This document shows positions 1 through 64,000 of a stretch of DNA of 64,000 nt, piece after piece. Made by a program: the position numbers and the translations under genes. Position 1 is the first letter of the stretch. Each line of letters opens with the position of its first letter. The stretch is taken from contig JBMSGE010000002.1 of assembly GCA_049414205.1 (NCBI GenBank), positions 7,207 to 71,206 on the forward strand, written 5' to 3'. The notes below the pieces were generated by a model. It did no database searches, was not told where the DNA came from, and saw nothing but the letters and a program-made list of their open reading frames with translations. The DNA comes from Nitrosopumilaceae archaeon (GTDB lineage Archaea; Thermoproteota; Nitrososphaeria; Nitrososphaerales; Nitrosopumilaceae).

Positions 1-259
1 TATTACAAACTAGACAGACATACTTTACTTTAGCACTGCCTCCTGAGCCAGATCCAAAGAATCCGCCTCCTCCTCCTGAACCAGAGTCACCATATCCACC
101 CATTCTACTCATAGCACGTCTTCTCAACAATAGAGGGAATACGATGAAAATTCCCAAAGCAGCAGCCAAACCATATGGAAATGGCAAAATCATTTGTAAG
201 CCTATACTGATGGCTAATGACGCAAATAAGAAAATCAAGTAAGTTTTGAAATTGAACAA
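1..259 (-). CDS. partial small membrane protein with Gly/Ser-rich tail; 3' end lies beyond the window
   Basis: Own minus-strand translation, open to position 1: (M)FNFKTYLIFLFASLAISIGLQMILPFPYGLAAALGIFIVFPLLLRRRAMSRMGGYGDSGSGGGGGFFGSGSGGSAKVKYVCLVCN... Start is TTG at 259 or 238. Absent from the ORF track because it is truncated. Confidence 0.35.
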   Translation of the reverse strand, partial: MFNFKTYLIFLFASLAISIGLQMILPFPYGLAAALGIFIVFPLLLRRRAMSRMGGYGDSGSGGGGGFFGSGSGGSAKVKYVCLVCN

Positions 260-340
260 TTTATAGAAAATACCTTTAAAATCCTTATAAAGTTTTGTCA
301 GTATTTCTCAAATTACCATCATAAAAAATCAAATTTTTAA

Positions 341-739
341 TTAAACAATTTCAAGTTTTATGGAATTTCCTTTACTATCCCATGCAAAAATATCCTCATC
401 ACCATATGGGAATTGGACAATTAAGGATACAAGTCCGAAAAAATTATGGAGATCAGTCAGAGAGGGTTCAGCTGAGCCACTTGGATGGGAATGTACAATT
501 CCAACATAGCTCATATCAAATGGCAAAAAGGAATGTGGAAAGCCTGCAAATGTAGGACCTGTATGGCTAAACGGTGGAATTACTAGTCCATCAATCAAAA
601 TATTGCCTTTTTTGGATTTTCCCTTTAAAATTAGAATGCTTTCGTTTGGATGTTTTATCTTGCAATAAGATGAAATGCTATCTACGACATCCTGTTTTAA
701 TGAAACGCTTCGTTCATAGTTTTTCTTTTTAAAGAGCAT
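341..739 (-). CDS. JAB1/MPN/Mov34 (JAMM) metalloprotease
   Basis: Exact JAMM motif HSHPSGSAEPSLTD (HxHx7Sx2D) with an upstream Glu (NESILIL). 132 aa. Confidence 0.8.
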   Translation of the reverse strand: MLFKKKNYERSVSLKQDVVDSISSYCKIKHPNESILILKGKSKKGNILIDGLVIPPFSHTGPTFAGFPHSFLPFDMSYVGIVHSHPSGSAEPSLTDLHNFFGLVSLIVQFPYGDEDIFAWDSKGNSIKLEIV

Positions 740-764
740 AACAATGATTTTTCCATAATACTAT

Positions 765-2051
765 TTAATTTTCAGCCGGTCTCACAATATTATAGCGAGT
801 GCTTGAAAACTTTTTGAGCATATTTTCAATTTCATTTATTTTATTTGGCATTTTTTCCTTGTTTTCCTTAATATCTTTTTGAAAGGAAGCAATTTTAGAT
901 TCAGTATCAGTTTTTTGTTCAATTATTTTTTTCAAATTATTTTCCAATTCTAAAAGCTCGGCATTATCAAAAGCAGATATTTGGTTTTGAATTTCCTTTC
1001 TTTTTTCGTTATAATTTTTGACTTTGTCAATAAATCCTTCAAGGCTTTCTTCAGTTTCAGTAAGATGAGACATGGTTTTTTCAACATCTTTAACAGAAAT
1101 AGAACCAGAAGTAATTCCTTTTCGAACATTTTCCAAAATTACAATAATAGAATCTTTGTTAGATGGTAATAATACCTCTATTGGATCACTGATTAATTGA
1201 GACAGTAGTGTTTTTTGCTCCTTGTCTAGAGAAGAGGCATATTCATACCGTCCTAAAGGTCTAGATATTTTTGTAAATTGTGAATCAACCTCATTTTTTA
1301 TTTTGGTTTTTGTGGTACTGAATGAAGACAATGTTTCATTTAATTTGATAAATTCAGAGTAACTTTCACTTGATTTTATTTTTTCAATGGCATTTTGTGC
1401 AGTTTTTATTTTTTCATCAAATAATCCCAGATTGTTTTTTAATTCTAGTATTCTCTGGTTTTTTGAGATAGTGTCATCTTGGGTCTGTTTAATTTCCTTT
1501 AGTGAATTTAAGATATTTTCAGAAGTAGTGTTACTGTCTTGAAAATTTTTAATTAAATTCTGAATTTCCGTGTTGTGTGAATTCATATCAGATAAAATCT
1601 CCTTTAGGTTTTCGGCATATTTTTTTGCAAAAATATGAATTACTCTAGTTTGTCTTCCAAGAACATCACCCATTTTTTTTAATCTTTGATTTAGAATATT
1701 GCTCATTTCAATTACATCATCTAGTGATGAAATATCAGGTAGTGGTGAAGATTCTTTTTTTATTATTTCAATAACTTGTTTTTTTCCACGTACAACAATT
1801 ATTCTAAGATGTTTGTCAATGTCATCGACCTTCAAATCATCCTTTTCAAGGGTTTTCCCTATACTTCCAAGTTCTTTAATTAAAGGAGAAATTTGTTTAT
1901 CAAGTGCTTTAATTTCTGCAAGTGTCTGAGTAGTGCGAAGTTTTAACAAATCAGAGGTAATTTTTTGTACATCAGATAATTGAATCTCCTTTTGTTGTGG
2001 GACTTCTTCTGGAGGCTTTTCCTCTTTTTTCTTACCCCATCCAAACACCAT
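765..2051 (-). CDS. long coiled-coil protein, function unknown
   Basis: 428 aa, K/E/L/I/N/Q-rich with a heptad-like character throughout. Lies 25 nt upstream of the JAMM gene on the same strand. Confidence 0.6.
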   Translation of the reverse strand: MVFGWGKKKEEKPPEEVPQQKEIQLSDVQKITSDLLKLRTTQTLAEIKALDKQISPLIKELGSIGKTLEKDDLKVDDIDKHLRIIVVRGKKQVIEIIKKESSPLPDISSLDDVIEMSNILNQRLKKMGDVLGRQTRVIHIFAKKYAENLKEILSDMNSHNTEIQNLIKNFQDSNTTSENILNSLKEIKQTQDDTISKNQRILELKNNLGLFDEKIKTAQNAIEKIKSSESYSEFIKLNETLSSFSTTKTKIKNEVDSQFTKISRPLGRYEYASSLDKEQKTLLSQLISDPIEVLLPSNKDSIIVILENVRKGITSGSISVKDVEKTMSHLTETEESLEGFIDKVKNYNEKRKEIQNQISAFDNAELLELENNLKKIIEQKTDTESKIASFQKDIKENKEKMPNKINEIENMLKKFSSTRYNIVRPAEN

Positions 2052-2125
2052 TTGTATTAGTTATTTTTTGGGGATTAAATGTGTTAGATAATTAAATTTA
2101 AAATCAAGGCAAAAAACAAGATTTT

Positions 2126-2581
2126 ATGAAATCTACAAAGTCATTTCACACAGGAACTGTAAAAAAATCGATGCTCATCAAAGCCCCTAAACAGAAAGTT
2201 TGGAGAAAAATTAGCAATATTGTTGGGCTGCCTGAATGGCTAATTGATGTTAAAAAAACCGTATACCTATCCAAAAAAAAGCGTGGAATTGGTGCAATTA
2301 GAGAAATCACATTCAATGATGGAAATACAATCGAGGAGCATGTAGTAGCATGGAAAAATGGTGAATATTTTACATACATTGCAACAGAGGGGCTGCCTCT
2401 TCGGGCGTATGTTGCAACCATATCAATTAAACCAAAAAGTCGAAATTCTGTTCAGATAACATGGGAGTCTTATGTGAATAGCAAAAAGATGACAGAGAAA
2501 GAATTTCTAGAATTTCTGGTATTCATGGGCACGTTCTATGAAACATCTTTATCTAATCTAAAAGAGATTTTAGAGAAATAA
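2126..2581 (+). CDS. SRPBCC (Bet v1/polyketide-cyclase-like) family protein
   Basis: 151 aa. N-terminal 'IKAPKQKVWRKISNIVGLPEWL' and the overall length and pattern are typical of SRPBCC ligand-binding proteins. Confidence 0.65.
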   Translation: MKSTKSFHTGTVKKSMLIKAPKQKVWRKISNIVGLPEWLIDVKKTVYLSKKKRGIGAIREITFNDGNTIEEHVVAWKNGEYFTYIATEGLPLRAYVATISIKPKSRNSVQITWESYVNSKKMTEKEFLEFLVFMGTFYETSLSNLKEILEK

Positions 2582-2625
2582 TTTTTGAAATCAAAGTGTA
2601 AATACAGTGAATTCAAATAAAAATT

Positions 2626-2979
2626 ATGAGCGATATTCGCTTTGTGCTAATAGGAGTTGCCGTGATATTTGTTGGCTTTTTAGTGCTTGGAATTTTTGGA
2701 GAAAATTATCAAGCCTCCAATATTGAAACCAACGAATTTGGAAACTGTTTTGAATATTCAGAAGACAAAGAACCAATTCCCATCGATTGTTCTGTAAAAT
2801 CATTTGATCAAAATCTCTTCTTTGGCACCGTCATTGCATTGATTGTTGCAGGAATAATTGCTTTGATTAAGGGGGCAAGAGGCGATTGGGACAGCAAGGT
2901 AAAACCAGAAGACATGGTTGGTCCAAGCAGAGATAACAGAAGTAACGGGAATGATTCTGATCCAAATACCGAAAAATAA
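2626..2979 (+). CDS. membrane protein (2 TM), function unknown
   Basis: Two hydrophobic helices (IRFVLIGVAVIFVGFLVLGIF and LFFGTVIALIVAGIIALI) followed by a charged tail. Confidence 0.5.
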   Translation: MSDIRFVLIGVAVIFVGFLVLGIFGENYQASNIETNEFGNCFEYSEDKEPIPIDCSVKSFDQNLFFGTVIALIVAGIIALIKGARGDWDSKVKPEDMVGPSRDNRSNGNDSDPNTEK

Positions 2980-3155
2980 ACTCTAAGATTTTTTAGAGAA
3001 TTGCTTTTCTTTTTTGTTATGCTCAGATTCCTCTTCTAACCTTTGAAAATAAACTTCCTCATATGGCATTTCTAGAAGATACTTGCAAAATTTGCATTTA
3101 ACCTTTAGTCATAATTTGTGCCTGAGAGTGGCGAAATAAAAGGTATTTTTGTTTT

Positions 3156-3533
3156 TTATTTTTTTTCAATAATTTTTTTTAGATTTTGAAAGAGTTCATC
3201 AACCTCAACCATTCGTTTATCAAATTGTTCATCTGTTAGAGTCTCAGGTTTTGGTATGGTGATTATAACTTCAGATTCATCCCCGCTTGGAACTACTCGC
3301 ATAGGAACTTCCCAGGCCGACTCATCATCTTCATAAAGATGATCTAAAATTCCAAATGTCTTATTGTGTTTGAATTTCAGGTTTGCATTTCCCCTAGGGG
3401 TTGAAAAGGACCACGATCCATCACCGTTTTGTTTGGCATCAGGCATCATTTGTGGCGGGGCGTTTAGTATTGCATCAAAAACCTCACCGGTTTTTTGGCT
3501 TACCGACATAGTTATTGTTCTAGATCTTACCAC
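3156..3533 (-). CDS. hypothetical protein
   Basis: 125-aa ORF with protein-like composition. The antisense ORF 3364..3558 looks like a shadow. Confidence 0.5.
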   Translation of the reverse strand: MVRSRTITMSVSQKTGEVFDAILNAPPQMMPDAKQNGDGSWSFSTPRGNANLKFKHNKTFGILDHLYEDDESAWEVPMRVVPSGDESEVIITIPKPETLTDEQFDKRMVEVDELFQNLKKIIEKK

Positions 3534-3668
3534 AAGACAGGTTGTAATTGATAGTTAAAAAGCATGTTGTAGAAATTATAAGTTGTTACTTGGATTCAAT
3601 TACAAATCATAGATCAAAAAAACTGAACGATGCAATAACCTCATATAATATGAAAAAATTTAAGCAAT

Positions 3669-4190
3669 ATGTTCAAATTTAGAGTAATCATATTTTTTGT
3701 TTTTATGGGAATTTTTTCACTTTCATTTCAAATCGGTGCAACGACAGAAGTTAGTCCACAAGAGGCCAATGATTTTGTTCAGGATTTTTTATCAGCAACA
3801 CAAGATAGTGACGGTCTGGGGTTTTTTGTTAATAACGTATCTGCATCATTGCCAATGTTTGTTCCAGGAATAGGAACAATTCTTGGAATCTATTCCGGGT
3901 GGTCTACTGGTTTTGGTTTTGCAGCAATAGCTACAATGGCACCAGGATTGGCAGATATTGAACCATTAACAATTTTGTACTATTCACCATATGGAATAAT
4001 GGAGTTAGTGGCTTATTCAATTGCCATGTCCCGTAGTTTTCTTGTGGTGTATTCACTAGTGAAAAAAGTAAATCCAAAATCCCTTATCAAACCAAGCGTA
4101 ATTGAGATTGGAGTTGTAGTGGGAATACTCATAATTGCAGGATATTTAGAAGAATATTTGATTCAGGCATCTCAAACCCCGCCTATGTAG
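3669..4190 (+). CDS. SpoIIM/DUF95-like integral membrane protein
   Basis: 173 aa with about 4 TM segments. 'YGIMELVAYSIAMSRS' resembles the SpoIIM-family core. Confidence 0.5.
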   Translation: MFKFRVIIFFVFMGIFSLSFQIGATTEVSPQEANDFVQDFLSATQDSDGLGFFVNNVSASLPMFVPGIGTILGIYSGWSTGFGFAAIATMAPGLADIEPLTILYYSPYGIMELVAYSIAMSRSFLVVYSLVKKVNPKSLIKPSVIEIGVVVGILIIAGYLEEYLIQASQTPPM

Positions 4191-5020
4191 AGAAAATAAT
4201 TTGAATTTTTTGAGGATATGAAAAAACACTGTTTTGATTTTTATGTTTCTGGTTTATCGCTATTCTTTTCTTGAGGATTCACATAAACTTGGTAAATGAA
4301 ATACCATGGATCCATGTTGATATTCTCTAAATGTTCTTGAATGAGTTTGCTGTTGTCTTCTGTTTCCTTTTCAGGAATTTTACTCATCAATTATTATCCT
4401 CATACATCTAGATAAGTAATTTCCCAGAAAATATTACGTTTTTAGAGAATTTTGCATTAACTCCATGCCTATCAGCAATCAAAATCTTCTATGTCATCTG
4501 TGTCAGGGTTTATGTTCAAATGCTTTAGAATATTTTTTTTGTGAGGCAATTTTATTATATTCATATCTTATGGGCTTAATATATTCTAGATTGTAAAAAA
4601 TTTTACAAACCCTTTGTCAAAAAGTTAGAATTTTGATTGTACATTGAGTCAGAGTTTGCATTAATTGGTGTTTACAATGTAATACAATTGTCAAAAATAT
4701 CTTCATTATAGTTAATGGATGATATAATTTTGATTAGATAATTTACACTAAATTGGTTTTAATCTATATTCAAAAAATAGATTTTGCCGTTACAAGGTTT
4801 GTAGGCAAAACCTAGTTGGTGAAAAAAACCATACGGAAAGAAAAACCTTCAATAATTTATCTAAACTTTAACATCTGGTTTATCATTCAAACTAACAAAA
4901 CCTGTCTTATGATGTAGAAAATTTTTTCAAAATTGCATCTAGTGGCATAGATTTTCTCCAAATTATTCTCATACTAATTAATAATTCACCGTGTCTTCGA
5001 TTTTGGTAAAAAACTCAAGA

Positions 5021-5365
5021 TTAGATAGCATCTTGTCCTTGCTCTACGGTTCTTATGCGAATAACGTCACTTACATCGGAGACAAAGATTTTTCCGTCAC
5101 CGGGCTTCCCAGTAGAAGCATTAGAGGCGATAGAATTCACAATTTTATTTACTTCTTCTTCTATGCAGACTATCTCTATCTTTCTTTTTGGAACCAGATC
5201 ATCGGCTTCATAGTCCTCGGAACTTGCACCAGATCGTATCATTCCGATTTGGTCCCCTCTACCCCTAACCTCATAAGTGGTCATTCCCTTAACACCTAAT
5301 TTTGTCAGAGTAGTTTTTACTTCTTGAAACTTTGTATCTCGAATTATCGCTTCAATTTTTTTCAT
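5021..5365 (-). CDS. PII nitrogen-regulatory family protein with a long acidic T-loop
   Basis: MKKIEAIIR...GRGDQ...KIEIVC...GKPGDGKIFVSDVSDVIRIRT matches the PII fold signature. Confidence 0.9.
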   Translation of the reverse strand: MKKIEAIIRDTKFQEVKTTLTKLGVKGMTTYEVRGRGDQIGMIRSGASSEDYEADDLVPKRKIEIVCIEEEVNKIVNSIASNASTGKPGDGKIFVSDVSDVIRIRTVEQGQDAI

Positions 5366-5436
5366 GTATAAGAACAGCTGCTCTACGATAAAAACATCGT
5401 TTAGAAAATTTTCAAAAAATTTTTGATTTATTCAAA

Positions 5437-6285
5437 TTATTTCAAAAATGCAAGTGCCTTTACAATATCGGTTTTGCTAATAATTCCAATCAAGTTATCA
5501 TTACCAGATAAAACTCCAGCACCGTTGATGTTACTATCCAACATCAGTTTTCCTGTTTTGGCAAGATCTTCATCATATTTTACCGAAACAATGTTTTTGC
5601 TCATAACTTCACTGGCCTTTGTTGTTCCTCCAAAACCCGAATCAGAGATGAAACCTTTTCTTGGAAATATTACAGAAATCATAGGATCAGAGTTATCAAG
5701 TACATCTTCTTGCTCACCTAATTTCAAGGACATATTGAAAAGATCTCTAAACGTGATGATACCTACTGGGCTTTCCTTTTTATCTCTTAGAACAATTCTA
5801 GATATTTTTTCATCTATCATTTTCAATACAATGGTAGAAAGAGAGGAATCAGAATACTGCCAAGCATAGTAAGGAGTCATATATTCGCCAACAAGTTTTT
5901 CATCTGCATGAGATAACGCAAAATATCTAACTAGATCAGATTTAGTGATTATGCCAATAATGTTGTCATCAGATGCAATTGCCAGGGAACCAATACTGTT
6001 CTCAAGCATCATTTGTGCACATTTGTCTAGGGATGTATCCTCAGGGATGGAAATTATTTTATTTGCAACTTCTGTTACGGGGATTTCATCAAGTTTTCTT
6101 TCAGACACATCAGAAAACAAAAACAGTCCCAGATCCTTCTCAGATACTATATGAGTAATTTTTCCATTAGTTAAAACCAAAAGGCGGCTTTTCTTTTCAT
6201 CGATAATTTTCTGCAAAACCTCAGCTAAATTTGAAGTGCTGTTAATCGCAATAGGATCATTCATGTATGATTTTACTGAATCCAT
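5437..6285 (-). CDS. CBS-domain protein (four CBS repeats)
   Basis: Four repeats of the CBS pattern, e.g. GIITKSDLVRYF, GIITFRDLFNM and GIISKTDIVKAL. Confidence 0.85.
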   Translation of the reverse strand: MDSVKSYMNDPIAINSTSNLAEVLQKIIDEKKSRLLVLTNGKITHIVSEKDLGLFLFSDVSERKLDEIPVTEVANKIISIPEDTSLDKCAQMMLENSIGSLAIASDDNIIGIITKSDLVRYFALSHADEKLVGEYMTPYYAWQYSDSSLSTIVLKMIDEKISRIVLRDKKESPVGIITFRDLFNMSLKLGEQEDVLDNSDPMISVIFPRKGFISDSGFGGTTKASEVMSKNIVSVKYDEDLAKTGKLMLDSNINGAGVLSGNDNLIGIISKTDIVKALAFLK

Positions 6286-6352
6286 AATACCTATTGAGAT
6301 TAAACGTTATAAAAAATAAAAGGCAATTACCAACAAGCGAATTGAATCAATT

Positions 6353-6550
6353 CTATTCTGTTGGCTTTGCCTTTTTTCCACGAGCCTTTGTTCTTAAAAC
6401 AGCCTGACAACATACGCATCTTATTTTTTCCGTAGTTAGAAAAAGCCCACAGAACGTACATCTCTTCTGACCAAGTTTGTATCTCACTCTATTTGGAACA
6501 GGCTCTGCCCTATGCATCACACATATTCCTCTACATGTTCTCCCCATCAC
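6353..6550 (-). CDS. Cys-rich zinc-finger microprotein
   Basis: 65 aa with CRGIC...CTFC...CVCC and a basic tail. Its start overlaps the TFB stop (ATGA). Confidence 0.6.
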   Translation of the reverse strand: MMGRTCRGICVMHRAEPVPNRVRYKLGQKRCTFCGLFLTTEKIRCVCCQAVLRTKARGKKAKPTE

Positions 6551-7449
6551 ATATCACCTCCTATTTTTAGTCGGATTTCTTTTGCTCTATCTCGGATAGT
6601 TACAGGACTGATTCCCGATGCTTCAGCAATTTTAATTTGTGAAATTTTCTCTCCGTTTGAAAGTGAAGCGAGATGAACTACTGCAGCTGCCATTGCCATA
6701 GGGTTTTTGCTGACACTTATTCCATTATCTTGTACAGTTTCCATCATTTTCAGGGCAATCATGCGTGTTTTGTTCCCTGCCCCAACTGCGGTTGCAACTC
6801 GTTCAACAAAATCAATGGGGCTAAAAGTTTCAGGATTAATTTCGAGTTCTTGCATCAGGAATCGGCATGCACCCTGAAGATATTTTCTCTTGACATTTCC
6901 TGCATTGGCAATATCTTGGATAGTTCTAGGAGTGTTTGTCAACCTACATGACATGTATACTGTTGCACACAAAATTCCGATTGTTGAGCGACCACTCAGA
7001 ATTTTTTTTGCAGATGCCTTTCTGAAAAGATATGCAGATTTTTCAACTACAGATTCGGGTAAACCAAGCTTTGCCTTGATTGCATCAAGCATGGTGAATG
7101 CTTTAGTAAAGGATTTTTGCTCTTGCTTGTATCTGCTATTTCTATCCCATAACCGAAGTCTATGAAATGTTCTAGCATTTTCTGAAGAAAGACTTTTCCC
7201 AGTAGAATCTTTGTTGTTTTTCTGAATTACCGTTGATAACCCCATATCGGAAAGCTTGAGTGTTAATTTTCTTCCAACTCTTGTGTTAGACTCGTATTCT
7301 TCTTTGGAGACTCCAACTTGTTCAGGTCCAGTAACTACTGCCTTCTCCAAAATTACAGAGCCGCAACTACCACAAGCAATTTCACCTGTAGAGATATCAG
7401 TTATAGGATATAGGTTCTTGCAGTTTTTTTCATGAATAACAGACATCAA
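6547..7449 (-). CDS. tfb: transcription initiation factor B (TFB/TFIIB) paralogue 1
   Basis: 300 aa with an N-terminal ribbon (ACGSCGSV) and two cyclin-fold repeats. C-terminal HTH is 'IAEASGISPVTIRDRAKEI'. The first Zn knuckle is reduced to a single Cys (NCKN). Confidence 0.9.
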   Translation of the reverse strand: MMSVIHEKNCKNLYPITDISTGEIACGSCGSVILEKAVVTGPEQVGVSKEEYESNTRVGRKLTLKLSDMGLSTVIQKNNKDSTGKSLSSENARTFHRLRLWDRNSRYKQEQKSFTKAFTMLDAIKAKLGLPESVVEKSAYLFRKASAKKILSGRSTIGILCATVYMSCRLTNTPRTIQDIANAGNVKRKYLQGACRFLMQELEINPETFSPIDFVERVATAVGAGNKTRMIALKMMETVQDNGISVSKNPMAMAAAVVHLASLSNGEKISQIKIAEASGISPVTIRDRAKEIRLKIGGDM

Positions 7450-7649
7450 AAGTCATACCTCCTTGGAATTTTTTGGCTCTTTAAATGAGAGAAAACAAAT
7501 AGACTGCCACAATTTTCACAGGATATTCCAAATTCATAATTGTCTACATTAGAGTGTCCGCACTCAACACAGATTTTTAATTTGGAATTTATCATAAAAC
7601 ATTTCTTTGTATTTTTCAAATCAATTTGTGGGAAAGTTATTTGGCTCAT
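7446..7649 (-). CDS. zinc-ribbon microprotein
   Basis: 67 aa with CVECG...CENCG. Its stop overlaps the TFB start by 4 nt. Confidence 0.6.
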   Translation of the reverse strand: MSQITFPQIDLKNTKKCFMINSKLKICVECGHSNVDNYEFGISCENCGSLFVFSHLKSQKIPRRYDF

Positions 7650-7669
7650 GGAATAACTAGTTCGTTAAA

Positions 7670-7707
7670 TTATTTAAGATGGTGGTAAATTAGGCTACTA
7701 GTGCTAA
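7670..7707 (-). promoter_or_regulatory. promoter of the ZnR-TFB-ZnF operon
   Basis: Minus-strand read: TTAGCACTAG-TAGCCTAATTTACCACCATC-TTAAATAA, then 20 nt to the ATG at 7649. Confidence 0.6.
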
Positions 7708-7748
7708 TTTTATTATAGAAATAAAATTTGAAAAATAAAAAAGGAGGT

Positions 7749-8630
7749 TTAGCTAAGATTCAATGGAATGCTAGCACTTCCCCAAGGTTCGTTTATTCGA
7801 AATACATAATCTTTTGAAGAATCGTATTTGAATTCTGTGCCGCCATATCCGATGTTTGGACCAAAGAATATGTTGAAGGTTCTTGACTCACCTGGTTTGA
7901 TTACAAGTAAGCCACTGGTGAAGTCTGTTGATGCATACTTGAAGGATTTGCTTCCATCCCAGACATCATAATTACACACAGATGGACCTGAGCACATCAA
8001 CTGGAGGTTTTCATTACCAGTATTTTCTACTAACATGTCAATATTCAAGTGAGCATTACCAGATTGAGTAATCTCGACTTCTGCTCCAGGGTAGTAAAAT
8101 ATTGCAGATCCAACATTGTATGTTTCAGAATTGTTTTTAAATTCTAAAACCTTCATTTCATGTTTTACAGCTCTTTCACATTCTAATCGCTCATATGCTT
8201 TCTTGATGCTATTACACTCTTCAAGTTTTGCTTCAAGATTTCCTAATTCTTTACCATCAGAGGATCTAGGTTCTTCTACAGATTTGTCATTTGCACCAAT
8301 TGAAATTAATCCTGACTTTATCAGGAATTGTATTCCTTGCACAAATGATTCATCATCGATATCACCATTTGCCCACCAGGCTGCGTTGTTTTTAACCCAT
8401 TCAGGAACTCCCTGAGATTTTTGTTCAGATACCTGAGTTGGAGGAACCACGATTATTCCATCTTGAATAAGGAATTCGATTCCTTGAATAAATTCGGATT
8501 CAGAGATGGTTCCATCTGCCCACCACCCTGCATTATTTTTGACCCATGCAGGTACAGGCTCAGCGATTGCAAATTGAGCAATAGAACCTATCAATAAAAT
8601 TGCGGCAATTGAAGTAATTGTTGTTTTCAT
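7749..8630 (-). CDS. secreted protein with two tandem 'P(A/E)WVKNNAxWWAxG...F(I/V)QGI(E/Q)FLI' repeats
   Basis: Signal-peptide-like N-terminus (MKTTITSIAAILLIGSIAQFAIA). An internal repeat of about 50 aa is visible in both protein and DNA. Confidence 0.7.
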   Translation of the reverse strand: MKTTITSIAAILLIGSIAQFAIAEPVPAWVKNNAGWWADGTISESEFIQGIEFLIQDGIIVVPPTQVSEQKSQGVPEWVKNNAAWWANGDIDDESFVQGIQFLIKSGLISIGANDKSVEEPRSSDGKELGNLEAKLEECNSIKKAYERLECERAVKHEMKVLEFKNNSETYNVGSAIFYYPGAEVEITQSGNAHLNIDMLVENTGNENLQLMCSGPSVCNYDVWDGSKSFKYASTDFTSGLLVIKPGESRTFNIFFGPNIGYGGTEFKYDSSKDYVFRINEPWGSASIPLNLS

Positions 8631-8650
8631 TGAAACGAATTTGTGTTTAT

Positions 8651-8688
8651 AGTATTTAAAATAGTGCCAAAACCATACCTAGTGCTAA
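8651..8688 (-). promoter_or_regulatory. promoter of 7749..8630
   Basis: Minus-strand read: TTAGCACTAG-GTATGGTT-TTGGCACTAT-TTTAAATACT, then about 20 nt to the ATG at 8630. A third box, TTGGCACTAC, lies at 8704-8713. Confidence 0.6.
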
Positions 8689-8829
8689 AGTCTTTCGAAA
8701 TAATTGGCACTACTCATAAAATTTAGCCCTATTAATTGATCAGAGGAACTAGATGTATCTAAGACACACCTTCCTAATTTAAAAAAAATTAAAAATCAAA
8801 TAGATGTGAAGTCCCATTTTTTCAAATTC

Positions 8830-8868
8830 CTAGTGGTAACGTGGAATTTTTCACTTTGGCTTTATAAA
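8830..8868 (+). promoter_or_regulatory. promoter of the DUF1722 gene (inverted, degenerate box)
   Basis: CTAGTGGTAA (8830-8839), then 21 nt, then TTTATAAA (8861-8868), then 21 nt to the ATG at 8890. Confidence 0.4.
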
Positions 8869-8889
8869 CAAACAATCTCCGTTTAGAAC

Positions 8890-9447
8890 ATGAAAAGAAC
8901 AACGGAAGGTATGACAAAAAGTACTTTTCAGATGCCCAAATTAACTGAAAAAGACATCGCTGAATATGTGTTGGAAAGATTTTATGAACTAAAAGAAGTA
9001 CCTCGTATGCAAGATTTAGTAACTTTTCATTCCAACAATAAGTATCTCATAATGGCCCACAGCCAAGTTCATCTAAAGGAATTGGGTAATGTTGTAGCAA
9101 ATCATGAAAAGCAACCATTAAAAAAAGTCCTAAATGATTACCAAAAAATTCTCATAACAACCCTTAAAATAAAACCCACGGTAAAAACCCACATTAATGC
9201 ATTAATGCATATTTTTGGGTTTTTTGGAAAATATCTAAGTCAAAAAGAAAAATCTATTTTCATGCAATTCATTAAAGGATATAGAGAAGACAAAATAAAA
9301 TTAGGAAAAATATTGTCAGAGATTGAGCCAATTACTTACAAAATAAACAATCTATATTTGATTAGTCAAACTTACTTTCTGTTGTATTCTGATCCCAATA
9401 TGGGGAATGTGTTTAACAGAGTTAGCATAAAATCGTTTAGAGATTAG
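8890..9447 (+). CDS. DUF1722 (YbgA-like) protein
   Basis: 'LVTFHSNNKYLIMAHSQVHLKELG' and 'HINALMHIFGFF...LSQKEK' recall the YbgA/DUF1722 family. In E. coli that gene is linked to the photolyase gene. Confidence 0.65.
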   Translation: MKRTTEGMTKSTFQMPKLTEKDIAEYVLERFYELKEVPRMQDLVTFHSNNKYLIMAHSQVHLKELGNVVANHEKQPLKKVLNDYQKILITTLKIKPTVKTHINALMHIFGFFGKYLSQKEKSIFMQFIKGYREDKIKLGKILSEIEPITYKINNLYLISQTYFLLYSDPNMGNVFNRVSIKSFRD

Positions 9448-9477
9448 ATAGAAAAGAATTTTATTAAAAATTATTTT

Positions 9478-10869
9478 TTAGATAGGTTTGCCTTTGTATT
9501 GGTAATCTATTACCTTGTGGAACAAATTATGAGAGGCAATAATTGCAACCACAGTAATTGCTATCCCCACAAAGTTCCTGATAATAACGGCCTCAGAAGG
9601 CTGAGTTGCAATAAGAGACATCTGAAATACAACATGGAAGTTATCAAATAGCCAAAACGCCATAGTCACCCAGGTTAAGACCCCTGCCATCAAATATCCT
9701 AATCGGGTTTTGTTATACACAAACAATATTGAAAACCCAATTGCAACATACCAAATTCCTGATGCCAATAACCAAAGGGGCTCATATACGTCAGGCCTAT
9801 TATCAAGCCAATAGTAAGTAGAGCCACAAATAGCATATGCAAAAAGACTCACCATGAGAATTTTTTGGTTTATTTTAAATCCAGTTTTCTCTTCTTTTTT
9901 ATTATGATTAGGCGGATTTTTTTGTATTTCTTTAGTTGCAATATCAATTGCATCTCTTACGGATTTTAGATGTAATGGAATTATTTTTTGAATCTCATCG
10001 TTTTGTACTACAGTGTCATGTACTAAGCTGTCAATCAGAGGTCTTGCAAGCGAAGCTTTAACCGGAGTGATAAGATCCACCCAATAAGACGACAATCTAG
10101 TTGTTAAAAATGGGATTTGTAAAATAAACAAATTTTTGTTTAGATATGCAGAGTAAACCCGCATTAATTCCTCATAGGTCATTTTATCAGGACCGCCAAT
10201 ATCATATATTTTCCCTGATGTTTCTTCATGTTCCATGCACCCCACAAGATATTCTACCACATCATCCACTGCAATTGGTTGTGCGAGAGATTTTACCCAG
10301 GAAGGACAGACCATAAATCGTAATCGTTCTACAAGGTATCGTAACATTGCATAAGATCCACCCTCTGCACCAATTATCAATGAAGCTCTAAGTTCTGTAA
10401 CAGGAATCCTTCCAGAGGACAGAATCTCCCCTACTTCTTTTCTACTTTTCATATGTGGAGAAAGTTCATGATCAGTATTGACTAAGCCTCCAAGATAGAT
10501 TATTCGTTTAACACCTGCTTTGGTAGCTGCATTTAAGAAATTTTCTGCCTGAATTTTTTCTCTTGCGGCAAAATCTTTCCATTTTTCTTTGCTTCCTTCC
10601 ATAGAGTGTAGAAGGTAGTATGCAGTTTCTATCCCTCTTAAGGAATTTGTTAATTCTTCCAAATCAAAAACATCAGTTTTTACAAATTTAATTTGAGGTC
10701 TGTCACCTATTTCTTTTCTAGACATTCCTTTTACAGAATAGCCTCTTTTAACAAGAGAATCAAGTAAGCGAGATCCAATAAAACCGGTAGCGCCTGTGAC
10801 CATTATAGAGTAAGGGCTTTTTTGCATAGACGCTACCTTCTCAATTTCTTGTTTCAATTTAAATTGCAC
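9478..10869 (-). CDS. NAD(P)-binding NmrA/SDR-like oxidoreductase with a C-terminal multi-TM domain
   Basis: Rossmann motif VTGATGFIGSRL near the N-terminus. About 4 hydrophobic helices occupy the last 130 aa or so. Confidence 0.8.
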   Translation of the reverse strand: MQFKLKQEIEKVASMQKSPYSIMVTGATGFIGSRLLDSLVKRGYSVKGMSRKEIGDRPQIKFVKTDVFDLEELTNSLRGIETAYYLLHSMEGSKEKWKDFAAREKIQAENFLNAATKAGVKRIIYLGGLVNTDHELSPHMKSRKEVGEILSSGRIPVTELRASLIIGAEGGSYAMLRYLVERLRFMVCPSWVKSLAQPIAVDDVVEYLVGCMEHEETSGKIYDIGGPDKMTYEELMRVYSAYLNKNLFILQIPFLTTRLSSYWVDLITPVKASLARPLIDSLVHDTVVQNDEIQKIIPLHLKSVRDAIDIATKEIQKNPPNHNKKEEKTGFKINQKILMVSLFAYAICGSTYYWLDNRPDVYEPLWLLASGIWYVAIGFSILFVYNKTRLGYLMAGVLTWVTMAFWLFDNFHVVFQMSLIATQPSEAVIIRNFVGIAITVVAIIASHNLFHKVIDYQYKGKPI

Positions 10870-11092
10870 CCACTCTAGTTGGTTTTTCTCGTTTTCTCTC
10901 TCGTTTTACTTTGAGTCCAAATCCAATTGTTGCTGCGCCTATGGCCGTCCAGAATATGCCTCCCATTCCATATGCAGAATGTAAGGTATAATCCAATTCT
11001 CCAGCAATTGCAAATCCTGCGCCTAATGCGGTAATTACACCACCAGCTGTTACTATCGTTTTATCCAAAAATTTCACCTCCCACAAATTCAA
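10859..11092 (-). CDS. small membrane protein (start uncertain)
   Basis: Gly/Ala-rich TM helices. Overlaps the downstream gene by 11 nt. An alternative TTG at 11068 is preceded by GGAGGTGA. Confidence 0.5.
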   Translation of the reverse strand: MNLWEVKFLDKTIVTAGGVITALGAGFAIAGELDYTLHSAYGMGGIFWTAIGAATIGFGLKVKRERKREKPTRVGAI

Positions 11093-11183
11093 AATTTTGA
11101 GTTTTGGTCAGTGTTTGTTTGTTATCGTCTTGTTTTTCAATTATGTTATCATGTGTTTTCATGATAGTAGTGTTGTTTTTATT

Positions 11184-11221
11184 TTATTTAAACTGGTGGT
11201 AAATTTTCTCTCTAGTGCTAA
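11184..11221 (-). promoter_or_regulatory. promoter of the 11162/11092-9478 operon
   Basis: Minus-strand read: TTAGCACTAG-AGAGAAAATTTACCACCAGT-TTAAATAA, then 21 nt to the ATG at 11162. Nearly the same module as at 7670-7707. Confidence 0.6.
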
Positions 11222-11275
11222 TATGAAGATAGAGGAGTGGTTTAGATAGACGATGCTGATAAGATTGTAAACAAA

Positions 11276-11312
11276 TTAGCACTAGGTTTCTTTATTGGCA
11301 TTTATTAAATAC
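11276..11312 (+). promoter_or_regulatory. promoter of the B12-binding regulator gene
   Basis: TTAGCACTAG-GTTTCTTTA-TTGGCATTTA-TTAAATAC. This lies inside the 5' end of the ORF-track model, so the real start is probably the in-frame TTG at 11337. Confidence 0.55.
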
Positions 11313-12179
11313 AAGATACTAAAAAGGAGAAATGGCTTGGTATACATTAGAGCAAAAAAGATCAAAGGAGATCAGTACCTATACCTCGTAAAAAGTGTCT
11401 GGGATAAACAAAAAAACACATCTAGGCAGGAAATTGTAAAGTATCTAGGAAAGGCCTCTTCAGTAGTTAAAGACGACATTCCTCCTGATTATAGGAATGA
11501 TCCCAAAATCATATCATTTTTGTCAGCTTACAATCCCGAAGATATGAAAAAAAGAGAGGAGGCAAGGAAAAAAACTCAAGATATACTATATAAAAAATTC
11601 ACCCAAGGAGACATCAAAGCTTCTTTAAAAATTTTTGAAGATTACGAGAAACTATTCAGTACAGCCGACTTTTTTGACAAGATCTTAAGATCAGTGATGC
11701 ATAAAATTGGGGATGATTGGGCAAATAACAAAATCAGTATAGCAACAGAACATGTAGCATCAAACGTGGCGCAAGGATTAGTGAAAATAATAATGGACAG
11801 GAATCAAGGTGAGTCAAGTAAGAAGAAGGTTCTAATTTGCATTCCTCAAGGAGAGGAACATCGCTTAGGGTGTGATGTTTTGGAAACTTTTCTTAGTTCA
11901 AAAGGTTTCAAAGTATACAATCTTGCAAATGGAGCTCCAAATGAATCGATAGTTAGCTTTGTCGAAACAACCAAACCTGATGTTATTTTTGTATCAATCA
12001 CATTGGATGATAATATTAAACCTGGTCAGCGTCTTGTAAAGAAAATTTCTGATTCTTTTGACGTTCCAATTTTTGTTGGAGGTTTTGCTTTAGAAAATGA
12101 AAAAACACCAAAGTTCAATGCCACTGTGTTGAAGGATATTTCATTGGAGCAGATTCCGAGAATAATAAAAGCTGCTTGA
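11295..12179 (+). CDS. CarH-like cobalamin (AdoB12)-binding photoreceptor-type protein with a non-MerR N-terminal domain
   Basis: W-x9-EH (DDWANNKISIATEH), then 36 residues to E-x-H-x-x-G (GEEHRLG), then SxL (VSITL) and GG (VGGFAL). This gives B12-binding_2 plus B12-binding domains. The likely true start is TTG 11337: (M)VYIRAKKIKGDQYLYLVKS. Confidence 0.8.
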   Translation: MAFIKYKILKRRNGLVYIRAKKIKGDQYLYLVKSVWDKQKNTSRQEIVKYLGKASSVVKDDIPPDYRNDPKIISFLSAYNPEDMKKREEARKKTQDILYKKFTQGDIKASLKIFEDYEKLFSTADFFDKILRSVMHKIGDDWANNKISIATEHVASNVAQGLVKIIMDRNQGESSKKKVLICIPQGEEHRLGCDVLETFLSSKGFKVYNLANGAPNESIVSFVETTKPDVIFVSITLDDNIKPGQRLVKKISDSFDVPIFVGGFALENEKTPKFNATVLKDISLEQIPRIIKAA

Positions 12180-12180
12180 C

Positions 12181-13539
12181 CTAAACTGTAGAGATTACAA
12201 ATTTTTGTTTTTGCAAGTATTCCATAATCTTTGGATAGCATAAAAGCGAGCTGTGAGCAGCCGAATCTGTCCCTATCCCATAACTCACAGTAGAATCCCC
12301 AATAAAGAAAAGTCCATCAACACCTTTTACTTGATGAGGCATTTTGGATTTCCATACTTTGCCAGGTTTTTTTACAACAGATTCCACTAAACTCCAAGCC
12401 ATAGGTCTTTCCCATAACAGGGACTTTTCAAAATCAGGATAGATGTGATTGATTTCATTTTTCATTTTTTCTACAGTTTCCTTGATTTTTTGTACATTTT
12501 TTACATGATCTGGTGGGACAGGAGTTCCAGCAATTATGAGGTGTTCTCCTCGAGGAGAGACTTTTGGAGTCATATTAGATATAAAGAAAATTCCCTTAGC
12601 AGTGTAATGTTTTCCAACTGGAAATACAACATGTCTTTTATCCAATTTTTTAGATAGTGCAAAATGAACTTCTATTACAGCGGTAGTATCATTAAGGGTA
12701 TTGACCTTTTGAATGAATTTTTGATCAAAAACTTTCTTGTCAAACAATTGATTTATTGCATGATATGCAGGATAAGAAATAACAACACAATCATGCTTGT
12801 GGAAATTTCCATGCTGATCAATTAATCCCGTTACACGTCCATCTTGAACTATTATTCTTTTAATTGAATTTTTTAAGAATACTTTGTTTTTGTTTATTTC
12901 AATATAGTCTTTCAAAATTTTAGAAATCTTGTCATATCCACCTTCAGCAGGATATGCAAACTCACTAGTTCCCCCTTTGAATGGGTTTGCTCGAATTATT
13001 GTTCGTGTGAATTCACCTAAAGAGATATTTTTTGCCGAATCTGCAAAGGCCAGCATACATACAGCCTCGAAAAAAGCATTTGTTTTCTCATCTAGATTTT
13101 TCGTAATATCCAAAAGAGAAGTATCATCCCATGATTCTGTCTTTTCCATAGAAGAAAAGGCCAAGGGTATTAGGATTTTTAATAAAGATAGTCTACTTTT
13201 GAAAGGAACCATAGATAATTTCAATAAATCAAGAATCCCCTTTGGATAAAGATGAAATTTATCTCCTGAAAAAAAGGCTATATCGTCAACTTTTTCTAAT
13301 TTCAAGTGCGATTCAATACCAATTCTTTTCAAAATTTTGTAAATTGCAGATTGTGTGTAAAATGGCATAATATGAAATCCATTATCTAGCAGATGCCCCT
13401 TATAGTAGATGGAGGCAGTTCTACCACCCACCTTGCCATATTTTTCATATATCTCAGTCGATATTTTTTGTTTTGTTAAAAGGGCACCCAAGGTTAATCC
13501 ACCCACACCTGCACCAATTATGGCGACGTTATTTTTCAA
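12181..13539 (-). CDS. FAD-dependent oxidoreductase, phytoene-desaturase (CrtI/CrtD) family
   Basis: N-terminal dinucleotide fold VAIIGAGVGGLTLGALL...E. 452 aa with C-terminal 'FFIGDSTVSYGIG'. Confidence 0.8.
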   Translation of the reverse strand: MKNNVAIIGAGVGGLTLGALLTKQKISTEIYEKYGKVGGRTASIYYKGHLLDNGFHIMPFYTQSAIYKILKRIGIESHLKLEKVDDIAFFSGDKFHLYPKGILDLLKLSMVPFKSRLSLLKILIPLAFSSMEKTESWDDTSLLDITKNLDEKTNAFFEAVCMLAFADSAKNISLGEFTRTIIRANPFKGGTSEFAYPAEGGYDKISKILKDYIEINKNKVFLKNSIKRIIVQDGRVTGLIDQHGNFHKHDCVVISYPAYHAINQLFDKKVFDQKFIQKVNTLNDTTAVIEVHFALSKKLDKRHVVFPVGKHYTAKGIFFISNMTPKVSPRGEHLIIAGTPVPPDHVKNVQKIKETVEKMKNEINHIYPDFEKSLLWERPMAWSLVESVVKKPGKVWKSKMPHQVKGVDGLFFIGDSTVSYGIGTDSAAHSSLLCYPKIMEYLQKQKFVISTV

Positions 13540-13559
13540 TATACAGTATAGGAGGTTTT

Positions 13560-13598
13560 TGTATATATGCAGTTAGCATTATCATCTTATAGTGCCAA
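13560..13598 (-). promoter_or_regulatory. promoter of the CrtI-like gene
   Basis: Minus-strand read: TTGGCACTAT, then 21 nt, then TATATACA, then 20 nt to the TTG at 13539. Confidence 0.5.
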
Positions 13599-13605
13599 CG
13601 GCAAT

Positions 13606-14049
13606 CTAAACAACAGCATTTTGATTTACCTCACAACTATGAATAAATTCATCCATGATTTTGTTTATTTTTTTTTCAATAAAGAATTTTGCAGGATAAA
13701 GAAGTTTAAAGAATCCGTTAAACTTTAACTGTACTTTTATTTCCACTTTTGTTCCATCATCTAATTCTTCATAACATTCAAGAAAAGATGAGCCAGTAAG
13801 AGGTCCAGACAAAATATTAATTTCGTGAATATTTGGCTTTGAAATTTTATGTTTAGTTTGAACCCTTAGAGAAGTTCCCAAAAATGAAAGATCTTCATCA
13901 ACAAAAATTTCTGAATTTATAATTTTGGTTATGCGCAAAGAGCGAAAATAATTAGGCATCAAATTTGAAAAATTTTCAATATCCGTACTAATCTCAAAAA
14001 TTTTTTTTCTATCAACATGAGTGTTTCTAGATATTTTAAGAATTAGCAT
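13606..14049 (-). CDS. SRPBCC/polyketide-cyclase-like protein
   Basis: 147 aa with an SRPBCC-like pattern (IFEISTDIENFSNLMPNYF...). Overlaps the upstream ORF by 7 nt. Confidence 0.6.
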   Translation of the reverse strand: MLILKISRNTHVDRKKIFEISTDIENFSNLMPNYFRSLRITKIINSEIFVDEDLSFLGTSLRVQTKHKISKPNIHEINILSGPLTGSSFLECYEELDDGTKVEIKVQLKFNGFFKLLYPAKFFIEKKINKIMDEFIHSCEVNQNAVV

Positions 14050-14408
14050 GATATTGAGACCTTTGACAAATAATCTTGTAAATTGGTTTTCCCAATAGGT
14101 AAATCAGGATACAGTTTTTTAATGAAATCACATAAAAGTACCATGCTTATTTTCACTGAATCAGTTTTTTTCGGATCGGTTAATGGGTACAACCTTATTG
14201 TTGTTTTGCCCTTACTTGCCAATACTTCAATGAAAAACTCTTGGCTTTCTTGATCAATTACAAGAGTGTGAACTAGTGCATTTTTCTTAGACGAGCTAAC
14301 ATACATTTCTTTGAGCCGTATTATACAAGGATTTTTTTTAAGTATGACTTGAAATTGACCTTGGATTTTCTCAAGATCCACATCCCCATTTAGAACTATG
14401 TGAGGCAT
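14043..14408 (-). CDS. hypothetical protein
   Basis: 121-aa ORF lying in an operon between the Zn-ribbon ORF and the SRPBCC gene. Confidence 0.55.
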   Translation of the reverse strand: MPHIVLNGDVDLEKIQGQFQVILKKNPCIIRLKEMYVSSSKKNALVHTLVIDQESQEFFIEVLASKGKTTIRLYPLTDPKKTDSVKISMVLLCDFIKKLYPDLPIGKTNLQDYLSKVSISC

Positions 14409-14443
14409 TTTATCCTCACCATACTAGAAAACACCATTTACCA

Positions 14444-14623
14444 TCACACTGTGAACAATTTTTCCTTGAATTCATCAACAAACATGTAGACTTTGCATCT
14501 AGTACATGCCAAGAAATCTTTTGATTTTTTCCCCCCAGTGGCAGTTACTAGGACTAATGCCTTGCGTCGACATTTAGGACATTCGGCCTCAAGGTCTCTT
14601 CTGTTCGAGTATTGTAAATTCAT
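14444..14623 (-). CDS. zinc-ribbon microprotein (59 aa, below the track cutoff)
   Basis: Own translation: MNLQYSNRRDLEAECPKCRRKALVLVTATGGKKSKDFLACTRCKVYMFVDEFKEKLFTV. The ATG lies exactly 20 nt after a module-type TATA. Confidence 0.55.
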   Translation of the reverse strand: MNLQYSNRRDLEAECPKCRRKALVLVTATGGKKSKDFLACTRCKVYMFVDEFKEKLFTV

Positions 14624-14643
14624 AGACTTACTTGGCTAAAATG

Positions 14644-14680
14644 ATATTTAACTAATGCCAACTAAAATTTATAGTGCTAA
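14644..14680 (-). promoter_or_regulatory. promoter of the 14623-13606 operon
   Basis: Minus-strand read: TTAGCACTAT-AAATTTTAG-TTGGCATTAG-TTAAATAT, then 20 nt to the ATG at 14623. Confidence 0.6.
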
Positions 14681-14770
14681 TTTTTCAAAAATATGAATTG
14701 GAAATTAACTAAATGTTTTTACTTTTCTAATTAAAGAATCCTATTTAGATAATTTGTACAAATATAACTT

Positions 14771-15034
14771 ATGAAAAAAATTATTCCTTTTCTCATGGTT
14801 GGAATTCCATTATGTTTATCAGTGATATTCATTGTAAATACCATAGAGTCGCAAACATTTCCATTGTTAAGGGACGATACATTAACTGATGAGGAAAATA
14901 TTCATCAAACCTACAAATCAGGTTTGGAATATTGTAAAAAATCATACCAACCTACAATTATTTCTGAAAATAATGAATTCAAAAAATGTATAGATTCAGT
15001 TGAAAAGTGGTATTTGAAAAATAAACAAAAATAG
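14771..15034 (+). CDS. small secreted or membrane-anchored protein
   Basis: 87 aa with the hydrophobic N-terminus MKKIIPFLMVGIPLCLSVIFIV. Confidence 0.45.
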   Translation: MKKIIPFLMVGIPLCLSVIFIVNTIESQTFPLLRDDTLTDEENIHQTYKSGLEYCKKSYQPTIISENNEFKKCIDSVEKWYLKNKQK

Positions 15035-15071
15035 GATTTAACTTAGAATTGGTAATAAACTACAATTATAA

Positions 15072-15617
15072 TTATTGTATATTGAATTTTTTCTTCAAAG
15101 TTTTTCCCATTAATTGAAGAGAAAATCTGCATACAGATGGGTTAAGTGTAAAAAATCCCCTAAATTTTCCGTCCTCAAATTCTTCGGCAATTAGTCCAAA
15201 GGGACCATAAGGACCTCTTGTAATTACACTCCACACATTTACGAGATCAGTGTTTTTGCAGTTAATTATCTCAATTTTAGAAGGTGTTTCTATTGTGGTT
15301 TTACCAAAATTGGCAATAACCCAAATTTTAGGAATTTTTTCGACCATTTGTTGGTATCTTTTTTCTACAAATTTGTACCTCGCTATTTCTTCAAAAGTTG
15401 CAAGCAATGGCTCTCCATTTTCTTTGGCATATTTTTCTATTAGAGTGCTAAGATGGTACAGAGGTTTTCTATCTGCATGAAAATTATGATATCCCTTTTC
15501 AATGAAATCATCAAATTTCCAAAGAGGGAGTTTAGATTCATCTAAGTTATGCCATTCAGCGAGTTGAGGAAATTCTTCCCATACCTTTCCAACAAAACCA
15601 GAATAAGGAGAGGACAT
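15072..15617 (-). CDS. hypothetical protein
   Basis: 181-aa ORF with globular composition. I recognise no motif with confidence. Confidence 0.55.
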   Translation of the reverse strand: MSSPYSGFVGKVWEEFPQLAEWHNLDESKLPLWKFDDFIEKGYHNFHADRKPLYHLSTLIEKYAKENGEPLLATFEEIARYKFVEKRYQQMVEKIPKIWVIANFGKTTIETPSKIEIINCKNTDLVNVWSVITRGPYGPFGLIAEEFEDGKFRGFFTLNPSVCRFSLQLMGKTLKKKFNIQ

Positions 15618-15715
15618 ACTTTGTTATTTTCATGATAACATTTAAGGAAATCTTTTAAAATCTAGATCTTGCTTCGACGAAATTGTTTTTATGCAATAAT
15701 TCTATTAGATAGGTA

Positions 15716-16120
15716 ATGTCTCGATATGAAAAAATGTTAAACATGATAATGGATTTTAATAGTTCCATAAGGTTGGCAGTGATAAGCGATACTGCAGGGG
15801 ACATTCTTTGGAATTCTAAAAGAAAAGATGTTACTTTAAAAATTCCACTTTCTGAAACCAAAAAAGCTCTCAAACGAGAAGCATCCGATTGGGTAGAGAG
15901 ATGCAAACTAGAAGATAGCAGCAACATAGGAAGAGGAATGTATAACATTACATCCTTTGAAAAGATAAAGAGAATATCAATACCAATTGATGCATTTCAT
16001 CTGCTATTCATCAGTGTAGATAACGAGCCTCTAAAAAAGAGTAAAACAAAAAGCTATGGGAAATTAGTAGAAATGGGAAAAATAATGTCCATAGTAGACT
16101 TTGCAAATACTTTTGAATAA
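15716..16120 (+). CDS. paralogue family A member 1 (possibly roadblock/LC7-like fold)
   Basis: About 50% identical to 21545..21943 and more distantly related to 32365..32721. 'IRLAVISDTAGDILW' resembles a roadblock-type beta-strand. Confidence 0.65.
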   Translation: MSRYEKMLNMIMDFNSSIRLAVISDTAGDILWNSKRKDVTLKIPLSETKKALKREASDWVERCKLEDSSNIGRGMYNITSFEKIKRISIPIDAFHLLFISVDNEPLKKSKTKSYGKLVEMGKIMSIVDFANTFE

Positions 16121-16155
16121 AAACAAAAATACAAAATTTTTTAATTTTTAATAAT

Positions 16156-16524
16156 CTAAATTTGTTCACTTAGTTTTTTTAATTTTTTGACATCAGTAAT
16201 TTCAATATGGTTGCTAAGAGTTACAATTTTTGCTAATTTTGGATTAGCATCTTTTCCCAATTTTAGTACAGTGTCACCCCTGAATCTTATTTCCATAGTA
16301 ATGTTTTGTTGGCTAAGATTTTTGGCAAGATTTTTGGCTTGAGAAAGTTGCTTTATCAATCCAGGTTTTTTAGAAAGTGTGATTGGAATTTCGAGTATAT
16401 CAAGAATTCTGGAATTTCCCAGAGTTTGAAAATTAATAGACGGAGTATTATTTGTAGAAATTTGTACAGCACCTTTTTCTAAATAAGTTAAAAAATTGGC
16501 GGAGAGGTTTTTTTCCATTCTCAT
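16156..16524 (-). CDS. hypothetical protein
   Basis: 122-aa ORF lying 5 nt downstream of 16530..16715. Confidence 0.5.
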   Translation of the reverse strand: MRMEKNLSANFLTYLEKGAVQISTNNTPSINFQTLGNSRILDILEIPITLSKKPGLIKQLSQAKNLAKNLSQQNITMEIRFRGDTVLKLGKDANPKLAKIVTLSNHIEITDVKKLKKLSEQI

Positions 16525-16529
16525 CCTAC

Positions 16530-16715
16530 CTACTTTGCAGTAATTGTCAGTTTTCCATTTAAGGAAACTGTTCCTGTGGGAACTATTTTGCCACCTTTTT
16601 CAACCTTGCCTTTCATTTCCAAATCATCAAACGCATAAGTGATGGAGGCATGTTTTTGGGTCAGTTTGTCAAAAACTTCTGCTAGCAAATTAGCCCATTC
16701 TTGTTCTTCAGTCAT
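16530..16715 (-). CDS. hypothetical small protein
   Basis: 61 aa. The ATG lies 20 nt after a module-type TATA. Confidence 0.5.
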   Translation of the reverse strand: MTEEQEWANLLAEVFDKLTQKHASITYAFDDLEMKGKVEKGGKIVPTGTVSLNGKLTITAK

Positions 16716-16735
16716 AAAGTCTGTTTGTTAGCATA

Positions 16736-16772
16736 ATATTTAACCTAGTGATAAATTTTGTACTAGTGCCAA
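16736..16772 (-). promoter_or_regulatory. promoter of the 16715-16156 operon
   Basis: Minus-strand read: TTGGCACTAG-TACAAAAT-TTATCACTAGG-TTAAATAT, then 20 nt to the ATG at 16715. Confidence 0.6.
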
Positions 16773-16915
16773 TTTTTGAAAAACAACATATTAACGATTA
16801 GATTTGAATTATTTTGCAACTGCAAAATTAATGTTAGTGTGAGTTTTAATTATTAAAAAATTTTAATCTATTTTCTTACTGTTGTAAAAAATTGTTTGGA
16901 TTTTAAAAATAGAAT

Positions 16916-16951
16916 TTAACACTAGAAAAGTTATTGGTCTTTGTATAAATT
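16916..16951 (+). promoter_or_regulatory. promoter of TFB paralogue 2
   Basis: TTAACACTAG, then 18 nt including TTGGTCTTTG, then TATAAATT, then 21 nt to the ATG at 16973. Confidence 0.5.
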
Positions 16952-16972
16952 TTGTAAACACCATAATAGAGC

Positions 16973-17875
16973 ATGAGCAAAAAAAGTCAAAAAAAGATTT
17001 GCAAACATGGTTTGGTAATTACAGATTTTGTCACAGGTGAAATTTCATGTGGGCATTGTGGAGTAGTAATATCAGAGAAAAATGTTGTCATAGGTCAAGA
17101 AACTACAGGTCATGCCAATAACGAGTATCAAGGAATGGTAAGAACGGGACAACAAATTTCATTAAAAATGGCAGACATGGGATTGTCCACCATAATCGAA
17201 TCTCAAGACAAGGATTCTTCTGGAAAATCTCTTTCTGTAGACAATAAAAGATCCTTTTATCGATTAAGAATGTGGGACAGGAATAGCAGACATGCCATTA
17301 CAAATCAATCATTTGTTAGTGCATTTACACTACTAGATGGAATAAGATCTAAATTGGCTTTGCCAGATCATGTGGTAGAGAAAACGGCATATATTTTTAG
17401 AAAAGCTCATCAAAAAAAACTCTTACCGGGACGTTCAACTCAGGTTATTTTATGCGCATCCGTTTATTTGGCATGCAGGATGACAGATACGCCGCGAACG
17501 CTTACAGATATTGCTGTTGCCGCAGGAGTGAAAAAGAAGGCAGTGCAACGAGCATATCGTTTCCTTACAAGAGAATTAGGAGCATATACCAAGGCCTACA
17601 ATCCGAGCGAATTTGTCTCAAGAATTTCAAATGAAGTTAGGATTTCAGAAAAATCAAAATCATATGCCCGAGAAATTCTGAAGTTAGGTAACGAAAAGGG
17701 AATTACCGAAGGTAAAAATCCAATGTCTATGGCAGCAGCCGCTGTGTATTTGGCTGTTAAAAAAAATCATGAGAAAATTCCGCAGACACGAATTTCAATA
17801 GCAGCTGGAATTAGCGCAGTAACCATTAGAAACAGAGTAAAAGAATTACTTGTGATTGAGAGAAAGGAGCATTAG
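16973..17875 (+). CDS. tfb: transcription initiation factor B (TFB/TFIIB) paralogue 2
   Basis: 300 aa and about 50% identical to 6547..7449. Ribbon is CKH...CGHCG, followed by two cyclin folds. C-terminal 'IAAGISAVTIRNRVKEL'. Confidence 0.9.
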   Translation: MSKKSQKKICKHGLVITDFVTGEISCGHCGVVISEKNVVIGQETTGHANNEYQGMVRTGQQISLKMADMGLSTIIESQDKDSSGKSLSVDNKRSFYRLRMWDRNSRHAITNQSFVSAFTLLDGIRSKLALPDHVVEKTAYIFRKAHQKKLLPGRSTQVILCASVYLACRMTDTPRTLTDIAVAAGVKKKAVQRAYRFLTRELGAYTKAYNPSEFVSRISNEVRISEKSKSYAREILKLGNEKGITEGKNPMSMAAAAVYLAVKKNHEKIPQTRISIAAGISAVTIRNRVKELLVIERKEH

Positions 17876-17908
17876 CACTAGTTACCATTTTTATCACTAG
17901 TTAAATAT
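17872..17908 (+). promoter_or_regulatory. promoter of 17930..18313
   Basis: TTAGCACTAG-TTACCATTT-TTATCACTAG-TTAAATAT, then 21 nt to the ATG at 17930. The distal box overlaps the TFB2 stop codon. Confidence 0.6.
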
Positions 17909-17929
17909 TATTACAGCGTAAATGCAATC

Positions 17930-18313
17930 ATGACAGCACTAGTACAAAAAATAGAAACACAACCTCCAAAGTTAGAACCATATTTTTATCAATTCTTTCA
18001 GGACGTTGTAAATACAATGCCAGTAGTTGATCCTGAGCTTCTCATACGTGTGATGATGTTTCAGGTTAATCTAAAAAAATACCCTGGCCCAGATATTCCT
18101 CACGTGAATCTCTATGTCAAATACAAAGAAGGCGTCAACCTACATCAAAAACAAGAAGAAGGTAGAGACACCTATCCATTTGAAGTAACTACAAGCAGAT
18201 GGGGAGACGGAGTAATTTTCTCAGGACTGATGAATATTGGAACTGTCGAATCTGTATGTTCAGATCCTGATATTGTCGAAGTTACAGGAGAAGCAAAACC
18301 TACACATAATTAA
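17930..18313 (+). CDS. hypothetical protein
   Basis: 127-aa ORF with a module-type promoter. Confidence 0.55.
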   Translation: MTALVQKIETQPPKLEPYFYQFFQDVVNTMPVVDPELLIRVMMFQVNLKKYPGPDIPHVNLYVKYKEGVNLHQKQEEGRDTYPFEVTTSRWGDGVIFSGLMNIGTVESVCSDPDIVEVTGEAKPTHN

Positions 18314-18331
18314 AAGTAGAAGTTTTTCCAC

Positions 18332-18351
18332 TAGGGGTATTTTTACCCCTA
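18332..18351 (+). terminator. 8-bp hairpin after 17930..18313
   Basis: TAGGGGTA-TTTT-TACCCCTA. A T-rich tract follows further downstream. Confidence 0.3.
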
Positions 18352-18440
18352 TACCACATTTTCTAATTTTCACATCTTTTTCATTTTAGGTGATTTTTTT
18401 AAAAAAGTCATAAGTTTTTAATTATTAATTTTTTTAATTT

Positions 18441-19217
18441 TCAAGCCCAGGAGATAATTTTTTGGTTATGGTTTGAAAAACCCAAAAACATCCCTAATGT
18501 GATTCTGGAGGATGGCCCTTGAATTTTTGTTACTTCATGATACTTTAAAGGATTGATTAGCACCAAATCCCCCTCCTCAATATTTGTGATTTTGCAAGAT
18601 TCTTCTGAAGAAGTCAATTCTGAAGAATATCCAAAGTCTATTTTACGGAATTTTTCATCAGATCTCATCCAATTTCTTCGATAGACTATCAAATCACCAC
18701 CTGCTTCGGATTTTTGTAGGTGTAGAACGCAAGAGAGCTGGCCATCAAGGTTTGCAATAGAGTATTCTTTTCCTTCATAGTTCACATGATCTTTGTGAAG
18801 GGGAATCGATTTCCCCATTTCATGAATACGAATGATGAATGGAGAGAATTCATCACCTGATTCATGGGCTAATGTGATTTCAGATTCAGGGAAAACGACC
18901 TTGAGCATTTTAAAAATCTTATTTGTCGGAATTTGAGATGAACCAAAAATAAAATCAAACTTTGAGTTGGCAATTTTTACCTGTTCAAAATATTCTCTTT
19001 TTTTTGTTGTATACGACATTAGAAATGGGCCGATATGAGTTAACTTTTCATTTTGGAAATTATTTTCAGGCATACTAAGAATTCTATCAGAGATAAATTT
19101 ACAATACTCTTTTTCATAAAATTGCTTTAAAATTATTGCAGGCACCTTGCCGAAGATTAAAGAGTCATAATCAATCTTGTTCCAATCAGGTTTGTTTACA
19201 ATTAGAGGTTCCCACAC
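18441..19217 (-). CDS. 2OG-Fe(II) oxygenase superfamily protein
   Basis: HxD...H facial triad candidates (PLHKDH ... KYHEV) plus RITLGMF (Rx[ST]-like). GTG start overlaps the upstream stop by 1 nt. Confidence 0.65.
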   Translation of the reverse strand: MWEPLIVNKPDWNKIDYDSLIFGKVPAIILKQFYEKEYCKFISDRILSMPENNFQNEKLTHIGPFLMSYTTKKREYFEQVKIANSKFDFIFGSSQIPTNKIFKMLKVVFPESEITLAHESGDEFSPFIIRIHEMGKSIPLHKDHVNYEGKEYSIANLDGQLSCVLHLQKSEAGGDLIVYRRNWMRSDEKFRKIDFGYSSELTSSEESCKITNIEEGDLVLINPLKYHEVTKIQGPSSRITLGMFLGFSNHNQKIISWA

Positions 19218-19504
19218 TAATACCCACCAACACCAGAATGTGAAACTTTGGCCAGAAGAACTCCTCCGTCATCACGTACATCTATCTCACATTTTAGAAA
19301 GGCATCTTTTATGCAATCTGAAAGGGTTTCAGAGGTCCAATCTTTTTGTTCGTGCGGAAATCCAGGTAGGTCAGCAGACGTTATTCTAATTTTTTCAGAG
19401 TCTGAGTAAGTCATCTTGTTTCCATTTTTTCTATGGGTAACATTGAGAATAAATGAATCCTGTGAAAGAGTTTGTGAACCATGTCCCCAAATTATATCTG
19501 TCAT
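19217..19504 (-). CDS. hypothetical protein (shortened from the track model 19217..19561)
   Basis: The ATG at 19504 (MTDIIWGHG...) lies 20 nt after TTATATCT. The longer model would run through the promoter box. Confidence 0.5.
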   Translation of the reverse strand: MTDIIWGHGSQTLSQDSFILNVTHRKNGNKMTYSDSEKIRITSADLPGFPHEQKDWTSETLSDCIKDAFLKCEIDVRDDGGVLLAKVSHSGVGGY

Positions 19505-19524
19505 GAGGTACTTTTGATGTTTTA

Positions 19525-19564
19525 AGATATAACCATAATATAGAATAATTGAATTTAGCACTAG
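19525..19564 (-). promoter_or_regulatory. promoter of the 19504-18441 operon (box in inverted orientation)
   Basis: Minus-strand read: CTAGTGCTAA, then 22 nt, then TTATATCT, then 20 nt to the ATG at 19504. Confidence 0.45.
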
Positions 19565-19706
19565 AAGTATGTTTTTAGCAATTAAAAGTCTCAGTACCTA
19601 AAAATTTTACGATAGGATGATTTCTTACTGATTGCCATCTAGGTTCCTTTTTCCTTTCAACATGTTTATGATCCTATTTCTGAGAAAAGGTAGTTCATCA
19701 TTTATT

Positions 19707-20141
19707 TCAAATATCTTTCATACGGTTGGTATAGTCATAGTGGAAGATTTTTTTAGGCGTAATTTCGATTGCAACTTCTGATTTCGATTTAATTTTTAAG
19801 AATTTTGAAAGTGTGGAATCTTTTTTCCCCAAATATTTGTCAATAAGAAGTTGCAAAATTTCATTTCCTCTTTCTTCAACAATTCGTGCTTTACCCTCCC
19901 CTCGTGCTCCTTTGTAAGGGGGTTTGTCTCCTGCTATTTCAAAACCACATGAGGGGTTGTTTTGTAAATAAGATACTATTTTTGCACTTTTCTGTGTGGC
20001 ACAGAAAAGTTTACCGCCAATTTCAACATACCATAATGACAGAACAGATGGTACACCGCTAGGTTTTAGATACGCGAGTCTTATTGGAATTTTTTTATCA
20101 GAAATTAACTCATCGATTTTTGCATTTTCTAATTTTTGCAA
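19707..20141 (-). CDS. pyridoxamine 5'-phosphate oxidase-like FMN-binding split-barrel protein
   Basis: 144 aa. The pattern 'IRLAYLKPSGVPSVLSLWY...LFCATQKSAKIV' is typical of the PPOX/general-stress-26 family. Confidence 0.7.
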   Translation of the reverse strand: MQKLENAKIDELISDKKIPIRLAYLKPSGVPSVLSLWYVEIGGKLFCATQKSAKIVSYLQNNPSCGFEIAGDKPPYKGARGEGKARIVEERGNEILQLLIDKYLGKKDSTLSKFLKIKSKSEVAIEITPKKIFHYDYTNRMKDI

Positions 20142-20254
20142 ATTTCCTTACCTCCACAAACTCTGGCCACATATTTTGAGTAACAATAATCACATGACCA
20201 ATCATGAAAATGTTTACCGCAATTTTTGCATTTTTGAATAGTGATTAGACTCAT
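20129..20254 (-). CDS. zinc-finger microprotein (41 aa)
   Basis: Own translation: MSLITIQKCKNCGKHFHDWSCDYCYSKYVARVCGGKEICKN. The ATG lies 20 nt after a module-type TATA. Confidence 0.45.
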   Translation of the reverse strand: MSLITIQKCKNCGKHFHDWSCDYCYSKYVARVCGGKEICKN

Positions 20255-20274
20255 ATTGTATTTTTGTGGTTTTC

Positions 20275-20311
20275 ATATTTTAATAGTGTTGAAGTTCCCA
20301 ACTAGTGCTAA
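20275..20311 (-). promoter_or_regulatory. promoter of the 20254-19707 operon
   Basis: Minus-strand read: TTAGCACTAG-TTGGGAACT-TCAACACTAT-TAAAATAT, then 20 nt to the ATG at 20254. Confidence 0.6.
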
Positions 20312-20363
20312 CTAGATAAATTCTTGTTGTTGGTTAAAATAGTAAAAAGTCAAAAATTGTTGT

Positions 20364-21062
20364 ATGGGAAAAGCTGTAATTATGATAATTGTTCTTGTTT
20401 TCCTTGTTAGTAGTCCGGCATATGGGCACAAATTAATCTCTCATGATGATACACATCGTAGTTTTGAAACAGCTCTAGCGATTCCAGATCACAAAATTTC
20501 ATGGGCCATTTATGAAAATCTAGGTATGGGTGAGGCAAAATTTTATTCGTTTGATGCAAAACAAGGAGATTCATTTTATGCAAGCATAGTCATTCCAAAA
20601 ATATCAGGGCTGGAAGAGTATTCGCCAACTCTTATTTTGGTTAATCCTCAGACGATGGAAAATGATAAGGTATCTTTTGAAAATCAAGCTTCTGCAGAAA
20701 AATTTCTTTACGAAGGAACATTTCCAGGAAAAGAATTCTACGAGCCATTTGGGCAGGTAACATATTGGGAGAGACAAGAGGTTAAAACAACAATTCCCTC
20801 TGATGGTCAATACCATATCGTAATAGTAGATGAAAAAAATCAGGCTGGAAAATATAGTCTGGCGATAGGCACTATAGAGGATTTTTCAGGAGGAGATTTT
20901 TTTACAATATTGCCTAAGGCATGGTTTGACACAAAATTATTTGTAAATGATTACTGGTCTATTATTATTTTCTTTTTGGTGTTGATGACAATTATAGGAA
21001 TACCAATATTTGCAATTAAGAAAAGAAGGAAAAAAACTTCTGCAATTTTAGATAAATGTTAA
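20364..21062 (+). CDS. secreted protein with a C-terminal TM anchor
   Basis: Signal-like N-terminus, C-terminal helix IIIFFLVLMTIIGIPIFAI and a KKRRKK stop-transfer sequence. Confidence 0.6.
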   Translation: MGKAVIMIIVLVFLVSSPAYGHKLISHDDTHRSFETALAIPDHKISWAIYENLGMGEAKFYSFDAKQGDSFYASIVIPKISGLEEYSPTLILVNPQTMENDKVSFENQASAEKFLYEGTFPGKEFYEPFGQVTYWERQEVKTTIPSDGQYHIVIVDEKNQAGKYSLAIGTIEDFSGGDFFTILPKAWFDTKLFVNDYWSIIIFFLVLMTIIGIPIFAIKKRRKKTSAILDKC

Positions 21063-21092
21063 AAATTTAACATGCAATGAAGGTTGTAGAGA

Positions 21093-21263
21093 TTACCAGG
21101 GTTCAGGAATTTGAATGGTGTTGCATTGAGGGCATTTTTCATACTCTTTTGGAAAAACTACCCTGCAATTTGAGCAATCTATGGTGTTTTGAGCATCAAT
21201 TAACCCAAGTTCTTTTACTTCCTGAAGAAGGCTTTTAGATTTATCTTGTTCAATGTTATCCAT
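21093..21263 (-). CDS. zinc-ribbon microprotein (56 aa)
   Basis: Own translation: MDNIEQDKSKSLLQEVKELGLIDAQNTIDCSNCRVVFPKEYEKCPQCNTIQIPEPW. Confidence 0.4.
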   Translation of the reverse strand: MDNIEQDKSKSLLQEVKELGLIDAQNTIDCSNCRVVFPKEYEKCPQCNTIQIPEPW

Positions 21264-21544
21264 GAATTGCACCTATTTTACAAATAGATGCAATTTTGAT
21301 TTGTTCTTTATCAAACCCAGATTTTTCATTGTATGAATAATTTGTAGGTATTTCAAAGATTTGTTGAATTCTATCGCACCATATTCCAATAGTTATTCAA
21401 TTATGATATTAGTACATAAAGCAAGTGGATTGTATTATCAATTTTTTACTCCAAAATTTACATGCAGGCTTGGAAATATTACATGTAATTTAGAATCTTG
21501 ACAATTTAGAATTATTTATTATCTACTTTCGGCAATACAATACA

Positions 21545-21943
21545 TTGGAAAAGCATGAACAACTTCTCAACATGTTAATGGATTTCAATAAAGATGTGAG
21601 ATTTGCCGCTATTTGTAACTCCAAAGGAGAAATTTTATGGCACAGTCAAAGAACTGGAGTTAAAAACATTGTTCCATTTGCAGATACAAAAAAAACTCTT
21701 CTAAGGGCAGTTGGTGCTTGGCAAGAAAGAGTCAAAGTAACAAACATTGTAGGTAGAGGATTATACACAATTGCAGCATATGAAAAAATCAAGAGAATAA
21801 CAATACCTCTTGATGGAGGGAACTTACTTTTCATTAGTGTTGGAAACAGTCCGTTAAAATCAAGTAAAGGAAAAAGCTATGGTCATTTAGTTGAAATGGG
21901 GAAAATAATGTCCATAGTAGACTTTGTAAACCAAAACAACTAG
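21545..21943 (+). CDS. paralogue family A member 2
   Basis: About 50% identical to 15716..16120. The TTG start is supported by N-terminal alignment (MEKHEQLLNMLMDF against MSRYEKMLNMIMDF). Confidence 0.65.
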   Translation: MEKHEQLLNMLMDFNKDVRFAAICNSKGEILWHSQRTGVKNIVPFADTKKTLLRAVGAWQERVKVTNIVGRGLYTIAAYEKIKRITIPLDGGNLLFISVGNSPLKSSKGKSYGHLVEMGKIMSIVDFVNQNN

Positions 21944-22016
21944 TCCAGATAAATCAGATTTTTTTAAAACTCCAATCATAGTCTTTTTATATATTTGAAA
22001 AATTAATAGAGCAATC

Positions 22017-22439
22017 ATGGCAAAATTCAAAAAAATACTTGTTCCAATTGATGGATCAAGCAATGCAACAAGAGGCCTAGATAGGGCAATCGAGATTGCA
22101 AGGGAAAGTAATGCCGAAATAACTGGATTTTATGTATTTCATTTGCCGCTTCTTGCCGGTGTAAAATACACCCAAAAAATGAAAAATGAAGCCCAAGAAA
22201 AAGCTGTCAAGGCAATTGGGCCTGCAATGAAGCGAGCTCAAAAAGCAGGAGCTTCATTCAAGTACAAGACTGGAGGCGGTCATACTGGCTCAGAAATTGT
22301 CAAGTTTGCTCAAAAGGGAAAATATGACATGATAGTGATTGGGGCAAGAGGAATGGGCGGTGCAAAAGAGACCTTCCTTGGAAGTACCTCAAACTATGTA
22401 ATGCATAAAACAAAGATTCCTGTTTTAGTGGTAAAATAG
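22017..22439 (+). CDS. universal stress protein (UspA family)
   Basis: KKILVPIDGS...MIVIGARGMGG...LGSTSNYVMHKTKIPVLVV. Confidence 0.9.
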   Translation: MAKFKKILVPIDGSSNATRGLDRAIEIARESNAEITGFYVFHLPLLAGVKYTQKMKNEAQEKAVKAIGPAMKRAQKAGASFKYKTGGGHTGSEIVKFAQKGKYDMIVIGARGMGGAKETFLGSTSNYVMHKTKIPVLVVK

Positions 22440-22444
22440 ACATT

Positions 22445-22458
22445 GTGGGATATCCCAC
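22445..22458. terminator. 14-nt perfect palindrome followed by a T-run after uspA
   Basis: GTGGGATATCCCAC followed by CATTTTTCT. It could instead be a protein-binding site. Confidence 0.3.
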
Positions 22459-22581
22459 CATTTTTCTAGGAATTTATTATCACTAGTTTTCAAATAAAAA
22501 ATTCTTTTTATTCGACATACTTCATATTTTGTATATCAATAACATAGAAGTATAGATTATGATTAGATTAAATAAAAATCT

Positions 22582-23721
22582 GTGATATACATGGTAGAAA
22601 GTAATTACGATATACTTGGGATTGTGGAAGGATCCACCGAAAAAGAAATTCGTGATGGCTTTAGGAGATTAGCCCTTCAATTTCACTCAGACAAAGGAGG
22701 AGATAATGAACAATTTATTAAAATCAAACAGGCTTACGAGGATCTAAAAATCGGGAAAAAATACCCTGATACTGATGTAGAAAAATTACGAAATTCAAGA
22801 GTATTTACTGGCGATTCTGAAGAAGACATAAGAAGAAAAAACCGTATTTTAGGCCAAGAATTATCAAAGGAAATGAAAACAGCTCAAGAATGGGCTGCAG
22901 CATTAAACAGATCTAATTCTACTGCTACTAGATTATTTGGATCTAAAACTCTTGGAGAAATTGAACTAGAAAGAAAAGCCAATGGTGCTCTCTCAATTAA
23001 GGGAAATTTCATGGCTGGAGACTTGACTTATGATGGACCAGTCATAATGCAAGGAAACATCACCAGTCCTTCATGGACTGAAGAATTTAGAACAAACATC
23101 CATCTCACAAAAGGAGATTTCAAATTTGTAGATCCTATTGAAAACAAATACAGAATTGAAAATGGAGCTAGAATTCAAATCGATAATGGAAATGCTGTTG
23201 TAGGAAATGTTTTTGGTAGAAAATACAAGGTTCAAGATCCTAGTGGTAGAGTTGGAGTATATCAAACTCTAGAGCACAGAACACAAATTTATGCTCCTAG
23301 GGGCAAAATCATTGCAGAAAATGCAGTCAATACCGTATACCTCGAAGCAGATACAATCATAGCACTGAACCTTGAAGATGATGTACATCTAAAAGGCAGA
23401 GAGATTTTACTATATGGCAGTAAAGTAACATATGATGTTATAATAGAATTGAAAAAAGATGGAATCCTTAGATTTTTTGAAAGTTTTTCTGTACAAGGAA
23501 TTAGTAATGATACAAAAATCAGATTAGAAGATGGTAAAGAAATTAGATTGTTTGATATCAAAACTAAAAAAATAAAAGATTTGGCAGATGAATTTGTCCC
23601 AAACAAAAGCAATTACAACAAAGACGATACAATGGTAGGAAAAGGATTTACCATTACATACCAGATGCTGGAAAATTTAGACAAAAAACCTTCGAAATCT
23701 AGATGGAAGATAGGTTTCTAG
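22582..23721 (+). CDS. J-domain protein with an HSD variant tripeptide and a repetitive C-terminal region
   Basis: YDILGIVEGSTEKEIRDGFRRLALQFHSDKGGD...IKQAYEDL is a J domain. An ATG at 22591 is an alternative start. Confidence 0.75.
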   Translation: MIYMVESNYDILGIVEGSTEKEIRDGFRRLALQFHSDKGGDNEQFIKIKQAYEDLKIGKKYPDTDVEKLRNSRVFTGDSEEDIRRKNRILGQELSKEMKTAQEWAAALNRSNSTATRLFGSKTLGEIELERKANGALSIKGNFMAGDLTYDGPVIMQGNITSPSWTEEFRTNIHLTKGDFKFVDPIENKYRIENGARIQIDNGNAVVGNVFGRKYKVQDPSGRVGVYQTLEHRTQIYAPRGKIIAENAVNTVYLEADTIIALNLEDDVHLKGREILLYGSKVTYDVIIELKKDGILRFFESFSVQGISNDTKIRLEDGKEIRLFDIKTKKIKDLADEFVPNKSNYNKDDTMVGKGFTITYQMLENLDKKPSKSRWKIGF

Positions 23722-23827
23722 CCTTAAAATTCTCTACCGTGCCTAAATAATTGTATAAATTTGCATTAAGTCAGTTATTCCTCAAATCAAAGACTTGATA
23801 TTCATATAAAATACTACAAGAAGTGAA

Positions 23828-25591
23828 TTGGCAATATCTTTTGCTATTGATAAAAAATTAATTATTTTGGTAATGCTTGTTTCAATCATTGCATTATCAA
23901 TTACTGCCTTTTTGAGTTTTAATTATGCTGAACAGATTTTAAAAGAAAGAACAGGAGAACAATTGTTTGGAGAATCATCCATACGAGGAGATACAATCAG
24001 ACTGTTATTAGAATCACGTATTGAGCAGAACCAAATTATCTCTACCGATCCAATGATCCAAATTCTCGTAAATGAATTAAATCAAACACCAGATGATGAA
24101 GTTAAGAAAAAAATTGAAGAAAAACGAAGAGACTTTTTAACACAAATCCAAGCATTTCAAACTTTAATTGGATTTTCTATAGGTTTTGAGGATGTACAAA
24201 TAATTGGAAAAAATGGAGACGTCTTATTTTCTCTGGGAAGAATTGAAAAAAATAATTTTATCAATGATCCCTTATTTGAAAAAGGGATAAAATCTTCATT
24301 GGTAGAATTTGAACCTTTTCAAAATAATAAAAAAATGATTGTCGTATCTCCTATTTTTGCAAAAGATAGTAAACTTGGAGATGAAGCAATCGGAGTAGTA
24401 ATATCGAGAATGAGAACCGCTGCTATTGATAGTATCTTACTAAATAGGAGTGGACTAGGAGAATCTGGAGAAATCTACATTGTAAATAGAGACTTCTTAA
24501 TGCTCTCTGAATCTAGATTTATTGAAAATACCATCTTCCAACAAAAAGTAGATACTCTTGGCGTTCAAAAGTGCTTTAATGAAGAACTCAACCACGAGGG
24601 ACTTTATCCAGACTATAGGGGAATTCCAATTTACGGATCAACTTACTGTGCAAATGATTTAGGATTTGTATTATTAGCAGAAATCGATGAAGCTGAAACA
24701 ATCCAACCAATTCTTATTCTACAAGAACGAATATTCGAAACCGGTCTCTTAATCACCACTGGTATGGCAATCATTGCTTTTATCATCTCCAGAAACTTCT
24801 CAAAGCCATTAATTAAACTAAAAAATGCAGCAAACACAATCGCAGATGGTAATTTTGAAGTCAGAACAAAAATCACAACTAGAGATGAAATAGGCGAACT
24901 ATCGCATGCATTTGATTCAATGGCTCAAAAACTCCAAGACTCTTTAATTGAAATCAAAGAAAAAGAAGACGTAATTAAACAACAAGAAGACATCCTCCTA
25001 CAATTTTCAGATTACAGCGAAAAATACTGTGTTTGTATGGTAGATATGATAAATTCAACAAAAATTACTTCTCAACTATCTGATGCGCAGGCTAGTGAAT
25101 TTTATAAGATTTTCTTAAACTCCGTTGCCCTTACTGTTCGAAATTTTGGGGGTATAATTGTAAAAAATATTGGAGATGCTTTATTATTTTATTTTCCAGT
25201 TCTTCACGCAGAAAAAGAACTTACAATAAAAAAATGTCTTAATTGTTGTTTAACTTTAGGAGAATCCCACAAGGATATCGTTAAACAATTAAACAAAGAG
25301 GGTTTACCTTCTGTTAATTTTAGAACTAGTGCTACTTTTGGAATAGTAAGAATAGCAAGAACTTCAACATCATCAGTTAATGATATCTTTGGAACTACTG
25401 TTAATAGATGCGCAAAAATAAACAGAACTGCACCTGCAAATGGGTTGATAATAGGAGAAGAATTTTACGAAAATGCGAAAAATCTAGAAAATTATAACTT
25501 TAAGAAAATCTCAAGCGAAATCGTATCCCCCGAACATGGTTTCATAGGTTATGTTGTTACAAGAAATCTAAAAAAGAAAGATAATTCATAG
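23828..25591 (+). CDS. membrane sensor: extracytoplasmic (Cache-like) domain, HAMP, then class III nucleotidyl cyclase domain
   Basis: Two TM helices flank a loop of about 280 aa. HAMP is 'PLIKLKNAANTIADGNFEVRTKITTRDEIGELSHAFDSMAQKL'. Cyclase motifs are 'CMVDMINSTKIT', 'KNIGDALLFYF', 'RTSATFG' and 'GTTVNRCAKI'. TTG start. Confidence 0.75.
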   Translation: MAISFAIDKKLIILVMLVSIIALSITAFLSFNYAEQILKERTGEQLFGESSIRGDTIRLLLESRIEQNQIISTDPMIQILVNELNQTPDDEVKKKIEEKRRDFLTQIQAFQTLIGFSIGFEDVQIIGKNGDVLFSLGRIEKNNFINDPLFEKGIKSSLVEFEPFQNNKKMIVVSPIFAKDSKLGDEAIGVVISRMRTAAIDSILLNRSGLGESGEIYIVNRDFLMLSESRFIENTIFQQKVDTLGVQKCFNEELNHEGLYPDYRGIPIYGSTYCANDLGFVLLAEIDEAETIQPILILQERIFETGLLITTGMAIIAFIISRNFSKPLIKLKNAANTIADGNFEVRTKITTRDEIGELSHAFDSMAQKLQDSLIEIKEKEDVIKQQEDILLQFSDYSEKYCVCMVDMINSTKITSQLSDAQASEFYKIFLNSVALTVRNFGGIIVKNIGDALLFYFPVLHAEKELTIKKCLNCCLTLGESHKDIVKQLNKEGLPSVNFRTSATFGIVRIARTSTSSVNDIFGTTVNRCAKINRTAPANGLIIGEEFYENAKNLENYNFKKISSEIVSPEHGFIGYVVTRNLKKKDNS

Positions 25592-25598
25592 TCAATAA

Positions 25599-25925
25599 CT
25601 AAATTTTTTCAGTTGATTTCTGTTTTGTAGAAATATCAAAGGATTCTTCTACATCTGTGACAAATATCTTACCGTCTCCTTTTTGACCCGTATGGGCAGT
25701 ATTCATTATCACTGAAACTACAGAATCTACCTCAGAATCGTTTACTACTGTAATAATCACATCTGTAGAATTAAATTCAATTTGTTTTCCACCAATTTCT
25801 GGTCTGTCTCCTGCACCCTGCCCTAATGATTCAATGAGAGTCACCCCACCTACACCGGTATCTCTAATTGCTTTTACTACTTTTCTTGAGATCTCACTTT
25901 GAACAACAGTTTCTATTCGTTTCAT
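25599..25925 (-). CDS. PII-like protein
   Basis: MKRIETVV...GQGAGD...DVIITVV...GQKGDGKIFVTDVEESFDI. Confidence 0.8.
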   Translation of the reverse strand: MKRIETVVQSEISRKVVKAIRDTGVGGVTLIESLGQGAGDRPEIGGKQIEFNSTDVIITVVNDSEVDSVVSVIMNTAHTGQKGDGKIFVTDVEESFDISTKQKSTEKI

Positions 25926-26046
25926 GCAATTTCCAAGGAAAATTGCGATTTAAAAATATCTTTGGATAATTTCTAGTTATCATTTCTGAAAATCAACAAA
26001 GAAAATCTGCTTATCCTTATATCAGATTAAAAGAGAAAATTACGGT

Positions 26047-27036
26047 ATGTTGCATCTTTGGACTATAATTTTTTCAATAGGAATAACTTCCTTATTTTCA
26101 ACAGCATATGCAGATGATTACATAGTAGACATCCCTTATGGCGCTTATAACCCTGAATTAAACACGCCTGCTGAAGTTTGGTATTCTCCACCTGTTATCT
26201 CAATAACGGTTGGAGATTCAATCACTTGGTATAATGATGATAGAGAAGGTCATACAGTTACGAGTGGGGAAGGATCTGGACGATTTGGTTGGATGAGTGA
26301 TAATTTCGGAACTCCTGATGAATATTTTGATAGTAACCGATTCATGCCAGGCGAATCATGGTCTTTTACTTTTGATGAATCTGGAACTTTCTCATATTAC
26401 TGCACAATTCATCCCTGGATGGAAGGTATAGTAATTGTTGAAACAGAAATACCTGACTATCCTCATGATGCAACTGGGCAAAAATTAGAGTTCCCACTTT
26501 TACAATACACTCCAGATAGAAAAATAGAAGTTAATCTTTCTTGGGATCCACCAGTCATTAAAACACACGAAAAAATTCAATTTGTTTATCAATTTTATGA
26601 TCCATCAACAAATTCTAACTTAGCAAATATGAAGTATAATTTTATAATTTTTCAAAATGGAAAAGAAATTTTTCGAGATGAAGGATTAAACCAAATTGGT
26701 GGAGATTACCGTAATTTTGTTTTTGATGAGTCTGGTTCAATAATTGTTAGAGTTGAGGGAATTCAAACTTCTTCTATTTTAGCAGAAGAAAGTGTGACCG
26801 TATCAGGAGTAATTGAGAACAAAGCACAAAGGTCAGTTGATTTTACAGGTGTAGTTTATGACAATCCAGAAAAAACTACTCATGAAGCTTATCATGTAAA
26901 ACCTGCACAAAGACTCACATTCTATTATGAAATGGCCATGGCAATCATTTTAATTCCTGCCGCTATGTTTATTGGAATTATAATCTGGTTGAAACGATCA
27001 CCTAAAATCCCTGAAGGGAAATCAAGCGCGGTGTAA
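26047..27036 (+). CDS. membrane-anchored blue-copper (plastocyanin-like cupredoxin) protein
   Basis: Type-1 Cu ligands GHTV ... YYCTIHPWMEG. Has a signal-like N-terminus and a C-terminal TM helix. Confidence 0.85.
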   Translation: MLHLWTIIFSIGITSLFSTAYADDYIVDIPYGAYNPELNTPAEVWYSPPVISITVGDSITWYNDDREGHTVTSGEGSGRFGWMSDNFGTPDEYFDSNRFMPGESWSFTFDESGTFSYYCTIHPWMEGIVIVETEIPDYPHDATGQKLEFPLLQYTPDRKIEVNLSWDPPVIKTHEKIQFVYQFYDPSTNSNLANMKYNFIIFQNGKEIFRDEGLNQIGGDYRNFVFDESGSIIVRVEGIQTSSILAEESVTVSGVIENKAQRSVDFTGVVYDNPEKTTHEAYHVKPAQRLTFYYEMAMAIILIPAAMFIGIIIWLKRSPKIPEGKSSAV

Positions 27037-27077
27037 TTTTAAAAATATAAAAATAAATTGAAAATGATTGAATTCGA

Positions 27078-27377
27078 CTAGTCTACTAGTTCGGTCCAAC
27101 CTTTTACGAAGACTGAATCTTTGTGGAGTGGAACTGGTTGTCCAACAGTAAAGTCCATTGGTCTCATCCAAAAGATTGCTTTTGTTGGGCATACACCGAT
27201 GCATGCACCATCAGAAATACATCTTTCTGGGTAAAAGACAAATGCTTTACCTCTCTTCCAGCCTTCAACTGGTTTTACTCTAAGGACATCTGGACCAAGT
27301 GTTGTACAGATTTCTACACATAGTGCACATCCGATACACATTTGTTCGCTGATGTCGGGAATAATTCCTACTGGCAT
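27078..27377 (-). CDS. 2x[4Fe-4S] ferredoxin
   Basis: CIGCALCVEIC and CISDGACIGVCP cluster motifs. Confidence 0.85.
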   Translation of the reverse strand: MPVGIIPDISEQMCIGCALCVEICTTLGPDVLRVKPVEGWKRGKAFVFYPERCISDGACIGVCPTKAIFWMRPMDFTVGQPVPLHKDSVFVKGWTELVD

Positions 27378-27430
27378 TACAGAAATTTTTCAGCTTTTGA
27401 TCTTTATATAATTTACCAAGAAAAATTGGA

Positions 27431-27468
27431 TTATAACACCGTTTCAAATTTTATAACGCCGTTTGAAA
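27431..27468. promoter_or_regulatory. two 18-nt direct repeats with a 20-bp period upstream of the ferredoxin promoter
   Basis: TTATAACACCGTTTCAAA and TTATAACGCCGTTTGAAA, 16/18 identical. A TATA-like ATTATATAAAG lies at about 27403-27413. Confidence 0.4.
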
Positions 27469-27488
27469 AATTGATCGCAGTATTATGA

Positions 27489-28100
27489 TTATTTCATAAT
27501 TTTAAAAGATCTAGCATTTTTTTCACTCTTATCTAGAACATTGAGAATTAAACCCGATTCAGATGTAATTAGGTCGTAGAAACCAACATTTTTTGATCTA
27601 ACCAAGTGTCTACCTGTTGGAGAAAGAATGTAATCATTACTTTCATTTTTTCTAATCATAGCCGTTATCACAATAAGAGAATTTGAATATTTGGCCACTG
27701 AAGACAGTAACATTATTGCTGAGTTGATAAATCTTACATATTCTAACTCATCAAACATGTTGTAAAGTCCATTTATGGTATCTAAGATTATTAGGCTTTT
27801 TTCATTTTGAATTTTTCTGATTATCTCTTTAATATTATCAATGAAGGTTGTTCCATTAGAAACCAAAATCTCTAATTTTTCATTTTTTCTAATCATACCG
27901 GAATTTACATATCCACTATACAATAAATCAAAATCTAAAAAAATAACTGGAAAATCTACTGATTCTATTAATTTATTCAAAAATTCAGTTTTAAAAAAAG
28001 TATTAGATGATAAAATAATGTTAAAATTCTTTTCTGAAAATTCATTTTTGATTTGTAACAAATCTTTATCAAAAATTTGGTTAGGATTTTTATCCAACAC
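27489..28100 (-). CDS. hypothetical protein, possibly a degenerate RecA/KaiC-superfamily fold lacking Walker A
   Basis: Walker-B-like 'SLIILDTINGLYNMF' and 'SLIVITAM', with no GxxxxGK[ST]. Confidence 0.45.
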   Translation of the reverse strand: MLDKNPNQIFDKDLLQIKNEFSEKNFNIILSSNTFFKTEFLNKLIESVDFPVIFLDFDLLYSGYVNSGMIRKNEKLEILVSNGTTFIDNIKEIIRKIQNEKSLIILDTINGLYNMFDELEYVRFINSAIMLLSSVAKYSNSLIVITAMIRKNESNDYILSPTGRHLVRSKNVGFYDLITSESGLILNVLDKSEKNARSFKIMK

Positions 28101-28126
28101 TAATTTACCAAATTACAGATATAATA

Positions 28127-29275
28127 ATGAATTTCAACTCAAAAGATATCTCTGAGGATTTCTCAATTGATAAAATCTATCTAAACAATGCTTCTGTCTC
28201 AATAATGCCTAAGGAAAGTATTGAAGAGATGAGAGAATTTTTGATTTCATATAATTCTGTAGGGCCTGATTCTATTGAATCTGAGCCTATAGTCACAGAA
28301 AAATTGAGAAGTGCCAGAAAAATTATTGCAAAAATTATACATTCTCAACCTGATGAAATTATCTTAACTCAAAGTACTACTGATGGAATCAATATAGTAT
28401 CAAATGGTCTTTCCTTTGATTCTGATTCTAATATTATTATTCGTGGAATGTCTCATGAACATCATGCAAATCTATATCCTTGGCTTCGTCTCGAAAATAA
28501 AACAGAGATTAGAAATCTACCTATAGATGAAAATGGATTCTTTAACTTTGATGATTTTAACAAACTGGTAAATGACAAAACAAAATTAGTTTCACTTAGT
28601 CATGCATTGTATAACACAGGAGCTATTTTGCCAATTGAAAAAGTTGGAAAAATTCTAGATAACAAAATTCCTTTCTTTGTTGACAGTGCTCAAACGGTTG
28701 GATGTATAGATAATCTTAGCGTAAAAGATCTAAAATGTGACTTTATGGCCTTCAATGGTTCAAAATGGCTTTGCGGCCCCATGGGAACAGGACTATTTTA
28801 CTGCAATAGAAAATCTAGTGAGTTACTAGAACCAATTACTATTGGTGGTGAGTCAGCCATGTTATATGAAGAATCAAAACTAGCTTTCAAGGAATTACCT
28901 GAGAAATTTCAAACTGGATTTAGGAACTATGTAGGAATTGTTGGCTTGGAATCCTCAGCAAGATATCTTTACAATTTCGGAATTGATAACATCTACAAAA
29001 AAAACAAGTATCTATCAGATATGTTAAGAGACGAATTATCACAAAATTCTAAGATAACCATTTACGGTCCAGATGATTCAAAAGAACGCACAAGCATAGT
29101 ATCTTTCACTATTGAGGGACATGAACCACAATTTGTTGTAGAAAAATTAGAAAAGCAAGGGATAATCCTGGCAGTTAGGGAAATCTATGAAAAAAAGATT
29201 GTTCGAGCATCACCACATCTTTTCAATACAGAATCCCAAATACTTCAAGTGGTAGATGCGATAAAGAAATTATAG
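28127..29275 (+). CDS. class V aminotransferase-fold PLP enzyme (cysteine desulfurase-like)
   Basis: 'VDSAQTVG' and 'FNGSKWLCGPMGTG' (PLP lysine), with 'SHALYNTG'. Confidence 0.8.
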   Translation: MNFNSKDISEDFSIDKIYLNNASVSIMPKESIEEMREFLISYNSVGPDSIESEPIVTEKLRSARKIIAKIIHSQPDEIILTQSTTDGINIVSNGLSFDSDSNIIIRGMSHEHHANLYPWLRLENKTEIRNLPIDENGFFNFDDFNKLVNDKTKLVSLSHALYNTGAILPIEKVGKILDNKIPFFVDSAQTVGCIDNLSVKDLKCDFMAFNGSKWLCGPMGTGLFYCNRKSSELLEPITIGGESAMLYEESKLAFKELPEKFQTGFRNYVGIVGLESSARYLYNFGIDNIYKKNKYLSDMLRDELSQNSKITIYGPDDSKERTSIVSFTIEGHEPQFVVEKLEKQGIILAVREIYEKKIVRASPHLFNTESQILQVVDAIKKL

Positions 29276-29542
29276 ATTTTCTTGCTCTTCTATAACCATC
29301 ATAGTAAGAGTTGATTGTACTTTACCTATTTTTCTAATCTTATTTGTAATGATTGCACGTAATTTTTCGGCATTATCAGAAGATAACTTCAAAACAATGT
29401 CATAAACTCCATAAACACCTTGAACCTCGTACTGGACATCTTCTTCTTGAAGAATTTGTTTGACTTCGTTGATTATTGTACTGTCTGAACCTAAATCAGA
29501 ATTCAATAAAACATATGCTGTAGGCATGTTGCAGATTTTCAT
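29270..29542 (-). CDS. stand-alone Lrp/AsnC ligand-binding (RAM) domain protein
   Basis: 90 aa with 'AYVLLN...V.GVYGVYDIVLKL...' in a beta-alpha-beta-beta-alpha-beta pattern. Confidence 0.65.
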   Translation of the reverse strand: MKICNMPTAYVLLNSDLGSDSTIINEVKQILQEEDVQYEVQGVYGVYDIVLKLSSDNAEKLRAIITNKIRKIGKVQSTLTMMVIEEQENL

Positions 29543-29589
29543 AAAGAGTATTTAACTTTTCATAGATCTCAAAAACTGATTAACTACTA

Positions 29590-30249
29590 TTGAGATTCAT
29601 TGATGTGAAACAGCTAGATCTAACATTAACAATTTCTCCGTCTATTCCCAGCTTTCCTGGTTCTCCCTCCCCTCAATTTCTCAAATGGTCTACAATTAAA
29701 GAGGATCAATACAATTTAGAATTGTTATTTCTAAGCTCTCATACTGGAACGCACATAGATGCACCTTATCATTTTACTACAAAAGGAGAAAAAATCCATC
29801 AAATTCCTTTAACTCGTTTAATTGGTAATGCATTATTAATCAAAATTAAAAAAGAAAAAAATCAAGAAATCACAAAAAAAGATTTACTTAATTTTGAAAA
29901 AAAAAATGGAAAAATAAAAAATTTTTCTTCAGTAATTTTTTTTACAGGATGGCAAAAAAATTTAGAAAAAAAAAATTATTTTTTAAACAATCCTGGATTA
30001 TCCAGATCTGCAGCTAATTATTTAGCCACAAAAAAAATCAATTTGATAGGAATAGATTCACCAAGCATAGATCTTGGAACAGATAAAAATTTTTCAGCAC
30101 ATAAAATATTGGCAAAAAACAACGTTCTGATTGTTGAAAATCTTTCAAATTTAAATAAAATTCCTAAACTTAATTTTGATTTTATCATCCTACCCCTTAA
30201 ACTAAAAAATGCTACAGGATCTCCTGTAAGAGCGATTGCTAATTACTGA
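29590..30249 (+). CDS. putative cyclase / kynurenine-formamidase-like metallohydrolase
   Basis: 'SSHTGTHIDAPYHF' (HxGTHxDxPxH). TTG start. Lys-rich, with two A10 runs. Confidence 0.75.
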   Translation: MRFIDVKQLDLTLTISPSIPSFPGSPSPQFLKWSTIKEDQYNLELLFLSSHTGTHIDAPYHFTTKGEKIHQIPLTRLIGNALLIKIKKEKNQEITKKDLLNFEKKNGKIKNFSSVIFFTGWQKNLEKKNYFLNNPGLSRSAANYLATKKINLIGIDSPSIDLGTDKNFSAHKILAKNNVLIVENLSNLNKIPKLNFDFIILPLKLKNATGSPVRAIANY

Positions 30250-31301
30250 ACAAAATGAAATCTATTTTTTTTATAATTTTTTGATAGTTTTCCTATAATT
30301 GGAATTTGATTTCCACAAAATTCACATTGGTTATTATCATCAAGGTGCCATGATTCTATATCAAAACTAAATCTCTTAATTACAATATTATTACATTCAG
30401 GACAATAGGTGTGTTCTAGTGGATGACCAGGAACATTTCCAATGTATGCATACTTTAATCCAATTTTTTTTGCAATCTCATGATGCTTTTCTAATGTTTT
30501 GACTGGAGTAGAATCAAATTCCATCATTTTGTAGTCAGGATGAAAACGTAAAAAATGAATGGGCATCTCTGGTCCAAATTCATCATAAACAAATTTGCAT
30601 AATTTTTCTGCATACTCTAAACTATCACCAACTTCTGGAACGATCAAATCTGTTATCTCTACATGGATTTTTGTTTTATCTCGAATTTCTAATAGAGTGT
30701 CAAAAACTGGTTTCGGATCAGGAACTCCAATGTATTTTCTTGTAAATTCTGGTTCAGCACTACCTTTGAAATCTACTGTAATAGAATCCAAAAACTCTCC
30801 CATCATTTTTACTGATTCTGGGGTATCATATCCATTTGAAACAAAAATATTGTAAAGATCATTTTGATGTGCAATTACACCACAATCTCTGGCATATTCT
30901 ATGAAAATTGATGGCTCATTGTATGTATATGCAATACCGTCTGCTCCATTATCTAATGCAGTTTGTACAACTTGTTCTGGGGTCATGTCAACTCCCTCGA
31001 CTTTTCTTCTTTGACTAATATCATAATTTTGACAGTATTTACAAAGCCAATTACAGCCAGTAGTCGCAATTGAGTATACTTTTGAGCCTGGATGATAGTG
31101 TGTAACAGGTTTTTTTTCGATTGGATCGACATGGCCTGCAATAACTTTGCCATAAACAAACAAGTCTAATTTCCCATGATTATTCCCGCGGATTCCACAC
31201 AAACCAATTTGTCCCTCGGCCATCTCACAGTATCTTGCACATGCAGTACACCTCACCTTGTTATCCGATAATTTTTCATAAAGAATAGCTTCCTTACCCA
31301 T
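30243..31301 (-). CDS. AmmeMemoRadiSam-system radical SAM enzyme
   Basis: CNWLCKYCQN (CxxxCxxC), an N-terminal Cys cluster CTACARYC and 'DPIEKKP'. Confidence 0.8.
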   Translation of the reverse strand: MGKEAILYEKLSDNKVRCTACARYCEMAEGQIGLCGIRGNNHGKLDLFVYGKVIAGHVDPIEKKPVTHYHPGSKVYSIATTGCNWLCKYCQNYDISQRRKVEGVDMTPEQVVQTALDNGADGIAYTYNEPSIFIEYARDCGVIAHQNDLYNIFVSNGYDTPESVKMMGEFLDSITVDFKGSAEPEFTRKYIGVPDPKPVFDTLLEIRDKTKIHVEITDLIVPEVGDSLEYAEKLCKFVYDEFGPEMPIHFLRFHPDYKMMEFDSTPVKTLEKHHEIAKKIGLKYAYIGNVPGHPLEHTYCPECNNIVIKRFSFDIESWHLDDNNQCEFCGNQIPIIGKLSKNYKKNRFHFVQ

Positions 31302-31385
31302 CTGACATCATACTATCTTTATTTCGCATATAAGGTGACTGTATCATTCGCAATCCTAAAAATATAGAATTTACAATCAATATCT

Positions 31386-31880
31386 ATGAGTAAACCAGGA
31401 AATGTATGGAGAAAAGTACATGGAAAAATTACTAAACGTCCTACAAATTTCTCTTGGCTAATTGATGAAAAACTTGCAGGTTCTGGCATACCAACAAGTT
31501 TTGATGAGTTAGATTGGATTCTGAAACAAGGGGTAAAATCAATTGTAACTATGACAGAAAATGCATTACCTCAAGAATGGGTAAATGAAATTGGATACTT
31601 GCATGTCCCAACACCAGATCTAACAGCTCCTGATATGGAAAAAATAGATTTAGCAGTTGATTTTATACATGAAAATATTACTGATAATCAAGCAGTAATG
31701 GTTCACTGTGCAGCAGGAATGGGAAGGGCAGGAACTATTTTGGCGTGTTACCTTGTAAAGTATAAGAAATTTTCAGCAGAAAATGCAATAGAAAAAATTA
31801 GAAAAGAAAGACCAGGTTCTATTCAATCTGAAACTCAAGAGTTAGCAATTACTTTTTATCAAAAACATGTAGAAAATTAG
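31386..31880 (+). CDS. dual-specificity protein phosphatase
   Basis: HCAAGMGRAGT (CX5R P-loop). Confidence 0.85.
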   Translation: MSKPGNVWRKVHGKITKRPTNFSWLIDEKLAGSGIPTSFDELDWILKQGVKSIVTMTENALPQEWVNEIGYLHVPTPDLTAPDMEKIDLAVDFIHENITDNQAVMVHCAAGMGRAGTILACYLVKYKKFSAENAIEKIRKERPGSIQSETQELAITFYQKHVEN

Positions 31881-32023
31881 ATAAATTCTGACACTAGTTT
31901 TCCATCAACGATTTTTATTTTTAATTTTTTATTTTCTTGAAATGTTAGTGTTAAATCACCATCAGAATCTGGATCATCCACTTTTACCAATTCTAACATT
32001 TTGATTTGCTCAAATTTTTCCAT
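31877..32023 (-). CDS. microprotein, tandem paralogue b (48 aa)
   Basis: Own translation: MEKFEQIKMLELVKVDDPDSDGDLTLTFQENKKLKIKIVDGKLVSEFI. Homologous to the ORF immediately upstream. Confidence 0.4.
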   Translation of the reverse strand: MEKFEQIKMLELVKVDDPDSDGDLTLTFQENKKLKIKIVDGKLVSEFI

Positions 32024-32032
32024 TTTTTTCAC

Positions 32033-32185
32033 TTATTCCGGGATAGATACTGTCTCAATTTTTCCATCTACAGCCTTTATGAATAAAAATCTGTTATCTT
32101 TGAGAATAAATGTAATTCCACCTTCTTTATCCGGCTCCTCAACTTCAAGAATTGGTTGTCCTAGTAGACCATCGTATTTTGCCAT
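32033..32185 (-). CDS. microprotein, tandem paralogue a (50 aa)
   Basis: Own translation: MAKYDGLLGQPILEVEEPDKEGGITFILKDNRFLFIKAVDGKIETVSIPE. Confidence 0.4.
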   Translation of the reverse strand: MAKYDGLLGQPILEVEEPDKEGGITFILKDNRFLFIKAVDGKIETVSIPE

Positions 32186-32364
32186 ACAAACTCATCAAAA
32201 AAGTTCCATATATCCCTAATTGCCCTAAATTCTCTATTTTTATTTGAAATTTATATCAAGTTGAGAAAATACAATAAAATTATTATTTTTATTAATATTC
32301 AACAAACCCACAAGAGAAAAAAAATAATACACATAATAGGGATATTTTTTTAGGCAATACAGAA

Positions 32365-32721
32365 ATGGATCATAAAGCATTATGCACAAAAGTCTTAGAA
32401 ATTGAACCTCATGTCAGGTTTAGTGGAATTTTAAACTCTCGTGGTGATCTTGCTGTTCAAAGTAATAGAAATGATTCAGAAGCATTACTTAGTGCTGATG
32501 AAGTAAAAATGTCAGTTCACTATACCTTTCAGAGATGGACAAGTATTCAAAACCTAGCTCATAAAATTGGAAATGAAAAAACAAACATTACAGAATTTGA
32601 TAAAGTTACATTGATTAGTCTTTTACTGAATGACGGAAACCTTCTCTTACTAAGCTCTGAACCAGGAGCAAATTATATGGAAATTATTTCTAAAGTTAAG
32701 CAAATAATTCCAGATGAATAA
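32365..32721 (+). CDS. paralogue family A member 3 (divergent)
   Basis: Same length class and layout as the other two members: 'VRFSGILNSRGDLAV' against 'IRLAVISDTAGDILW', and 'LLLLSSEPG' against 'LLFISVDNEP'. Confidence 0.55.
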   Translation: MDHKALCTKVLEIEPHVRFSGILNSRGDLAVQSNRNDSEALLSADEVKMSVHYTFQRWTSIQNLAHKIGNEKTNITEFDKVTLISLLLNDGNLLLLSSEPGANYMEIISKVKQIIPDE

Positions 32722-32735
32722 TTAGGTTTAACAAA

Positions 32736-32918
32736 TTGTCTCTTGTTTGGACATTTATTTTCTTAGCAGTATTAGTTTACCTTAGTACAAATCTGGTTCT
32801 AAAAATAGATCATCTAGATGGATGGCTTAAAGCGCTTTACTTTATTGTTTTAATCCCTGGATATGGACTAGTTACATACCAAATTAGAATGCATTTTCAA
32901 AGAAAACAACAACCTTGA
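32736..32918 (+). CDS. small 2-TM membrane protein
   Basis: 60 aa with two hydrophobic helices. TTG start. Confidence 0.4.
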   Translation: MSLVWTFIFLAVLVYLSTNLVLKIDHLDGWLKALYFIVLIPGYGLVTYQIRMHFQRKQQP

Positions 32919-32985
32919 CCAACTAATTGACAACAAACTCTATTTTTCTTCTAAAATTATAAGGTAGTAATAAAGTGAAATTGTA

Positions 32986-33243
32986 TTGAAGGGACTTTAC
33001 TGGTTAATTTTGGGATTATGTGTTTGGTTTGTTCCTACAATTATCTTTAATGCTATGGTTACATCAGGAGAATCCGAATTAACGCCAGAAGAAGCTTCTT
33101 CCGACATTCCGGCAGAATTTGTAATTATTTTATTTGCAGCATCACTACCACTAATTCTAAAAGGAGTAATAACGATACGAAAGGAAAGAAAAACTGAAAG
33201 AAAGAATTCGAAAAAAGATAAGAAAAAACCCAAGAAAAAATAA
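32986..33243 (+). CDS. small 2-TM membrane protein with a poly-Lys tail
   Basis: 85 aa with two helices and a KKDKKKPKKK tail. Confidence 0.45.
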   Translation: MKGLYWLILGLCVWFVPTIIFNAMVTSGESELTPEEASSDIPAEFVIILFAASLPLILKGVITIRKERKTERKNSKKDKKKPKKK

Positions 33244-33341
33244 ACTAAAATTCATAATAATATCCATAATTTTCATAATTCTAAGGCATAATTTTCACTT
33301 TCAGGCTTGATAATTAGATAGCATAATAAATAACCAATTTT

Positions 33342-33935
33342 TTGATTTTTAATATGAAGAAAATCGAGGCAATTATCAAACGATCTAGCTATACCATAAT
33401 TGCTGACAAACTAAACAATATAGGTTATACAATAATTGATAAACGAAATTTAGAAGATAGTAAAATTTTTGATAAACAACAGGGCTCAAAAGTTGGAGGT
33501 ACCATTGGAGTAAAAACAATTCCTCTTTCAAAAATTGAATTAGTTGTAGCAGAAAAAGATGCAAGAAAAGTTATTGATTTAATTTCAAAAAAATCCGGTT
33601 TTAATTCAAGCAAAGTTGGAAAGATCTTTGTATCTGAAATGGAAGAAGTTTTAGAAATTGATACTCTAGAAAGTACTCAAGACCTTGAAATAGAAGAGGT
33701 CAAATTTCCCCCAAAACCAAAAATTAAACGAAGTCGCTTAGTTCCATTACAGAAATACACTTTACTTAGACTCCAAACTGTTTATGAAGAAAACCAGGAG
33801 ACGTTAGTCTCAGACCACCGAATCAAATCATTTAGTGATTTTGTAAATCACTGCATAATGGGATACCTTCCATCATTTGAAAAACAACTCAAACATCCAA
33901 CGGTTGTTTATGGAAATAATTTCAGAGAATTTTAG
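33342..33935 (+). CDS. PII-like domain fused to a C-terminal extension of about 90 aa (possibly ribbon-helix-helix)
   Basis: MKKIEAIIKR...KIELVVAEKD...GKIFVSEMEEVLEI is a PII fold. The tail is 'RSRLVPLQKYTLLRLQTVYEEN...SFSDFVNHCIMGYL'. The likely start is the ATG at 33354. Confidence 0.7.
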   Translation: MIFNMKKIEAIIKRSSYTIIADKLNNIGYTIIDKRNLEDSKIFDKQQGSKVGGTIGVKTIPLSKIELVVAEKDARKVIDLISKKSGFNSSKVGKIFVSEMEEVLEIDTLESTQDLEIEEVKFPPKPKIKRSRLVPLQKYTLLRLQTVYEENQETLVSDHRIKSFSDFVNHCIMGYLPSFEKQLKHPTVVYGNNFREF

Positions 33936-34261
33936 ATAGTACTTTCTCCTTCTTCACCTGAGGCGATATCAATTGCTCTCAATACTGGTGAGACAAAGAT
34001 TTTTCCAACAGTTCCTTTCTCTTTTATGATGTTTATCACCTGGTCTTCTTTATTTTCCGGAATTACTAATTCTATGACATATTTTTGACTAAACTGTGGT
34101 TGAAATGTGGCACTTCCTTTTTGAGCATGGATTTCAGGGGGAGGCCTTTTTCCACGGCCTCTTACCTTGTTTACAGTTAGCCCTCCAATCTCAAGCTCTT
34201 TTAGTGCTTCACTAATGTCCATTACGTCATTATTTCCGAGAAATGCTTGGATCTTAATCAT
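33932..34261 (-). CDS. PII nitrogen-regulatory family protein, divergent from amt
   Basis: MIKIQAFL...GRGKRP...YVIELVIPE...GKIFVSPVLRAIDI. Confidence 0.85.
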   Translation of the reverse strand: MIKIQAFLGNNDVMDISEALKELEIGGLTVNKVRGRGKRPPPEIHAQKGSATFQPQFSQKYVIELVIPENKEDQVINIIKEKGTVGKIFVSPVLRAIDIASGEEGESTI

Positions 34262-34305
34262 TTAATAGATTAGCCAGGTTTTTCACAAATAATAGTTTCA
34301 GATTT

Positions 34306-34338
34306 TGATAATCAAGTGATAATCAAACGGTTATCAAA
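34306..34338. promoter_or_regulatory. three 11-bp tandem direct repeats between the divergent PII and amt promoters
   Basis: TGATAATCAAG, TGATAATCAAA and CGGTTATCAAA. Flanked by TATA-like tracts on both sides. Confidence 0.45.
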
Positions 34339-34367
34339 TTTCGTTATTATTATTTAGTTTCACAAAC

Positions 34368-35702
34368 TTGGAATCAATGTTGCCTATAGATACCGGTGAT
34401 ACCGCATGGATGCTCGTAGCAGGAAGCCTAGTACTTTTAATGATCCCTGCACTTGGACTTTTTGAATCTGGTTTACTAAGAAAGAAAAACGCAGTATCAG
34501 TTTTCATGCAGATATTCTTTGGTTTAGCGTTACTTAGTGTGATGTGGTTTGTATTTGGATTTAGTTTAGCATTTGGCCCTGATGAGACAGGTGGTTTGAT
34601 GGGCAACATGGATTGGGTATTCCTTAAGGGTGTTCCATGGGATGAAGCACTTGATTATGCACCAACTATTCCAGGTGTCCTATTTGTGAAATTCCAACTT
34701 ATGTTTGCATGTATTACTCCTCTACTTCTTACAGGAACAATTGCCGAACGTATGAAATTTAGCTCATTTATCATATTCATAGCAACATGGTCAATCTTGA
34801 TCTACTACCCACTAGTTCACTGGGTATGGGGAGGAGGTTGGTTAGCAGAATTAGGCGTTGTAGATTTCGCGGGAGGTATAGTAATTCACACTAGTGTGGG
34901 TATGGGTGCCTTAGCTGCTGCAATGGTCTTAGGACGCAGAAGATTCTTTGGACCTGCAATCGAAATTCCACATAGTATTCCCCTTGCAGTAGTAGGATCT
35001 TCTCTCTTATGGCTAGGTTGGTTTGGATTTAATGCAGGAAGTGCTCTTGCCTCAGGATCCCTTGCAGGAAACACAGTAATTGTAACTCACATGGCCTCAT
35101 CAGTATCAGCATTAATTTGGGTAGGATTATCATGGATGAGATCTGGAAAGCCTTCAGTGGTAGCTGCAGTCAACGGGGCCATTGCAGGGTTAGCAGGTAT
35201 TACTCCAGCGTCAGGATTTGTAAGTGTTGAACATTCATTTGTAATTGGTATTGCTATAGGTATTGCATCATATTCTACACTAGTTCTATTCAAAGAGAAA
35301 CTAAAGATAGACGATGCTTTAGATGTAAGTTCAGTTCACGGAACTGCAGGAATTATTGGTTCACTTGCAATTGGTATTTTTGCAAGTTCCGCAGTAAACC
35401 CAGCAGGTCCAGATGGATTACTCAATTCAGGTTCATTTGATCAATTAGGAGTACAAGCAATAGGTGTTGCAGTAGCAGGTGTCTTAGGATTTGGTGGAAC
35501 TTACTTAATCATGAAAGTTATAGACTTCTTAGTAGGTGTGAGGGTGTCTCCGGAAGTGGAAGATGCTGGACTAGATATCAGCGAACATGCAGAAAGAGCA
35601 TATGCAGATGAGGAAGAATTCAAACTTGAGATGGATGATTATGTAGAAGATCTAGAAAGGAAGGGCGGATTCTTCGGTGGAAGGAAAAAAGGAAAAAATT
35701 AG
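34368..35702 (+). CDS. amt: ammonium transporter (Amt/MEP family)
   Basis: DTAWMLVAGSLVLLM, FAGGIVIHTSVG and SSVHGTAGIIGSL, with about 11 TM segments. The ATG at 34377 fits the TATA spacing better than the TTG at 34368. Confidence 0.95.
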   Translation: MESMLPIDTGDTAWMLVAGSLVLLMIPALGLFESGLLRKKNAVSVFMQIFFGLALLSVMWFVFGFSLAFGPDETGGLMGNMDWVFLKGVPWDEALDYAPTIPGVLFVKFQLMFACITPLLLTGTIAERMKFSSFIIFIATWSILIYYPLVHWVWGGGWLAELGVVDFAGGIVIHTSVGMGALAAAMVLGRRRFFGPAIEIPHSIPLAVVGSSLLWLGWFGFNAGSALASGSLAGNTVIVTHMASSVSALIWVGLSWMRSGKPSVVAAVNGAIAGLAGITPASGFVSVEHSFVIGIAIGIASYSTLVLFKEKLKIDDALDVSSVHGTAGIIGSLAIGIFASSAVNPAGPDGLLNSGSFDQLGVQAIGVAVAGVLGFGGTYLIMKVIDFLVGVRVSPEVEDAGLDISEHAERAYADEEEFKLEMDDYVEDLERKGGFFGGRKKGKN

Positions 35703-35708
35703 ACCTTT

Positions 35709-36254
35709 TTAATTTACAATAATTTCAATTTCCTTTGAAGTATTCTTTATACTATCAGAATTGGTATACTCGTGTTTCTGCCAAGAAGCAAATACTTCTG
35801 CACCAATCTTGTGTTTACCTGGACCTAGATCCGATGCTTTAATGAGGAATTTTTCATTAAAGTCAAATAATTCCTGTCTTACTTCTTCTTCGGTTAGTCG
35901 AATAAATGGCTCAAAATTCTTTGCTACTTGAACCCATATTCTCCGGTCCTTCATTGGATTTACTAATTTTGGATTCCTAGTCCAAAAGATTGCAGCTTTT
36001 CTATAGGTGTCAATTGTTTTTCCAATCTCTTTTTTTCTAAAACCACCAGAAGTCAGCTTTACTCCGTACTTTAATTTGAAGGAGACATCATTATTGTTGT
36101 ATGCATTTGTCCAATTTTGCTCATTAAAGGCATCACGAATACCTCCCTCTATTGCAAACTGCACGTTAATCTCTATTGTATCGCCTGAGGCGTATTGATC
36201 TTTCCCATTGGCTAACAATATCTCTGAAATTTTACTTTCACTCATTCTTAACAA
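35709..36254 (-). CDS. hypothetical protein
   Basis: 181-aa ORF with globular composition. Confidence 0.55.
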   Translation of the reverse strand: MLRMSESKISEILLANGKDQYASGDTIEINVQFAIEGGIRDAFNEQNWTNAYNNNDVSFKLKYGVKLTSGGFRKKEIGKTIDTYRKAAIFWTRNPKLVNPMKDRRIWVQVAKNFEPFIRLTEEEVRQELFDFNEKFLIKASDLGPGKHKIGAEVFASWQKHEYTNSDSIKNTSKEIEIIVN

Positions 36255-36296
36255 TCATAATGATTTATATCCACAATAAGTGCTTTTTCCGAATAC

Positions 36297-36569
36297 ATGC
36301 AAGCCCAAGTAGTTAGTTCTGAGCCAAAAGAACTCAACTTATCCATTAAAGACACGGATATAGGGATTTTATACATAATTCAACATGAACTATTAAAGAA
36401 ATCTAATATCGATTTTGCAGGAGTTATTATCAAACACCCATTAACTAATGAATGTTGGATGAGAATTAATTCAAATGGTAAACCTCTTGGAGAAATTCAA
36501 ACTTCAACTGAAACAGCAATTAAAACCGCAGAAGAACTTAAAAAATTATTCAATTCTACCATTAAGTGA
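36297..36569 (+). CDS. rpoL: DNA-directed RNA polymerase subunit L (Rpo11)
   Basis: 90 aa. 'LNLSIKDTDIGILYIIQHELLK...IDFAGVIIKHPL' matches the RpoL/Rpb11 pattern. Confidence 0.75.
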   Translation: MQAQVVSSEPKELNLSIKDTDIGILYIIQHELLKKSNIDFAGVIIKHPLTNECWMRINSNGKPLGEIQTSTETAIKTAEELKKLFNSTIK

Positions 36570-36575
36570 AATTAA

Positions 36576-36890
36576 ATGAAATTTTGCCCCAAATGTGAGG
36601 TCAAATTAAAAAAAGATGGTTCTGATCTCAAATGCTCAAAATGTGGATACATCGAAGGTGGTACAATAACTCAGCAAAAAAAAGTAACACAAGAAGAATC
36701 AACTGAACCATTCAATGTATTTGCCGAAAATGAAGGCGAAGAAGCGTTACCTACAATCAAAATTGAATGTGAAAGTTGTGGAAACGACGAAGCTGTTTGG
36801 TGGATGTTACAAACACGAAGTGCTGATGAACCTACCACTCAATTTTATAGATGTACAAAGTGCAAATACACTTGGCGTAATTACGCATAA
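36576..36890 (+). CDS. tfs: transcription factor S (TFS, TFIIS C-terminal type)
   Basis: Two Zn ribbons (CPKC..CSKC and CESCG..CTKC) plus the acidic loop QTRSADEP. Confidence 0.9.
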   Translation: MKFCPKCEVKLKKDGSDLKCSKCGYIEGGTITQQKKVTQEESTEPFNVFAENEGEEALPTIKIECESCGNDEAVWWMLQTRSADEPTTQFYRCTKCKYTWRNYA

Positions 36891-36925
36891 CGTTTAACTG
36901 GAACTTAAAGTCACTCAAAATAAGT

Positions 36926-37672
36926 TTGACTTTTGGAGCAAAAACAAGTGGTTCAGATGATCTTAAAGCAATCATTTCAGCTATATCTACACTTGTAGAG
37001 GAAGCTACATTCGTTGCAACATCAGAGGGCATAACATTTAGAGGAATGGATCCATCCCATGTTGCTCTGATTGATATTTCATGGCCTAACTCTGCATTTG
37101 AAAAATACGAATGTGATAGCGATATAAAATTTGGTGTTAGAATTGATGAATTTTCTAAACTTATCAAGAGAGCCGATAAGAAAGACAGTATTGAGATCAA
37201 CATCTCTGAGCAAAATATGTTGCTAGTTACAGTTGGAAAAAATAAAAAATACAAAATGCGTTTAATTGAAAGTTCTGCAACTGATACACCATTACCCAAG
37301 ATTCCATATAACTCAAAAATTACATTATCATCTTCTATGTTTGATAAAATATTAGGTGATGTACAAGTGGTTTCAGATTATCTAACCATCCATACAGCTG
37401 ATTCCAAAGCAGATTTTTCTGGAAAAGGAGATTCAGGAGAAGTAATAATTGATCTTGAACCAGACAGTGACGATATTAAAGAAATAACTTCAACTGAGGA
37501 CAGTACAGGCACATATAGTCTAGAATATCTTAACCCAGTCGTTAAAGCCGTGGGTACTACTGCAGGGCAAATTACCTGTGAATTTTCAAGCGCAAAACCT
37601 CTTAGAATTGAATTCAAGGTAGCAAACATTGGAAGAATTCACTTCTATTTGGCACCACGCGTGGAAAGTTAA
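36926..37672 (+). CDS. pcn: DNA polymerase sliding clamp (PCNA)
   Basis: 248 aa with 'ATFVATSEGITFRGMDPSHVALIDISWP' and 'YSLEYLNPVVKA'. TTG start. Confidence 0.9.
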   Translation: MTFGAKTSGSDDLKAIISAISTLVEEATFVATSEGITFRGMDPSHVALIDISWPNSAFEKYECDSDIKFGVRIDEFSKLIKRADKKDSIEINISEQNMLLVTVGKNKKYKMRLIESSATDTPLPKIPYNSKITLSSSMFDKILGDVQVVSDYLTIHTADSKADFSGKGDSGEVIIDLEPDSDDIKEITSTEDSTGTYSLEYLNPVVKAVGTTAGQITCEFSSAKPLRIEFKVANIGRIHFYLAPRVES

Positions 37673-37707
37673 AGCATTTAAAGATAAAATAATCCAGATA
37701 TTTTGAA

Positions 37708-39111
37708 TTGAAACTTGTACTAAAATATGGTGGAACATCAATTTCCTCAGCAAAGGATATTCAAAATGTTGCAAAACATATTCATTCATTATCAAAACAA
37801 AATCAGCTTGTAATTGTATGCTCAGCAATCAGTGATACTACTGATGATTTAATTGAAATATCTCAATCTATAAAGAAAGAAAATAAGAAAAAAGCAGAAC
37901 AATTAGCAAAGAACATTGGAAAAAGACACCAAAAATTAGCCAAAGAGACAATCAAGAAGACTCCAATAAGAAAAAAATTACTCCAAACCTTTGATGAATA
38001 CTTTACTGAACTTACAGCACTAATTGATGGTATGGTGTTATTGGGAGAAGTGACTCCAAGGTCAATGGATTACTTATTTTCATTTGGAGAACGCCTTTCG
38101 ATACAATTAATCTCAGCAGCAATAAATGATCTAGGAAAAAAATCAATTGCACTTACGGGAAAAGAAGTGGGAATAGTTACAGATTCAAATTTTGGTGAAT
38201 CCAAACCCCTTATGGATACAACAAGACTCAGAGTTTCAAAGACTTTGGATTCTGCATTTTTGAAAAAAACAATTCCTGTAATAGGTGGTTTTGTTGGAGC
38301 GGATCAACACGGTCATGTAACAACTTTTGGAAGAGGTGGCTCTGATTATTCAGCCACTATCATAGGATCATGCATTAAAGCTGATGAGATTTGGTTAATG
38401 AGCGACGTTGATGGACTAATGACTGCAGATCCAAAGATAGTAAAAAGTGCAAAATTACTAAAAGAAGTATCATATGTAGAAGCAATTGAGATGGCTATGT
38501 TTGGAGCAAAGCAAATCCACCCACGAACCTTTGAACCTCTATTAGCAAAAAAAATTCCAATGAAAATAAGAAGTTCATTTAATATTGAAAATGAAGGAAC
38601 TCAAGTAACTTCATCTCCATCTATATCTGTTAGAAACACTGTAAAATGTGTCAGCAACGTTTCTCATAATGGACTAATAGATATTCGTGGAGGAAGCATG
38701 ATTGGAACTCCTGGAACTGCCGCGAAGATTTTTGCAACATTAGCTAATGCGGGAATCAATGTAATGATGATATCTCAAAACCCATCTGAATCAAGTATTA
38801 CAATTGTTGTAAAAAATACAGATCTTGATAAAGCTGTAAACAAGTTAGAGATGGAACTTTTAGGAAAAATAATCAAAAAACTTGAAATCACAACTGATAT
38901 GGCTATAATTGCCCTAATTGGTTCTGGAATGCGCGGAACAGTTGGTGTTGCCTCAAAGGTTTTTGGTTCAATGCAAAAAAACAAAGTGAATGTTTCAATG
39001 ATCACCCAAGGCTCATCCGAACTGAACCTTGCTTTTGTAGTAAAAAATTCTGACGCAAAAACAGCTGTACAGGCATTACATAATGAATTTGAGCTTTCTA
39101 AAATCAACTAA
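37708..39111 (+). CDS. lysC: aspartate kinase
   Basis: KYGGTSI, TTFGRGGSDYSAT and C-terminal ACT repeats (IALIGSGM..., NLAFVV). TTG start. Confidence 0.9.
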   Translation: MKLVLKYGGTSISSAKDIQNVAKHIHSLSKQNQLVIVCSAISDTTDDLIEISQSIKKENKKKAEQLAKNIGKRHQKLAKETIKKTPIRKKLLQTFDEYFTELTALIDGMVLLGEVTPRSMDYLFSFGERLSIQLISAAINDLGKKSIALTGKEVGIVTDSNFGESKPLMDTTRLRVSKTLDSAFLKKTIPVIGGFVGADQHGHVTTFGRGGSDYSATIIGSCIKADEIWLMSDVDGLMTADPKIVKSAKLLKEVSYVEAIEMAMFGAKQIHPRTFEPLLAKKIPMKIRSSFNIENEGTQVTSSPSISVRNTVKCVSNVSHNGLIDIRGGSMIGTPGTAAKIFATLANAGINVMMISQNPSESSITIVVKNTDLDKAVNKLEMELLGKIIKKLEITTDMAIIALIGSGMRGTVGVASKVFGSMQKNKVNVSMITQGSSELNLAFVVKNSDAKTAVQALHNEFELSKIN

Positions 39112-39144
39112 AATAATTTAAAGGAACAAAATCAGAGAGTCTCA

Positions 39145-40605
39145 TTGAACAAACTTCTAGTTGTCTCCATTTTAGTAATTTTTGTAACTGGGATAATGAT
39201 CGTTTCAACCATATCAGATCAATTTGTTGATGCAAATTCCCGAAAAAAAATCCATTTCACTCAAACGATATCATCAATAGAAGATCCAGGTCAAGGTCAT
39301 GAAGGACATCAATTAGCGATAATTTTGTACCCAAGTGAAGGTACAATTTATGACGGATCCCTAACTTTTACGTCAAGTGAGCCTGTCCAGATAGTTGTTC
39401 TTCATGAAATCACTGAGAACGACGTCAAAGGCCAACCTACCTGGACAATCGATGGAGACAAAATCTATGGTTTATCATTAATTGAAAGAGGAACAAAATC
39501 TGACTCTTTTGAATTTACAGGAGCAGCTTTGGCTCTCCATTCTCCTAATTCTAAATTTACTTCAACTGTTAGTGTTGATGGTTGGATAAGAGGACAACCA
39601 ACTGAAATTATAATGCAACAAATTGAATACGAAAAAGAAGAACCATCTTTTTCATTATCAAAAACTAATGTACCTGCAACCATTCCACTACACAAAGGAA
39701 TTTTTAATTCAAGTTCTGTTTTCTATATAATTACAGATGCAAGTGACAAAGAAACTGCAGAAATAATTACAGAGAAACAAGATTGGAAAGTAGAACTAGC
39801 ACCTCCTATTGCCGATGCACCAGAAACTGCACTTCAACAAATTTTTGTTTTTAGAAATGGAGTTTCAGGTGGAGGAATTTACGGATATCAAGATGAAGTA
39901 TTTTCAAGTACTCCAGCTCAGGAAGACCAGTATAGTGCATTAAGTTCAATTGTAGAGGTTACGTGGAAAAAAGGACAAAATAAAATTATTTTTGAGTCTG
40001 CCGAAGAAGTCTTAGAAGCACATGAGGGTGGAAGAATAGAATTCAATGAAACTGGTATTGTAATTAATACTCCGCAAATTATTTGGCCAGAAGGTAAAAT
40101 GACCGTTAGAGAAGATTCAGAAATTACTGATGAAACCTCATACATCGGAGGACAAATTGTAGAAATCAATGAAGAGGAAATGACGGTAACGTTCATCGCA
40201 CATCGAGGATGGGGTCCTGATGGAAGAACTATCTATTACATCGTAACAGATGCTACGCCTAGCGCTCCTGCAGAAATGATGGGCGTGACATATTCTCCTA
40301 CATCTGCAGAATTAATAGCAAATTCAGCAGCAGTAGATTTGTTCCAATTCAAAAATGGGGTAAAAGGATCAGGACCAATGGGATTCCAGCCAGGAATAGC
40401 ATCTGCTGCCCCTGGCGATGAGAATTATAGTCCAATTTGGAGAATCTATAATGTAGAGTGGAACGATCCAAAAAATGCAAAAATTCTTGAAACAAGATTT
40501 GACATAGATTCTTTTAGTGAAGAGGATCTGTTAACAGTAAGTATTGCACGTCCAATGAATAGTGATCATTTAGTAAACTGCCCTTTCATCGATCCTTTTC
40601 AATAA
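39145..40605 (+). CDS. secreted protein with an internal domain duplication, function unknown
   Basis: Has an N-terminal TM/signal sequence. 'VFYIITDASDKETAEII...IFVFRNGVSGGGIYGYQ' is repeated as 'IYYIVTDATPSAPAEMM...LFQFKNGVKGSGPMGFQ'. Confidence 0.6.
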   Translation: MNKLLVVSILVIFVTGIMIVSTISDQFVDANSRKKIHFTQTISSIEDPGQGHEGHQLAIILYPSEGTIYDGSLTFTSSEPVQIVVLHEITENDVKGQPTWTIDGDKIYGLSLIERGTKSDSFEFTGAALALHSPNSKFTSTVSVDGWIRGQPTEIIMQQIEYEKEEPSFSLSKTNVPATIPLHKGIFNSSSVFYIITDASDKETAEIITEKQDWKVELAPPIADAPETALQQIFVFRNGVSGGGIYGYQDEVFSSTPAQEDQYSALSSIVEVTWKKGQNKIIFESAEEVLEAHEGGRIEFNETGIVINTPQIIWPEGKMTVREDSEITDETSYIGGQIVEINEEEMTVTFIAHRGWGPDGRTIYYIVTDATPSAPAEMMGVTYSPTSAELIANSAAVDLFQFKNGVKGSGPMGFQPGIASAAPGDENYSPIWRIYNVEWNDPKNAKILETRFDIDSFSEEDLLTVSIARPMNSDHLVNCPFIDPFQ

Positions 40606-40657
40606 AAATTCATTTCAGTAAAGGGATAAATTACTTGAAAAAAGTTTTACTGTAAAA

Positions 40658-41452
40658 TTGACTGGTAAACTCTACATTGTAGGTGTTGGTCCTGGACACC
40701 ACGATCATATGACTTTTAGAGCAAAAGAGGCTATCACAGAAAGCAATACCATAGTTGGTTATGAAACGTATGTCAATTTGGTTTCAGACCTAATTGAAGG
40801 AAAGGAAGTACATCGATATGCAATGACTCAAGAAGTAGAACGTGCACACCAATGTATTGATCTGGCAAAGTCAGGCAAAATAGTATCTCTGGTATCAAGT
40901 GGAGATCCGGGAATTTATGGAATGGCTGGATTGATTTATGAAACATTAGCCGAATCTGGTTGGAATCCCAAAGATGACTTGCAAGTTGAAATAGTACCAG
41001 GAGTATCTGCATTGAATTCGTGTGCTTCTATAATTGGTTCACCACTGATGACAGATTTTGCAGTTGTAAGTATGAGTGATTTATTGGTTCCATGGGAAGT
41101 AATCCAAAAACGAGTTGAGGCAGCAGCACAAGGTGATTTTGTGATTGTAATTTACAATCCTGCAAGTAAAAAAAGAATACACCAACTACAAGATACACGA
41201 AAGATGTTACTCAAATATAGAAAACCTACAACTCCAGTAGCAATTATCAAAGGCGCATTTAGAAATTCACAATCAGTAGTTATGACTACCTTAGAAGATT
41301 TACCTAATTATTCAGACGAATTAGGTATGATTAGTACTGTAATAGTAGGAAATTCTTCAACATACAATTATCAAGACTTGATGATAAACCCAAGAGGGTA
41401 TAAATCAAAATATAATTTGGAAGAACAAACTAATCCTAATCTTAAAGTCTAA
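40658..41452 (+). CDS. cbiH: precorrin-3B C17-methyltransferase / cobalt-factor III methyltransferase
   Basis: LYIVGVGPG...MT.RA..AI..S..IVGY.TY and SSGDPGIYGMAG, the tetrapyrrole methylase family. Confidence 0.85.
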   Translation: MTGKLYIVGVGPGHHDHMTFRAKEAITESNTIVGYETYVNLVSDLIEGKEVHRYAMTQEVERAHQCIDLAKSGKIVSLVSSGDPGIYGMAGLIYETLAESGWNPKDDLQVEIVPGVSALNSCASIIGSPLMTDFAVVSMSDLLVPWEVIQKRVEAAAQGDFVIVIYNPASKKRIHQLQDTRKMLLKYRKPTTPVAIIKGAFRNSQSVVMTTLEDLPNYSDELGMISTVIVGNSSTYNYQDLMINPRGYKSKYNLEEQTNPNLKV

Positions 41453-42495
41453 TAGCTCTTCTTTATTGCCTCAAACAATTCATCACTAAGATTCAAGTTG
41501 TCCCTAATCGGTGCAACAACTTTTACCAAATAATTTCCAACTGTTTGTTTTAGATCGGTAGGATGTAACTTCTTTTCAGCAAAATCTGATTCTAGTTTAC
41601 TGTAATCCGTATATTCCACATTACCGCCAAATTTTTCTGGTCTTTCTACTTTCATTTCCTTAAATTCGTGTAAAATAATATTTTTTGAAATTTCTAGTAA
41701 TGGATTATTCCCAATGTTACCTTCTTCACACCATGCCTTCTTTATTTTAGATCTAATCTCATCATCTGTATTATGAATAAAGATTCCTGAATTGGGATCA
41801 GATTTACTCATTTTACCTAACACTTGTGAATCATTTGCATCAGTAGGTTTTGATAATCCTGGTAATAATTTATGATGAACAGCAATTGGAACTTTCCAAT
41901 TCATTTTTGGAAAAATTTCCCTTACTAACATGTGTATTTTTCTTTGATCCATACCAGCATGAACAATATCCAAATCAAGAGAATGAATGTCTACAGCTTG
42001 CATTGGTGGATAAAGTAATTTAGCAAGATCAATTTTAGATTCATCTTCTGATCTACCCATTATTGTAAGCGTCCTCATTGTTCTTTTGAGAGACATATGT
42101 TTTGTAAATTTCATAAACTCTTTCCAGTATTCTTTTCTTGAATCATAAAGATCAGAACCAAGTACAATTTTTGCATCAGGACAAACTAGTTTGAAAGCAT
42201 CTGCGTAATACTTTGAAACACTTGTAATGGTATCCCAGTCCCCACCCAACTTATCATTAATCATTGTATGCCAATCTGCAAGAAATATCGTACAATTAAC
42301 ACCGGCTTTTACGAAATCATTAATTTTAAAACCTGTACTGATTAGGCTGCCTAAATGCAAAAAACCAGATATCTCAAGACCAATGTAGTGCTTTGGTGAA
42401 GAATTTGTCTTGAATAATTCAATTAATTCCTCATGAGTAACTACTTCCTCAGTAGGAGGTCTCTCTATCAGATTAACCTTTTCAGATATATCCAA
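41449..42495 (-). CDS. tyrS: tyrosine--tRNA ligase (archaeal type)
   Basis: HIGH-like 'GFLHLGS', 'KMSKS', and 'ERPEKFGG...LHPTDLK' as in archaeal TyrRS. Confidence 0.85.
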   Translation of the reverse strand: MDISEKVNLIERPPTEEVVTHEELIELFKTNSSPKHYIGLEISGFLHLGSLISTGFKINDFVKAGVNCTIFLADWHTMINDKLGGDWDTITSVSKYYADAFKLVCPDAKIVLGSDLYDSRKEYWKEFMKFTKHMSLKRTMRTLTIMGRSEDESKIDLAKLLYPPMQAVDIHSLDLDIVHAGMDQRKIHMLVREIFPKMNWKVPIAVHHKLLPGLSKPTDANDSQVLGKMSKSDPNSGIFIHNTDDEIRSKIKKAWCEEGNIGNNPLLEISKNIILHEFKEMKVERPEKFGGNVEYTDYSKLESDFAEKKLHPTDLKQTVGNYLVKVVAPIRDNLNLSDELFEAIKKSY

Positions 42496-42590
42496 ATCAA
42501 AACAACCTCCAAAAGGTAAACCTATAAAGATTCTGACAATTCATCTGATCCAAATAATAAACTCGAATTTTTTAAAATCTACACTCTCAA

Positions 42591-42788
42591 TCATTTACAA
42601 TTTTTTTTATGTTTTCTTAGATCATCAGAGTAATCAAACTCTGCACCACATACACGACATTTCTCTTTTTTCTTATTGTGGGCCTTTTCTTGATGTTTTT
42701 TTAATTTCTCAGGATCAGGCAAAATGGTCCCACATTTCTTACACTTTGTTTCATTTTTACTAGAACCAAATAATCCCATATTGACCAT
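42591..42788 (-). CDS. C2H2 zinc-finger microprotein
   Basis: CKKCG...HQEKAH and CRVCG...HKKNC. Confidence 0.6.
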   Translation of the reverse strand: MVNMGLFGSSKNETKCKKCGTILPDPEKLKKHQEKAHNKKKEKCRVCGAEFDYSDDLRKHKKNCK

Positions 42789-42826
42789 TATTTAATAAAC
42801 GAAAAGATAGTTTAATCTTTTGAAAA

Positions 42827-43411
42827 TTAAGCTTCTGAATCTAAACTCTTTCTGGGTCTGGTACTAAGGTAAAATGCATGAGCACTAATGATAAAGGCTG
42901 AAAGAAATACCTTTGTTGCAAATACTAGATTCCATGGCCTATCAGGATCTGGATATGCCACTGAAAGTCTATCTATATCTGGAACTATGCCCTCAATAAC
43001 CCCTGCAGTAATTTTTGCATTTAATACCGTAAAATTATACAAAACCTCATACAAAGTTATAATCGCAAATCCTAAAAGCATTAACTGAAGTAATGCCATT
43101 CTTACTCCTACAATTTTATTTCCGGCAGTTCTTTTCCATCCAATCCTTGAAACGCAATACCACCCAATAATTGTAGAAAAGAATATCCAAGTAGATACTC
43201 TTGCAAAATTCTCAAAAGGAATTACTGTGTTATGTATGGCTTCTCCCATGACATAGGTTCCATTTTCCAGCCATTCTATCATAGTTACATAAACACCATA
43301 AACAAGAGAAGATACCATTATGAAACCACAAACATAAAAAATATACAAAAAAACTTTGTATGATGCATCTGATTCTTGAAGATGGCGTGGTTTCATTATG
43401 CGATTTGCCAA
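42827..43411 (-). CDS. integral membrane protein (about 5 TM), function unknown
   Basis: Multiple hydrophobic helices. Confidence 0.6.
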   Translation of the reverse strand: MANRIMKPRHLQESDASYKVFLYIFYVCGFIMVSSLVYGVYVTMIEWLENGTYVMGEAIHNTVIPFENFARVSTWIFFSTIIGWYCVSRIGWKRTAGNKIVGVRMALLQLMLLGFAIITLYEVLYNFTVLNAKITAGVIEGIVPDIDRLSVAYPDPDRPWNLVFATKVFLSAFIISAHAFYLSTRPRKSLDSEA

Positions 43412-43540
43412 ATTTTGAAATATAAAAATTCATAGCTTGATAAAATAGGTATAAAGAGCAAATAGGAAAGAAATGTTATTGAAAATATCCTTTAAGATGA
43501 AGATCAACGGAATAATAAGAAATTTTGTGGAGTTTTTTTC

Positions 43541-44008
43541 ATGAATGATCTAGGAAATTGGATAGGTGAAATATGTGCTGTATTGCTTCCCATAAACGAG
43601 AAATCCTATAATGGAAATTCAAATTCATCTATCGCAGTTTGTACACTTTCAAGCATAGATCTACTTAGGAAGATATCCAATTCCGATCTTATGAGCGAAA
43701 TTTCCATAGTAGGACGACTCCTTTCTGAAAATAAAGGAATTGATGAAATAATACGATACATCAATCAAAATCAAAATATAAAAAAAATTATAATTTGTGG
43801 TAAAGAGGTATGGGGACACAAGGCAGGACATTCTTTGTTTCAATTACATCAAAATGGAATAGATAACAATAATAGAATTATCGGATCGAAAAGTCCTGAT
43901 CCTATTTTATCTGTAAAACATTCTGAGATTAGTTATTTTCAAAAAGAAATAAAATTAATAAATCTAATTGGGGAAACTAATCCTGAAAAAATTTTTCAAT
44001 ACATCTAA
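43541..44008 (+). CDS. MtrA-like protein (tetrahydromethanopterin S-methyltransferase subunit A homologue)
   Basis: 'SSIAVCTLSS...IVGRLLSENKGIDEIIRYINQNQNIKKIIICGKEVWGHKAGHSL..LHQNGID' recalls the MtrA corrinoid-binding domain pattern. Confidence 0.5.
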   Translation: MNDLGNWIGEICAVLLPINEKSYNGNSNSSIAVCTLSSIDLLRKISNSDLMSEISIVGRLLSENKGIDEIIRYINQNQNIKKIIICGKEVWGHKAGHSLFQLHQNGIDNNNRIIGSKSPDPILSVKHSEISYFQKEIKLINLIGETNPEKIFQYI

Positions 44009-44361
44009 TACCCAGTTCTTTGTCGTTCCCGGTTGATTTCATTTTTTCTTTTGTATTCATCTACAATATCATCTGGAGTTAAATTAAGTTCCAATGATGC
44101 TTGAACAACAAAATGCCAGATATCAATTAATTCTTCTCGGGCTTCGGCCTCATTAAATTCTGTTGGGGTTTTCCACCATTTCCAATTTGTAGTTCGTTGT
44201 AACTCAACAGCTTCATGCATAATTGCAGTACATAACGCAGAAACTCGTCCCTCCGAATCCTTTGGATATCTATCTAAATTCATCATTTCTGATAATCCTT
44301 TTTGTAATTGGAATATTTTTTCTAGTCTATCATCCGTTTTTTCAGATGCTTCTTGAGACAT
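44005..44361 (-). CDS. all-alpha NTP pyrophosphohydrolase (dimeric dUTPase/MazG-like)
   Basis: 'MHEAVELQRTTNWKWWK...EELIDIWHFVVQ'. Confidence 0.6.
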   Translation of the reverse strand: MSQEASEKTDDRLEKIFQLQKGLSEMMNLDRYPKDSEGRVSALCTAIMHEAVELQRTTNWKWWKTPTEFNEAEAREELIDIWHFVVQASLELNLTPDDIVDEYKRKNEINRERQRTGY

Positions 44362-44403
44362 TGAATATTTTCTTTGACTAAATTATTTAAGTTAAATCTT
44401 TTT

Positions 44404-45297
44404 TTAGAATCTAATCATTTTTTCATATAATTTAACTCGTTTTGTAATGTCTGATTTTTTTAATTGCAGTAAACCATCCAACCCATATTTTTCAACTGCA
44501 AAGGAACCTAACACATTTCCATATACTACGGCTTTTTTTATTTCTGAGAGGCTAGTTGATTTTTTACTAGCTAAATATCCAATCATAGCTCCTGCAAAAG
44601 AGTCTCCAGCACCTGTAGGATCTACAACATCTTCTAATGAGAAGCCTGCTGATGGAAATATTACATCATCAAAAAACATCAAAGAACCATGCTCACCCTT
44701 TTTTATAATCACATATTTTGCTCCCCAATTCATCATTTTTTTAGCACATTTTATCAAATTGAATTCCTTGGTAAGGAGTTTTGCTTCTTCGTCATTTATG
44801 ACAACAGCATCTACTGCTTTAATCATTTTAATGACTGAATCTCTCTTGGTTGATATCCAAAAATCAATAGTATCACACATTGAAAATTTAACGTTATCAA
44901 ATTCTTTTATTAAATTGGTATTTTGATCAGGGTCATTATTTGCAAGATATACAAATTGTGATTTTTTATATTCATCAGGTACACTTGGTTTAAAATTTTC
45001 AAGAACATTTAGTTCTGTCTTTAAAGTTTCTCTAGTACTCAAAGTATTATCAAATTTACCATCATACCGAAATGTTTTTCCTTCTTTAATTGTAAATCCT
45101 TTCAAGTCTAAATGTTTAGATAGAACTTTTTGGTGTTCTTTTGGAAAGTCTTTTCCAACAACTGCAATCAATCCTGTATTTACAAAATTACTAGCAGAAA
45201 TTGCAGCAAAGGTGGCAGCTCCGCCCAACACATTTTTTAAAATTTTCTTTGGAGTTCTTATGGTATCTATAGCGGTAGAACCAAAAACTGTAAGCAT
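44404..45297 (-). CDS. PfkB-family carbohydrate/nucleoside kinase
   Basis: 'DPTGAGDSFAGA' plus an N-terminal GG motif (NVLGGAAT). Confidence 0.85.
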   Translation of the reverse strand: MLTVFGSTAIDTIRTPKKILKNVLGGAATFAAISASNFVNTGLIAVVGKDFPKEHQKVLSKHLDLKGFTIKEGKTFRYDGKFDNTLSTRETLKTELNVLENFKPSVPDEYKKSQFVYLANNDPDQNTNLIKEFDNVKFSMCDTIDFWISTKRDSVIKMIKAVDAVVINDEEAKLLTKEFNLIKCAKKMMNWGAKYVIIKKGEHGSLMFFDDVIFPSAGFSLEDVVDPTGAGDSFAGAMIGYLASKKSTSLSEIKKAVVYGNVLGSFAVEKYGLDGLLQLKKSDITKRVKLYEKMIRF

Positions 45298-45307
45298 TTA
45301 TTAAAAA

Positions 45308-45760
45308 TTAATTCTGATGTATAAATTCTCTTGCTTGTTCTTCTGTTGGATAATACACAAATGGAACATCAATAGTTGAAAACAATACATCATACTTTGT
45401 TATTCCACTAATTTTTACTATGGGAACATCATCTGATTCCAAATTAGATTCTGTTTGGAATGTTCCTCGAACTGATTTATTACTTAATGCTGGCAAAGTA
45501 AAAGGCTCTAACTGTCCTTCACCAATAGTCTTACCATCTGCTATTACAAAAAAGTCCGTTTCACCTGCAGTTAAAATCAACAAGGAAGGATTATCAAATT
45601 CAAGCTGTACATTATATGCTGCTTTTTGATCATTTTCTTCTATTAGATCACTTTCTGTAATTACTACGCCTATCTGTGAGGCTAAAGCATATTGAGAATA
45701 GCCAAACACGCTCATGCCTATGACAAATACAATGATGACAGCTTTTCTGGAATTTTCCAT
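45308..45760 (-). CDS. membrane-anchored or secreted protein (possibly LEA_2-like beta-sandwich)
   Basis: Has an N-terminal TM helix. Similar layout to 51162..51656. Confidence 0.45.
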   Translation of the reverse strand: MENSRKAVIIVFVIGMSVFGYSQYALASQIGVVITESDLIEENDQKAAYNVQLEFDNPSLLILTAGETDFFVIADGKTIGEGQLEPFTLPALSNKSVRGTFQTESNLESDDVPIVKISGITKYDVLFSTIDVPFVYYPTEEQAREFIHQN

Positions 45761-45889
45761 GTGTGACTATCTGAAAATTCCTTTTTAATCCAAAAGAGAA
45801 AAAATTCCAATAACATGTGTAAAAATTTTGATCTAGTCTTTAAGCTCATTAGAGCTAACAGGATAAATTAAAACTCCTTAAACTAGGAA

Positions 45890-46372
45890 TTGATGGCTAA
45901 AATAAAACTCAAATTCGGAGAAAATGAAATTGAGGTTGATTCTAGAGATTTCTATGTTGATAATCAAACTTTAGGTGAAGTTATTGAAAATCTTGCAAAA
46001 CTAATGGAAGAAAACCAAACTAAACCAATTTATGAAAAACCTACTACCAGTGAAATTCCTAAAGAACAAACCTTTGACAGCCTAAGTTCTTTAGAGGATG
46101 TTGAAATTTTTGAACCAGAATTTAATGAACCCAAAGCCATTTCTGCAGAAGAAATTAAAGACAAACTCAAAATTTTGGAAAAAAACTCTTTCTTTGATTC
46201 CCCACGAACCGTTACTGAAACTGTACAACAATTACGAGAATACGGCTGGGTTGCTAGTCCACTAGATGTTTCTAAAACTTTAGTTAACATGGCCTCAAAT
46301 AGAGAAATTTCAAAAAATTCTACAGAGAATAGAACTCATTACTTTGCACAAGAAGCAATACTAATCAATTAA
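45890..46372 (+). CDS. hypothetical protein
   Basis: 160-aa ORF with an acidic middle region. Confidence 0.5.
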   Translation: MMAKIKLKFGENEIEVDSRDFYVDNQTLGEVIENLAKLMEENQTKPIYEKPTTSEIPKEQTFDSLSSLEDVEIFEPEFNEPKAISAEEIKDKLKILEKNSFFDSPRTVTETVQQLREYGWVASPLDVSKTLVNMASNREISKNSTENRTHYFAQEAILIN

Positions 46373-46556
46373 TTTTATACTCGCATTTTCCACAAGAATC
46401 AAAAATCTCACCTTCTAGATGATCAAAGTGAGTTTTGCATTTCAGACATGTGTGATGCATATCAAAATACCCATCATCCTCAGTTTCTCCTATCTGCTTT
46501 GATTCTAATTCCGTACTTCCACATTTGATGCAATGACAACCACATTCAATTTTCAT
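46365..46556 (-). CDS. Cys/His-rich zinc-finger microprotein
   Basis: CGCHCIKCG ... CLKC ... CGKC. Confidence 0.55.
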   Translation of the reverse strand: MKIECGCHCIKCGSTELESKQIGETEDDGYFDMHHTCLKCKTHFDHLEGEIFDSCGKCEYKIN

Positions 46557-46607
46557 GATGATTCATTTCCGATAATCTATGTATAGTTGTTACACATATA
46601 GAAATTA

Positions 46608-46763
46608 TTGGGTAAAAAAAGAGAAATCCCACTTGAAATTGATGATCATTTTAAACTGTATGGAAAAGAACCATGGGAAGTAGAATACGGAGAAAAATGC
46701 CCAGTTTGCAATATTAGAATTGATGAATATGGTTTCTGTTCATGTGGTTCAAGTGGAGATTAG
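46608..46763 (+). CDS. possible zinc-binding microprotein (51 aa, TTG start)
   Basis: Own translation: (M)GKKREIPLEIDDHFKLYGKEPWEVEYGEKCPVCNIRIDEYGFCSCGSSGD. Confidence 0.3.
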   Translation: MGKKREIPLEIDDHFKLYGKEPWEVEYGEKCPVCNIRIDEYGFCSCGSSGD

Positions 46764-47680
46764 ACTTGGTTTTGTTTTCTTTTAATTAGAAACACGGCAA
46801 TACTTATTCCAGCTATTATAATCACTCCAACATACACAAAAGGTGAGTAATCTTGTGAGTTTACTGTACTTACATCAGGTATGATTGTGCCAGTTATGGT
46901 GATATCACCTGAACTTTCAGGCCTAAGGTTTATCCAGACATGAGTTCCATTATTGATGTAATCGTGAAAGAATATTTTCTCTTCATCTACAAGCACCTCA
47001 TATGGCTCAGCCAAAAAATTCACTGGAATGATTATAGTTACAAACTCATTTTCCCCAACCACCTCTAAATTCAATCCATCTAATTTTTCATTTAGACCAA
47101 ATTGATGTATTTCAGAAAAAGTTCGAATCTCAAAAGAATATTCTTTATCTTGGATTTTTATTTTCTCAGATTTCTTTGGTTCATTTAAAGAATATTCTAA
47201 TGTCATTTGGCATCCATGACACATAATTCCCTTTTTATCACCAAGCATAACTGGTTTATTATTAACAAAAATCAAGTCGGCATCATCTGGAAGTATAAAA
47301 GATGTACTTTGAAGATAAAGAAATTCCATAGTCCAAAAATTACCCTCCATAATCAATTCATCAATTAAATCATATTTTATAATCACATCATCTCTTGATG
47401 GAAATATCATCAAACTATCCTCATCTTCAATACTGCCATATTGTATTGCATTTCCCTCTTCATCTTTTACAATTAGATTTTCTTTTTTACCGTCAAGTAG
47501 ATCTATTTGATGAGGTTCGCCTTGACCTCTAACCACATGTGTTACCTCAATCTCTCCTAAGGAATTGATTTTTACTTCAATTGATTTTTGTTTGGAATCT
47601 TCAAAAATCTGAGCATAGGCTGAAGGTAGAAGTATTAATGCTGATAAAATTATTGAGAAAATAATTACTCCGTGATTCAT
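46760..47680 (-). CDS. secreted protein with a C-terminal TM anchor
   Basis: Has a signal-like N-terminus. C-terminal 'VYVGVIIIAGISIAVFLIKRK'. Confidence 0.6.
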   Translation of the reverse strand: MNHGVIIFSIILSALILLPSAYAQIFEDSKQKSIEVKINSLGEIEVTHVVRGQGEPHQIDLLDGKKENLIVKDEEGNAIQYGSIEDEDSLMIFPSRDDVIIKYDLIDELIMEGNFWTMEFLYLQSTSFILPDDADLIFVNNKPVMLGDKKGIMCHGCQMTLEYSLNEPKKSEKIKIQDKEYSFEIRTFSEIHQFGLNEKLDGLNLEVVGENEFVTIIIPVNFLAEPYEVLVDEEKIFFHDYINNGTHVWINLRPESSGDITITGTIIPDVSTVNSQDYSPFVYVGVIIIAGISIAVFLIKRKQNQV

Positions 47681-48157
47681 CTATTCCACAGTTACATGAA
47701 GCATTTTGGCTTCTTCCAAAGGACAATCATTACTGTCTCTTTGTAAATTCACTATTTTATCTGCAACATCCATTCCTTCGGTTACTTCACCAAATACAGT
47801 GTATTGCCTATCCAAAAATGTGGAATCTGTAGTTACAATAAAAAACTGTGAGCCTGCACTATCTGGATCTTGTGCTCTTGCCATTGAAACAATTCCACGT
47901 AAATGAGATCTAGAACTAAATTCAGCCTTGACACTATAGCCAGGTCCTCCCATTCCCCAAGAACTTTTGTTTTCGGTTTTCGTATTTGGGTCTCCACCTT
48001 GAATCATAAATCCAGGAATTACTCTATGAAAAAGAGTTCCATCGTAGAATCCTTCCTTTGCTAATTTTTCAAAATTTCTAACAGTTTCTGGAGCCAGTTC
48101 GGGAAGTAATTTAAAAGAGATTTTTCCTAAATTTGTCTCAATTGTAATATTACTCAA
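47681..48157 (-). CDS. cyclophilin-type peptidyl-prolyl cis-trans isomerase
   Basis: 'FHRVIPGFMIQGGDP' and 'GSQFFI'. TTG start. Confidence 0.9.
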   Translation of the reverse strand: MSNITIETNLGKISFKLLPELAPETVRNFEKLAKEGFYDGTLFHRVIPGFMIQGGDPNTKTENKSSWGMGGPGYSVKAEFSSRSHLRGIVSMARAQDPDSAGSQFFIVTTDSTFLDRQYTVFGEVTEGMDVADKIVNLQRDSNDCPLEEAKMLHVTVE

Positions 48158-48409
48158 TAAATCGATTCAACAGTATTACCATAAGAGTCTTTTGTGCAAA
48201 AATTTTTTAAAAATTATTAAAGATAATTATTTTATTATGAAAAATTTTCAAATGTTAATCCGTAATTCGTTAATAAAATTATAGTTTTTAACTCACAAAA
48301 ATCTGTTTAACAAAATTTTGCAAATTGAAATTTATTAAAATCATAAAATCAAAAATAAATTGATTCTAAAAGTTATAGTGTTATATAGAACAAATAAAAT
48401 TAGAATTCG

Positions 48410-48634
48410 TTGAATCGTACAAATCAGAGCACGATCATTAAAGAAGCAATTAATTCTTATCTGGACAAGGGCGTTACCGACAAACAAGACATCTATACTA
48501 AAGTAGTAGATGAACTTGGAGTTCCACGACCCACTGTCAGAAGAGTAGCAAGAGACCTTCGAAATGAATTATTAAATAAAATTCAGATTTTGCAATCTGA
48601 CATGACTAAAACAACTCCTGAAGAAGACCAATAA
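48410..48634 (+). CDS. small possible HTH protein
   Basis: 74 aa with an HTH-like 'VVDELGVPRPTVRRVARDL'. TTG start. Confidence 0.4.
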   Translation: MNRTNQSTIIKEAINSYLDKGVTDKQDIYTKVVDELGVPRPTVRRVARDLRNELLNKIQILQSDMTKTTPEEDQ

Positions 48635-48719
48635 ACTTGGCTCCTTTTTCTTTTTGATTAATATCAACCACTGATATCAAGCATTACTGTTATAAGCAAT
48701 GAAATTTTTGGACTAAATA

Positions 48720-49196
48720 ATGGGACACTTGGGAAACCATTTGGCTACAGTAGTAACAGGAGTTTTTGCAGCAGTATTGACAGGATTATGGCCTGTTTTA
48801 GTTGATTTTGCTCCAATCCTAGAGTTTGTATTTATCATGGCAGTCCCAATTACTTGGTTCCTTACTGGAATTTGTTGGATTGCCCAAAGAAGTGCTGATT
48901 ATGCACACAACCATCCTACACCATCCACACATGAAAAAAAAAGCTTGAGTAATCCACAAAAAGTTGCTCAAATTTATACAGCAGATGGAAAACAAGCAAG
49001 TCAAACTGAAATTAAAGAAGCCAAAACAGAACTTACCGGAGAATTAAATTCTCTTAAAGAAACTGTAAAACTAAAAGATGATGAAATTGACAGATTAAAT
49101 CAAGAAATTTCTAATTTACAAACTTTGGTTCAAATTGAATCCCTGAAGACCGAACTTGCAAATCTTAAGATGCTAGCATCAAAGTCAAAAAAATAA
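48720..49196 (+). CDS. membrane protein with a C-terminal coiled coil
   Basis: Two TM helices followed by a heptad-rich 'LKETVKLKDDEIDRLNQEISNLQTLVQIESLKTELANLK'. Confidence 0.5.
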   Translation: MGHLGNHLATVVTGVFAAVLTGLWPVLVDFAPILEFVFIMAVPITWFLTGICWIAQRSADYAHNHPTPSTHEKKSLSNPQKVAQIYTADGKQASQTEIKEAKTELTGELNSLKETVKLKDDEIDRLNQEISNLQTLVQIESLKTELANLKMLASKSKK

Positions 49197-49198
49197 GA

Positions 49199-49318
49199 TC
49201 AATCTTTGCAATGACAACAAACGATTCCATGATTGTCTTTGCAGCCAGGACAGCTAACAGCGCCCCCATAATGACATTTACAAGAACATAACTCGGTTGG
49301 ATCTTTGTTTGTACTCAT
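49199..49318 (-). CDS. Cys-rich microprotein (39 aa, 9 Cys)
   Basis: Own translation: MSTNKDPTELCSCKCHYGGAVSCPGCKDNHGIVCCHCKD. Confidence 0.35.
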   Translation of the reverse strand: MSTNKDPTELCSCKCHYGGAVSCPGCKDNHGIVCCHCKD

Positions 49319-49599
49319 TTACTATATGTCTAAACTTTGTTATTATATGACTTTTGTATTTTTTTTGAAAATTTTTAATTAGAATTATTTTTTTGCTAAA
49401 AATTATTCCCTTTTAACTACATAACACCCTAAGAAAACCTATCTTATTGTATTACTTATCTCAAAGGAACACGAGTATCAAGCCACTTCTTCTTTTTGAA
49501 TTTTACAAACTGTTCTAATATATTGAAAATCATTATCAGGGAATTATTCATGTTGATTTTTTTGATAATTTGGATATATTCAATATTAAGATAGAAAAT

Positions 49600-50127
49600 T
49601 TAATTTTTCAAATTAAATGCCATTTTTAATGTCCCATCTACCATTTCACGCAATCTTTCCTTTGCAGATTCATCAGTTAAAGAATTATCAGAAATAGAAT
49701 CTACAGTCAAGAACACTGCTTTGGGATTGGTTATCACGCGAAAATATGATAATAGTTGAGTTATCAAGGTCTGCACATCAATAAACCCAATGTTTCCTGC
49801 AGCCATAATGACCATTCCTGCAACTTTTCCCTCTGTTTTCTTGTAATTTACATACTCAAACAAATTTTTCAAAGATGAACTGAAAAAGGAATTGTAGATA
49901 GGAGATCCAATTAACCATACATCAGCATCCATCACATCATTAGCAGCATTTTTTGTTGTATCATTATATTCTTCTTCAGGGCCTCTATAACATTGAATTT
50001 GCTCTTCAGATAAGTTAACTAGCTTGACTTCTACATTCTTGGATTTGATATAATCAAAAACATAATTCATTGCCAAGTGAGTGTTTCCATTTTTTCTGGG
50101 ACTTGCTGAAATAATTACAACCTTCAC
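49600..50127 (-). CDS. NADPH-dependent FMN reductase (flavodoxin-like fold)
   Basis: 'MKVVIISASPRKNGNT' and 'WLIGSPIYN'. Confidence 0.8.
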   Translation of the reverse strand: MKVVIISASPRKNGNTHLAMNYVFDYIKSKNVEVKLVNLSEEQIQCYRGPEEEYNDTTKNAANDVMDADVWLIGSPIYNSFFSSSLKNLFEYVNYKKTEGKVAGMVIMAAGNIGFIDVQTLITQLLSYFRVITNPKAVFLTVDSISDNSLTDESAKERLREMVDGTLKMAFNLKN

Positions 50128-50184
50128 GATTCTATCCGTTCATCTTTGTATTTAAACCGCGACAAATTTTCTTGAAATTAAAAA

Positions 50185-50278
50185 CGGGCTTGGAGGGCTT
50201 CGATCCCTCGACCTGTAACTTAGGAGGCTACCGCGCTATCCATGCTTCGCGTCATTTTTGACTCTGCGCCACAAGCCC
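50185..50278 (-). tRNA. tRNA-Arg (anticodon CCU) with an insertion/intron of about 19 nt in the D-loop
   Basis: Hand-folded. Acceptor GGGCTTG/CAAGCCC and D-stem GCGC/GCGC, with 29 nt between the D-stem halves. Anticodon stem GTAGC/GTTAC and loop CTCCTAA. T-arm GAGGG-ATCGAAG-CCCTC, discriminator G. Confidence 0.75.
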
Positions 50279-50302
50279 AGCAAAAAAAATACTTGTAATT
50301 AT

Positions 50303-51037
50303 TTAAGCGTAATCTAGATTAGTTCTGATTATGTCTTGAATGTTTTTCCAGCTAAGATTTCCTTTATCATCCCATTTTTCAAAATAAATTACATCCTTTA
50401 ATCCAAGTCGTGGAAGCCAACCTGCACTTTCCAAATCAGGTTTTGTTGCAAATTCATCGACATATCCTAAACAAAGATAGGCTACAGGAACAACATGATT
50501 TGGTAATTCTAATACGTCTTTCAAAACATCATTTGAAAGTATACTTACCCAACCAAGTCCCACTCCCTCAGTTCTTGCAGCAAGCCAAAGGTTTTGAATA
50601 GCACAACAAACACTGTACAAACCTGCTTCGGGAATACTTGATCTCCCTATAACAAATGGACCAAATTTGGATGGATCATATGTAACACAGAGATTTACGG
50701 GAGATTCAAGAATTCCTTCCAGCTTAAATGACAAATATTTTGATTTTTTAGGCTCTTCAATTAATTGTGAGGATTTTTCCTTTTCTTCTTCAAAAGATTG
50801 CTTTATTCTTGCTTTAGTTTTAGTATCTTTAATCAGAATAAAATTCCATGGCTGAGAAAAACCTACTGAAGGTGCATGATGAGCTGCATTCAAAATTCTC
50901 GATAACACTTCATCTTCAATAGGCCTAGATGTAAAGTGAGATCTAACATCTCGTCTGGAATGAATTGCCTTGTATAGGCCATTTTTCTCCTCTTCAGTGA
51001 ATTCTTCAGTCATCTTCCTTTCTGTTTTACCTTTCAT
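50303..51037 (-). CDS. bluB: 5,6-dimethylbenzimidazole synthase (BluB, nitroreductase fold)
   Basis: 'LYKAIHSRRDVRSHF...ILNAAHHAPSVGFSQPWNFILI'. The start may be the internal Met of 'MTEEF'. Confidence 0.8.
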   Translation of the reverse strand: MKGKTERKMTEEFTEEEKNGLYKAIHSRRDVRSHFTSRPIEDEVLSRILNAAHHAPSVGFSQPWNFILIKDTKTKARIKQSFEEEKEKSSQLIEEPKKSKYLSFKLEGILESPVNLCVTYDPSKFGPFVIGRSSIPEAGLYSVCCAIQNLWLAARTEGVGLGWVSILSNDVLKDVLELPNHVVPVAYLCLGYVDEFATKPDLESAGWLPRLGLKDVIYFEKWDDKGNLSWKNIQDIIRTNLDYA

Positions 51038-51081
51038 TTGTTAAACGTTAATAATGTCTACAACTAGTCTTGTTTTTCAAT

Positions 51082-51155
51082 GGGCCGGTAGTCTAGCTGG
51101 TTAGGATACCGCCTCGACACGGCGGTGATCGTGAGTTCGAATCTCTCTCGGCCCA
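51082..51155 (+). tRNA. tRNA-Val (anticodon GAC)
   Basis: Hand-folded. Acceptor GGGCCGG/TCGGCCC and D-arm GTCT-AGCTGGTTA-GGAT. Anticodon arm CCGCC-TCGACAC-GGCGG. T-arm GTGAG-TTCGAAT-CTCTC has one mismatch. No CCA is encoded. Confidence 0.85.
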
Positions 51156-51161
51156 CTTTTT

Positions 51162-51656
51162 TTATATTGAACTCTCAAATTCTTTTTCGATTAAACTCCA
51201 AGCACTTTCTGTTGTAATGACTCCATCTGCTCGAAAACTGGATATGTTGCCATCTAAAACTGCTTGATAAATTTCATTACTCACTTCTGATTTATTTAAT
51301 TCAAATGTATTTTTCAATGGGATTTCTGCACCAGAATTGAAAATTGCTCGTCCTGGCATTGCAATGTCTCCAGTAGAATATTGACCAGATCCTAATAATT
51401 CCCCGTCTCCGTATAATTGGTAACTAATCAAGGAAACTGTGAATGTTGTTTCACTTGGATTTTTTACAAGATAAGTAACTGTCAATTTGACTGTATTTTC
51501 TACTTTGTTAACGCTAAGTACTTCCACATTCGTCAATTGAATCTCAACTTGCTCTAATTCTGGATTATCAAGACTTGCATACCAAATGATTGCACCCATC
51601 AAAGCTAGCATAGCTGCAATTGCTGCATATACTACAAGTTTACTTTGAAGTGCCAA
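51162..51656 (-). CDS. membrane-anchored protein (possibly LEA_2-like), similar layout to 45308..45760
   Basis: An N-terminal TM helix followed by beta-rich sequence. TTG start. Confidence 0.45.
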   Translation of the reverse strand: MALQSKLVVYAAIAAMLALMGAIIWYASLDNPELEQVEIQLTNVEVLSVNKVENTVKLTVTYLVKNPSETTFTVSLISYQLYGDGELLGSGQYSTGDIAMPGRAIFNSGAEIPLKNTFELNKSEVSNEIYQAVLDGNISSFRADGVITTESAWSLIEKEFESSI

Positions 51657-51738
51657 ATCAATCTAAGCACATTCTAATCAACTAAAAAAGGTTGTTAAGA
51701 TCCAAATACATAATATTTGATTCAGTATAGAATTTTTT

Positions 51739-52233
51739 GTGGCTATAGAACAAGCAATTCTTACATGGATTCATCTTGTGGCTGCCGCAATTTGGGTAGG
51801 TGGCTCTTTATTTATCGGAATAGTATTTTCTCCTATTCTAAAAACAATGGCAACTTCAGTTGAAGATAGAATTCAAATAATGATAAGGGTTGGGAAAAGA
51901 TTCAACAAAGTTGCTGTTCCTTCATTAATTATTCTAATGGCCACTGGATTATACAATTCTCATATGCTTTTGAGCAAGCCTGACTTGTTATTAGCAACAA
52001 GCTACGGAACTTTTCTTACAATTAAAATTATTTTAGTAATTTCTTTAATCATAACTTATGCAGTACATGTTCGTGTAATTCGTAAAGATGTAGAAGAACA
52101 AGTTATGTCTAAACAAATGCCTCTCCAACAAATTCAAAAATTAAGGAAAAAAATCATAATTTTAGGCGAGATTACAGTTGTGTTGTCTGTGGCAATTCTT
52201 TTCTTTGCAGCCCTACTCGATGCTGGAGTTTGA
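51739..52233 (+). CDS. 4-TM membrane protein (CopD-like)
   Basis: 'WIHLVAAAIWVGGSLF' recalls CopD-type helices. GTG start. Confidence 0.45.
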   Translation: MAIEQAILTWIHLVAAAIWVGGSLFIGIVFSPILKTMATSVEDRIQIMIRVGKRFNKVAVPSLIILMATGLYNSHMLLSKPDLLLATSYGTFLTIKIILVISLIITYAVHVRVIRKDVEEQVMSKQMPLQQIQKLRKKIIILGEITVVLSVAILFFAALLDAGV

Positions 52234-53241
52234 AATTCCCTCTATTCTAACTTCAAAACCATCTTTTATCCTTCCAATCCCATATTTACAACCAGTAATT
52301 TTTGAGGCAACAAACAGATTTGTTTCTAAATGTTTTGAAATTTTATCCACTTTGAAAATTGTCATTTCATTTGCAAGACTTGCAGGTAACACAAGCATGT
52401 CAGCAAGATTTTCATCTATACTTTGATTAGCATGAATGAATTTATCTAAATCTAAATCAAATTTGTTTTGTTTTAGATTAAACAAAGAATCAATCCCAAT
52501 AATTGAATCCTTGTCGATACTACTAATCAAAAGAGATGCCCCTGAATCTAATGCTTGCTCTTCTGTAATTTTTGTATCGACAATAAAATTACTTTCAAGT
52601 AATTTTTTCTCAATTAACTTAACTTTACTTGAAATGAGCTTAGAGGGTAATCTTGAATAAGAGCATGTTAATTTTACATTCTTTGTACTGCGTTTATCAA
52701 GAATAATTGAATTTATTTTCTTGGAAGGAAAAACTTCCAACTCTACTATTCCTCCTCCTTTTGGATAATATCCTCTCTTAATTACATTTAGAGAAAATTC
52801 AATTCCCATTCTAGAATACAATTCTCTCAAAATAATCTGGGAATAGTCTATTGTAGGACTCCAAAGAACATTAGTTCCACCTTTAATTGTAAGTTTTAAT
52901 TTTTTTTTACTAATTGCAACTGCAGGAATTAAAACTTGAATGATTAATGCAATACTGCCAGCAGTTCCAACATCCTCTTCCAGTTCTATACTTTTTACTT
53001 CGCCTGGAACAAATTTCAAACTTGTTGCTCCTTTTTTTATATGATCTAATTTTACTCCACAAATCTTTTCAAGAATTTTTAAAGCCATAAGATGTTGAGG
53101 TTTAAGACCTGGGGTTTTCCTTCCCTTTCTAATATTTTCTATAATCACAGGTTTGTGTAAAATAGATGATAATGTAATTGCAGTACGGACTATTTGTCCT
53201 CCTCCCTCCCCAAAAGAACCATCTATTTCTAAAAATTTCAC
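52213..53241 (-). CDS. rtcA: RNA 3'-terminal phosphate cyclase
   Basis: 'IDGSFGEGGGQIVRTAITLS' and 'GLKPQHL'. Confidence 0.9.
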   Translation of the reverse strand: MKFLEIDGSFGEGGGQIVRTAITLSSILHKPVIIENIRKGRKTPGLKPQHLMALKILEKICGVKLDHIKKGATSLKFVPGEVKSIELEEDVGTAGSIALIIQVLIPAVAISKKKLKLTIKGGTNVLWSPTIDYSQIILRELYSRMGIEFSLNVIKRGYYPKGGGIVELEVFPSKKINSIILDKRSTKNVKLTCSYSRLPSKLISSKVKLIEKKLLESNFIVDTKITEEQALDSGASLLISSIDKDSIIGIDSLFNLKQNKFDLDLDKFIHANQSIDENLADMLVLPASLANEMTIFKVDKISKHLETNLFVASKITGCKYGIGRIKDGFEVRIEGISNSSIE

Positions 53242-53303
53242 AATATTTCATGAAACCCTTGCTTTATGATAGTTTTTTAAAATGAAATTTTCTACCTTTT
53301 ACT

Positions 53304-53798
53304 ATGAATGGACTCCTAATAGGAAGATTCCAACCATTTCATTTAGGTCATCTTGATGCATTGAATTTTGCACTATCAAGAGTAGACAAACTTTGGGTTG
53401 GATTGGGGAGTTCAAATAAACCCCTTGAGAAAAATAATCCTTTCTCAGCTGACGAAAGGAAACAAATGATTCTAGATTCTATCAATGATTCTATTAAAAA
53501 TAAAATTGAAATTTGTTTTATACCTGATTTTGAAAATCATCAAAAATGGGCAGATCATATAGATACCATTGTTCCCAAATTTGATATCATTTTTACAAAT
53601 GATGAAATGACTGAATACCTTTATTCTAAACGAGGAAAAAAAGTATCGACTATACCATTTACAAAAAGAGACATTCTATCCGGAACCAATATTCGAGATT
53701 TAATAATTAGCGATCAAACATGGGAAAATTTTGTTCCAGACGGAACTAAAAAACTTCTAAATCAAATTAATGCTAAACAGAGGCTAAAAAATCTCTAA
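53304..53798 (+). CDS. nadM: nicotinamide-nucleotide adenylyltransferase (archaeal NMNAT)
   Basis: 'GLLIGRFQPFHLGHL' and 'SGTNIRDL'. Confidence 0.85.
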   Translation: MNGLLIGRFQPFHLGHLDALNFALSRVDKLWVGLGSSNKPLEKNNPFSADERKQMILDSINDSIKNKIEICFIPDFENHQKWADHIDTIVPKFDIIFTNDEMTEYLYSKRGKKVSTIPFTKRDILSGTNIRDLIISDQTWENFVPDGTKKLLNQINAKQRLKNL

Positions 53799-53837
53799 TT
53801 ATAAATAAAACCCAAAAGATGCTTCATTGTAGAAAAA

Positions 53838-54983
53838 ATGGAATATCTATCAATGCTTCCGGGTCCAACAAACGTACCTAATAGAGTAATGAGAGCAATG
53901 CTCGCACCAATCATTAATCATAGAAGTGATGATTTTGTAGAGCTATACACTGACGTGGTAGATAAAACACAGCAAGTATTTGAAACTAAAAATGATATTG
54001 TAGCATTATCGGCATCTGGAACCGGTGCTGTTGAGGCAGGAGTTGTTAATTTGGTAAAGAAGGGTGATAAAGTCATTATTCCCGTTAACGGTGAATTTAG
54101 TAACAGGTTATCACAATTAATTGAAGGCCAAGGTGCAAATGTTGTAAAACTTGAAACTCCACCAGGACAAAATGCAACTTTTGATCAAGTGAAAGAAGCA
54201 TTTGACAATAACAAAGACGTCAAAGCATTCTATGTCGTTCACAATGAAACTTCAACAGGAACCATGGTAAATTATCTCGATAAAGTATCTGACTTGACAT
54301 CAAGAAATGACGCATTTTATGTAGTAGACTCAGTATCGTTGCTAGGTGGAGCACCACTTCCAGTAGACAAATGGAACATAGATGTATGTATGACTGGTGC
54401 ACAAAAAGCAATAGCTGCACCTCCAGGAATCTCACCAATTTCAGTCAGTGCTAAAGCCAAAAAGTACATGATTGAAAATCCACCATCTACAATGTATTTC
54501 AATTTAGCAAGATATTTCAAATATTATGATGAGGAAAAACACACTCCATTTACACCTGCATTGCCTTTACTTTATGCATATAGAGAAGCTCTTTCAATTT
54601 TACTAGAAGAAGGTCTACAAAATGTCTTTAATCGTCATAAAATTTGTTCAGATGCATTATATTCTGGACTTAGTGCAATGGGACTTTCTCCATTTGCTAA
54701 AGAAGAAGATCGTTCAATCTCAATTGTTGCATTGAATTATCTTGATGGACTTGAAGACAAGACTTTCAGAAATACACTTGCTAACAAATTCAAAGTTCTA
54801 GTTGCTGGAGGATTTGGAAATCTTAAAGGTAAAGTTTTCAGAGTTGGCTGTATGGGTGAAGTTAGTCCATATCATGTAATGCGAACTATTTCTGCAATTT
54901 CATCAACATTAGCAATGATGGGATATCAAGTAGATGCCCAAGCAGGTCTCAAAACAGCAGAAGAAAAACTAAAAGCTCTCTAA
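53838..54983 (+). CDS. class V aminotransferase (serine/alanine-glyoxylate or phosphoserine aminotransferase type)
   Basis: 'MLPGPTNVP..V..AM', 'HNETSTG' and 'TGAQKAIAAPPG' (PLP Lys). Confidence 0.85.
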   Translation: MEYLSMLPGPTNVPNRVMRAMLAPIINHRSDDFVELYTDVVDKTQQVFETKNDIVALSASGTGAVEAGVVNLVKKGDKVIIPVNGEFSNRLSQLIEGQGANVVKLETPPGQNATFDQVKEAFDNNKDVKAFYVVHNETSTGTMVNYLDKVSDLTSRNDAFYVVDSVSLLGGAPLPVDKWNIDVCMTGAQKAIAAPPGISPISVSAKAKKYMIENPPSTMYFNLARYFKYYDEEKHTPFTPALPLLYAYREALSILLEEGLQNVFNRHKICSDALYSGLSAMGLSPFAKEEDRSISIVALNYLDGLEDKTFRNTLANKFKVLVAGGFGNLKGKVFRVGCMGEVSPYHVMRTISAISSTLAMMGYQVDAQAGLKTAEEKLKAL

Positions 54984-55024
54984 ACCATGTTAACTTAATA
55001 TAAGGAAATTCGAGAGCGAACACA

Positions 55025-55774
55025 TTGACTTTCGATAAAGGTTCATTGATACTAATTGATTATGTTGCAAAAGTAAAAGACAGCGACGAAGTATTTGATA
55101 CCACTATCGAAGAAGAAGCAAAAAAACATTCAATTCACGAGTCCGGCGTAAAATATTCGCCAAAACTAGTTTCTGTTGGAGAAGTTTCTTATCCAGTTCT
55201 CAAAGGACTTGATGAAGCATTAACAAAAACTGCAGTTGGGGATAAACTTACAGTTGAAGTTACTCCTGACAAAGGTTTCGGAGAGCGTGATTCAACCAAG
55301 GTCAGAATGATTCCAATTAGAAAACTAGGTGAAGATGCTGACAAAGTTACCGTAGGTGATACCATTGAAATTGATAACAAAAGAGGAATTATTCGCTTTA
55401 TTGGCTCAGGCCGAGTACAAATTGATTATAATCACAAATACGCAGGTAAAACAATTCTTTATGATGTCAATGTAATCAAATCACTTGAATCTGAAAGCGA
55501 CAAAGTTGACGGAATCTTAAAAAATCGATTACCAATTGAAGATGATAAAATTAATTTTTCAGTTAAAGACAAAGAAGCAAACATTTCAATTCCTGAAGAA
55601 ATATTCAGGGCTGATGGCCTTCAAATTATGAAACACTTTATCCAAATGGATATTTTCAAATTTGTTCCAACTTTAGAAAAAATTAACTTCATTGAAACCC
55701 ACCAAAACAAACAAGCTCAATCTAAAAAAACTGAAACTAAAGAAGCAAAGGCACCTGAACCAAAAACTGCTTAA
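55025..55774 (+). CDS. FKBP-type peptidyl-prolyl isomerase (long archaeal type)
   Basis: 'LIDYVAKVKDSDEVFDTT' and 'FGERD', with an IF-insert-like region. TTG start. Confidence 0.8.
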   Translation: MTFDKGSLILIDYVAKVKDSDEVFDTTIEEEAKKHSIHESGVKYSPKLVSVGEVSYPVLKGLDEALTKTAVGDKLTVEVTPDKGFGERDSTKVRMIPIRKLGEDADKVTVGDTIEIDNKRGIIRFIGSGRVQIDYNHKYAGKTILYDVNVIKSLESESDKVDGILKNRLPIEDDKINFSVKDKEANISIPEEIFRADGLQIMKHFIQMDIFKFVPTLEKINFIETHQNKQAQSKKTETKEAKAPEPKTA

Positions 55775-55775
55775 C

Positions 55776-56840
55776 TCAAATAACTTTTGTACTCTTTGCT
55801 AAATTCGTAGCTTTCTGTTCTGTCATTTCAATTTCTTTTAAAATTGTATATCTTTCAGGTCTTAATTCTTGAGCTATCATTAATGCATCAACAATTTGGT
55901 CTTCTGTCAAACCAACTTGTTTTGCCGAAGTAGGGGCACCAACTTCTTTTAATGTCTTGATGATTTTCTTCCAATCTTGACCTTGTAATTTTGCCATCAT
56001 GATTGATCCTATGCCACATTTTTCTCCATGCAAACCCTTACCAGGTGCTATTTTGTCTAATGCGTGAGAAAAAAGATGTTCTGCACCAGAACATGGTCTA
56101 CTACTTCCAGCAATACAGGAAGCAACACCAGCACTGATTAATGCCTCAACAATAACTCTGGCATCTAATCCTTTTTGGGAATATTTTCTAGAATTCTCCA
56201 TCACAATTTTAGCACTCATTAAAGCCAAATCTGCAGAATACATTCCATAATATTCACCAGTTTTTTTATGACCCAATTGCCAATCTTTGACTGCTATTAT
56301 GTTAGCAATTAGATCTCCACATCCACTTGCTAGAAGCTTAGCTGGTGCTTTTTTGATTATATCTATATCCACAAAGACTCCTAAGGGAGCAGTTGCTACT
56401 ATCGAATGAGGCTTATCACTTTTTACAGAAACAAACGGACTTGCCATTCCATCATGAGAAGCAGCTGTTGGAAGACTAACAAATGGAATATCTAGATTAA
56501 ATGAAACCATTTTAGCAGTATCTACCGAACGACCGCCTCCAATACCTGCAACTAGATCGCTATGATCTTTTTTAACATCCTTTTGAATTTGATTTAATGT
56601 ACTAATTTGATTGTCTTTTGATGTATGCCAAACAAATTTGATCTGTTTTTCTTTTAATGATTTTTCAATTTTTTGCTTAAGAATTTTTTTAACATTAACG
56701 CCTGAAATTAATGAAACTTTTTTAGGTTTATTCAAAGAAAATAGGAATTCCCCAAATTCATTGATATTTTTCTCACCAACCACAATCAGTCTTGGTAACT
56801 CCATGGTATGAGATTGCATGCGTTTTTCCTTTTTTGTCAC
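55776..56840 (-). CDS. egsA: sn-glycerol-1-phosphate dehydrogenase
   Basis: 'GIGGGRSVDTAKM', 'ASHDG', 'GDLIAN' and 'SGAEHLFSHALD'. Confidence 0.9.
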   Translation of the reverse strand: MTKKEKRMQSHTMELPRLIVVGEKNINEFGEFLFSLNKPKKVSLISGVNVKKILKQKIEKSLKEKQIKFVWHTSKDNQISTLNQIQKDVKKDHSDLVAGIGGGRSVDTAKMVSFNLDIPFVSLPTAASHDGMASPFVSVKSDKPHSIVATAPLGVFVDIDIIKKAPAKLLASGCGDLIANIIAVKDWQLGHKKTGEYYGMYSADLALMSAKIVMENSRKYSQKGLDARVIVEALISAGVASCIAGSSRPCSGAEHLFSHALDKIAPGKGLHGEKCGIGSIMMAKLQGQDWKKIIKTLKEVGAPTSAKQVGLTEDQIVDALMIAQELRPERYTILKEIEMTEQKATNLAKSTKVI

Positions 56841-56883
56841 TATTTATCATTTCAAGAGATCAAAAAGTTATTTAAAAGGGTGA

Positions 56884-57549
56884 ATGCCATGTACAATATC
56901 TCTAAAGGTGTATCTTTTGTCAAATAATGTTCAAGAAAAAATTCTCCACGGAACTACCACTGTAGGTATCAAAGCCAAAGATGGTATTGTTTTATGTGCA
57001 GATATGCGTGCTAGTGCAGGCTACTTTATTGCAAACAACAATACCATGAAAATACAAAAAATCGATCATCATGCAGGATTAACTTTGGCAGGCGGCGTGG
57101 CTGACGCTCAAAATATTGTAGATGTCTTACGTTATCATTCAAATCTTCATAGAGTTGAAAAGCATGGACCGATCTCAATTCATTCTCTTAGTCGATTATG
57201 TTCCCTGATATTTCATCAAAATCGAGGTTATCCATTCATGGCAGATATTCTCCTTGGAGGATATGATGCAAATGGTCCAGCATTGTTTAATGTTGATATG
57301 TTTGGATCTGTTGAAGAAAAAAACTATGTAACTACTGGAAGTGGTTCTCCTGTAGCCTATGGACTATTAGAAGAGGAATATCGTCCTGACCTCACAGTAG
57401 AAGAAGCAAAGAAAGTTGCTTTAAGAGCAGTAAAAGCTGCAATTGTAAGAAACATTGGAACTGGTGATGGAATCAATGTTGCAATTATGGACAAAGATGG
57501 ATTCCGCCTTTTAACTGATGAACAAAAGAAAGCAATCATTGAACTTTAG
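56884..57549 (+). CDS. psmB: proteasome subunit beta
   Basis: Propeptide followed by 'HGTTTVGIKAKDGIVLCAD'. The start codon is uncertain. Confidence 0.9.
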   Translation: MPCTISLKVYLLSNNVQEKILHGTTTVGIKAKDGIVLCADMRASAGYFIANNNTMKIQKIDHHAGLTLAGGVADAQNIVDVLRYHSNLHRVEKHGPISIHSLSRLCSLIFHQNRGYPFMADILLGGYDANGPALFNVDMFGSVEEKNYVTTGSGSPVAYGLLEEEYRPDLTVEEAKKVALRAVKAAIVRNIGTGDGINVAIMDKDGFRLLTDEQKKAIIEL

Positions 57550-57591
57550 AAAATTAACGAATTACATCTTTCATCATACTTTAGTGATTTA

Positions 57592-59529
57592 ATGCAAAGG
57601 AAATTACAAGAAAAAGAATTACCAACTAGCCAAAATATAATGGCCACTATACTGCAAAGTATTCCCAAAGAAGCCAATCTTACCAAAATTGAATATGAAG
57701 GACCAAGAATTGCACTTTATACAAACTCACCACGATATCTTCTAGAACATAACGACACAATTTCAAATCTTGTAAACATTATCAAAAAAAGAATTGTTGT
57801 AAGAACAGATGAATCAATAAGAAAACCTGAAGATGAAGCAAGAAAAATAATTGCCGAGTGCGTACCTGAAGACGCTAAACTTCAAGGTACAGTCTTTGAT
57901 ATAGCTACTGGCGAAGTATCAATTGAGGCAAAAAGACCTTGGCTTCTACAAAGAAATGCAAAAGAATTCAATCATGCCGAAGTAACTGAAAAAACAGGTT
58001 GGAAAATACGAGTTAGAAAAGCAACAACTGTTCCTTCTCGTACTATTCAGACCATTAAGGCCACTCTAAAACAGTCTGCAACAGATAGAAGTCGACAATT
58101 AAGAGAAATTGGAGACGAAATTTTTAGACCCAGAATTTCTCAAAGAACTGAAGTTTCTCTATTTACACTAGGAGGATTTGGCCAAGTAGGAAGATCTTCC
58201 ATGTTGTTATCTACTCCTGAAAGCAAAATTTTGATTGATTGTGGAGTAAATCCAGGCGCAAGGTCTCCAATGGATGCATACCCGAGATTAGATTCACTCA
58301 ACCTTACATTAGATGACCTTGATGCAGTTGTAATTGGTCATGCTCATTTGGATCACACTGGTTTTCTACCTACTTTATGCAAATATGGATACAAAGGACC
58401 GATTTATTGTACGGAACCAACACTTCCTATGATGAATCTAATTCAATTAGATGCAATCAAAGTTGCAGCTGCACAAGGAAGAAATCCAATCTATTCAGAA
58501 CGGGATGTTAAACAAATTATGAGACAAACTATTACTCTTCCGTATGGAACTGTTACCGATATTTCTCCTGACATTAAATTAGTTCTTGCAAATGCAGGTC
58601 ATATTCTAGGTTCTGCTTTATGTCACTTCCATATTGGAAATGGTGATCATAATTTTGTTTATTCTGGCGATATTAAATTCGGAAAAAGCATTCTGTTTGA
58701 AGCAGCAAGTTGGAATTTCCCAAGAGTTGAAACATTACTAATAGAGAGTACTTATGGTCTAAAAGAAGACATACAACCAACAAGACAAGAGGTAGAATCT
58801 TCTTTCATTAATGCAGTAAATAATACACTAGCAGATGGAGGTAAAGTCCTTATTCCTATACCTGCCGTAGGAAGAGCCCAAGAAATAATGATGGTAATTG
58901 ATCACTACATGAAATCTGGTGAGATGGTTGAAGCACCAGTATTTACTGAAGGAATGATATCTGAGGCTTCGGCCATACATGAATCCTATCCTGAATATCT
59001 TGCACGAGAATTAAAACAAAAAATCTTAGAAACTGACGATAATCCATTTGATTCAGAATATTTCACAAATATTGAACATGCCGACGCAAGAGAAGAGCCT
59101 CTAAGAGAAGATTCCCCATGTATAATTTTGGCAACATCTGGAATGTTAGAAGGAGGCCCTGTTTTAGAATATTTCAAAAATATTGCACCAGATAAGAAAA
59201 GTAAGGTATTGTTTGTCTCATATCAAGTAAATGGAACTCTTGGTAGAAGAGTTTTAGATGGATCAAAACAAGTTTCCATGCTTGGAAAGGAAGGCAAAGT
59301 TGAAGTTGTTACAATAAACTGCGGAGTGGAAAAATTAGATGGATTCAGCGGACACAGCGATTATAATCAATTAATGTCATTTGTTCAACGATTAAGACCT
59401 AAACTAAGAAGAGTACTTGTAAATCACGGAGAAAGGAAAAAATCTGAAAATCTTGCAATGAATATCAGAAGAATGTATAGAATCCCATCTCACTATCCCC
59501 AAATTCAAGAAGCAATAAAATTATTTTAG
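57592..59529 (+). CDS. beta-CASP ribonuclease aCPSF1 (KH + metallo-beta-lactamase + beta-CASP)
   Basis: N-terminal KH repeats, 'HAHLDHTG' and beta-CASP motifs. 645 aa. Confidence 0.9.
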   Translation: MQRKLQEKELPTSQNIMATILQSIPKEANLTKIEYEGPRIALYTNSPRYLLEHNDTISNLVNIIKKRIVVRTDESIRKPEDEARKIIAECVPEDAKLQGTVFDIATGEVSIEAKRPWLLQRNAKEFNHAEVTEKTGWKIRVRKATTVPSRTIQTIKATLKQSATDRSRQLREIGDEIFRPRISQRTEVSLFTLGGFGQVGRSSMLLSTPESKILIDCGVNPGARSPMDAYPRLDSLNLTLDDLDAVVIGHAHLDHTGFLPTLCKYGYKGPIYCTEPTLPMMNLIQLDAIKVAAAQGRNPIYSERDVKQIMRQTITLPYGTVTDISPDIKLVLANAGHILGSALCHFHIGNGDHNFVYSGDIKFGKSILFEAASWNFPRVETLLIESTYGLKEDIQPTRQEVESSFINAVNNTLADGGKVLIPIPAVGRAQEIMMVIDHYMKSGEMVEAPVFTEGMISEASAIHESYPEYLARELKQKILETDDNPFDSEYFTNIEHADAREEPLREDSPCIILATSGMLEGGPVLEYFKNIAPDKKSKVLFVSYQVNGTLGRRVLDGSKQVSMLGKEGKVEVVTINCGVEKLDGFSGHSDYNQLMSFVQRLRPKLRRVLVNHGERKKSENLAMNIRRMYRIPSHYPQIQEAIKLF

Positions 59530-59799
59530 ATCATATTCAGGTTTCCAGATTTTAATGCTGGAGGGTGCAACAATAATTCTTTCTTCTCCTAATCTTGCAA
59601 TATCTGCACCAGCAGACTTGGCAATAGAATACAAATCCTCTACTACCTTACGAAGTTGTTCAACATCTTTTTGAGCTAATGGTGTCACTCTCAAAATCAA
59701 TATCATTCCCTTTTTGATATCTTCTTTTATTGAATGGACATCGCTAGCGTCACGAATAGTGATTGCTTTCAAGTAGGTTGGATTTTCCTGTTTTTGCAT
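59521..59799 (-). CDS. SepF-like (DUF552) protein
   Basis: 'IKEDIKKGMILILRVTPLAQKD...AGADIARLGEERIIVAP' matches the archaeal SepF core pattern. Confidence 0.6.
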   Translation of the reverse strand: MQKQENPTYLKAITIRDASDVHSIKEDIKKGMILILRVTPLAQKDVEQLRKVVEDLYSIAKSAGADIARLGEERIIVAPSSIKIWKPEYDLK

Positions 59800-59872
59800 C
59801 CTTGATGAAAATGCGATCTACTCCCTCAAAAACTCTTCCTTAGTTTTGACTAATTTAAGTAAAATTTCACGC

Positions 59873-60991
59873 CTAGATTCTAAATTTAATGTAAGACTCT
59901 TCTTTTGCAGAATTTGCAATTACTTCATCTTGTGTTTTATCTTTGGTTACTCTAACATAATTTTGGTTATCTTTTGGAGCATCAGAATATCTGAGAGTAA
60001 CTGAAGATGCAAGTGAAATATGTTTATCAGCATTTTTTCCACGTAAAATAGATACAGGACCCATATGATCACGAGCTTCTAACAATATGTCATTAGGTAA
60101 TGCTATTGCTTTGATCATCTCATTTTCATCCTTGTTTCTTCCAACTACTAACTTTGTTTCTTCATCCAATCTAAGATGTCTTCCAATTTTTAATAGATCA
60201 ATGTCATTTATGGTTGGATTTTCTATATGATCAAACAAATCTTTAGCGCGTAATCCAAAAGCAGGATCTGTCAAAAGACATCCACCACCAGCATTAGGCG
60301 GATTTTCAATTCCATATTTTTTTGCCATTTCCAATTGTCCTTTTCTTGTTCTCCCTCTTATCATTCCAAGATCTTCTCTTTTGATGAGGCCTTCCTTTTC
60401 TGGATCTGTTTCAGGAAGTAACCCTGCAGATAATGGTCTAACAATTTTTCCTAATAGACCTGTATCTTTTTCAATGGTTCTTAATGCTGGAGCATGTTGG
60501 CTCATTGGTCGCTGACCAAGAACTTCTCCTGATATAATAAATTCAGCACCGATCTCATCCATGTGTTTTTTTGCAGCTTCAAACATCATGGACCTACAAT
60601 CTACACATGGATTGAATCCTGCACCCATTCCATGTTTTGGATGCTTTAGCATTTCGATGTATTCATCTCCAAGATAAACTGTCTTTAAATTTACATTAAG
60701 ATCATCTGCCCTTTCTCTAATTTCAAATCCACATCCTCGCCCACAATCAAAATCACAAAAGGGTGTTTTTATTGCAACAGCTGATACATCAAATCCTTGT
60801 TCTTGCATCATTCTTACAGCGAGTTGACTATCTAATCCGCCAGATAGTAAGGCAACAACTTTCTTTTTCTCTTCAGTCACATTTGTCCAAATCCAAATTC
60901 GTATATACAAACTTTGCATCATACATAAATTAAGAAAAGTTGATGATTTTTTGTGAAGGATAGAAGAAAAAAACTCCTCAAGTTTGCTCAA
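59873..60991 (-). CDS. PP-loop ATP pyrophosphatase, MnmA/ThiI-like tRNA sulfurtransferase family
   Basis: 'VVALLSGGLDS', with Cys motifs CDFDCGRGC and CVDC. The real start is probably downstream of 60991, which overlaps the divergent gene. Confidence 0.7.
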   Translation of the reverse strand: MSKLEEFFSSILHKKSSTFLNLCMMQSLYIRIWIWTNVTEEKKKVVALLSGGLDSQLAVRMMQEQGFDVSAVAIKTPFCDFDCGRGCGFEIRERADDLNVNLKTVYLGDEYIEMLKHPKHGMGAGFNPCVDCRSMMFEAAKKHMDEIGAEFIISGEVLGQRPMSQHAPALRTIEKDTGLLGKIVRPLSAGLLPETDPEKEGLIKREDLGMIRGRTRKGQLEMAKKYGIENPPNAGGGCLLTDPAFGLRAKDLFDHIENPTINDIDLLKIGRHLRLDEETKLVVGRNKDENEMIKAIALPNDILLEARDHMGPVSILRGKNADKHISLASSVTLRYSDAPKDNQNYVRVTKDKTQDEVIANSAKEESYIKFRI

Positions 60992-62017
60992 AAAGTAAAT
61001 TGTGATACTTTAGTAACATTTGAGCCTGAAAATCTGTTCTATTTAACAGGATTTTGGGGAGAAGCTATAGGATTACTAGAAAAAAATGGAAATACTTCAA
61101 TTATTGCTCCTGAATTAGAAGTTGGACGTGCTATTGAAGAATCCCAGGATTGTAATGTTATAACAGGAGAAAGAGGGATCGGCTTACTTTCTACACTAAT
61201 CTCAAAAATCAAGAAAAACAAAGTATGTACTGATTGTAACGACTATTCAATAATGACATCATTGAAAAAATCAATTCCTAAAATAACATCCTCCACTGAG
61301 CCATTTTATAATTCTCGAATCATCAAAGATGAAAATGAAATAAAAATTCTCAAAAAAGGTTCAAAAATAATTGATGAAATGTTTGAAATTTGTGCTAAAA
61401 AGATGAAAGTTGGTCAAAAAGAATCAGAACTACAAGCAATCCTAATGGGGTATGCTATTGAACAAGGAATGTTTGATACTGGATACAAATCGACCCTTAA
61501 TCCATTAATTATTGCAGGGGGTCCAAATGGGGCTTTACCTCACGCTCAGGTTACTCAAAGAAAATTCAAGAAAGGTGATCTTGTTGTAGTTGATTTAACT
61601 CTGAGATACAAAGGATATGTCTCTGATTCTACAAGGACATTTGCAATTGGAAAAATCTCTAAACAAGCAAATGAAGCATATGAAATAGTCAAACAATCAC
61701 AAAAACTTGGATTACAAGCTACTAAACCCAATGTAAATTGTAAAGATGTAGATTTTGCATGTCGTAAATTCATAGAAGAAAAAAATTATGGTAAATACTT
61801 TATTCACTCAACCGGACACGGTATTGGATTAGAAGTACATGAAGTTCCTACAGTTTCTTATCGAAGTGAAACTAAACTAAAAGAAAATATGGCAATCACA
61901 GTAGAACCTGGGATCTACATTCCAAACAAATTTGGAATTAGAATAGAAGATTCTTTGATTGTAAAACAAAAACCAGTTATCATGCATAAATTTACAAAGG
62001 ATTTAGTAACCATTTGA
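60953..62017 (+). CDS. M24-family Xaa-Pro aminopeptidase
   Basis: 'HSTGHGIGLEVHE' and 'VEPGIY...GIRIED'. GTG start. Confidence 0.85.
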   Translation: MKDRRKKLLKFAQKVNCDTLVTFEPENLFYLTGFWGEAIGLLEKNGNTSIIAPELEVGRAIEESQDCNVITGERGIGLLSTLISKIKKNKVCTDCNDYSIMTSLKKSIPKITSSTEPFYNSRIIKDENEIKILKKGSKIIDEMFEICAKKMKVGQKESELQAILMGYAIEQGMFDTGYKSTLNPLIIAGGPNGALPHAQVTQRKFKKGDLVVVDLTLRYKGYVSDSTRTFAIGKISKQANEAYEIVKQSQKLGLQATKPNVNCKDVDFACRKFIEEKNYGKYFIHSTGHGIGLEVHEVPTVSYRSETKLKENMAITVEPGIYIPNKFGIRIEDSLIVKQKPVIMHKFTKDLVTI

Positions 62018-62034
62018 GCCTATTTTTTGCAATT

Positions 62035-62520
62035 TTAATCATAAAAATCCACTATATCAATAATGTATTTTGAATCTTTATCATTTCCATCAATCTCCCC
62101 ATTTTGCATATTTAGATTCCAATCATAGTGAAGATCTTCTTTGTATGATTGAAAATCAAAAATTACTTGATACTGCTCCCCTTCTAATTTAGTAACAGAA
62201 ACATCTACTTTGGTTTTTTTATTATCGTAGATTTTTTCGTTAGGATAATTGTCACTTATTTGATTAGATATTGCATCCATAATACTTAGTCCTTCATCAT
62301 TAGGACCCTTGTAAGACATTAAAGTATCAACTACTAATCGTTCATCATCAGAAAGGTCTTGTGGAAGACTACTCTGCAAATCCCCCTTAGTCAATTCTGG
62401 AACAATAAAGATAATCACAATAGCTATTACCGCCAAGTACACTGGTGCACGTTTTTTAAGGAATTTTTTAAATGGTGATTCTTTTGGTTTTTCTTCTTTC
62501 TTTTTTGAATCTCTTACCAT
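62035..62520 (-). CDS. membrane-anchored hypothetical protein
   Basis: Basic N-terminus plus TM helix 'VYLAVIAIVIIFIV'. Confidence 0.5.
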   Translation of the reverse strand: MVRDSKKKEEKPKESPFKKFLKKRAPVYLAVIAIVIIFIVPELTKGDLQSSLPQDLSDDERLVVDTLMSYKGPNDEGLSIMDAISNQISDNYPNEKIYDNKKTKVDVSVTKLEGEQYQVIFDFQSYKEDLHYDWNLNMQNGEIDGNDKDSKYIIDIVDFYD

Positions 62521-62526
62521 ATTTTC

Positions 62527-63375
62527 TCAATCTTTGTTTTTTGCAGTTAAAATTAAAACTTCCCAAGGAAATTTTATTGTTTTATCCTTTTGCATGAATG
62601 GTTTTACGTTTTCTCTTACCATATCCTTCAACTCTCTTCTTTGTTTTCTATCAAGGGTATCTAATTTTTCTTTTAATGGCTTTGCAACATATCTTAGGTA
62701 ATTTTGCCAATAGTTTTCAAATTTTCCAGGATTAAAATTGAAATTGAAATCTTGAACACTAATTTTTGAAAATCCTCCTTTTTTAATTTCGTTTTTCAAG
62801 GCCTTTTTTGTTCCAAATCTATCTAAATCAGGAGAACCAGGTGGAACATAATCTGGAATAAATTCCGTTACTGCATCAAAAATACTGCTAAAAAATGGGA
62901 CCTTTTGGGCTGCACCATGAACAGTTATGCCTAATTTTCCATCTTTTTGCAGATGTTTTTTCATATTTTTCAGGGCTTTTTGGGAATTTGGAAAAAAGAA
63001 CAATGCATATTGACATGTTATTACATTGAATTTTTTTGAAAAATGAAAATTTTCTGCATCCACATTTACAAAATCTAAATTTGATTTAGAGTTATTCCAT
63101 TTTTTTGCAATCTTTATTGCTCTAACTGATGTATCTCCACCTATAACAAAACCTGAATTACCAACCTTTTGTCTGATTTTTTTAGTAACTACTCCTGTAC
63201 CACATGCAAGATCAAAAACTCTATCACCTTTTTTTATATCTAATAATTGCACCAATTTTGATGTACTCGCAAATGGGCCCTGACTAATACTTGCCCATCT
63301 TTTATGATAACGAGGAGCTACTTCATTCCATATTGTAATATTCCTTTTTTTGTAATCTGTGGGATTAAATTTCAT
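62527..63375 (-). CDS. class I SAM-dependent methyltransferase
   Basis: Motif I 'VFDLACGTGVV'. Confidence 0.85.
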   Translation of the reverse strand: MKFNPTDYKKRNITIWNEVAPRYHKRWASISQGPFASTSKLVQLLDIKKGDRVFDLACGTGVVTKKIRQKVGNSGFVIGGDTSVRAIKIAKKWNNSKSNLDFVNVDAENFHFSKKFNVITCQYALFFFPNSQKALKNMKKHLQKDGKLGITVHGAAQKVPFFSSIFDAVTEFIPDYVPPGSPDLDRFGTKKALKNEIKKGGFSKISVQDFNFNFNPGKFENYWQNYLRYVAKPLKEKLDTLDRKQRRELKDMVRENVKPFMQKDKTIKFPWEVLILTAKNKD

Positions 63376-63401
63376 TTTATCCTTTTTTCCAAATTGACAT
63401 T

Positions 63402-63572
63402 TTATACCGTATTCTCCTTCAAATCTAATTCAAGATTTCTTCCTGTTTCATGATAATATCTATGTTCAATTTCTTCTGATTCTTTTTTTAATTTTTTATT
63501 TTTAGATTTTTTCATTTTAATTTGAATTTCTTGATATCGTGCAACTAATCTTCGAAGTTCTGATTTTTTCAT
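63402..63572 (-). CDS. possible basic microprotein (56 aa), start overlapping the coaBC stop (ATGA)
   Basis: Own translation: MKKSELRRLVARYQEIQIKMKKSKNKKLKKESEEIEHRYYHETGRNLELDLKENTV. Confidence 0.3.
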   Translation of the reverse strand: MKKSELRRLVARYQEIQIKMKKSKNKKLKKESEEIEHRYYHETGRNLELDLKENTV

Positions 63573-64000
63573 TGTATTTTGTCTTCAATTTCTTTTACGA
63601 TAAATTTGGCAATCTTTTCTTTGTTTTTCCATCCAGATGATCGTACTTTACCTGAATCAATAATCAACACTTCATTCTTGTTTATATTTTTCTGATATCT
63701 AGAACCAATGTCATTAGCTATAATCATATCTGCATCAGATTCCTTTAATTTCACTTGAGCTGCTTTCACCAAATCGGTTTTTGAAATATTTGCCTCAGCC
63801 TTGAAGCCTACCAACAGGACATTTTTTTGTGTTTTTTTAACTTGATCAATAATTTTTGGTGCCTTTTTGAGGCTAATATTGATCTTTTTTTGCGTACTTT
63901 TGATCTTTTTTCTGCTGGGATTTACAGGAGTATAATCTGCAGCTGCTGCAGCCATTATTACAATATCGAATTTTTTCTTCAATTCCACTTTTACAGCATC
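63569..64000 (-). CDS. coaBC: phosphopantothenoylcysteine synthetase/decarboxylase, C-terminal (CoaB) part; 5' end beyond the window
   Basis: 'IMAAAAADYTP....KIKS' and 'LVGFKAE...MIIANDI'. The frame stays open to position 64000. Confidence 0.8.
   Translation of the reverse strand, partial: DAVKVELKKKFDIVIMAAAAADYTPVNPSRKKIKSTQKKINISLKKAPKIIDQVKKTQKNVLLVGFKAEANISKTDLVKAAQVKLKESDADMIIANDIGSRYQKNINKNEVLIIDSGKVRSSGWKNKEKIAKFIVKEIEDKIQ

Follow-up and report, generated by a model that had tools for sequence, protein, structure and literature searches.

In a marine ammonia-oxidising archaeon (AOA), a gene island of ~14 kb has a shared DNA operator at about 12–13 promoters: what holds this island together, and which protein reads that operator? 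A preliminary description of the 64-kb stretch of DNA analysed here (the window) had proposed a light or photo-oxidative-stress regulon using alternative TFBs. We favour, with some confidence if short of conviction, a light/UV-response regulon under a B12-based photoreceptor repressor that would act in the manner of CarH and LitR.

The motif TAGTGCYAA has 12 matches in the 64 kb, against 0.82 expected and a maximum of five in 100 shuffles, and all 12 copies are confined to positions 7699–20311; CTAGTGCTAA, allowing up to one mismatch, is found 16 times where 2.9 are expected. Two promoter classes carry it (Table 1). Class I has direct half-sites, TTAGCACTAG-N8-TTnnCACnA, which lie 18–19 bp apart, with the proximal copy overlapping the BRE position and abutting the TATA box, and with a fixed distance of 57–61 nt separating the distal half-site and the ATG. 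Class II has a single inverted half-site at −60. The gene classes named in the preliminary description are all present in Pfam searches, the PPOX-like and SRPBCC assignments through weak matches. Two corrections apply to the block: an ORF given as 114 aa starts at the ATG at 19504 and so encodes 95 aa, and two genes inside the block, of 181 and 134 aa, lack the module in the window. Homologues of the 181-aa gene are module-driven in other AOA.

Table 1. Genes and candidate regulatory sites of the block (window coordinates).
Feature	Position	Strand	Remarks
65-aa Cys-rich protein	6353–6550	−	third gene of TFB1 operon
TFB1	6547–7449	−	Pfam
Zn67, Cys-rich microprotein	7446–7649	−	first gene of TFB1 operon
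Class I operator/promoter, Zn67-TFB1 operon	7670–7707	−	TTAGCACTAG-N8-TTTACCACCA-TCTTAAATA
293-aa secreted protein	7749–8630	−	internal repeat; candidate output
Class I operator/promoter, 293-aa gene	8653–8688	−	
Class II promoter, DUF1722	8830–8869	+	inverted half-site CTAGTGGTAA 8830–8839, ~20 nt, then TATA
Stand-alone DUF1722 (YbgA-like), 185 aa	8890–9447	+	Pfam
463-aa YbjT/NmrA-like (NmrA/epimerase) SDR	9478–10869	−	C-terminal membrane domain
77-aa membrane protein	10859–11092	−	first gene of SDR operon
Class I operator/promoter, 77aa-SDR operon	11184–11221	−	
Class I operator/promoter, B12 gene	11276–11311	+	putative autoregulation; TTAGCACTAG-N8-ATTGGCATTT-ATTAAATA
Candidate regulator, 280-aa CarH-type predicted AdoCbl-binding protein	11337–12179	+	Pfam, phmmer, NCBIfam, Foldseek, AF2
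FAD amine-oxidase/CrtI-superfamily oxidoreductase	12181–13539	−	Amino_oxidase
Variant class I operator, FAD oxidoreductase gene	13560–13598	−	
SRPBCC-like protein	13606–14049	−	third gene of Zn59 operon; weak match, Polyketide_cyc E=0.005
121-aa protein	14043–14408	−	second gene of Zn59 operon
Zn59, Cys-rich microprotein	14444–14623	−	
Class I operator, Zn59-121aa-SRPBCC operon	14643–14680	−	
181-aa protein	15072–15617	−	conserved cluster member
134-aa protein	15716–16120	+	conserved cluster member
122-aa protein	16156–16524	−	61aa-122aa operon
61-aa protein	16530–16715	−	61aa-122aa operon
Class I operator, 61aa-122aa operon	16735–16772	−	
Weak module-like promoter, TFB2	16916–16952	+	
TFB2	16973–17875	+	Pfam
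Class I operator, 127-aa gene	17872–17908	+	
127-aa protein	17930–18313	+	
WelO5-like 2OG-Fe(II) oxygenase	18441–19217	−	
95-aa protein	19217–19504	−	first gene of oxygenase operon
Class II inverted half-site, 95aa-2OG oxygenase operon	19555–19564	−	
PPOX/F420-type flavoprotein	19707–20141	−	weak matches, Pyridox_ox_2 E=1e-4, F420-PPOX (NCBIfam) 4e-8
Zn41, Cys-rich microprotein	20129–20254	−	
Class I operator, Zn41-PPOX operon	20275–20311	−	
Class II geometry, 232-aa gene	20302–20311 (half-site)	+	21 nt, TATA 20333, ATG 20364
232-aa membrane-anchored protein	20364–21062	+	

The motif might have been missing in relatives, an outcome that the preliminary description had named as counting against its proposal. 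We find instead that orthologous units have retained the operator upstream in more than 10 Nitrosopumilaceae loci and in soil Nitrososphaeraceae. The view that the motif-linked units act as one conserved regulon is supported. At least 10 soil loci have the operator upstream of the B12 gene, where it is conserved in both families, and of an operon encoding a small protein, an SDR and a membrane protein; in both AOA orders no other unit is linked to the B12 gene as tightly as the 77aa-SDR operon. That the system is common in soil AOA, which receive little light, counts against a photoreceptor. In a metagenome scan, matches followed by TATA and ATG at the spacing of the module lay on low-GC contigs, mostly with cluster homologues; of all 130 matches, 55 fell within loci bearing such homologues, and the 293-aa secreted-protein gene was the commonest gene downstream of the module.

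Because units are rearranged as whole blocks from one genome to another, the repeats might be a by-product of recent promoter duplication in a genomic island, with no shared regulatory meaning. We find this scarcely credible: half-sites and spacing have stayed conserved between two archaeal orders despite divergence of the bases around them, which effectively refutes it, and each orthologous promoter retains its own proximal variant (L001–L005, L020 and L022–L024). The inverted half-site of the DUF1722 promoter, CTAGTGGTAA, is invariant in six genomes, and the proximal element of the FAD-gene operator, ATGCTAACTGC, is kept in four.

The candidate regulator is the B12 protein. Its ORF (11295–12179, forward strand) has its true start at the TTG at 11337, where relatives have ATG. 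[quoted passage not shown] The bundle bears W128-x9-E138-H139, the CarH-defining Wx9EH motif, invariant in 19 AOA homologues. The B12-binding motif ExHx2Gx41SxV/Tx22–27GG, with its lower axial His, is present as E173-E-H175-R-L-G178, 41 residues, S220-I-T222, 25 residues and G248-G249; all 19 homologues keep E-x-H, S-x-T and GG unchanged, and G178 is Ala or Val in the soil homologues. In alignment, W128, E138-H139 and H175 fall on W131, E141-H142 and H177 of TtCarH, although overall identity to TtCarH is only ~20% (Foldseek). Both motifs were defined for CarH, as were its direct-repeat operators (PMC8156234). CarH is also the best NCBIfam family, at 57.5 bits against no more than 35 for corrinoid proteins and MetH, although this score comes from residues 81–268 only and is far under the equivalog cut-off of 400. 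The best PDB matches, by sequence (phmmer) and by fold (Foldseek), are photocobilin, CarH and LitR.

The earlier label 'CarH-like' holds for the B12 module but not for the MerR domain, of which Pfam finds none even at E values up to 10. Where CarH and LitR have a MerR winged helix, the archaeal protein has a new, strongly basic ~40-aa domain that AF2 models as a three-stranded β-sheet (pLDDT 93), with a net charge of +7 over 40 residues. By our count on the homologue alignment, it is the best-conserved part of the protein between the two AOA orders; it is rare, and in other proteins its fusion partners are HNH endonuclease and AbiEii. In a structural search no known DNA-binding fold matched it significantly (Foldseek, best E=0.84). 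We suggest that this basic domain, in the place of the MerR head, binds DNA.

A B12 protein need not sense light. It could work in the dark as a chemical sensor, reading either cobalamin availability or, through cobalt, the redox or oxidant state, with the regulon serving oxidative stress or cofactor economy. The outputs in the window are mainly redox enzymes, and a tblastn search of the 64 kb gave no match to photolyase (DNA_photolyase plus FAD_binding_7); the system is found in soil and sediment AOA; in Nitrosarchaeum koreense the regulator is retained while the photolyase is reduced to a 46-aa remnant; and the His beside the Trp in CarH (H132, the light-state ligand) has Ala as its counterpart here. 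We nevertheless regard this explanation as quite unlikely, because the invariant Wx9EH cap is a photoreceptor hallmark that tells AdoCbl photoreceptors apart from MetH-type B12 domains (PMC8156234), because the module is absent from B12 synthesis and transport genes, and because the regulon in relatives includes a CPD photolyase, UvdE and the TudS-DUF1722 enzyme RudS, all within module-driven operons. The photolyase, which the window has lost, is present in L002, L003, L004, L005, L022 and L024; it follows DUF1722 in the same operon in L003, L004, L005 and L024, and is the third gene of the 95aa-2OG oxygenase operon in L002 and L022. L002 also has a full TudS+DUF1722 fusion (6387–7352) behind its own module. 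The same kinds of gene surround carH and litR, and by its gene content the block looks like a light/UV response. The strongest support for a light/UV response comes from these relatives, outside the DNA on which the preliminary description was based.

The alternative that we hold merely unlikely is that the TFB paralogues of the cluster read the module as a specialised class of BRE/promoter, with the B12 protein as mere cargo or co-factor. TFB1 and TFB2 (52% identity) are both full-length, at 300 aa, and have the archaeal TFB architecture of a zinc ribbon and two cyclin-fold TFIIB repeats: for both, Pfam matches TFIIB over two stretches (E=2e-26 and 7e-35) and, weakly, Zn_Ribbon_TF. The proximal half-site lies exactly at the BRE place, abutting TATA; of 22 cluster loci, 13 have TFB genes alongside; and the operon of Zn67 (whose resemblance to a zinc ribbon is weak), TFB1 and the 65-aa protein is module-driven in every relative examined, being kept with its module in L001–L004, L024 and L100, so that positive feedback is possible. 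There is also precedent in Sulfolobus, where UV induces the TFB paralogue TFB3, an activator of the DNA-damage response (PMC6101591, PMC6101594).

Nevertheless, no TFB homologue was found within the soil Nitrososphaeraceae loci, and none lies nearby at the N. koreense locus, whereas the operator is intact in both; it is therefore the B12 gene, and not the TFBs, that the motif accompanies. A BRE-bound TFB could not reach the distal half-site, which lies 19 bp upstream, or the class II sites at −60, so that the TFBs are probably outputs of the motif rather than its readers. Furthermore, the C-terminal recognition helices of both TFBs look ordinary by eye, and the TFB2 promoter lacks a conserved distal half-site in relatives (L002, L004 and L024). 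The earlier light-regulon interpretation is supported in part: the regulon, its CarH-type core and its gene content find support, whereas its use of alternative TFBs does not.

For a photoreceptor repressor, we envisage that oligomers of the AdoCbl-bound regulator would sit on the operator in the dark and exclude TBP, TFB and RNAP from ~13 mostly leaderless units, the regulator's own gene included; light would photolyse AdoCbl, the oligomer would disassemble and all units would be derepressed. The outputs would include the TFB-paralogue operon with its zinc-ribbon microproteins, possibly forming a second regulatory tier, together with the membrane-anchored YbjT-like SDR, the FAD amine-oxidase-like enzyme, the WelO5-like oxygenase, the PPOX/F420-type flavoprotein, DUF1722 and the secreted protein, and, in relatives, photolyase, UvdE and RudS. 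The same photoreceptor and operator could instead serve activation, with the protein recruiting TBP and TFB from an upstream site in one light state. Archaeal activators usually bind directly upstream of BRE, a position immediately before BRE/TATA would suit an activator just as well, and the class II site at −60 is clear of both elements. We think this very doubtful, because the class I proximal half-site overlaps the BRE position and because every characterised CarH or LitR is a dark-state repressor (PMC8156234).

Among known systems, those of CarH/LitR come closest (CarH/LitR of Thermus thermophilus; CarH of Myxococcus and Bacillus megaterium; class II LitR of Pseudomonas). The AOA clusters resemble them in the B12 module with both motifs, in a candidate operator of direct repeats that overlaps the core promoter, in the putative control of the regulator's own gene, and in neighbouring and regulated genes of the same kinds: photolyase, UvdE/UvsE, DUF1722/RudS, a flavin reductase, an FAD oxidoreductase and a long YbjT-like SDR. 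The carH-ldrP flanks on Thermus pTT27 contain these kinds of gene, with SDR, UvdE and photolyase homologous to those of AOA (the 463-aa SDR is 37% identical to the 481-aa SDR adjoining carH), and so do the surroundings of Pseudomonas litR (PMC9758184, PMC11417400). The differences are that the archaeal promoters are of the BRE/TATA type and not sigma-70, that CarH binds contiguous 11-bp repeats whereas the archaeal half-sites are spaced and a second class has one inverted half-site, and that the archaeal block lacks carotenoid genes.

Other systems resemble the block in part. Sulfolobus TFB3 belongs to a UV stress response in TACK archaea with a TFB-paralogue gene as induced output, likely a second-tier regulator, but it is truncated and lacks the cyclin core, in contrast to the full-length TFB1 and TFB2, and it is induced by DNA damage, whereas induction here would run through a photoreceptor. 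The sigmaE-ChrR and MerR blue-light/singlet-oxygen regulons of Rhodobacter and Vibrio likewise combine a dedicated initiation factor, photolyase and redox or lipid-modifying enzymes, which stress arising from light induces together; sigmaE-ChrR is bacterial and has the anti-sigma factor ChrR as sensor, whereas the archaeal block has the B12 protein and no cyclopropane/furan fatty-acid synthase. RudS, a light-operon-linked tRNA 4-thiouridine desulfidase, has in common with AOA a DUF1722 in a photolyase-type operon. In RudS, DUF1722 is the tRNA-s4U-recognition domain; the stand-alone DUF1722 protein of the block lacks, by Pfam, the catalytic TudS domain (PF04463) and is thus not a RudS fusion.

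We found no earlier description of such an AOA regulon in the literature searched. If our reading is correct, it would give the light-sensitive ammonia-oxidising nitrifiers their first proposed gene circuit under light control.

The island of ∼25 short genes, in ∼13 transcription units on both strands, lies in a window of ∼33% G+C. A scan of GTDB representative genomes places this window closest to Nitrosopumilaceae MAGs, Nitrosomaritimum and Nitrosopumilus sp. among them. The preliminary description had linked these genes through a shared promoter motif and read them as a self-contained light or photo-oxidative-stress regulon, gated by B12 and with its own TFBs. The motif-linked gene set was confirmed. 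The half-site core TAGTGCYAA occurs 12 times in the 64 kb window against 0.82 copies expected, always within the island, and Pfam agrees with the gene list: two full-length TFBs (52% identical), a protein with B12-binding_2 and B12-binding domains, an Amino_oxidase-family FAD enzyme, a 463-aa NmrA/epimerase SDR, a WelO5-like 2OG oxygenase, a DUF1722 protein and four Cys-rich microproteins; only the PPOX-like and SRPBCC-like assignments are weak. Pfam searches with E up to 10 assigned no family to the proteins of 293, 232, 181, 134, 127, 121, 122, 95 and 77 aa, and Rfam gave no match on 6–22 kb of the window.

The 293-aa gene, by far the commonest gene downstream of the module in metagenomes, encodes a secreted protein with the internal tandem repeat ..P(A/E)WVKNNA(G/A)WWA.G.I.(E/D)..F(I/V)QGI(E/Q)FLI..G(I/L)I.. 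The 181-aa protein gave a weak match (E = 0.023) to DICT, a domain with sensory function in diguanylate cyclases and two-component systems; its gene is module-driven in other ammonia-oxidizing archaea (AOA; relatives' loci L054 and L101), and the island may have in it a second sensor. A family of ∼133-aa proteins with no Pfam match has two copies that are 55% identical and a distant third (24%); one paralogue is module-driven in L004/L024, but in the window neither has a module.

Read towards the downstream gene, the motif copies form two promoter classes. In class I, TTAGCACTAG is followed after 8–9 nt by a proximal half-site, TT(A/G/T)nCA(C/T)nA, directly abutting the TATA box (TTAAATA), and then after 19–23 nt by the ATG; the distal half-site begins 57–61 nt before the start codon. 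In this layout the proximal half-site occupies the BRE position. Given the usual archaeal distance from TATA box to TSS, we infer that class I mRNAs are leaderless or nearly so. Class I drives Zn67-TFB1-65aa, the 293-aa gene, 77aa-SDR, the B12 gene, Zn59-121aa-SRPBCC, 61aa-122aa, the 127-aa gene and Zn41-PPOX (Zn67, Zn59 and Zn41 being Cys-rich microproteins), together with the FAD enzyme gene, which has a variant proximal element. Class II, upstream of DUF1722, 95aa-2OG and the 232-aa gene, has a single inverted half-site, CTAGTG(C/G)YAA, at −60, then ∼20 nt, the TATA box and the ATG. The start codon of 95aa-2OG places its half-site at −60, in class II geometry, and rules out a position between TATA box and start. 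A loose two-half-site pattern was excluded as a statistic because it yields ∼2 chance matches per 64 kb.

Further arrangements were seen. Just upstream of the FMN-reductase-UvdE promoter of L024/L004, two half-sites form a perfect inverted pair, TTAGCACTATGGAGCTAGTGCTAA, a third geometry of the operator that is absent from the window. One class I-like module, oriented towards DUF1722, is an orphan with no ORF behind it (only MYLRHTFLI*); a conserved inverted repeat, GAGGATGC...GCATCCTC, comes after its counterparts in both L001 and L002. The region gave no match in Rfam, and may specify a small RNA or be a second upstream promoter or leader for DUF1722. Behind the 77aa-SDR module, the ATG at canonical distance opens only a short ORF (MKTHDNIIEKQDDNKQTLTKTQNF...) in a frame different from that of the 77-aa gene; the relatives' modules also have an ATG at +57–60 and a gap of 100–130 nt to the 77-aa homologue, and the short ORF may be a uORF or leader peptide.

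Positions of features in the window and in the loci of relatives
Feature	Sequence	Position	Strand	Remark
Island	window	6.3–21.1 kb		
Interval with all TAGTGCYAA copies	window	7699–20311		
TFB1	window	6547–7449	−	
293-aa gene	window	7749–8630	−	
Orphan module	window	8704–8800	+	
Counterpart of orphan module	L001	7367–7500		
Counterpart of orphan module	L002	5544–5680		
Spacer after DUF1722	window	9448–9477		30 nt
Stretch between 77aa-SDR module and 77-aa gene	window	11093–11183	−	ATG ∼11163
B12 gene	window	11337–12179	+	TTG start (MVYIR...)
181-aa gene	window	15072–15617	−	
∼133-aa family	window	15716–16120; 21545–21943; 32371–32619		
TFB2	window	16973–17875	+	
Spacer after 2OG	window	18314–18440		127 nt
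95aa-2OG start codon	window	19504		
Inverted half-site pair	L024	19399–19422		= L004 17506–17529
Photolyase remnant	L020	8222–8362		46 aa; N. koreense MY1
406-aa gene with class I module	L012	∼4350–5568	−	soil MAG

We then followed the module through relatives. A single scan with the B12 protein, run on GTDB representative genomes, gave 19 loci, and further homologues added four (L020, L022–L024). Among the 22 longer loci, the B12 gene is present in 20, the SDR, the 293-aa gene and DUF1722 in 17 each, the FAD enzyme in 14, a TFB in 13, photolyase in seven and UvdE in three. Within Nitrosopumilaceae the units are syntenic but the blocks are shuffled, and orthologous promoters keep the module, its spacing and even their own proximal variant. 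Soil Nitrososphaeraceae, with a B12 protein of 41–48% identity, have the same two half-sites and TATA box upstream of the B12 gene and of a small-protein-SDR-membrane-protein operon; no TFB homologue was found within these loci. In one MAG of the soil Nitrososphaeraceae, a class I module stands upstream of a 406-aa NDH-2/pyridine-nucleotide-disulfide-oxidoreductase-like gene, and regulon membership therefore varies between lineages. An exact-pattern scan of metagenome contigs returned 130 matches, 55 of them in loci with cluster homologues; those with a TATA box and ATG at module distance are on low-GC contigs, mostly with cluster homologues, and the others are mostly coding tandem repeats.

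The preliminary description's interpretation was supported in part, as to the regulon by the conserved modules and as to the light/UV theme by the photolyase, UvdE and RudS genes in the relatives' module-driven operons. CPD photolyase lies directly downstream of DUF1722 in L003, L004, L005 and L024, the ybgA-phr arrangement; in L002 and L022 it instead takes third place in the 95aa-2OG operon. L004/L024 have an FMN-reductase-UvdE operon behind a module, and in L002 a module of its own precedes a TudS+DUF1722 fusion, which has the RudS architecture. RudS takes UV-A-sensitive s4U out of tRNA and has been reported in LitR-controlled light operons with photolyase (PMC11417400). There is no photolyase anywhere in the 64 kb window; the positions it occupies in relatives, in the after-2OG site together with a 106-aa gene, are short spacers here, and Nitrosarchaeum koreense MY1 has only a remnant. 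This genome appears to have lost photolyase, or never gained it, while keeping the rest of the regulon. We regard a light/UV-responsive regulon, in the broad sense, as the likely nature of the island.

The candidate photoreceptor is the B12 protein, whose relatives have ATG where the window has TTG. Its B12-binding module (residues ∼85–270) has its best PDB sequence matches in photocobilins, TtCarH and LitR, with MetH lower, and alignment to TtCarH places W128/E138-H139/H175 on W131/E141-H142/H177. The ExHx2Gx41SxTx25GG motif is complete, and W128, E138-H139, E-x-H (H175), S-x-T and GG do not vary among 19 homologues drawn from two AOA orders, G178 being Ala/Val in soil homologues. Wx9EH separates CarH homologues from MetH-type domains, and both motifs together define CarH homologues (Padmanabhan et al., PMC8156234). 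The best NCBIfam family is CarH, for the B12 part only and far below cut-off, and Foldseek of the AF2 model is consistent with a CarH-type match. Public annotations read ‘cobalamin B12-binding domain-containing’, ‘MtbC1’, ‘response regulator’ or ‘histidine kinase’; a single JGI fragment carries the automatic name ‘light-induced transcriptional regulator’.

The N-terminal domain of ∼40 residues is not MerR. When the whole regulator was modelled by AF2 on a shallow alignment, the N-terminal 50 residues had pLDDT 28–57; with diverse homologues of the domain AF2 gave a three-stranded antiparallel sheet at pLDDT 93. Foldseek against the PDB found no significant neighbour, and we therefore claim no known DNA-binding fold for it. 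The domain is rare (154 matches among 1.84 billion representatives), carries a net charge of +7 over 40 residues, and is the best-conserved part of the regulator between the two AOA orders (∼68% against 42% overall identity, counted manually on the alignment), in parallel with the half-site. For these reasons it is the most plausible reader of the operator. It appears to be a mobile module, which also stands alone and is found at the N-terminus of HNH endonucleases, of an AbiEii nucleotidyltransferase toxin and of a ∼170-aa protein family; carriers outside the AOA regulator include P0230, P0242, P0237 and P0204, and P0263, from a high-GC organism, has the same N-terminal domain and B12 architecture.

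Could the TFBs themselves, the alternative TFBs of the preliminary description, read the module as a ‘special BRE’ promoter class? The proximal half-site is at the BRE position, but the operator persists without a nearby TFB and class II promoters carry the −60 site only; this reading was not borne out, and we consider it improbable. Nor was the ‘self-contained’ of the preliminary description shown. TFB1 is in a module-driven operon between two zinc microproteins in every relative with the region covered, and TFB2, though in the island, has no distal half-site in its promoter in L002, L004 and L024. On these observations, the TFBs are more plausibly outputs than proteins that recognize the motif. 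TFB1 would then form a second, light-induced tier, whose logic resembles that of the UV-induced TFB3 of Sulfolobus (PMC6101591, PMC6101594). Both TFBs have a non-canonical first half of the zinc ribbon, with H-x3-C and C-x-H instead of C-x2-C, and then a normal CxxC. Zn67 was rejected as a TFB3-like truncated TFB, the resemblance extending over only 11 residues (E = 0.036).

With the B12 protein as reader, a dark-state oligomer, presumably AdoCbl-bound, would sit on the operator and occlude BRE and TATA box; photolysis would release it and derepress the island, including the regulator gene. We infer that the protein acts as a repressor, not an activator, and that its signal is light and neither damage nor an oxidant; this photoreceptor–repressor model seems to us moderately probable. 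The logic is that of bacterial CarH/LitR systems, to which the island adds a putative DNA-binding domain of a new kind, the setting of an archaeal promoter and a TFB as output. In Thermus HB27, the neighbours of carH-ldrP on pTT27 are phr, crtB, uvsE, a flavin reductase, a 481-aa SDR and an FAD oxidoreductase. Homology to the archaeal genes was found for the SDR (37% identity), UvdE (36%) and photolyase (29%). The FMN reductase did not match the Thermus flavin reductase. The Thermus FAD oxidoreductase, tried as orthologue of the amine-oxidase-like gene, gave no tblastn match at 1e-3, and the likeness is therefore claimed only as ‘same kind’. The Pseudomonas LitR cluster comprises phrB, an SDR, an FAD oxidoreductase and hypothetical proteins (PMC9758184).

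Ammonia oxidizers of sea and fresh water are photoinhibited, which shapes the distribution of nitrification in the sunlit ocean; AOA are generally regarded as cobalamin producers, and we know of no light sensor or light-regulated gene set in ammonia oxidizers. In the full-text literature searched, mainly outside the subscription journals, neither a B12 photoreceptor regulator in Archaea nor this operator was described, and no AOA light/dark transcriptome came to light. The 40 bp operator is searchable in any AOA genome and comes with a defined target list that includes many proteins without known function; since cultured carriers such as N. koreense MY1 exist, the light question is directly testable. 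The small N-terminal domain, shared with HNH nucleases and AbiEii toxins, would be a new DNA-binding module, and this compact domain together with the operator a possible orthogonal optogenetic component. The system also offers a test case for archaeal repression, with a bacterial-type one-component photoswitch wired to a eukaryote-like BRE/TATA promoter, possibly with TFB switching. We propose, tentatively, that AOA sense light with a B12 photoreceptor transcription factor that gates a promoter class by BRE/TATA occlusion through a previously undescribed β-sheet DNA-binding domain, and that, a TFB paralogue operon being among its outputs, light may switch part of the basal transcription machinery in a two-tier photoregulatory cascade. 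If true, this would extend B12-based photoreception to Archaea, as their first B12 photoreceptor regulator and as the first photoreceptor-controlled regulon in Thaumarchaeota; the B12 protein is a concrete candidate for the light sensor of ammonia oxidizers.

Follow-up and report, generated by a model that had tools for sequence, protein, structure and literature searches.

A two-box promoter module shared by genes around a predicted CarH-type B12-binding protein in ammonia-oxidising archaea

Results

Genes and promoters of the block

The window, i.e., the whole 64-kb stretch of DNA analysed, contains a block between 7.7 and 20.3 kb in which promoters carry a distal box, a proximal box and a TATA element. 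The promoter at 7671–7707 (reverse strand, pair score 27.5) has the distal box TTAGCACTAG at 7698–7707 and the proximal box TTACCACCA, followed by TAAATA, and belongs to a 67-aa Zn-ribbon ORF (7446–7649) and TFB paralogue 1 (6547–7449, reverse strand; Pfam TFIIB repeat, E = 2.2e-26; NCBIfam TFIIB, E = 4.8e-69). As the second gene of this operon, TFB paralogue 1 is among the outputs of the regulon. Orthologous modules are present in loci L001–L004 and L105. The best pair score (31.0) was obtained for the promoter of a secreted 293-aa protein (gene 7749–8630; module 8653–8688, reverse strand), with TTAGCACTAG at 8679–8688, TTGGCACTAT at 8661–8670 and then TTTAAATA. An extra box, TTGGCACTAC, stands head-to-head with this distal box at 8704–8713 on the forward strand and is kept in L001 (7367+) and L002 (5544+). 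The forward-strand promoter of the DUF1722 (YbgA-like) gene (8890–9447), at 8830–8868, consists of an inverted box CTAGTGGTAA (8830–8839), a weak direct box TTTTCACTTT and then TTTATAAA.

An operon of a 33-aa ORF, a 77-aa ORF and a 463-aa short-chain dehydrogenase (SDR; 9478–11162) lies behind the reverse-strand module 11185–11221 (pair score 29.4), in which TTAGCACTAG at 11212–11221 and TTACCACCA precede TTTAAATA; orthologous modules occur in L001–L003 and L140. The gene of a 280-aa B12-binding protein (11337–12179, forward strand; Pfam PF02607 and PF02310) has a module of its own at 11276–11311 on the forward strand, with TTAGCACTAG at 11276–11285, TTGGCATTT and TTAAATA. The preliminary description began this gene at 11295, but the close homologues all have a length of about 280 aa and begin with MVYIR, which places the start at 11337; positions 11295–11311 are the proximal box and TATA box of the promoter. 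On the reverse strand, an FAD amine-oxidase/CrtI-like gene (12181–13539) follows the module 13562–13598, composed of TTGGCACTAT at 13589–13598, an inverted proximal box TAATGCTAA, kept in L001, L003 and L004, and TATATA.

Two further modules lie on the reverse strand. The first, at 14645–14680 (pair score 28.2; TTAGCACTAT at 14671–14680, TTGGCATTA, TTAAATA), precedes a 59-aa Zn-ribbon ORF, a 121-aa ORF and an SRPBCC protein (13606–14623); the second, at 16737–16772 (28.5; TTGGCACTAG at 16763–16772, TTATCACTA, TTAAATA), precedes ORFs of 61 and 122 aa (16156–16715). TFB paralogue 2 (16973–17875, forward strand; Pfam TFIIB repeat, E = 7.2e-35; NCBIfam TFIIB, E = 9.9e-75), also an output of the regulon, has a forward-strand module at 16916–16949 with a pair score of 15.9, in which TTAACACTAG (16916–16925) is followed by a weak proximal box TTGGTCTTT and TATAAA. 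The forward-strand module 17872–17907 (28.4; TTAGCACTAG at 17872–17881, TTATCACTA, TTAAATA) belongs to a 127-aa protein (17930–18313). A box pair at 18325–18352 on the forward strand, TTTCCACTAG N8 TTACCCCTAT (20.5), has no ORF behind it and is probably a relic promoter; its equivalent in L002 (17384+) precedes a 106-aa ORF. A 95-aa ORF and a 2OG/Fe oxygenase (WelO5-like) (18441–19504) share the reverse-strand promoter 19527–19564, which has a single inverted box (TTAGCACTAG on the forward strand, 19555–19564) at −60 to −51 and no recognisable proximal box; the inverted box lies at the same distance in L002 (20278+) and L004 (15684+). The last module, at 20278–20311 (reverse strand, 21.8), with TTAGCACTAG at 20302–20311, TCAACACTA and TTAAAA, precedes a 41-aa CxxC ORF and a PPOX-like flavoprotein (19707–20254). 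Small ORFs thus head the operons at starts 11162 (33 aa), 20254 (41 aa), 14623 (59 aa), 16715 (61 aa) and 7649 (67 aa).

Geometry of the module

In gene orientation, the distal box starts at −57 to −61 relative to the start codon, the proximal box at −38 to −42 and the TATA element at −28 to −32. Re-measurement reproduced the common layout proposed earlier for starts 7649, 11162, 8630, 14623, 16715, 17930, 20254, 16973, 11337 and 13539, and the inverted boxes reported at starts 8890 and 19504 were seen at −60. The distal box, at −57 to −48, is the better conserved of the pair, and the proximal box is a weaker copy 18–19 nt downstream that abuts the TATA box. The proposed direct repeat with 18–19-nt spacing applies to most promoters but not to that of 13539, where a proximal box is present in inverted orientation. 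The second box had also been thought to be replaced by AATTTACCACCA at 7649 and 11162. This is not the case: TTACCACCA occupies the same position and is a degenerate second box, with matrix scores of 11.0 and 12.9, respectively, and a variant that other genomes often have. Among 51 modules from the window and 13 loci (14 sequences in all), the boxes are spaced by 19 nt (n = 30), 18 nt (n = 12) or 20 nt (n = 8), and the proximal box begins 11–12 nt ahead of TAAATA. Information content is about 0 bits in spacers and flanks and 1–2.6 bits per position in the boxes, the latter values being inflated because the modules were chosen by regular expression. Leaderless transcripts are inferred only from the TATA-to-ATG distance, without any measured transcription start site.

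Frequency and conservation

The pattern TTRRCACTAK has 13 matches in the 64-kb window, against 1.01 ± 1.05 expected from 100 dinucleotide-preserving shuffles, none of which exceeded 5 matches. All but one of these fall within 7698–20311, and these 12 are all intergenic. A position-weight-matrix scan of the whole window for box pairs 17–21 nt apart placed its 12 best matches inside 7.7–20.3 kb and found no two-box match above noise outside this interval, in agreement with the absence noted in the preliminary description; the top outside score, at 56393, was 15.0, compared with an average best score of 15.2 in random sequence of equal length. The control sequence for specificity is about 51 kb of the window plus locus flanks, not the whole genome. 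An independent repeat finder also recovered the modules, as 27–57-nt families with 70–78 % identity that end at the promoter.

Orthologous genes of Nitrosopumilaceae keep the module in front of them, and so do those of Nitrososphaeraceae, at 41–48 % protein identity; the boxes have not diverged, unlike spacers and flanks. In an alignment of six Nitrosopumilaceae B12-gene promoters, all but one of the invariant columns ahead of the start codon lie within the boxes or the TATA element. Of 18 B12-gene homologues picked by protein similarity alone and not by motif, 16, those of Nitrososphaeraceae included, are themselves preceded by a promoter with the module. Because the metagenome loci were selected by motif, only these 18 loci provide an unbiased test. 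A metagenome scan for the distal box plus TATA yielded 120 loci, about half of them with homologues of block genes. The 139 modules in all fetched sequence precede the secreted protein (33, the commonest module-driven gene family), the B12 gene (23), a 190-aa membrane protein (12), the amine oxidase (10), TFB directly (8) and the Zn-ribbon/TFB operon (6). At the Nitrososphaeraceae module loci the B12 gene is always there, and the fetched flanks contain no TFB gene. The preliminary description would have been refuted by a module equally common before unrelated genes or lacking from orthologous promoters in sister genomes; the metagenome-wide scan returned mainly the same gene set, and sister genomes and a second family retain the boxes. 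No description of the two-box element or its regulon was found in the searched literature.

The B12-binding protein

Residues ~100–270 of the B12-binding protein form a CarH/photocobilin-type B12-binding module. Its best NCBIfam match is TransRegCarH (E = 1.3e-15), and in PDB comparisons of sequence and of fold, photocobilins and CarH are the top matches and rank above methionine synthase. The motifs GDDW, TEH (W-x9-EH) and GEEH are present and fit the GxxW/EH/GxxH light-sensor signature, in which W-x9-EH and GxxH cap the adenosyl group (PMC11796333). At the fourth signature element, GxxxP, the protein has ANGAP, and Nitrosarchaeum homologues have GTSMP. Judged by its sequence, the B12 domain is of the light-sensor, CarH type.

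Residues 1–40 form an uncharacterised, basic three-stranded β-sheet domain (10 Lys/Arg vs 3 Asp/Glu) that stands where CarH has its DNA-binding domain. AlphaFold2 gave a pLDDT of 81.5 over the full length and 86.1 for this domain alone. Conservation within the protein is highest over the N-terminal 45 aa, with a between-family identity of 58–67 % vs 41–47 % for the B12 domain. This conservation parallels that of the box. In other proteins, the domain occurs as a fusion with an HNH nuclease and with an AbiEii toxin. It has no significant match to solved or predicted viral structures, nor to any Pfam family, so the case for a DNA-binding role is limited to its charge, its position, its conservation and the partners to which it is fused.

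Discussion

We consider it somewhat probable that the module is the operator of a dedicated factor, most likely the B12 protein acting by analogy as a CarH/LitR-like, light-released regulator. Box binding by this protein, light as the signal and repression are all inferred, without binding data. In the dark, the adenosylcobalamin-loaded protein would oligomerise, and its basic N-terminal β-sheet domains would fill both boxes, the strong distal one (−57 to −48) and, through cooperative binding, the weaker proximal one (−39 to −30). Since the proximal box lies at the TFB-BRE contact site and abuts the TATA box, its occupancy would block TBP and TFB assembly. Light would photolyse the Co–C bond and disassemble the oligomer, which would free the proximal site and derepress about 12 leaderless transcription units together. 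The outputs would be the regulator's own gene, the two TFB paralogues, which may form a second regulatory tier, the 463-aa SDR, the FAD amine-oxidase/CrtI-like enzyme, the YbgA-like DUF1722 protein, the SRPBCC protein, the PPOX-like flavoprotein, the 2OG/Fe oxygenase and the secreted protein. Because the block contains no intact photolyase or carotenoid gene, a light-protective role of these outputs is a guess.

CarH tetramers bind three to four direct repeats that overlap core promoter elements and are released by light (PMC9304148). The CarH repeats are 11 bp, whereas the archaeal boxes are 18–19 bp apart and so lie on different helix faces. The block outputs resemble bacterial light regulons, such as the Pseudomonas LitR regulon with its photolyase, short-chain dehydrogenase and FAD oxidoreductase (PMC9758184), and the TFB paralogues recall bacterial sigma factors controlled by LitR or CarH. 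The Nitrosarchaeum koreense cluster has a photolyase remnant immediately after its DUF1722 gene and adjoins tetrapyrrole synthesis genes. Light inhibits the nitrification of ammonia-oxidising archaea, and the carriers of the module are such archaea. The module is thus probably the switch of an undescribed light-response programme in these organisms, the light dependence being inferred.

It remains possible, although we think it unlikely, that an unidentified other factor binds the boxes and that the B12 protein is only a regulon member or a light- or B12-dependent modulator that does not touch DNA. Its N-terminal domain, which lacks a recognisable DNA-binding fold, would then be a protein-interaction module. 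Such an arrangement is known from Rhodobacter, where AerR is a B12-binding co-regulator acting through CrtJ (PMC9144470). The small Zn-ribbon ORFs and several unknown block proteins are also not excluded as DNA binders. However, no HTH, Lrp, TrmB or similar regulator was found in the block, only the B12 gene both accompanies the module in two families and has a sensor domain, and the basic N-terminal domain exceeds the sensor domain in conservation, in parallel with the conserved box.

We regard as doubtful that one or both TFB paralogues read the boxes as an extended BRE or upstream promoter element, which would make the block a TFB-specific, alternative-sigma-like regulon with positively autoregulated TFB genes. 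In favour of this, the proximal box coincides exactly with the BRE position, both paralogues carry the module, and other Nitrosopumilaceae TFB genes lie behind modules, directly or via the Zn-ribbon operon. TFB contacts about 6–7 bp adjoining the TATA box in TFB-BRE-TATA complexes, however, and the better-conserved distal box lies about 20 bp beyond a BRE, out of reach of a BRE-bound TFB. The box sequence is present in two directly repeated copies and is sometimes inverted, which fits an oligomeric factor better than a single TFB, and the Nitrososphaeraceae modules persist with the B12 gene but without a nearby TFB gene. A dedicated factor, one of two options left by the preliminary description, is therefore favoured; which protein binds is an inference in the absence of binding data.

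Slightly less credible still is that the B12 protein binds the operator but senses cobalamin supply or redox state instead of light, with the regulon tuned to the cofactor. Ammonia-oxidising archaea are cobalamin producers, tetrapyrrole synthesis genes adjoin the N. koreense cluster, the GxxxP element is imperfect, and intact photolyase or carotenoid genes are absent. Against this stand the adenosyl-capping motifs of light sensors, W-x9-EH and GxxH (PMC11796333), closest solved relatives that are all photoreceptors, outputs resembling light regulons and the photolyase remnant attached to the cluster.

That the box similarity is non-functional, i.e., due to chance, recently duplicated promoters or a small mobile repeat, is scarcely tenable even in an AT-rich genome where TATA-proximal sequences are naturally alike, and is refuted by the shuffles (0/100 reached 13 matches), the promoter alignment (invariant columns almost confined to the boxes and the TATA box), the two-box matrix scan and the 18-homologue set, with boxes kept across family-level divergence; the likeness found by the repeat finder also ends at the promoter. 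Chance, which the preliminary description had already rejected, is thereby excluded.

If the operator reading with the B12 protein as a light-released factor is true, the module would be the light-response switch of archaea whose nitrification light inhibits. Ptr2-type two-site upstream activating sequences exist in archaea, and a site upstream of BRE/TATA would suit an activator equally as well as a repressor.

A two-box element shared by about twelve promoters

When upstream regions were extracted in gene orientation, a distal 10-mer, TT(A/G)(A/G)CACTA(G/T), was found to start at -57 to -61 relative to the start codon, a weaker second box at -38 to -42, and a TATA element, mostly TTAAATA, at -28 to -32. 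The preliminary description had proposed a fixed layout of distal box, second box and TATA, and this was borne out at the upstream regions concerned. We refer to the two boxes ahead of TATA as the module, to the region at about 7.7-20.3 kb of the window as the block, and to each promoter by the start coordinate of the gene behind it. The repeat unit, TTAGCACTAG, is present as two direct copies 18-19 bp apart that overlap the core promoter. The proximal copy occupies the BRE position beside TATA, the stronger copy lies at -57 to -48, and inverted copies exist. A small comparison (5 promoters inside the block against 10 outside) revealed no such sequence upstream of TATA at the 10 outside promoters.

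The 10-mer occurs 13 times in the 64 kb, against 1.01 ± 1.05 expected from 100 dinucleotide-preserving shuffles, which upholds the earlier view that it is not a chance motif. All but one of these matches fall within 7698-20311, and those 12 are all intergenic. A position weight matrix was built from all module instances and used to search the window for pairs of boxes with a spacing of 17-21 nt. The top 12 pairs all lie in 7.7-20.3 kb, and the best pair outside the block scored 15.0, a value that random sequence of equal size reaches on average (15.2). The claim that the paired module is confined to the block is thus supported within the window, where no pair above noise was found elsewhere, although the control sequence is only about 51 kb of the same genome. 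An independent repeat finder recovered the modules as short repeat families of 27-57 nt with 70-78 % identity that end at the promoter, indicating that the modules are not duplicated DNA segments.

Two details of the layout had to be corrected. At promoters 7649 and 11162, where TTACCACCA had been described in place of the second box, the matrix scan identified it as a degenerate second box and no different element. The 13539 promoter does share the common layout, but its proximal box is inverted. Inverted boxes were also found at promoters 8890 and 19504, and the inverted state is kept across genomes at 13539 and 19504. The box is a near-palindrome (TAGC|ACTA) and is accepted in inverted orientation, from which one may speculate that there is room for a dimer on each box.

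We considered whether the unit has a third box at a constant position ahead of the distal one and rejected this: direct and inverted boxes occur there at scattered distances and mostly belong to divergent partner promoters. An RNA element was likewise rejected, as Rfam detected a single tRNA and nothing else in the window, and the transcription start sites, inferred from TATA-to-ATG spacing, lie downstream of the element. A box pair at 18325-18352 (+), TTTCCACTAG N8 TTACCCCTAT, is not followed by any ORF; at the corresponding site of a related locus, L002 (17384+), a 106-aa ORF follows, and the window's pair is probably a relic of a lost regulon gene. A further box, at 8704-8713 (+) and 186 nt ahead of the DUF1722 start, faces the distal box of promoter 8630 head-to-head and is kept in L002 and a second related locus, L001.

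Genes behind the modules

Of the starts from which the element was described, five are those of small ORFs (33-67 aa) that head operons. Promoter 7649 drives a 67-aa Zn-ribbon ORF (7446-7649, -) followed by TFB paralogue 1 (6547-7449, -), and promoter 16973 drives TFB paralogue 2 (16973-17875, +). Promoter 11337 precedes the gene of a 280-aa B12-binding protein (11337-12179, +), our candidate regulator. Its start had been placed at 11295; the actual start is 11337, and 11295-11311 is the proximal box and TATA box. Promoter 11162 precedes two small ORFs and the gene of a 463-aa SDR/NmrA-like protein, promoter 13539 the gene of an FAD amine-oxidase/CrtI-like protein, promoter 19504 a 95-aa ORF and a 2OG/Fe oxygenase gene, and promoter 20254 a 41-aa CxxC ORF and the gene of a PPOX-like flavoprotein. 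Behind promoter 14623 are a 59-aa Zn-ribbon ORF, a 121-aa ORF and an SRPBCC protein gene; behind 16715 are 61-aa and 122-aa ORFs, behind 17930 a 127-aa protein gene, and behind 8890 the gene of a YbgA-like DUF1722 protein. Promoter 8630 precedes a secreted 293-aa protein (7749-8630, -) with a duplicated WVKNNAGWWA motif, in full two copies of P(A/E)WVKNNA(G/A)WWA(D/N)G...F(I/V)QGI.FLI, which matched no known family. No carotenoid genes are present in the block.

Tiny CxxC zinc-ribbon ORFs head three module-driven operons, at 7446-7649 (67 aa), 14444-14623 (59 aa) and 20129-20254 (41 aa), all on the reverse strand. The first shows a weak similarity to the zinc ribbon of TFIIB (E 0.0025), and its translation is coupled to that of TFB paralogue 1. 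Frameshifts were considered for 11061-11162/10859-11092 and 20129-20254/19707-20141. Because related loci have comparably short leading ORFs (27-44 aa) at equivalent positions, these are probably real small genes and not broken ones. There is no module at the gene at 23828-25591 (+), which lies immediately beyond the block, behind Usp and DnaJ-domain genes, and encodes a dCache-HAMP-adenylate/guanylate cyclase sensor protein.

Conservation across genomes

The window has a G+C content of 30-39 % and encodes plastocyanin-like proteins, Usp proteins and several TFB genes. These features and its Nitrosopumilaceae relatives indicate that it is chromosomal DNA of an ammonia-oxidising archaeon (AOA). 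A genome scan with the B12-binding protein yielded 19 loci, with 68-87 % identity in Nitrosopumilaceae and 38-48 % in Nitrososphaeraceae or 'Thermoproteota' MAGs. The closest relatives, with 78-87 % identity for the B12 protein, belong to Nitrosopumilaceae MAGs of the Candidatus Nitrosomaritimum type. Across Nitrosopumilaceae the block is syntenic. What Nitrososphaeraceae retain is only a core made up of the B12 gene, the SDR and a 190-aa membrane protein, and the fetched flanks of their loci contain no TFB gene.

In both families the module stands ahead of orthologous genes, with 51 instances counted. The two boxes are 19 nt apart in 30 of these, 18 nt in 12 and 20 nt in 8, and the proximal box starts 11-12 nt ahead of TAAATA. 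In an alignment of six B12-gene promoters, the columns ahead of the start codon that never vary belong, with one exception, to the boxes or TATA, and the spacers differ. When B12 genes were chosen by protein homology alone, 16 of 18 carried a module in their own promoter. The Nitrososphaeraceae variant reads TTAGCACCAG-N9-(G/T)TACCACTAA. In the Nitrososphaeraceae loci L009-L017 the distance from module to B12-gene start is 72-88 nt, compared with 57-61 nt, suggesting a short 5' leader there, whereas the Nitrosopumilaceae genes are apparently leaderless.

A metagenome scan for TTAGCACTAG-N18-21-TTAAATA, in which loci were selected by the motif itself, returned at least 120 loci. Among the matches listed, about half contain homologues of block genes, and most of the others are single chance matches in coding DNA of unrelated G+C, or tandem repeats. 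Three loci with many boxes and no block genes (L077, L123 and L129) were set aside, since they proved to be tandem repeats or repetitive coding DNA from unrelated organisms; at 6100-6810 of L077, an unrelated metagenomic contig, the box sequence happens to be part of a tandemly repeated unit of about 17 nt (TAGCACTAGTGTAAGTA). The preliminary description would have been refuted by a motif equally common upstream of unrelated genes or absent from sister genomes. Neither is the case: the metagenome scan shows no spread of the motif across unrelated genes, and the module is retained in sister genomes.

We clustered the ORFs behind all 139 modules into families, taking the metagenome loci from the matches listed. 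On that basis the secreted protein is the commonest family (33 modules), followed by the B12 gene (23), the 190-aa membrane protein (12), the amine oxidase (10), TFB (8), a 104-aa family (7) and the Zn-ribbon/TFB operon (6). In the cultured Nitrosarchaeum koreense MY1, modules lie ahead of the B12 gene, the SDR operon and the secreted-protein gene.

The B12-binding protein

The protein matches PF02607 (B12-binding_2, E 2.4e-08) and PF02310 (B12-binding, E 1.9e-10) and contains the C-terminal helical bundle and Rossmann fold of the CarH/LitR type. The top PDB sequence matches are the photocobilins 8j2y and 8j2w and CarH (5c8a, 5c8d, 8c35), with methionine synthase ranking behind. A Foldseek search using the AlphaFold2 model (pLDDT 81.5) gave the same ranking, with photocobilin and CarH on top (E 1e-8 to 1e-10). 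The top NCBIfam match is TransRegCarH (E 1.3e-15), but it covers the B12 part only and its 57.5 bits are far under the 400-bit cut-off. Light-sensing B12 domains carry the signature GxxW, EH, GxxH and GxxxP (PMC11796333). The archaeal protein has GDDW, TEH (W-x9-EH) and GEEH; its fourth element is ANGAP, compared with GTSMP in Nitrosarchaeum homologues.

The N-terminal 40 residues, MVYIRAKKIKGDQYLYLVKSVWDKQKNTSRQEIVKYLGKA, contain 10 Lys/Arg and 3 Asp/Glu, and AlphaFold2 models residues 2-39 as a three-stranded antiparallel beta sheet (pLDDT 86). Comparison of the two families shows stronger conservation in this domain than anywhere else in the protein: identity is 58-67 % here, 41-47 % in the B12 domain and about 30 % in the linker. 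No MerR or HTH match was found for it, and Foldseek against PDB and BFVD, Pfam to E 10 and a profile search against PDB sequences returned nothing significant. The best matches, a PC4-like protein (E 0.46) and a Holliday-junction resolvase (E 0.05), are weak, and no known fold is claimed. A tblastn search detected no paralogue of the domain elsewhere in the window. A profile search found it in 410 clusters, many fused to a B12 module; other carriers are proteins of about 160-190 aa with an unknown C-terminal domain, one HNH nuclease fusion and one AbiEii toxin fusion (Diapherotrites archaeon). The MVYIR...YLVKS.W...KYLG domain, seen in P0274, P0304, P0278 (proteins that share it with the B12-binding protein) and their relatives, is a wider, unnamed archaeal domain family. 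Its features are those expected of a DNA-binding domain, but this is an inference: the function is unproven and binding data are lacking.

Comparison with known systems

We compared the archaeal system with CarH/LitR, the bacterial adenosylcobalamin-dependent photoreceptor repressors of Thermus, Myxococcus, Bacillus megaterium and Streptomyces. The two-part B12 module with W-x9-EH and GxxH is shared, as is the placement of the (here putative) DNA-facing domain N-terminal to the sensor. The archaeal gene is also among its own presumed targets and apparently autoregulated, as its module in 16 of 18 homology-selected loci suggests. The putative operator consists of direct repeats over the core promoter; in bacteria, adenosylcobalamin-bound CarH tetramers sit on three or four direct repeats over -35 or -10 and are dissociated by light (PMC9304148). 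Pseudomonas LitR regulons comprise photolyase, short-chain dehydrogenase, FAD oxidoreductase and unknown proteins (PMC9758184), and an SDR and an FAD oxidoreductase are among the putative archaeal outputs. The bacterial regulators bind through a MerR-type winged helix, whereas the archaeal protein has the uncharacterised beta-sheet domain, and the three or four 11-bp tandem nnnnTnnACAn units of bacteria contrast with two TTAGCACTAG 10-mers 18-19 bp apart. The archaeal promoter is of BRE/TATA type, the putative operator is copied at about 12 promoters, and carotenoid genes are missing. The protein departs from CarH/LitR in DNA-binding domain and operator architecture and is CarH-like in the other features that can be tested in silico, apart from the imperfect fourth signature element; no biochemical data exist. 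Photocobilins and AerR/CrtJ are further systems that rely on light-sensitive B12 domains. Photocobilins (8j2w, 8j2y) are closest to the B12 domain in sequence and fold, but the archaeal protein has no bilin-binding or GGDEF output domain. AerR-type co-regulators lack a DNA-binding domain and act through a separate DNA-binding partner; the archaeal protein differs from AerR in its extra conserved, basic N-terminal domain, whose function is unproven.

Bacterial LitR-LitS and CarQ-type cascades place an alternative sigma factor under light control. Here, similarly, a light-sensing regulator would control initiation-factor genes, the two TFB paralogues, and may redirect RNA polymerase to a second promoter set; these are TFIIB homologues and not sigma factors, and distinct promoter specificity of the TFBs is not established. 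The TFB3-dependent UV response of Sulfolobus is also an archaeal radiation response with induction of a TFB paralogue, but it involves a truncated, DNA-damage-induced TFB in another archaeal order, and neither a B12 sensor nor a comparable two-box operator is described there (PMC6101591).

Proposed mechanism and alternatives

Because the archaeal arrangement matches the bacterial logic (sensor gene among the targets, its own operator, a direct repeat on the BRE and similar outputs), we propose dark-state repression. In the dark, the B12-binding protein would occupy the distal and proximal boxes cooperatively, with the weaker operator copy sitting on the BRE beside TATA, and would repress transcription; neither binding nor expression data are available. 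Light would release the protein from the boxes, a dependence that is inferred without spectroscopic data. Predicted outputs include the SDR, the FAD oxidase and the YbgA-like DUF1722 protein, and the two TFB paralogues would form a second tier. Least certain in this model is whether the effect is repression or activation, since a two-site element upstream of TATA could also recruit TBP and TFB. In full, we tentatively suggest, at a level just short of probable, that the protein is a photoreceptor transcription factor based on vitamin B12, the first from archaea, in which a previously unrecognised beta-sheet DNA-binding domain, fused to nucleases and toxins in other archaea, reads a two-box operator over the BRE at about 12 promoters. 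It would be a direct light switch for marine/estuarine and soil AOA families that also turns on alternative TFBs.

That a different factor binds the boxes, with the B12-binding protein as its partner or mere cargo, is unlikely but deserves to be kept in mind. It is considerably harder to maintain that the boxes are an element specific to a TFB paralogue. The proximal box does lie immediately upstream of TATA like an archaeal BRE, but the BRE is a single short element contacted by TFB, whereas here the same sequence is repeated 18-19 bp further upstream, is better conserved there and also occurs inverted. This explanation is disfavoured because the BRE is 20 bp away from the stronger box and because Nitrososphaeraceae keep the module with no TFB gene in the fetched flanks. 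Sensing of cobalamin or redox instead of light by the B12-binding protein seems improbable to a slightly greater degree. Chance or duplicated promoters can hardly be entertained, being refuted by the shuffles, the six-promoter alignment, the matrix scan and the homology-selected B12 genes.

In the literature searched, which leaves out many subscription papers, we found no B12 photoreceptor, CarH/LitR homologue, light regulon or occurrence of this motif in AOA or other archaea, and no account of a light sensor or of a regulon responding to light in AOA; the negative result holds for that literature only. AOA perform much of global nitrification, and the light sensitivity of their activity is well documented, its basis still being debated (PMC8788347). 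The element and the protein make that basis directly testable, and they offer a concrete, cheap test system: a 280-aa protein, a 40-bp putative operator with defined boxes, and cultured N. koreense MY1 (WP_007549934.1). If the photoreceptor reading is true, B12-based photoregulation would reach beyond bacteria into archaea, the N-terminal domain would found a new DNA-binding domain family, the TFB paralogues would be a clean natural case of a regulated second transcription-control tier, and the regulon would supply marker genes for AOA light exposure in metatranscriptomes. The combination of a B12 domain with a compact new putative DNA-binding domain may also be of interest for optogenetics.

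The Nitrosarchaeum koreense locus

In the N. koreense MY1 locus (L140, AFPU01000001.1), a called gene of 46 aa at 8222-8362, directly after the DUF1722 gene of the cluster, matches PF00875 (DNA photolyase) and, judged from its sequence, looks like a photolyase remnant. A comparable pairing, of ybgA with phr, exists in E. coli. At 3351-6278 of the N. koreense locus, 2-6 kb from the B12-sensor cluster, are genes for tetrapyrrole synthesis (a siroheme-type NAD_binding_7 protein, glutamyl-tRNA reductase and ALAD).

Follow-up and report, generated by a model that had tools for sequence, protein, structure and literature searches.

A candidate B12-dependent light-responsive regulator and its candidate operator in Nitrosopumilaceae

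A protein encoded by a Nitrosopumilaceae archaeon is, judging from its motifs and from the promoters around its gene, a strong candidate for the light sensor of light-sensitive marine nitrifiers. The window, that is the whole stretch of 64,000 nt that was analysed (GCA_049414205.1, contig JBMSGE010000002.1, positions 7,207-71,206, forward strand), contains a 13-kb island filled by about 12 promoters that share one element, hereafter the box, with the gene of this regulator at its centre. With moderate confidence, we propose that the regulator is an AdoCbl-dependent, light-responsive transcription factor, an archaeal functional analogue of CarH/LitR with a different DNA-binding head.

Ammonia-oxidizing archaea drive marine nitrification and are themselves inhibited by light. 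Our literature search did not find a light sensor or light regulon of these archaea in papers, nor a prior description of the regulator and box system. If our proposal is true, no light-sensing pathway of ammonia-oxidizing archaea would have been described before this one, and it would use the same cofactor that these organisms supply to the sea. The candidate is testable, as it consists of one protein, a defined operator, and about 12 target promoters, conserved across Nitrosopumilus, Nitrosarchaeum, and Nitrosomaritimum. It would extend B12 photobiology to archaea and add a putative new class of DNA-binding head, with relevance to photoreceptor evolution and optogenetic tool design.

The B12-binding module and its putative DNA-binding head

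The mechanical open reading frame around the regulator spans 11295..12179 (+) and has 294 aa. Its homologues are uniformly 280 aa long and begin with MVYIR, hence the TTG at 11337, already guessed in the sequence-only reading of this DNA, is the real start. Names given to this protein in databases are inconsistent ('methanogenic corrinoid protein MtbC1', 'methionine synthase', 'histidine kinase', 'response regulator'), and some of them are probably wrong. The features of the gene are:

11337..12179, + strand: regulator gene, 280 aa, TTG start (homologue lengths and starts; Pfam B12-binding_2 and B12-binding)
11337..11471, + strand: three-stranded beta-domain, aa 1-45, putative DNA-binding head (AF2; homologous N-termini)
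11619..11804, + strand: helical cap subdomain (B12-binding_2, PF02607; Pfam match at residues 115-165 of the 294-aa frame; AF2 helices), bearing Wx9EH
11718..11753, + strand: Wx9EH motif (WANNKISIATEH), whose CarH counterpart caps the adenosyl group (TtCarH alignment, orthologue conservation)
11814..12134, + strand: Rossmann-type B12-binding subdomain (PF02310; Pfam), with the motif ExHxxGx41SxTx25GG
11853-11870, 11994-12002, and 12078-12083, + strand: ExHxxG, SxT, and GG, respectively, inside the Rossmann-type subdomain

Profile matches and motifs identify the C-terminal two-thirds of the regulator as a B12-binding module of the CarH type, the kind of light-sensor module through which bacteria turn on sun-protection genes. 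Both Pfam models pass their gathering scores, B12-binding_2 at 34.5 bits (threshold 23) and B12-binding at 41.1 bits (threshold 32.1), and Foldseek confirmed the cap and Rossmann fold. In the 280-aa numbering, the Wx9EH motif is W128-x9-E138-H139, and the lower-ligand motif is E173-E-H175-R-L-G178, x41, S220-I-T222, x25, G248-G249. The combination of Wx9EH with ExHx2Gx41SxV/Tx22-27GG is the published signature of AdoCbl photoreceptors, and MetH lacks Wx9EH (PMC8156234, PMC9304148); the second motif is satisfied exactly by the regulator (x41, x25). Thus Wx9EH, the GG element, and the ExHxxG placed 36 residues past the EH (H139 to H175) are as the sequence-only reading had described them, and its SxL middle element was an error for the CarH-type SxT.

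Every in-silico check recommended by the same reading, the profile search and the TtCarH alignment among them, turned out in its favour. The W, the EH, and the lower axial histidine align in register with TtCarH in the HMMER alignment, with a single 1-residue gap overall. The top NCBIfam match is CarH (E 1.5e-15, next family 8e-9), covering only the B12 module and, at 57.3 bits, falling below the cutoff of 400 for the CarH equivalog NF052513. The six top PDB sequence matches are B12 photoreceptors, namely the photocobilins 8j2y/8j2w/8j2x and TtCarH. AerR (7te2) matches weakly (E 1.7e-4) and is also among the Foldseek matches; the regulator has an extra N-terminal domain, and inspection of its surroundings in passing brought up no CrtJ/PpsR-like neighbour. 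Conservation of Wx9EH in orthologues, on which the earlier idea had been staked, is complete in Nitrosopumilaceae: Wx9EH and ExHxxG-x41-SxT-x25-GG are both intact in 73/73 orthologues. Both motifs are also found in most of the very divergent family, where Wx9EH is retained in about 38 of 44 representatives. On these grounds, we consider it very probable that the regulator binds B12 and likely that it is an AdoCbl photoreceptor. The AF2 model of the module has low confidence (pLDDT 55-75). The residue next to the tryptophan is Ala in the regulator and His in TtCarH, where this His forms the light-state bis-His adduct (review PMC8156234), so the light state of the regulator may differ.

The N-terminus does not match MerR or any other family in Pfam or NCBIfam, and AF2 predicts an all-beta, three-stranded domain (pLDDT 84-90; strands 2-9, 12-23, 28-39) instead. 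A MerR winged-helix head was therefore rejected, in agreement with the first impression from the letters. The domain is rich in basic residues (11 K/R vs 3 D/E in aa 1-45). Searches found no significant structural or sequence match to a DNA-binding domain that has been characterised (the best E values were 0.22 with Foldseek and 1.9 in the PDB profile search). A profile search with the domain retrieved 496 representatives, including fusions to HNH nucleases, to IS1634 DDE transposases, and to AbiEii, and the domain also occurs in small DPANN proteins. For example, an IS1634 transposase (P0314; 215 bits to the IS1634 model NF033559) carries an N-terminus that matches the profile at E 3.8e-8. 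The recurrence of this N-terminal motif on putative DNA-binding proteins had been anticipated by the sequence-only reading, and it holds for the transposase and the HNH nucleases. The regulator is itself no IS1634 transposase, since only its N-terminal ~40 residues are shared, DDE_Tnp_1 and NF033559 are missing, and the rest is the B12 module. Its place at the N-terminus of IS1634 transposases, of HNH nucleases, and of AbiEii toxins suggests that it binds nucleic acid, putatively DNA. The IS1634 N-terminal segment is not known from experiments to bind DNA. A likely nucleic-acid-binding role is thereby assigned to a domain that is widespread and unannotated, on the small DPANN proteins as well as on these three types of fusion.

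Tandem boxes at the island promoters

The exact box, TTRGCACTAG, occurs 8 times in the window against 0.08 expected from shuffles, none of which (0/100) reached 8, and all 8 copies lie at 7.7-20.3 kb along the window. Allowing up to one mismatch, there are 21 copies against 4.6 expected. The shared promoter element is a tandem direct repeat, TTRGCACTAG-N8/9-TTnnCAYTAg. Its distal copy lies at about -57..-48. Its proximal copy occupies the BRE position (about -39..-30) and abuts the TATA box on its 5' side; the promoters appear to be leaderless. The island holds 10 strict modules, and the remaining 51 kb hold 2 weak ones. The box-bearing promoters of the island are:

7698..7707, - strand: box whose module drives a 67-aa Zn-ribbon-like ORF (7446..7649)
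8661..8688, - strand: module TTAGCACTAG-N8-TTGGCACTAT, driving a secreted WVKNNAGWWADG-repeat protein (7749..8630)
8830..8839, - strand: inverted box, reading CTAGTGGTAA on the + strand, preceding the DUF1722/YbgA gene (8890..9447, +)
11185..11221, - strand: module back-to-back with the regulator promoter and divergent from it, with its distal box at 11221..11212; the unit that it drives comprises a short leader ORF, a 77-aa membrane protein (10859..11092), and an SDR/NmrA-membrane fusion (9478..10869)
11276..11312, + strand: promoter of the regulator itself, with distal TTAGCACTAG (11276-11285), proximal TTGGCATTTA (11295-11304), and TATA-like TTAAATAC (11305-11312)
13562..13598, - strand: oxidase promoter, with distal TTGGCACTAT (13598..13589), inverted half-site AATGCTAAC, TATA box ATATATA, and TTG start at 13539
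14643..14680, - strand: module TTAGCACTAT-N9-TTGGCATTAG-TTAAATAT, heading an operon of a 59-aa Zn-ribbon-like ORF (14444..14623), a 121-aa protein (14043..14408), and an SRPBCC protein (13606..14049)
16745..16772, - strand: module TTGGCACTAG-N8-TTATCACTAG, driving a 61-aa (16530..16715) and a 122-aa (16156..16524) gene
16916..16951, + strand: module TTAACACTAG, with TATAAAT at +28 and ATG at +57, upstream of a TFB paralogue (16973..17875)
17872..17908, + strand: module TTAGCACTAG-N9-TTATCACTAG-TTAAATAT, driving a 127-aa gene (17930..18313)
19555..19564, + strand: box inverted relative to the minus-strand unit that it precedes (ATG at 19504), a 95-aa ORF (19217..19504) and a WelO5-like 2OG-Fe oxygenase (18441..19217)
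20302..20311, - strand: box whose module drives a 41-aa Zn-ribbon-like ORF (20129..20254) and a PNPOx-like gene (19707..20141)

The 67-aa Zn-ribbon-like frame overlaps the start of a second TFB paralogue (6547..7449). The inverted box of DUF1722/YbgA precedes a TATA-like element by 32 nt and the ATG by 60 nt, and the box at 19555..19564 likewise starts exactly 60 nt from its ATG.

The same geometry extends to relatives. The 1.24 Mb surrounding the orthologues contain 329 exact boxes. The TATA-like element is fixed at +29 from the box start and the ATG at +57/58. Of 332 boxes, 50% are followed at +18/19 by a second copy in the same orientation, where the background is about 1%. From its maximum of 0.96/kb at the regulator, box density drops to 0.04-0.1/kb at distances of 8-10 kb on either side. 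An unbiased footprint, anchored on the starts of 79 regulator own-promoters, contained only three conserved patches, which are the two repeats and the TATA box. Together with a box (up to one mismatch) upstream of 73/82 regulator orthologues, this footprint confirms the earlier claim that the regulator's own promoter carries the shared module, and the regulator appears to be autoregulated. The module is thus a candidate operator whose tandem direct repeats overlap core promoter elements, and we find it reasonably probable that the regulator is the factor that binds it.

Orthologues of the other island genes often carry the box as well. The secreted WVKNNAGWWADG-repeat protein is the commonest member of the regulon (box at 77/96 copies). 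A box is also present in the families of the 61-aa gene (a 62-aa family, 19/19 orthologues), of the 14643..14680 operon (a 120-aa family, 40/45), and of the PNPOx-like protein (11/30). The families of the 77-aa membrane protein and SDR-NmrA fusion unit (C7, C8; N4, N33) also carry it, and TFB paralogues in related loci are preceded by a box in 33/93 cases.

The regulator faces an oxidase, tail-to-tail, with an intergenic gap of 1 nt:

12181..13539, - strand: FAD amine-oxidase / phytoene-desaturase-superfamily oxidoreductase (Pfam Amino_oxidase / NAD_binding_8)

This protein passes the Pfam Amino_oxidase model with 89.8 bits. Its match to crtI_fam (TIGR02734) covers residues 6-55 alone, so it is phytoene-desaturase-like only at the superfamily level, and a bona fide CrtI was rejected because this partial match, at 52.5 bits, is far under the cutoff of 238. 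Its top full-length match is PRK07233, a 'hypothetical protein' (101 bits against a cutoff of 252). The phytoene-desaturase neighbour named in the sequence-only reading therefore stands as a superfamily member and not as a full crtI_fam protein. The box seen in its promoter is present, with one mismatch to TTRGCACTAG in the window, and recurs (up to one mismatch) in 50/59 orthologues. The suggested echo of the bacterial CarH-crt arrangement is weak because this oxidase is no bona fide CrtI.

Light and UV gene context and mode of action

Across 80 related genomes, whose loci were all picked for containing the regulator, the regulon recurs with the regulator, the CrtI-like oxidase, DUF1722/YbgA, photolyase, pyrimidine-dimer glycosylase, and TFB paralogues. 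Of 81 loci, 70 have DUF1722, which carries an inverted box of its own. Photolyase is found in 14 loci, where either DUF1722 or a box-controlled gene lies upstream of it, and a Pyr_excise glycosylase immediately follows an exact box. In a distant family member (L085), a RudS-like DUF523-DUF1722 gene follows the regulator. According to PMC11417400, AdoB12-dependent LitR controls light-responsive operons that contain DUF1722/RudS genes. The conserved genes for DUF1722/YbgA, photolyase, and pyrimidine-dimer glycosylase in this box-controlled island, a feature that the sequence-only reading had not noticed, are a stronger link to light than the oxidase. The core of the box also lies upstream of the regulator in distant lineages, as CTAGTGCC-N16-AGTGCC in L083 (Thermoplasmatota) and L093 (75% GC); L092 and L094 have forward tandem repeats adjoining TTAAAT upstream of the regulator. 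The exact box was not seen at the orthologue loci of the soil lineages L081 and L082, nor at L085 and L090. A wider proposal, on which we are evenly divided, is that these proteins form a family of B12 photoreceptor transcription factors in at least two archaeal phyla (Nitrososphaerota, Thermoplasmatota), with an IS1634-type, possibly recruited head and tandem repeats with a GCACTAG core, which would govern a light/UV-stress island with alternative TFBs in the main ammonia oxidizers of the ocean.

Tentatively, and with some doubt, we picture the regulator as a dark repressor rather than an activator. In the dark, the AdoCbl-bound regulator would oligomerise via its B12 modules, with the beta-domains sitting on the distal and proximal repeats. 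Occupancy of the repeats would occlude the TFB/BRE contact and keep the island repressed, the regulator's own gene included. Light would photolyse the Co-C bond, the oligomer would dissociate, and the freed DNA would allow the island to be switched on. Its products would be DUF1722/YbgA (plus photolyase in many relatives), the CrtI-like oxidase operon, the SDR-membrane fusion, the PNPOx-like protein, the 2OG oxygenase, and the secreted and small Zn-ribbon proteins, and the two island TFB paralogues could amplify the response.

Archaeal activator sites usually lie upstream of the TATA box. All of the operator is likewise on that side of it, in strict phasing (box start 29 nt before the TATA-like element), and the two TFB paralogues are themselves members of the regulon. 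The regulator might accordingly be a box-binding B12 photoreceptor that activates from -57..-30 by recruiting TBP/TFB, possibly the island's own paralogues, with light making or removing the DNA-binding form. We regard this as unlikely: the proximal repeat covers the BRE position, so that a protein bound there should compete with TFB, the photoprotective gene content suggests light-on genes, and dark binding to DNA with release in the light is the known behaviour of AdoCbl photoreceptor regulators (PMC8156234).

Slightly less likely still is that the regulator senses light and another island protein, either a TFB paralogue or a Zn-ribbon protein, reads the box. The regulator would then act by protein-protein contact, as AerR/PpaA do with CrtJ/PpsR, and its N-terminal domain would be an interaction or RNA-binding module. 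The lack of a proven DNA-binding fold in this domain, the presence of AerR among the sequence and structure matches, and the conservation of several small Zn-ribbon proteins and TFBs in the island fit such a division of labour. However, the domain recurs on a transposase and HNH nucleases, and the box core tracks the regulator across phyla (L083, L092, L093) at fetched loci from which the rest of the island is absent. In addition, the distal site lies about 20 nt upstream of TATA, which is generally beyond the reach of TFB.

A sensor of cobalamin status, whose DNA binding reports B12 availability and not light, is improbable. It would agree with the B12-binding module and the apparent autoregulation, with the standing of ammonia-oxidizing archaea as major B12 producers, and with tetrapyrrole-biosynthesis-like genes, judged by eye, near the island in about 12 loci. 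However, the box-controlled genes include no cobalamin biosynthesis, transport, or B12-dependent enzyme gene, and the partner genes (DUF1722, photolyase, Pyr_excise) indicate light or UV. Moreover, the literature ties Wx9EH specifically to AdoCbl photoreceptor function (PMC8156234, PMC9304148).

Finally, a non-regulatory corrinoid protein, be it a methyl-carrier (MtbC/MtaC) or a B12 chaperone, is very improbable in spite of the source annotations ('methanogenic corrinoid protein MtbC1', 'methionine synthase') and weak NCBIfam matches to corrinoid families, as all these matches are far below their cutoffs (the best, TIGR02370, at 35 bits against 215), methyltransferase families are absent among the conserved neighbours in 81 loci, and the conserved N-terminal domain, Wx9EH, and the operator at its own promoter would be left unexplained.

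Comparison with known systems

The light-responsive transcription factor that we propose is closest to CarH/LitR (the CarH proteins of Thermus thermophilus, Myxococcus xanthus, and Bacillus megaterium; class I LitR). Both have the B12 cap and Rossmann module, in which the W, the EH, and the axial His line up one to one, and both follow the order of N-terminal DNA-binding head (putative in the regulator), linker, and C-terminal sensor. They are also alike in apparent autoregulation, in nearby photoprotection genes, and in operators (a candidate one for the regulator) whose tandem direct repeats overlap core promoter elements. The TtCarH operator has 11-bp direct repeats (PMC8156234), whereas the box repeats with a period of 18-19 bp. 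The heads differ, a MerR winged helix in CarH/LitR and an unrelated three-stranded beta-domain in the regulator, as do the hosts, which are bacterial for the former and archaeal, with a TATA/BRE promoter context, for the latter. Furthermore, TtCarH has the His next to Trp that the regulator lacks, and the one or two operons of a CarH/LitR regulon contrast with an island of about 12 promoters.

The class II LitR of Pseudomonas, in the light operon phrB-litR-rudS (PMC11417400), is likewise a B12-domain regulator coupled to DUF1722/RudS and photolyase. In Nitrosopumilaceae, DUF1722 stands alone (YbgA-like), and the fused DUF523-DUF1722 is found only in the distant L085; the regulator also has a different, putative DNA-binding domain and an archaeal host. 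The photocobilins (8J2W/8J2X/8J2Y; PMC10979010) are the best sequence matches of the B12 module (E 1.5e-10 to 3e-10), share Wx9EH, and show that a CarH-type module can be reused in other architectures. They have a C-terminal globin-like biliverdin domain and enzyme effectors, to which the regulator has nothing comparable, and no N-terminal DNA-binding head.

AerR lacks a DNA-binding domain and acts via CrtJ/PpsR. The AerR/PpaA antirepressors also use a B12-binding domain for light-dependent gene control, and their match in sequence and fold is weak (7te2), whereas the regulator has an additional conserved N-terminal domain and a stronger match to CarH. That domain, in turn, has its counterpart in the N-terminus of IS1634 transposases (NF033559), which matches the first ~40 residues of the regulator; in the regulator, it is fused to a sensor and the DDE domain is absent.

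The B12-binding module and its N-terminal domain

The region at 11276-13598 contains an open reading frame at 11295..12179 (+). More than 100 close homologues are all 280 aa long and begin with MVYIR, indicating that the real start is the TTG at 11337, as had been guessed earlier. The two convergent genes of this region are:

11337..12179 (+), regulator, an N-terminal domain (N-domain) followed by a CarH-type B12 module
12181..13539 (-), CrtI-like (desaturase-like) oxidase, tail-to-tail with the regulator

The close homologues, along with 80 loci fetched from reference genomes, all belong to Nitrosopumilaceae. Identity is highest to a Nitrosopumilaceae MAG (87%) and Candidatus Nitrosomaritimum (78-83%), then to Nitrosarchaeum (~68%) and Nitrosopumilus (57-66%). 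The window is therefore assigned to an ammonia-oxidizing thaumarchaeon, in line with its GC content (~33%) and its TFB genes.

Both Pfam domains of the module scored above their gathering scores (B12-binding_2, 34.5 bits against 23; B12-binding, 41.1 bits against 32.1). The best NCBIfam model was the CarH equivalog (E 1.5e-15), which matched residues 95-282 only and reached 57 bits against a cutoff of 400, and corrinoid methyl-carrier models ranked after it (E 8e-9 or worse). Among PDB sequences, the six top matches were B12 photoreceptors, namely the photocobilins 8j2y, 8j2w, and 8j2x and then three Thermus CarH B12-domain sequences, with methionine synthase as the next match. Foldseek searches with the whole AlphaFold model confirmed the cap and the Rossmann fold and did not tell photoreceptors apart from MetH or corrinoid proteins; the distinction therefore rests on motifs and HMM ranking. 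CarH homologues are defined by the cap motif Wx9EH together with ExHx2Gx41SxV/Tx22-27GG, whereas MetH lacks Wx9EH (PMC8156234, PMC9304148). The regulator carries W128-x9-E138-H139 and E173xH175xxG178-x41-S220xT222-x25-G248G249; its middle element reads SxT, and not SxL as first reported. In the HMMER alignment, W, EH, and the axial His are in register with TtCarH, and Wx9EH and the lower-ligand motif are both present in all 73 orthologues extracted from the loci. The CarH-type module proposed by the sequence-only reading is upheld, and we consider it nearly certain that the regulator would bind B12. In TtCarH, the His beside the Trp serves as upper ligand in the bis-His adduct of the light state (PMC8156234). 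This position aligns with Ala in the regulator.

The N-domain displayed no significant relative in Pfam (E<=10) or NCBIfam (E<=1), nor in the PDB, either by Foldseek (best E 0.22) or by a profile HMM search of the PDB sequences (best E 1.9). Hence, no known DNA-binding fold could be assigned to it. AlphaFold predicts a three-stranded antiparallel sheet (residues 2-9, 12-23, and 28-39; pLDDT ~90) followed by short helices, and the first 45 residues include 11 K/R against 3 D/E. This beta-domain is not a MerR domain, in agreement with the sequence-only reading. An N-domain profile, searched exhaustively against 1.84 billion representative proteins, retrieved 496 of them (E<=0.001). Some of these are fused to other domains:

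P0280, P0310, P0321: HNH endonuclease
P0314: DDE transposase (215 bits to the NCBIfam model of the IS1634 family, cutoff 100)
P0302, from a Diapherotrites archaeon: AbiEii nucleotidyltransferase
P0277, P0284, P0296 (named Woesearchaeota archaeon), P0304, P0316, and others (~160-185 aa in total): C-terminal domain of ~120 aa with no Pfam match

The repeated fusion to enzymes acting on DNA suggests that the N-domain binds nucleic acid, and bears out the likeness to putative DNA-binding N-termini that had been noticed from the sequence. When only the N-domain was used as query, a word-indexed search yielded fragments of this family and nothing else, and their genome context showed frameshift-split genes; stand-alone N-domain proteins were rejected. 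In two soil-type contigs the orthologue is called in at least two pieces, an N-domain fragment and a B12 fragment (L081, 1432-2209; L082, 8001-8787), which are likely frameshift errors or pseudogenes and not stand-alone domains. Gene splitting of this kind explains the many 50-150 aa "proteins" in the N-domain search.

The combination of N-domain and B12 module is widespread and old: among the best 150 matches it occurs in more than 40 representatives (50% clustering), from low-GC as well as 70-75% GC hosts, one of them annotated as a Thermoplasmatota archaeon. Wx9EH is retained in ~38 of 44 such representatives. A few diverged proteins (P0211, P0212, P0227, P0292, and P0323) have lost it or carry F for W and retain the lower-ligand motif. 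By analogy with CarA and CarH in bacteria, those may be B12- or light-independent derivatives.

Box promoters of the island

The exact box TTRGCACTAG occurs eight times in the window against 0.08 expected, with every copy within 7.7-20.3 kb, and 21 times against 4.6 when one mismatch is allowed. The promoter module consists of a distal box, 8-9 nt, a half-site in the same orientation, TTAAATA, and an ATG ~57-58 nt from the box start. A second copy (<=3 mismatches) follows at +18/+19 in 50% of the 332 exact boxes from the window and the loci, compared with ~1% at other offsets. The distance from the TATA-like element to the ATG suggests that these transcripts are leaderless, which would place the distal repeat at about -57..-48 and the proximal one at about -39..-30, the position of the BRE. 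A strict scan for a box (<=2 mismatches), a TATA-like element, and a start codon found 10 modules in the 13-kb island and two weak ones in the remaining 51 kb. Read by eye, two further sites fit: TTAACACTAG, which precedes the TFB gene at 16973, and an inverted box in front of the 19504 unit. The latter belongs to a second promoter class of two members, in which the ATG lies exactly 60 nt from the start of an inverted box. Genes of the island include:

6547-7449 (-), TFB (TFIIB) paralogue, overlapping the end of a box-driven small ORF
7446-7649 (-), short ORF behind a box module
7749-8630 (-), secreted protein
8890 (ATG), DUF1722 gene, inverted box at 8830
11061-11162 (-), short ORF behind a box module
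14444-14623 (-), short ORF behind a box module
16973-17875 (+), TFB paralogue, one-mismatch box at the canonical +57
19504 (ATG), 19564/19504 unit, inverted box at 19564
20129-20254 (-), short ORF behind a box module

The four short ORFs, with their ATG at +57 to +59, fell below the size cutoff of the ORF list. Three of them (67, 59, and 41 aa) display a Zn-ribbon-like CxxC...CxxC pattern, and the operons headed by these ORFs hold a TFB paralogue, the 121-aa/SRPBCC/oxidase genes, and a PNPOx-like gene. Comparable small-protein families occur in other loci (neighbour-gene clusters C5, C11, and C13). The alternative TFBs could form a regulatory cascade. The oxidase gene has its own module and also lies downstream of a box-headed operon, whose first ORF is unannotated and Zn-ribbon-like; the box claimed for its promoter is there, with one mismatch to the consensus (TTGGCACTAT). 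An Rfam scan of the island revealed no riboswitch or other RNA family.

Other features were observed in and around the island. A WelO5-like gene of the 2OG-Fe(II) oxygenase/halogenase family (18441-19217, -; Pfam 92.8 bits) appears to belong to a shared transcript that starts at an inverted-box promoter. Two paralogous genes of ~133 aa lie in and adjoining the island (15716-16120, +; 21545-21943, +); a related cluster representative matches Pfam DUF6659 (67.6 bits), and 6 of 31 members across loci have a box. At 25320-25335, outside the island and away from any promoter context, two overlapping one-mismatch boxes (TTAGAACTAG on the + strand, GTAGCACTAG on the - strand) form a near-palindrome in the 3' part of a dCache-HAMP-cyclase gene (23828..25591). 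Far from the island, a weak two-mismatch module at 37649-37708 (TTGGCACCAC, TATA-like element at +27, TTG at +59, before a 467-aa ORF) is probably due to chance.

Island gene content parallels bacterial B12 light regulons

Around the orthologues, 329 exact boxes in 1.24 Mb correspond to 0.27 per kb, which is ~200-fold the rate that window shuffles predict by chance. Their density is highest (0.96/kb) in the 1-kb bin immediately before the regulator midpoint and falls to 0.04-0.1/kb at +-8-10 kb. An unbiased footprint of 79 distinct regulator genes, aligned at their start codons, was informative at the two repeats and at the TATA box and nowhere else. The shared module proposed for the regulator's own promoter is recovered across these orthologues.

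Box conservation across Nitrosopumilaceae loci (clustered neighbourhood ORFs; box with <=1 mismatch at the right distance)
Regulator genes: 73/82
Secreted WVKNNAGWWADG-repeat protein: 77/96 copies
CrtI-like oxidases: 50/59
120-aa protein preceding the oxidase: 40/45
TFB paralogues: 33/93
SDR-membrane fusions: 25/66
Two small-protein families: 23/23 and 19/19

The commonest regulon member, represented by 7749-8630 (-), is a family of secreted proteins of ~300 aa with two PxWVKNNAGWWADGxISxxEF repeats, a conserved C-terminal FGPNIGYGGTEF region, and no Pfam match. In a 64% GC lineage (L088), the gene immediately before the regulator encodes a homologue. In ~12 Nitrosopumilus loci (clusters N36-N39), the island is flanked by genes whose N-termini, judged by eye, resemble enzymes of tetrapyrrole biosynthesis (HemA-, HemB-, and siroheme-synthase-like).

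The core of the box was also found upstream of regulators well beyond Nitrosopumilaceae. A Thermoplasmatota locus (L083, 70% GC) and L093 (75% GC) display CTAGTGCC-N16-AGTGCC followed by a TATA-like element, a TARA marine locus (L092, 51% GC) displays TTACCACTAG-N10-TTGGACACTAG-TTAAATAT, and L094 displays TTAGTCACCA-N11-TTAGCACGAG-TTAAATT. We estimate that the ~100-180 nt upstream region of any one locus would match an 8-mer with a probability of a few per thousand; finding this twice in eight usable loci is therefore unlikely to be coincidence. The box was not seen upstream of the regulator in L085 and L090. The operator could not be traced into the soil lineage (L081 and L082): the exact box is absent upstream of the orthologue, with only CACTA/TAGCAC-like cores, and the gene context differs (citrate synthase, CofH). 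At 5165-5224 of L085, the interval between the gene for N-domain and B12 module and a DUF523-DUF1722 (RudS-like) gene holds four to five perfect 12-bp repeats in direct tandem, (CGCGTGCGCATC)n; they may be the operator of that lineage or a microsatellite.

The most conserved neighbour, in 70 of 81 loci, is the DUF1722/YbgA gene with its inverted box. Fourteen loci hold a Pfam-confirmed DNA photolyase gene immediately after DUF1722 or after a box-controlled 181-aa gene, and in L011 a Pfam-confirmed pyrimidine-dimer DNA glycosylase directly follows an exact box. Even in L085, a very distant family member (67% GC), the DUF523-DUF1722 gene comes after the regulator. This is reminiscent of bacteria, in which DUF1722/RudS genes are reported to lie in light-responsive operons; the phrB-litR-rudS operon of Pseudomonas is under AdoB12-dependent LitR (PMC11417400). 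None of the box-controlled genes is for cobalamin biosynthesis, cobalamin transport, or a B12-dependent enzyme. Meanwhile, the convergent neighbour does belong to the amine-oxidase/phytoene-desaturase superfamily and fails the CrtI model, which makes the CarH-crt analogy the weakest part of the argument. That analogy was rejected as the principal connection to light, a role now given to DUF1722, photolyase, and the pyrimidine-dimer glycosylase (Pyr_excise).

Proposed mode of action and comparison with known B12 photoreceptors

A tandem direct-repeat operator in fixed phase to the TATA box heads ~12 promoters clustered around the regulator gene, its own included. In the dark, CarH with AdoCbl forms oligomers of head-to-tail dimers that contact direct repeats (PMC8156234). 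By analogy, the AdoCbl-bound regulator would oligomerize in the dark, with its beta-domains seated on both repeats and TFB blocked at the BRE, and light would release the oligomer from DNA. We lean modestly towards this full mechanism, of which the direction of regulation is the least certain element. An activator bound upstream of the TATA box could use the same sites, and we consider this less probable. Another protein of the island reading the box is a further possibility. A TFB paralogue may read the proximal copy, which occupies the BRE position, and is a less likely reader of the distal site, ~20 nt upstream of the TATA box. Our data confirm the original observation, and the B12 module motifs, the operator, and the gene content support in silico the reading of this protein as a light regulator.

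In the literature searched, no archaeal B12 photoreceptor is described, whether from Thaumarchaeota or another lineage, although work in subscription journals may exist. Nor is the box sequence, whose matches were coincidental primers and miRNAs. In its proposed mode, the regulator would work like CarH/LitR. Nevertheless, it is not a CarH/LitR member by family definition, because it has no MerR domain and its score falls well short of the curated cutoff. Compared with known B12-photoreceptor regulators, it displays a new putative DNA-binding head, an archaeal promoter context, a repeat period of 18-19 bp, and a putative regulon that is much larger and of island type. Judging from its sequence, it is best described as a probable new kind of B12-photoreceptor regulator, set apart by its putative DNA-binding head.
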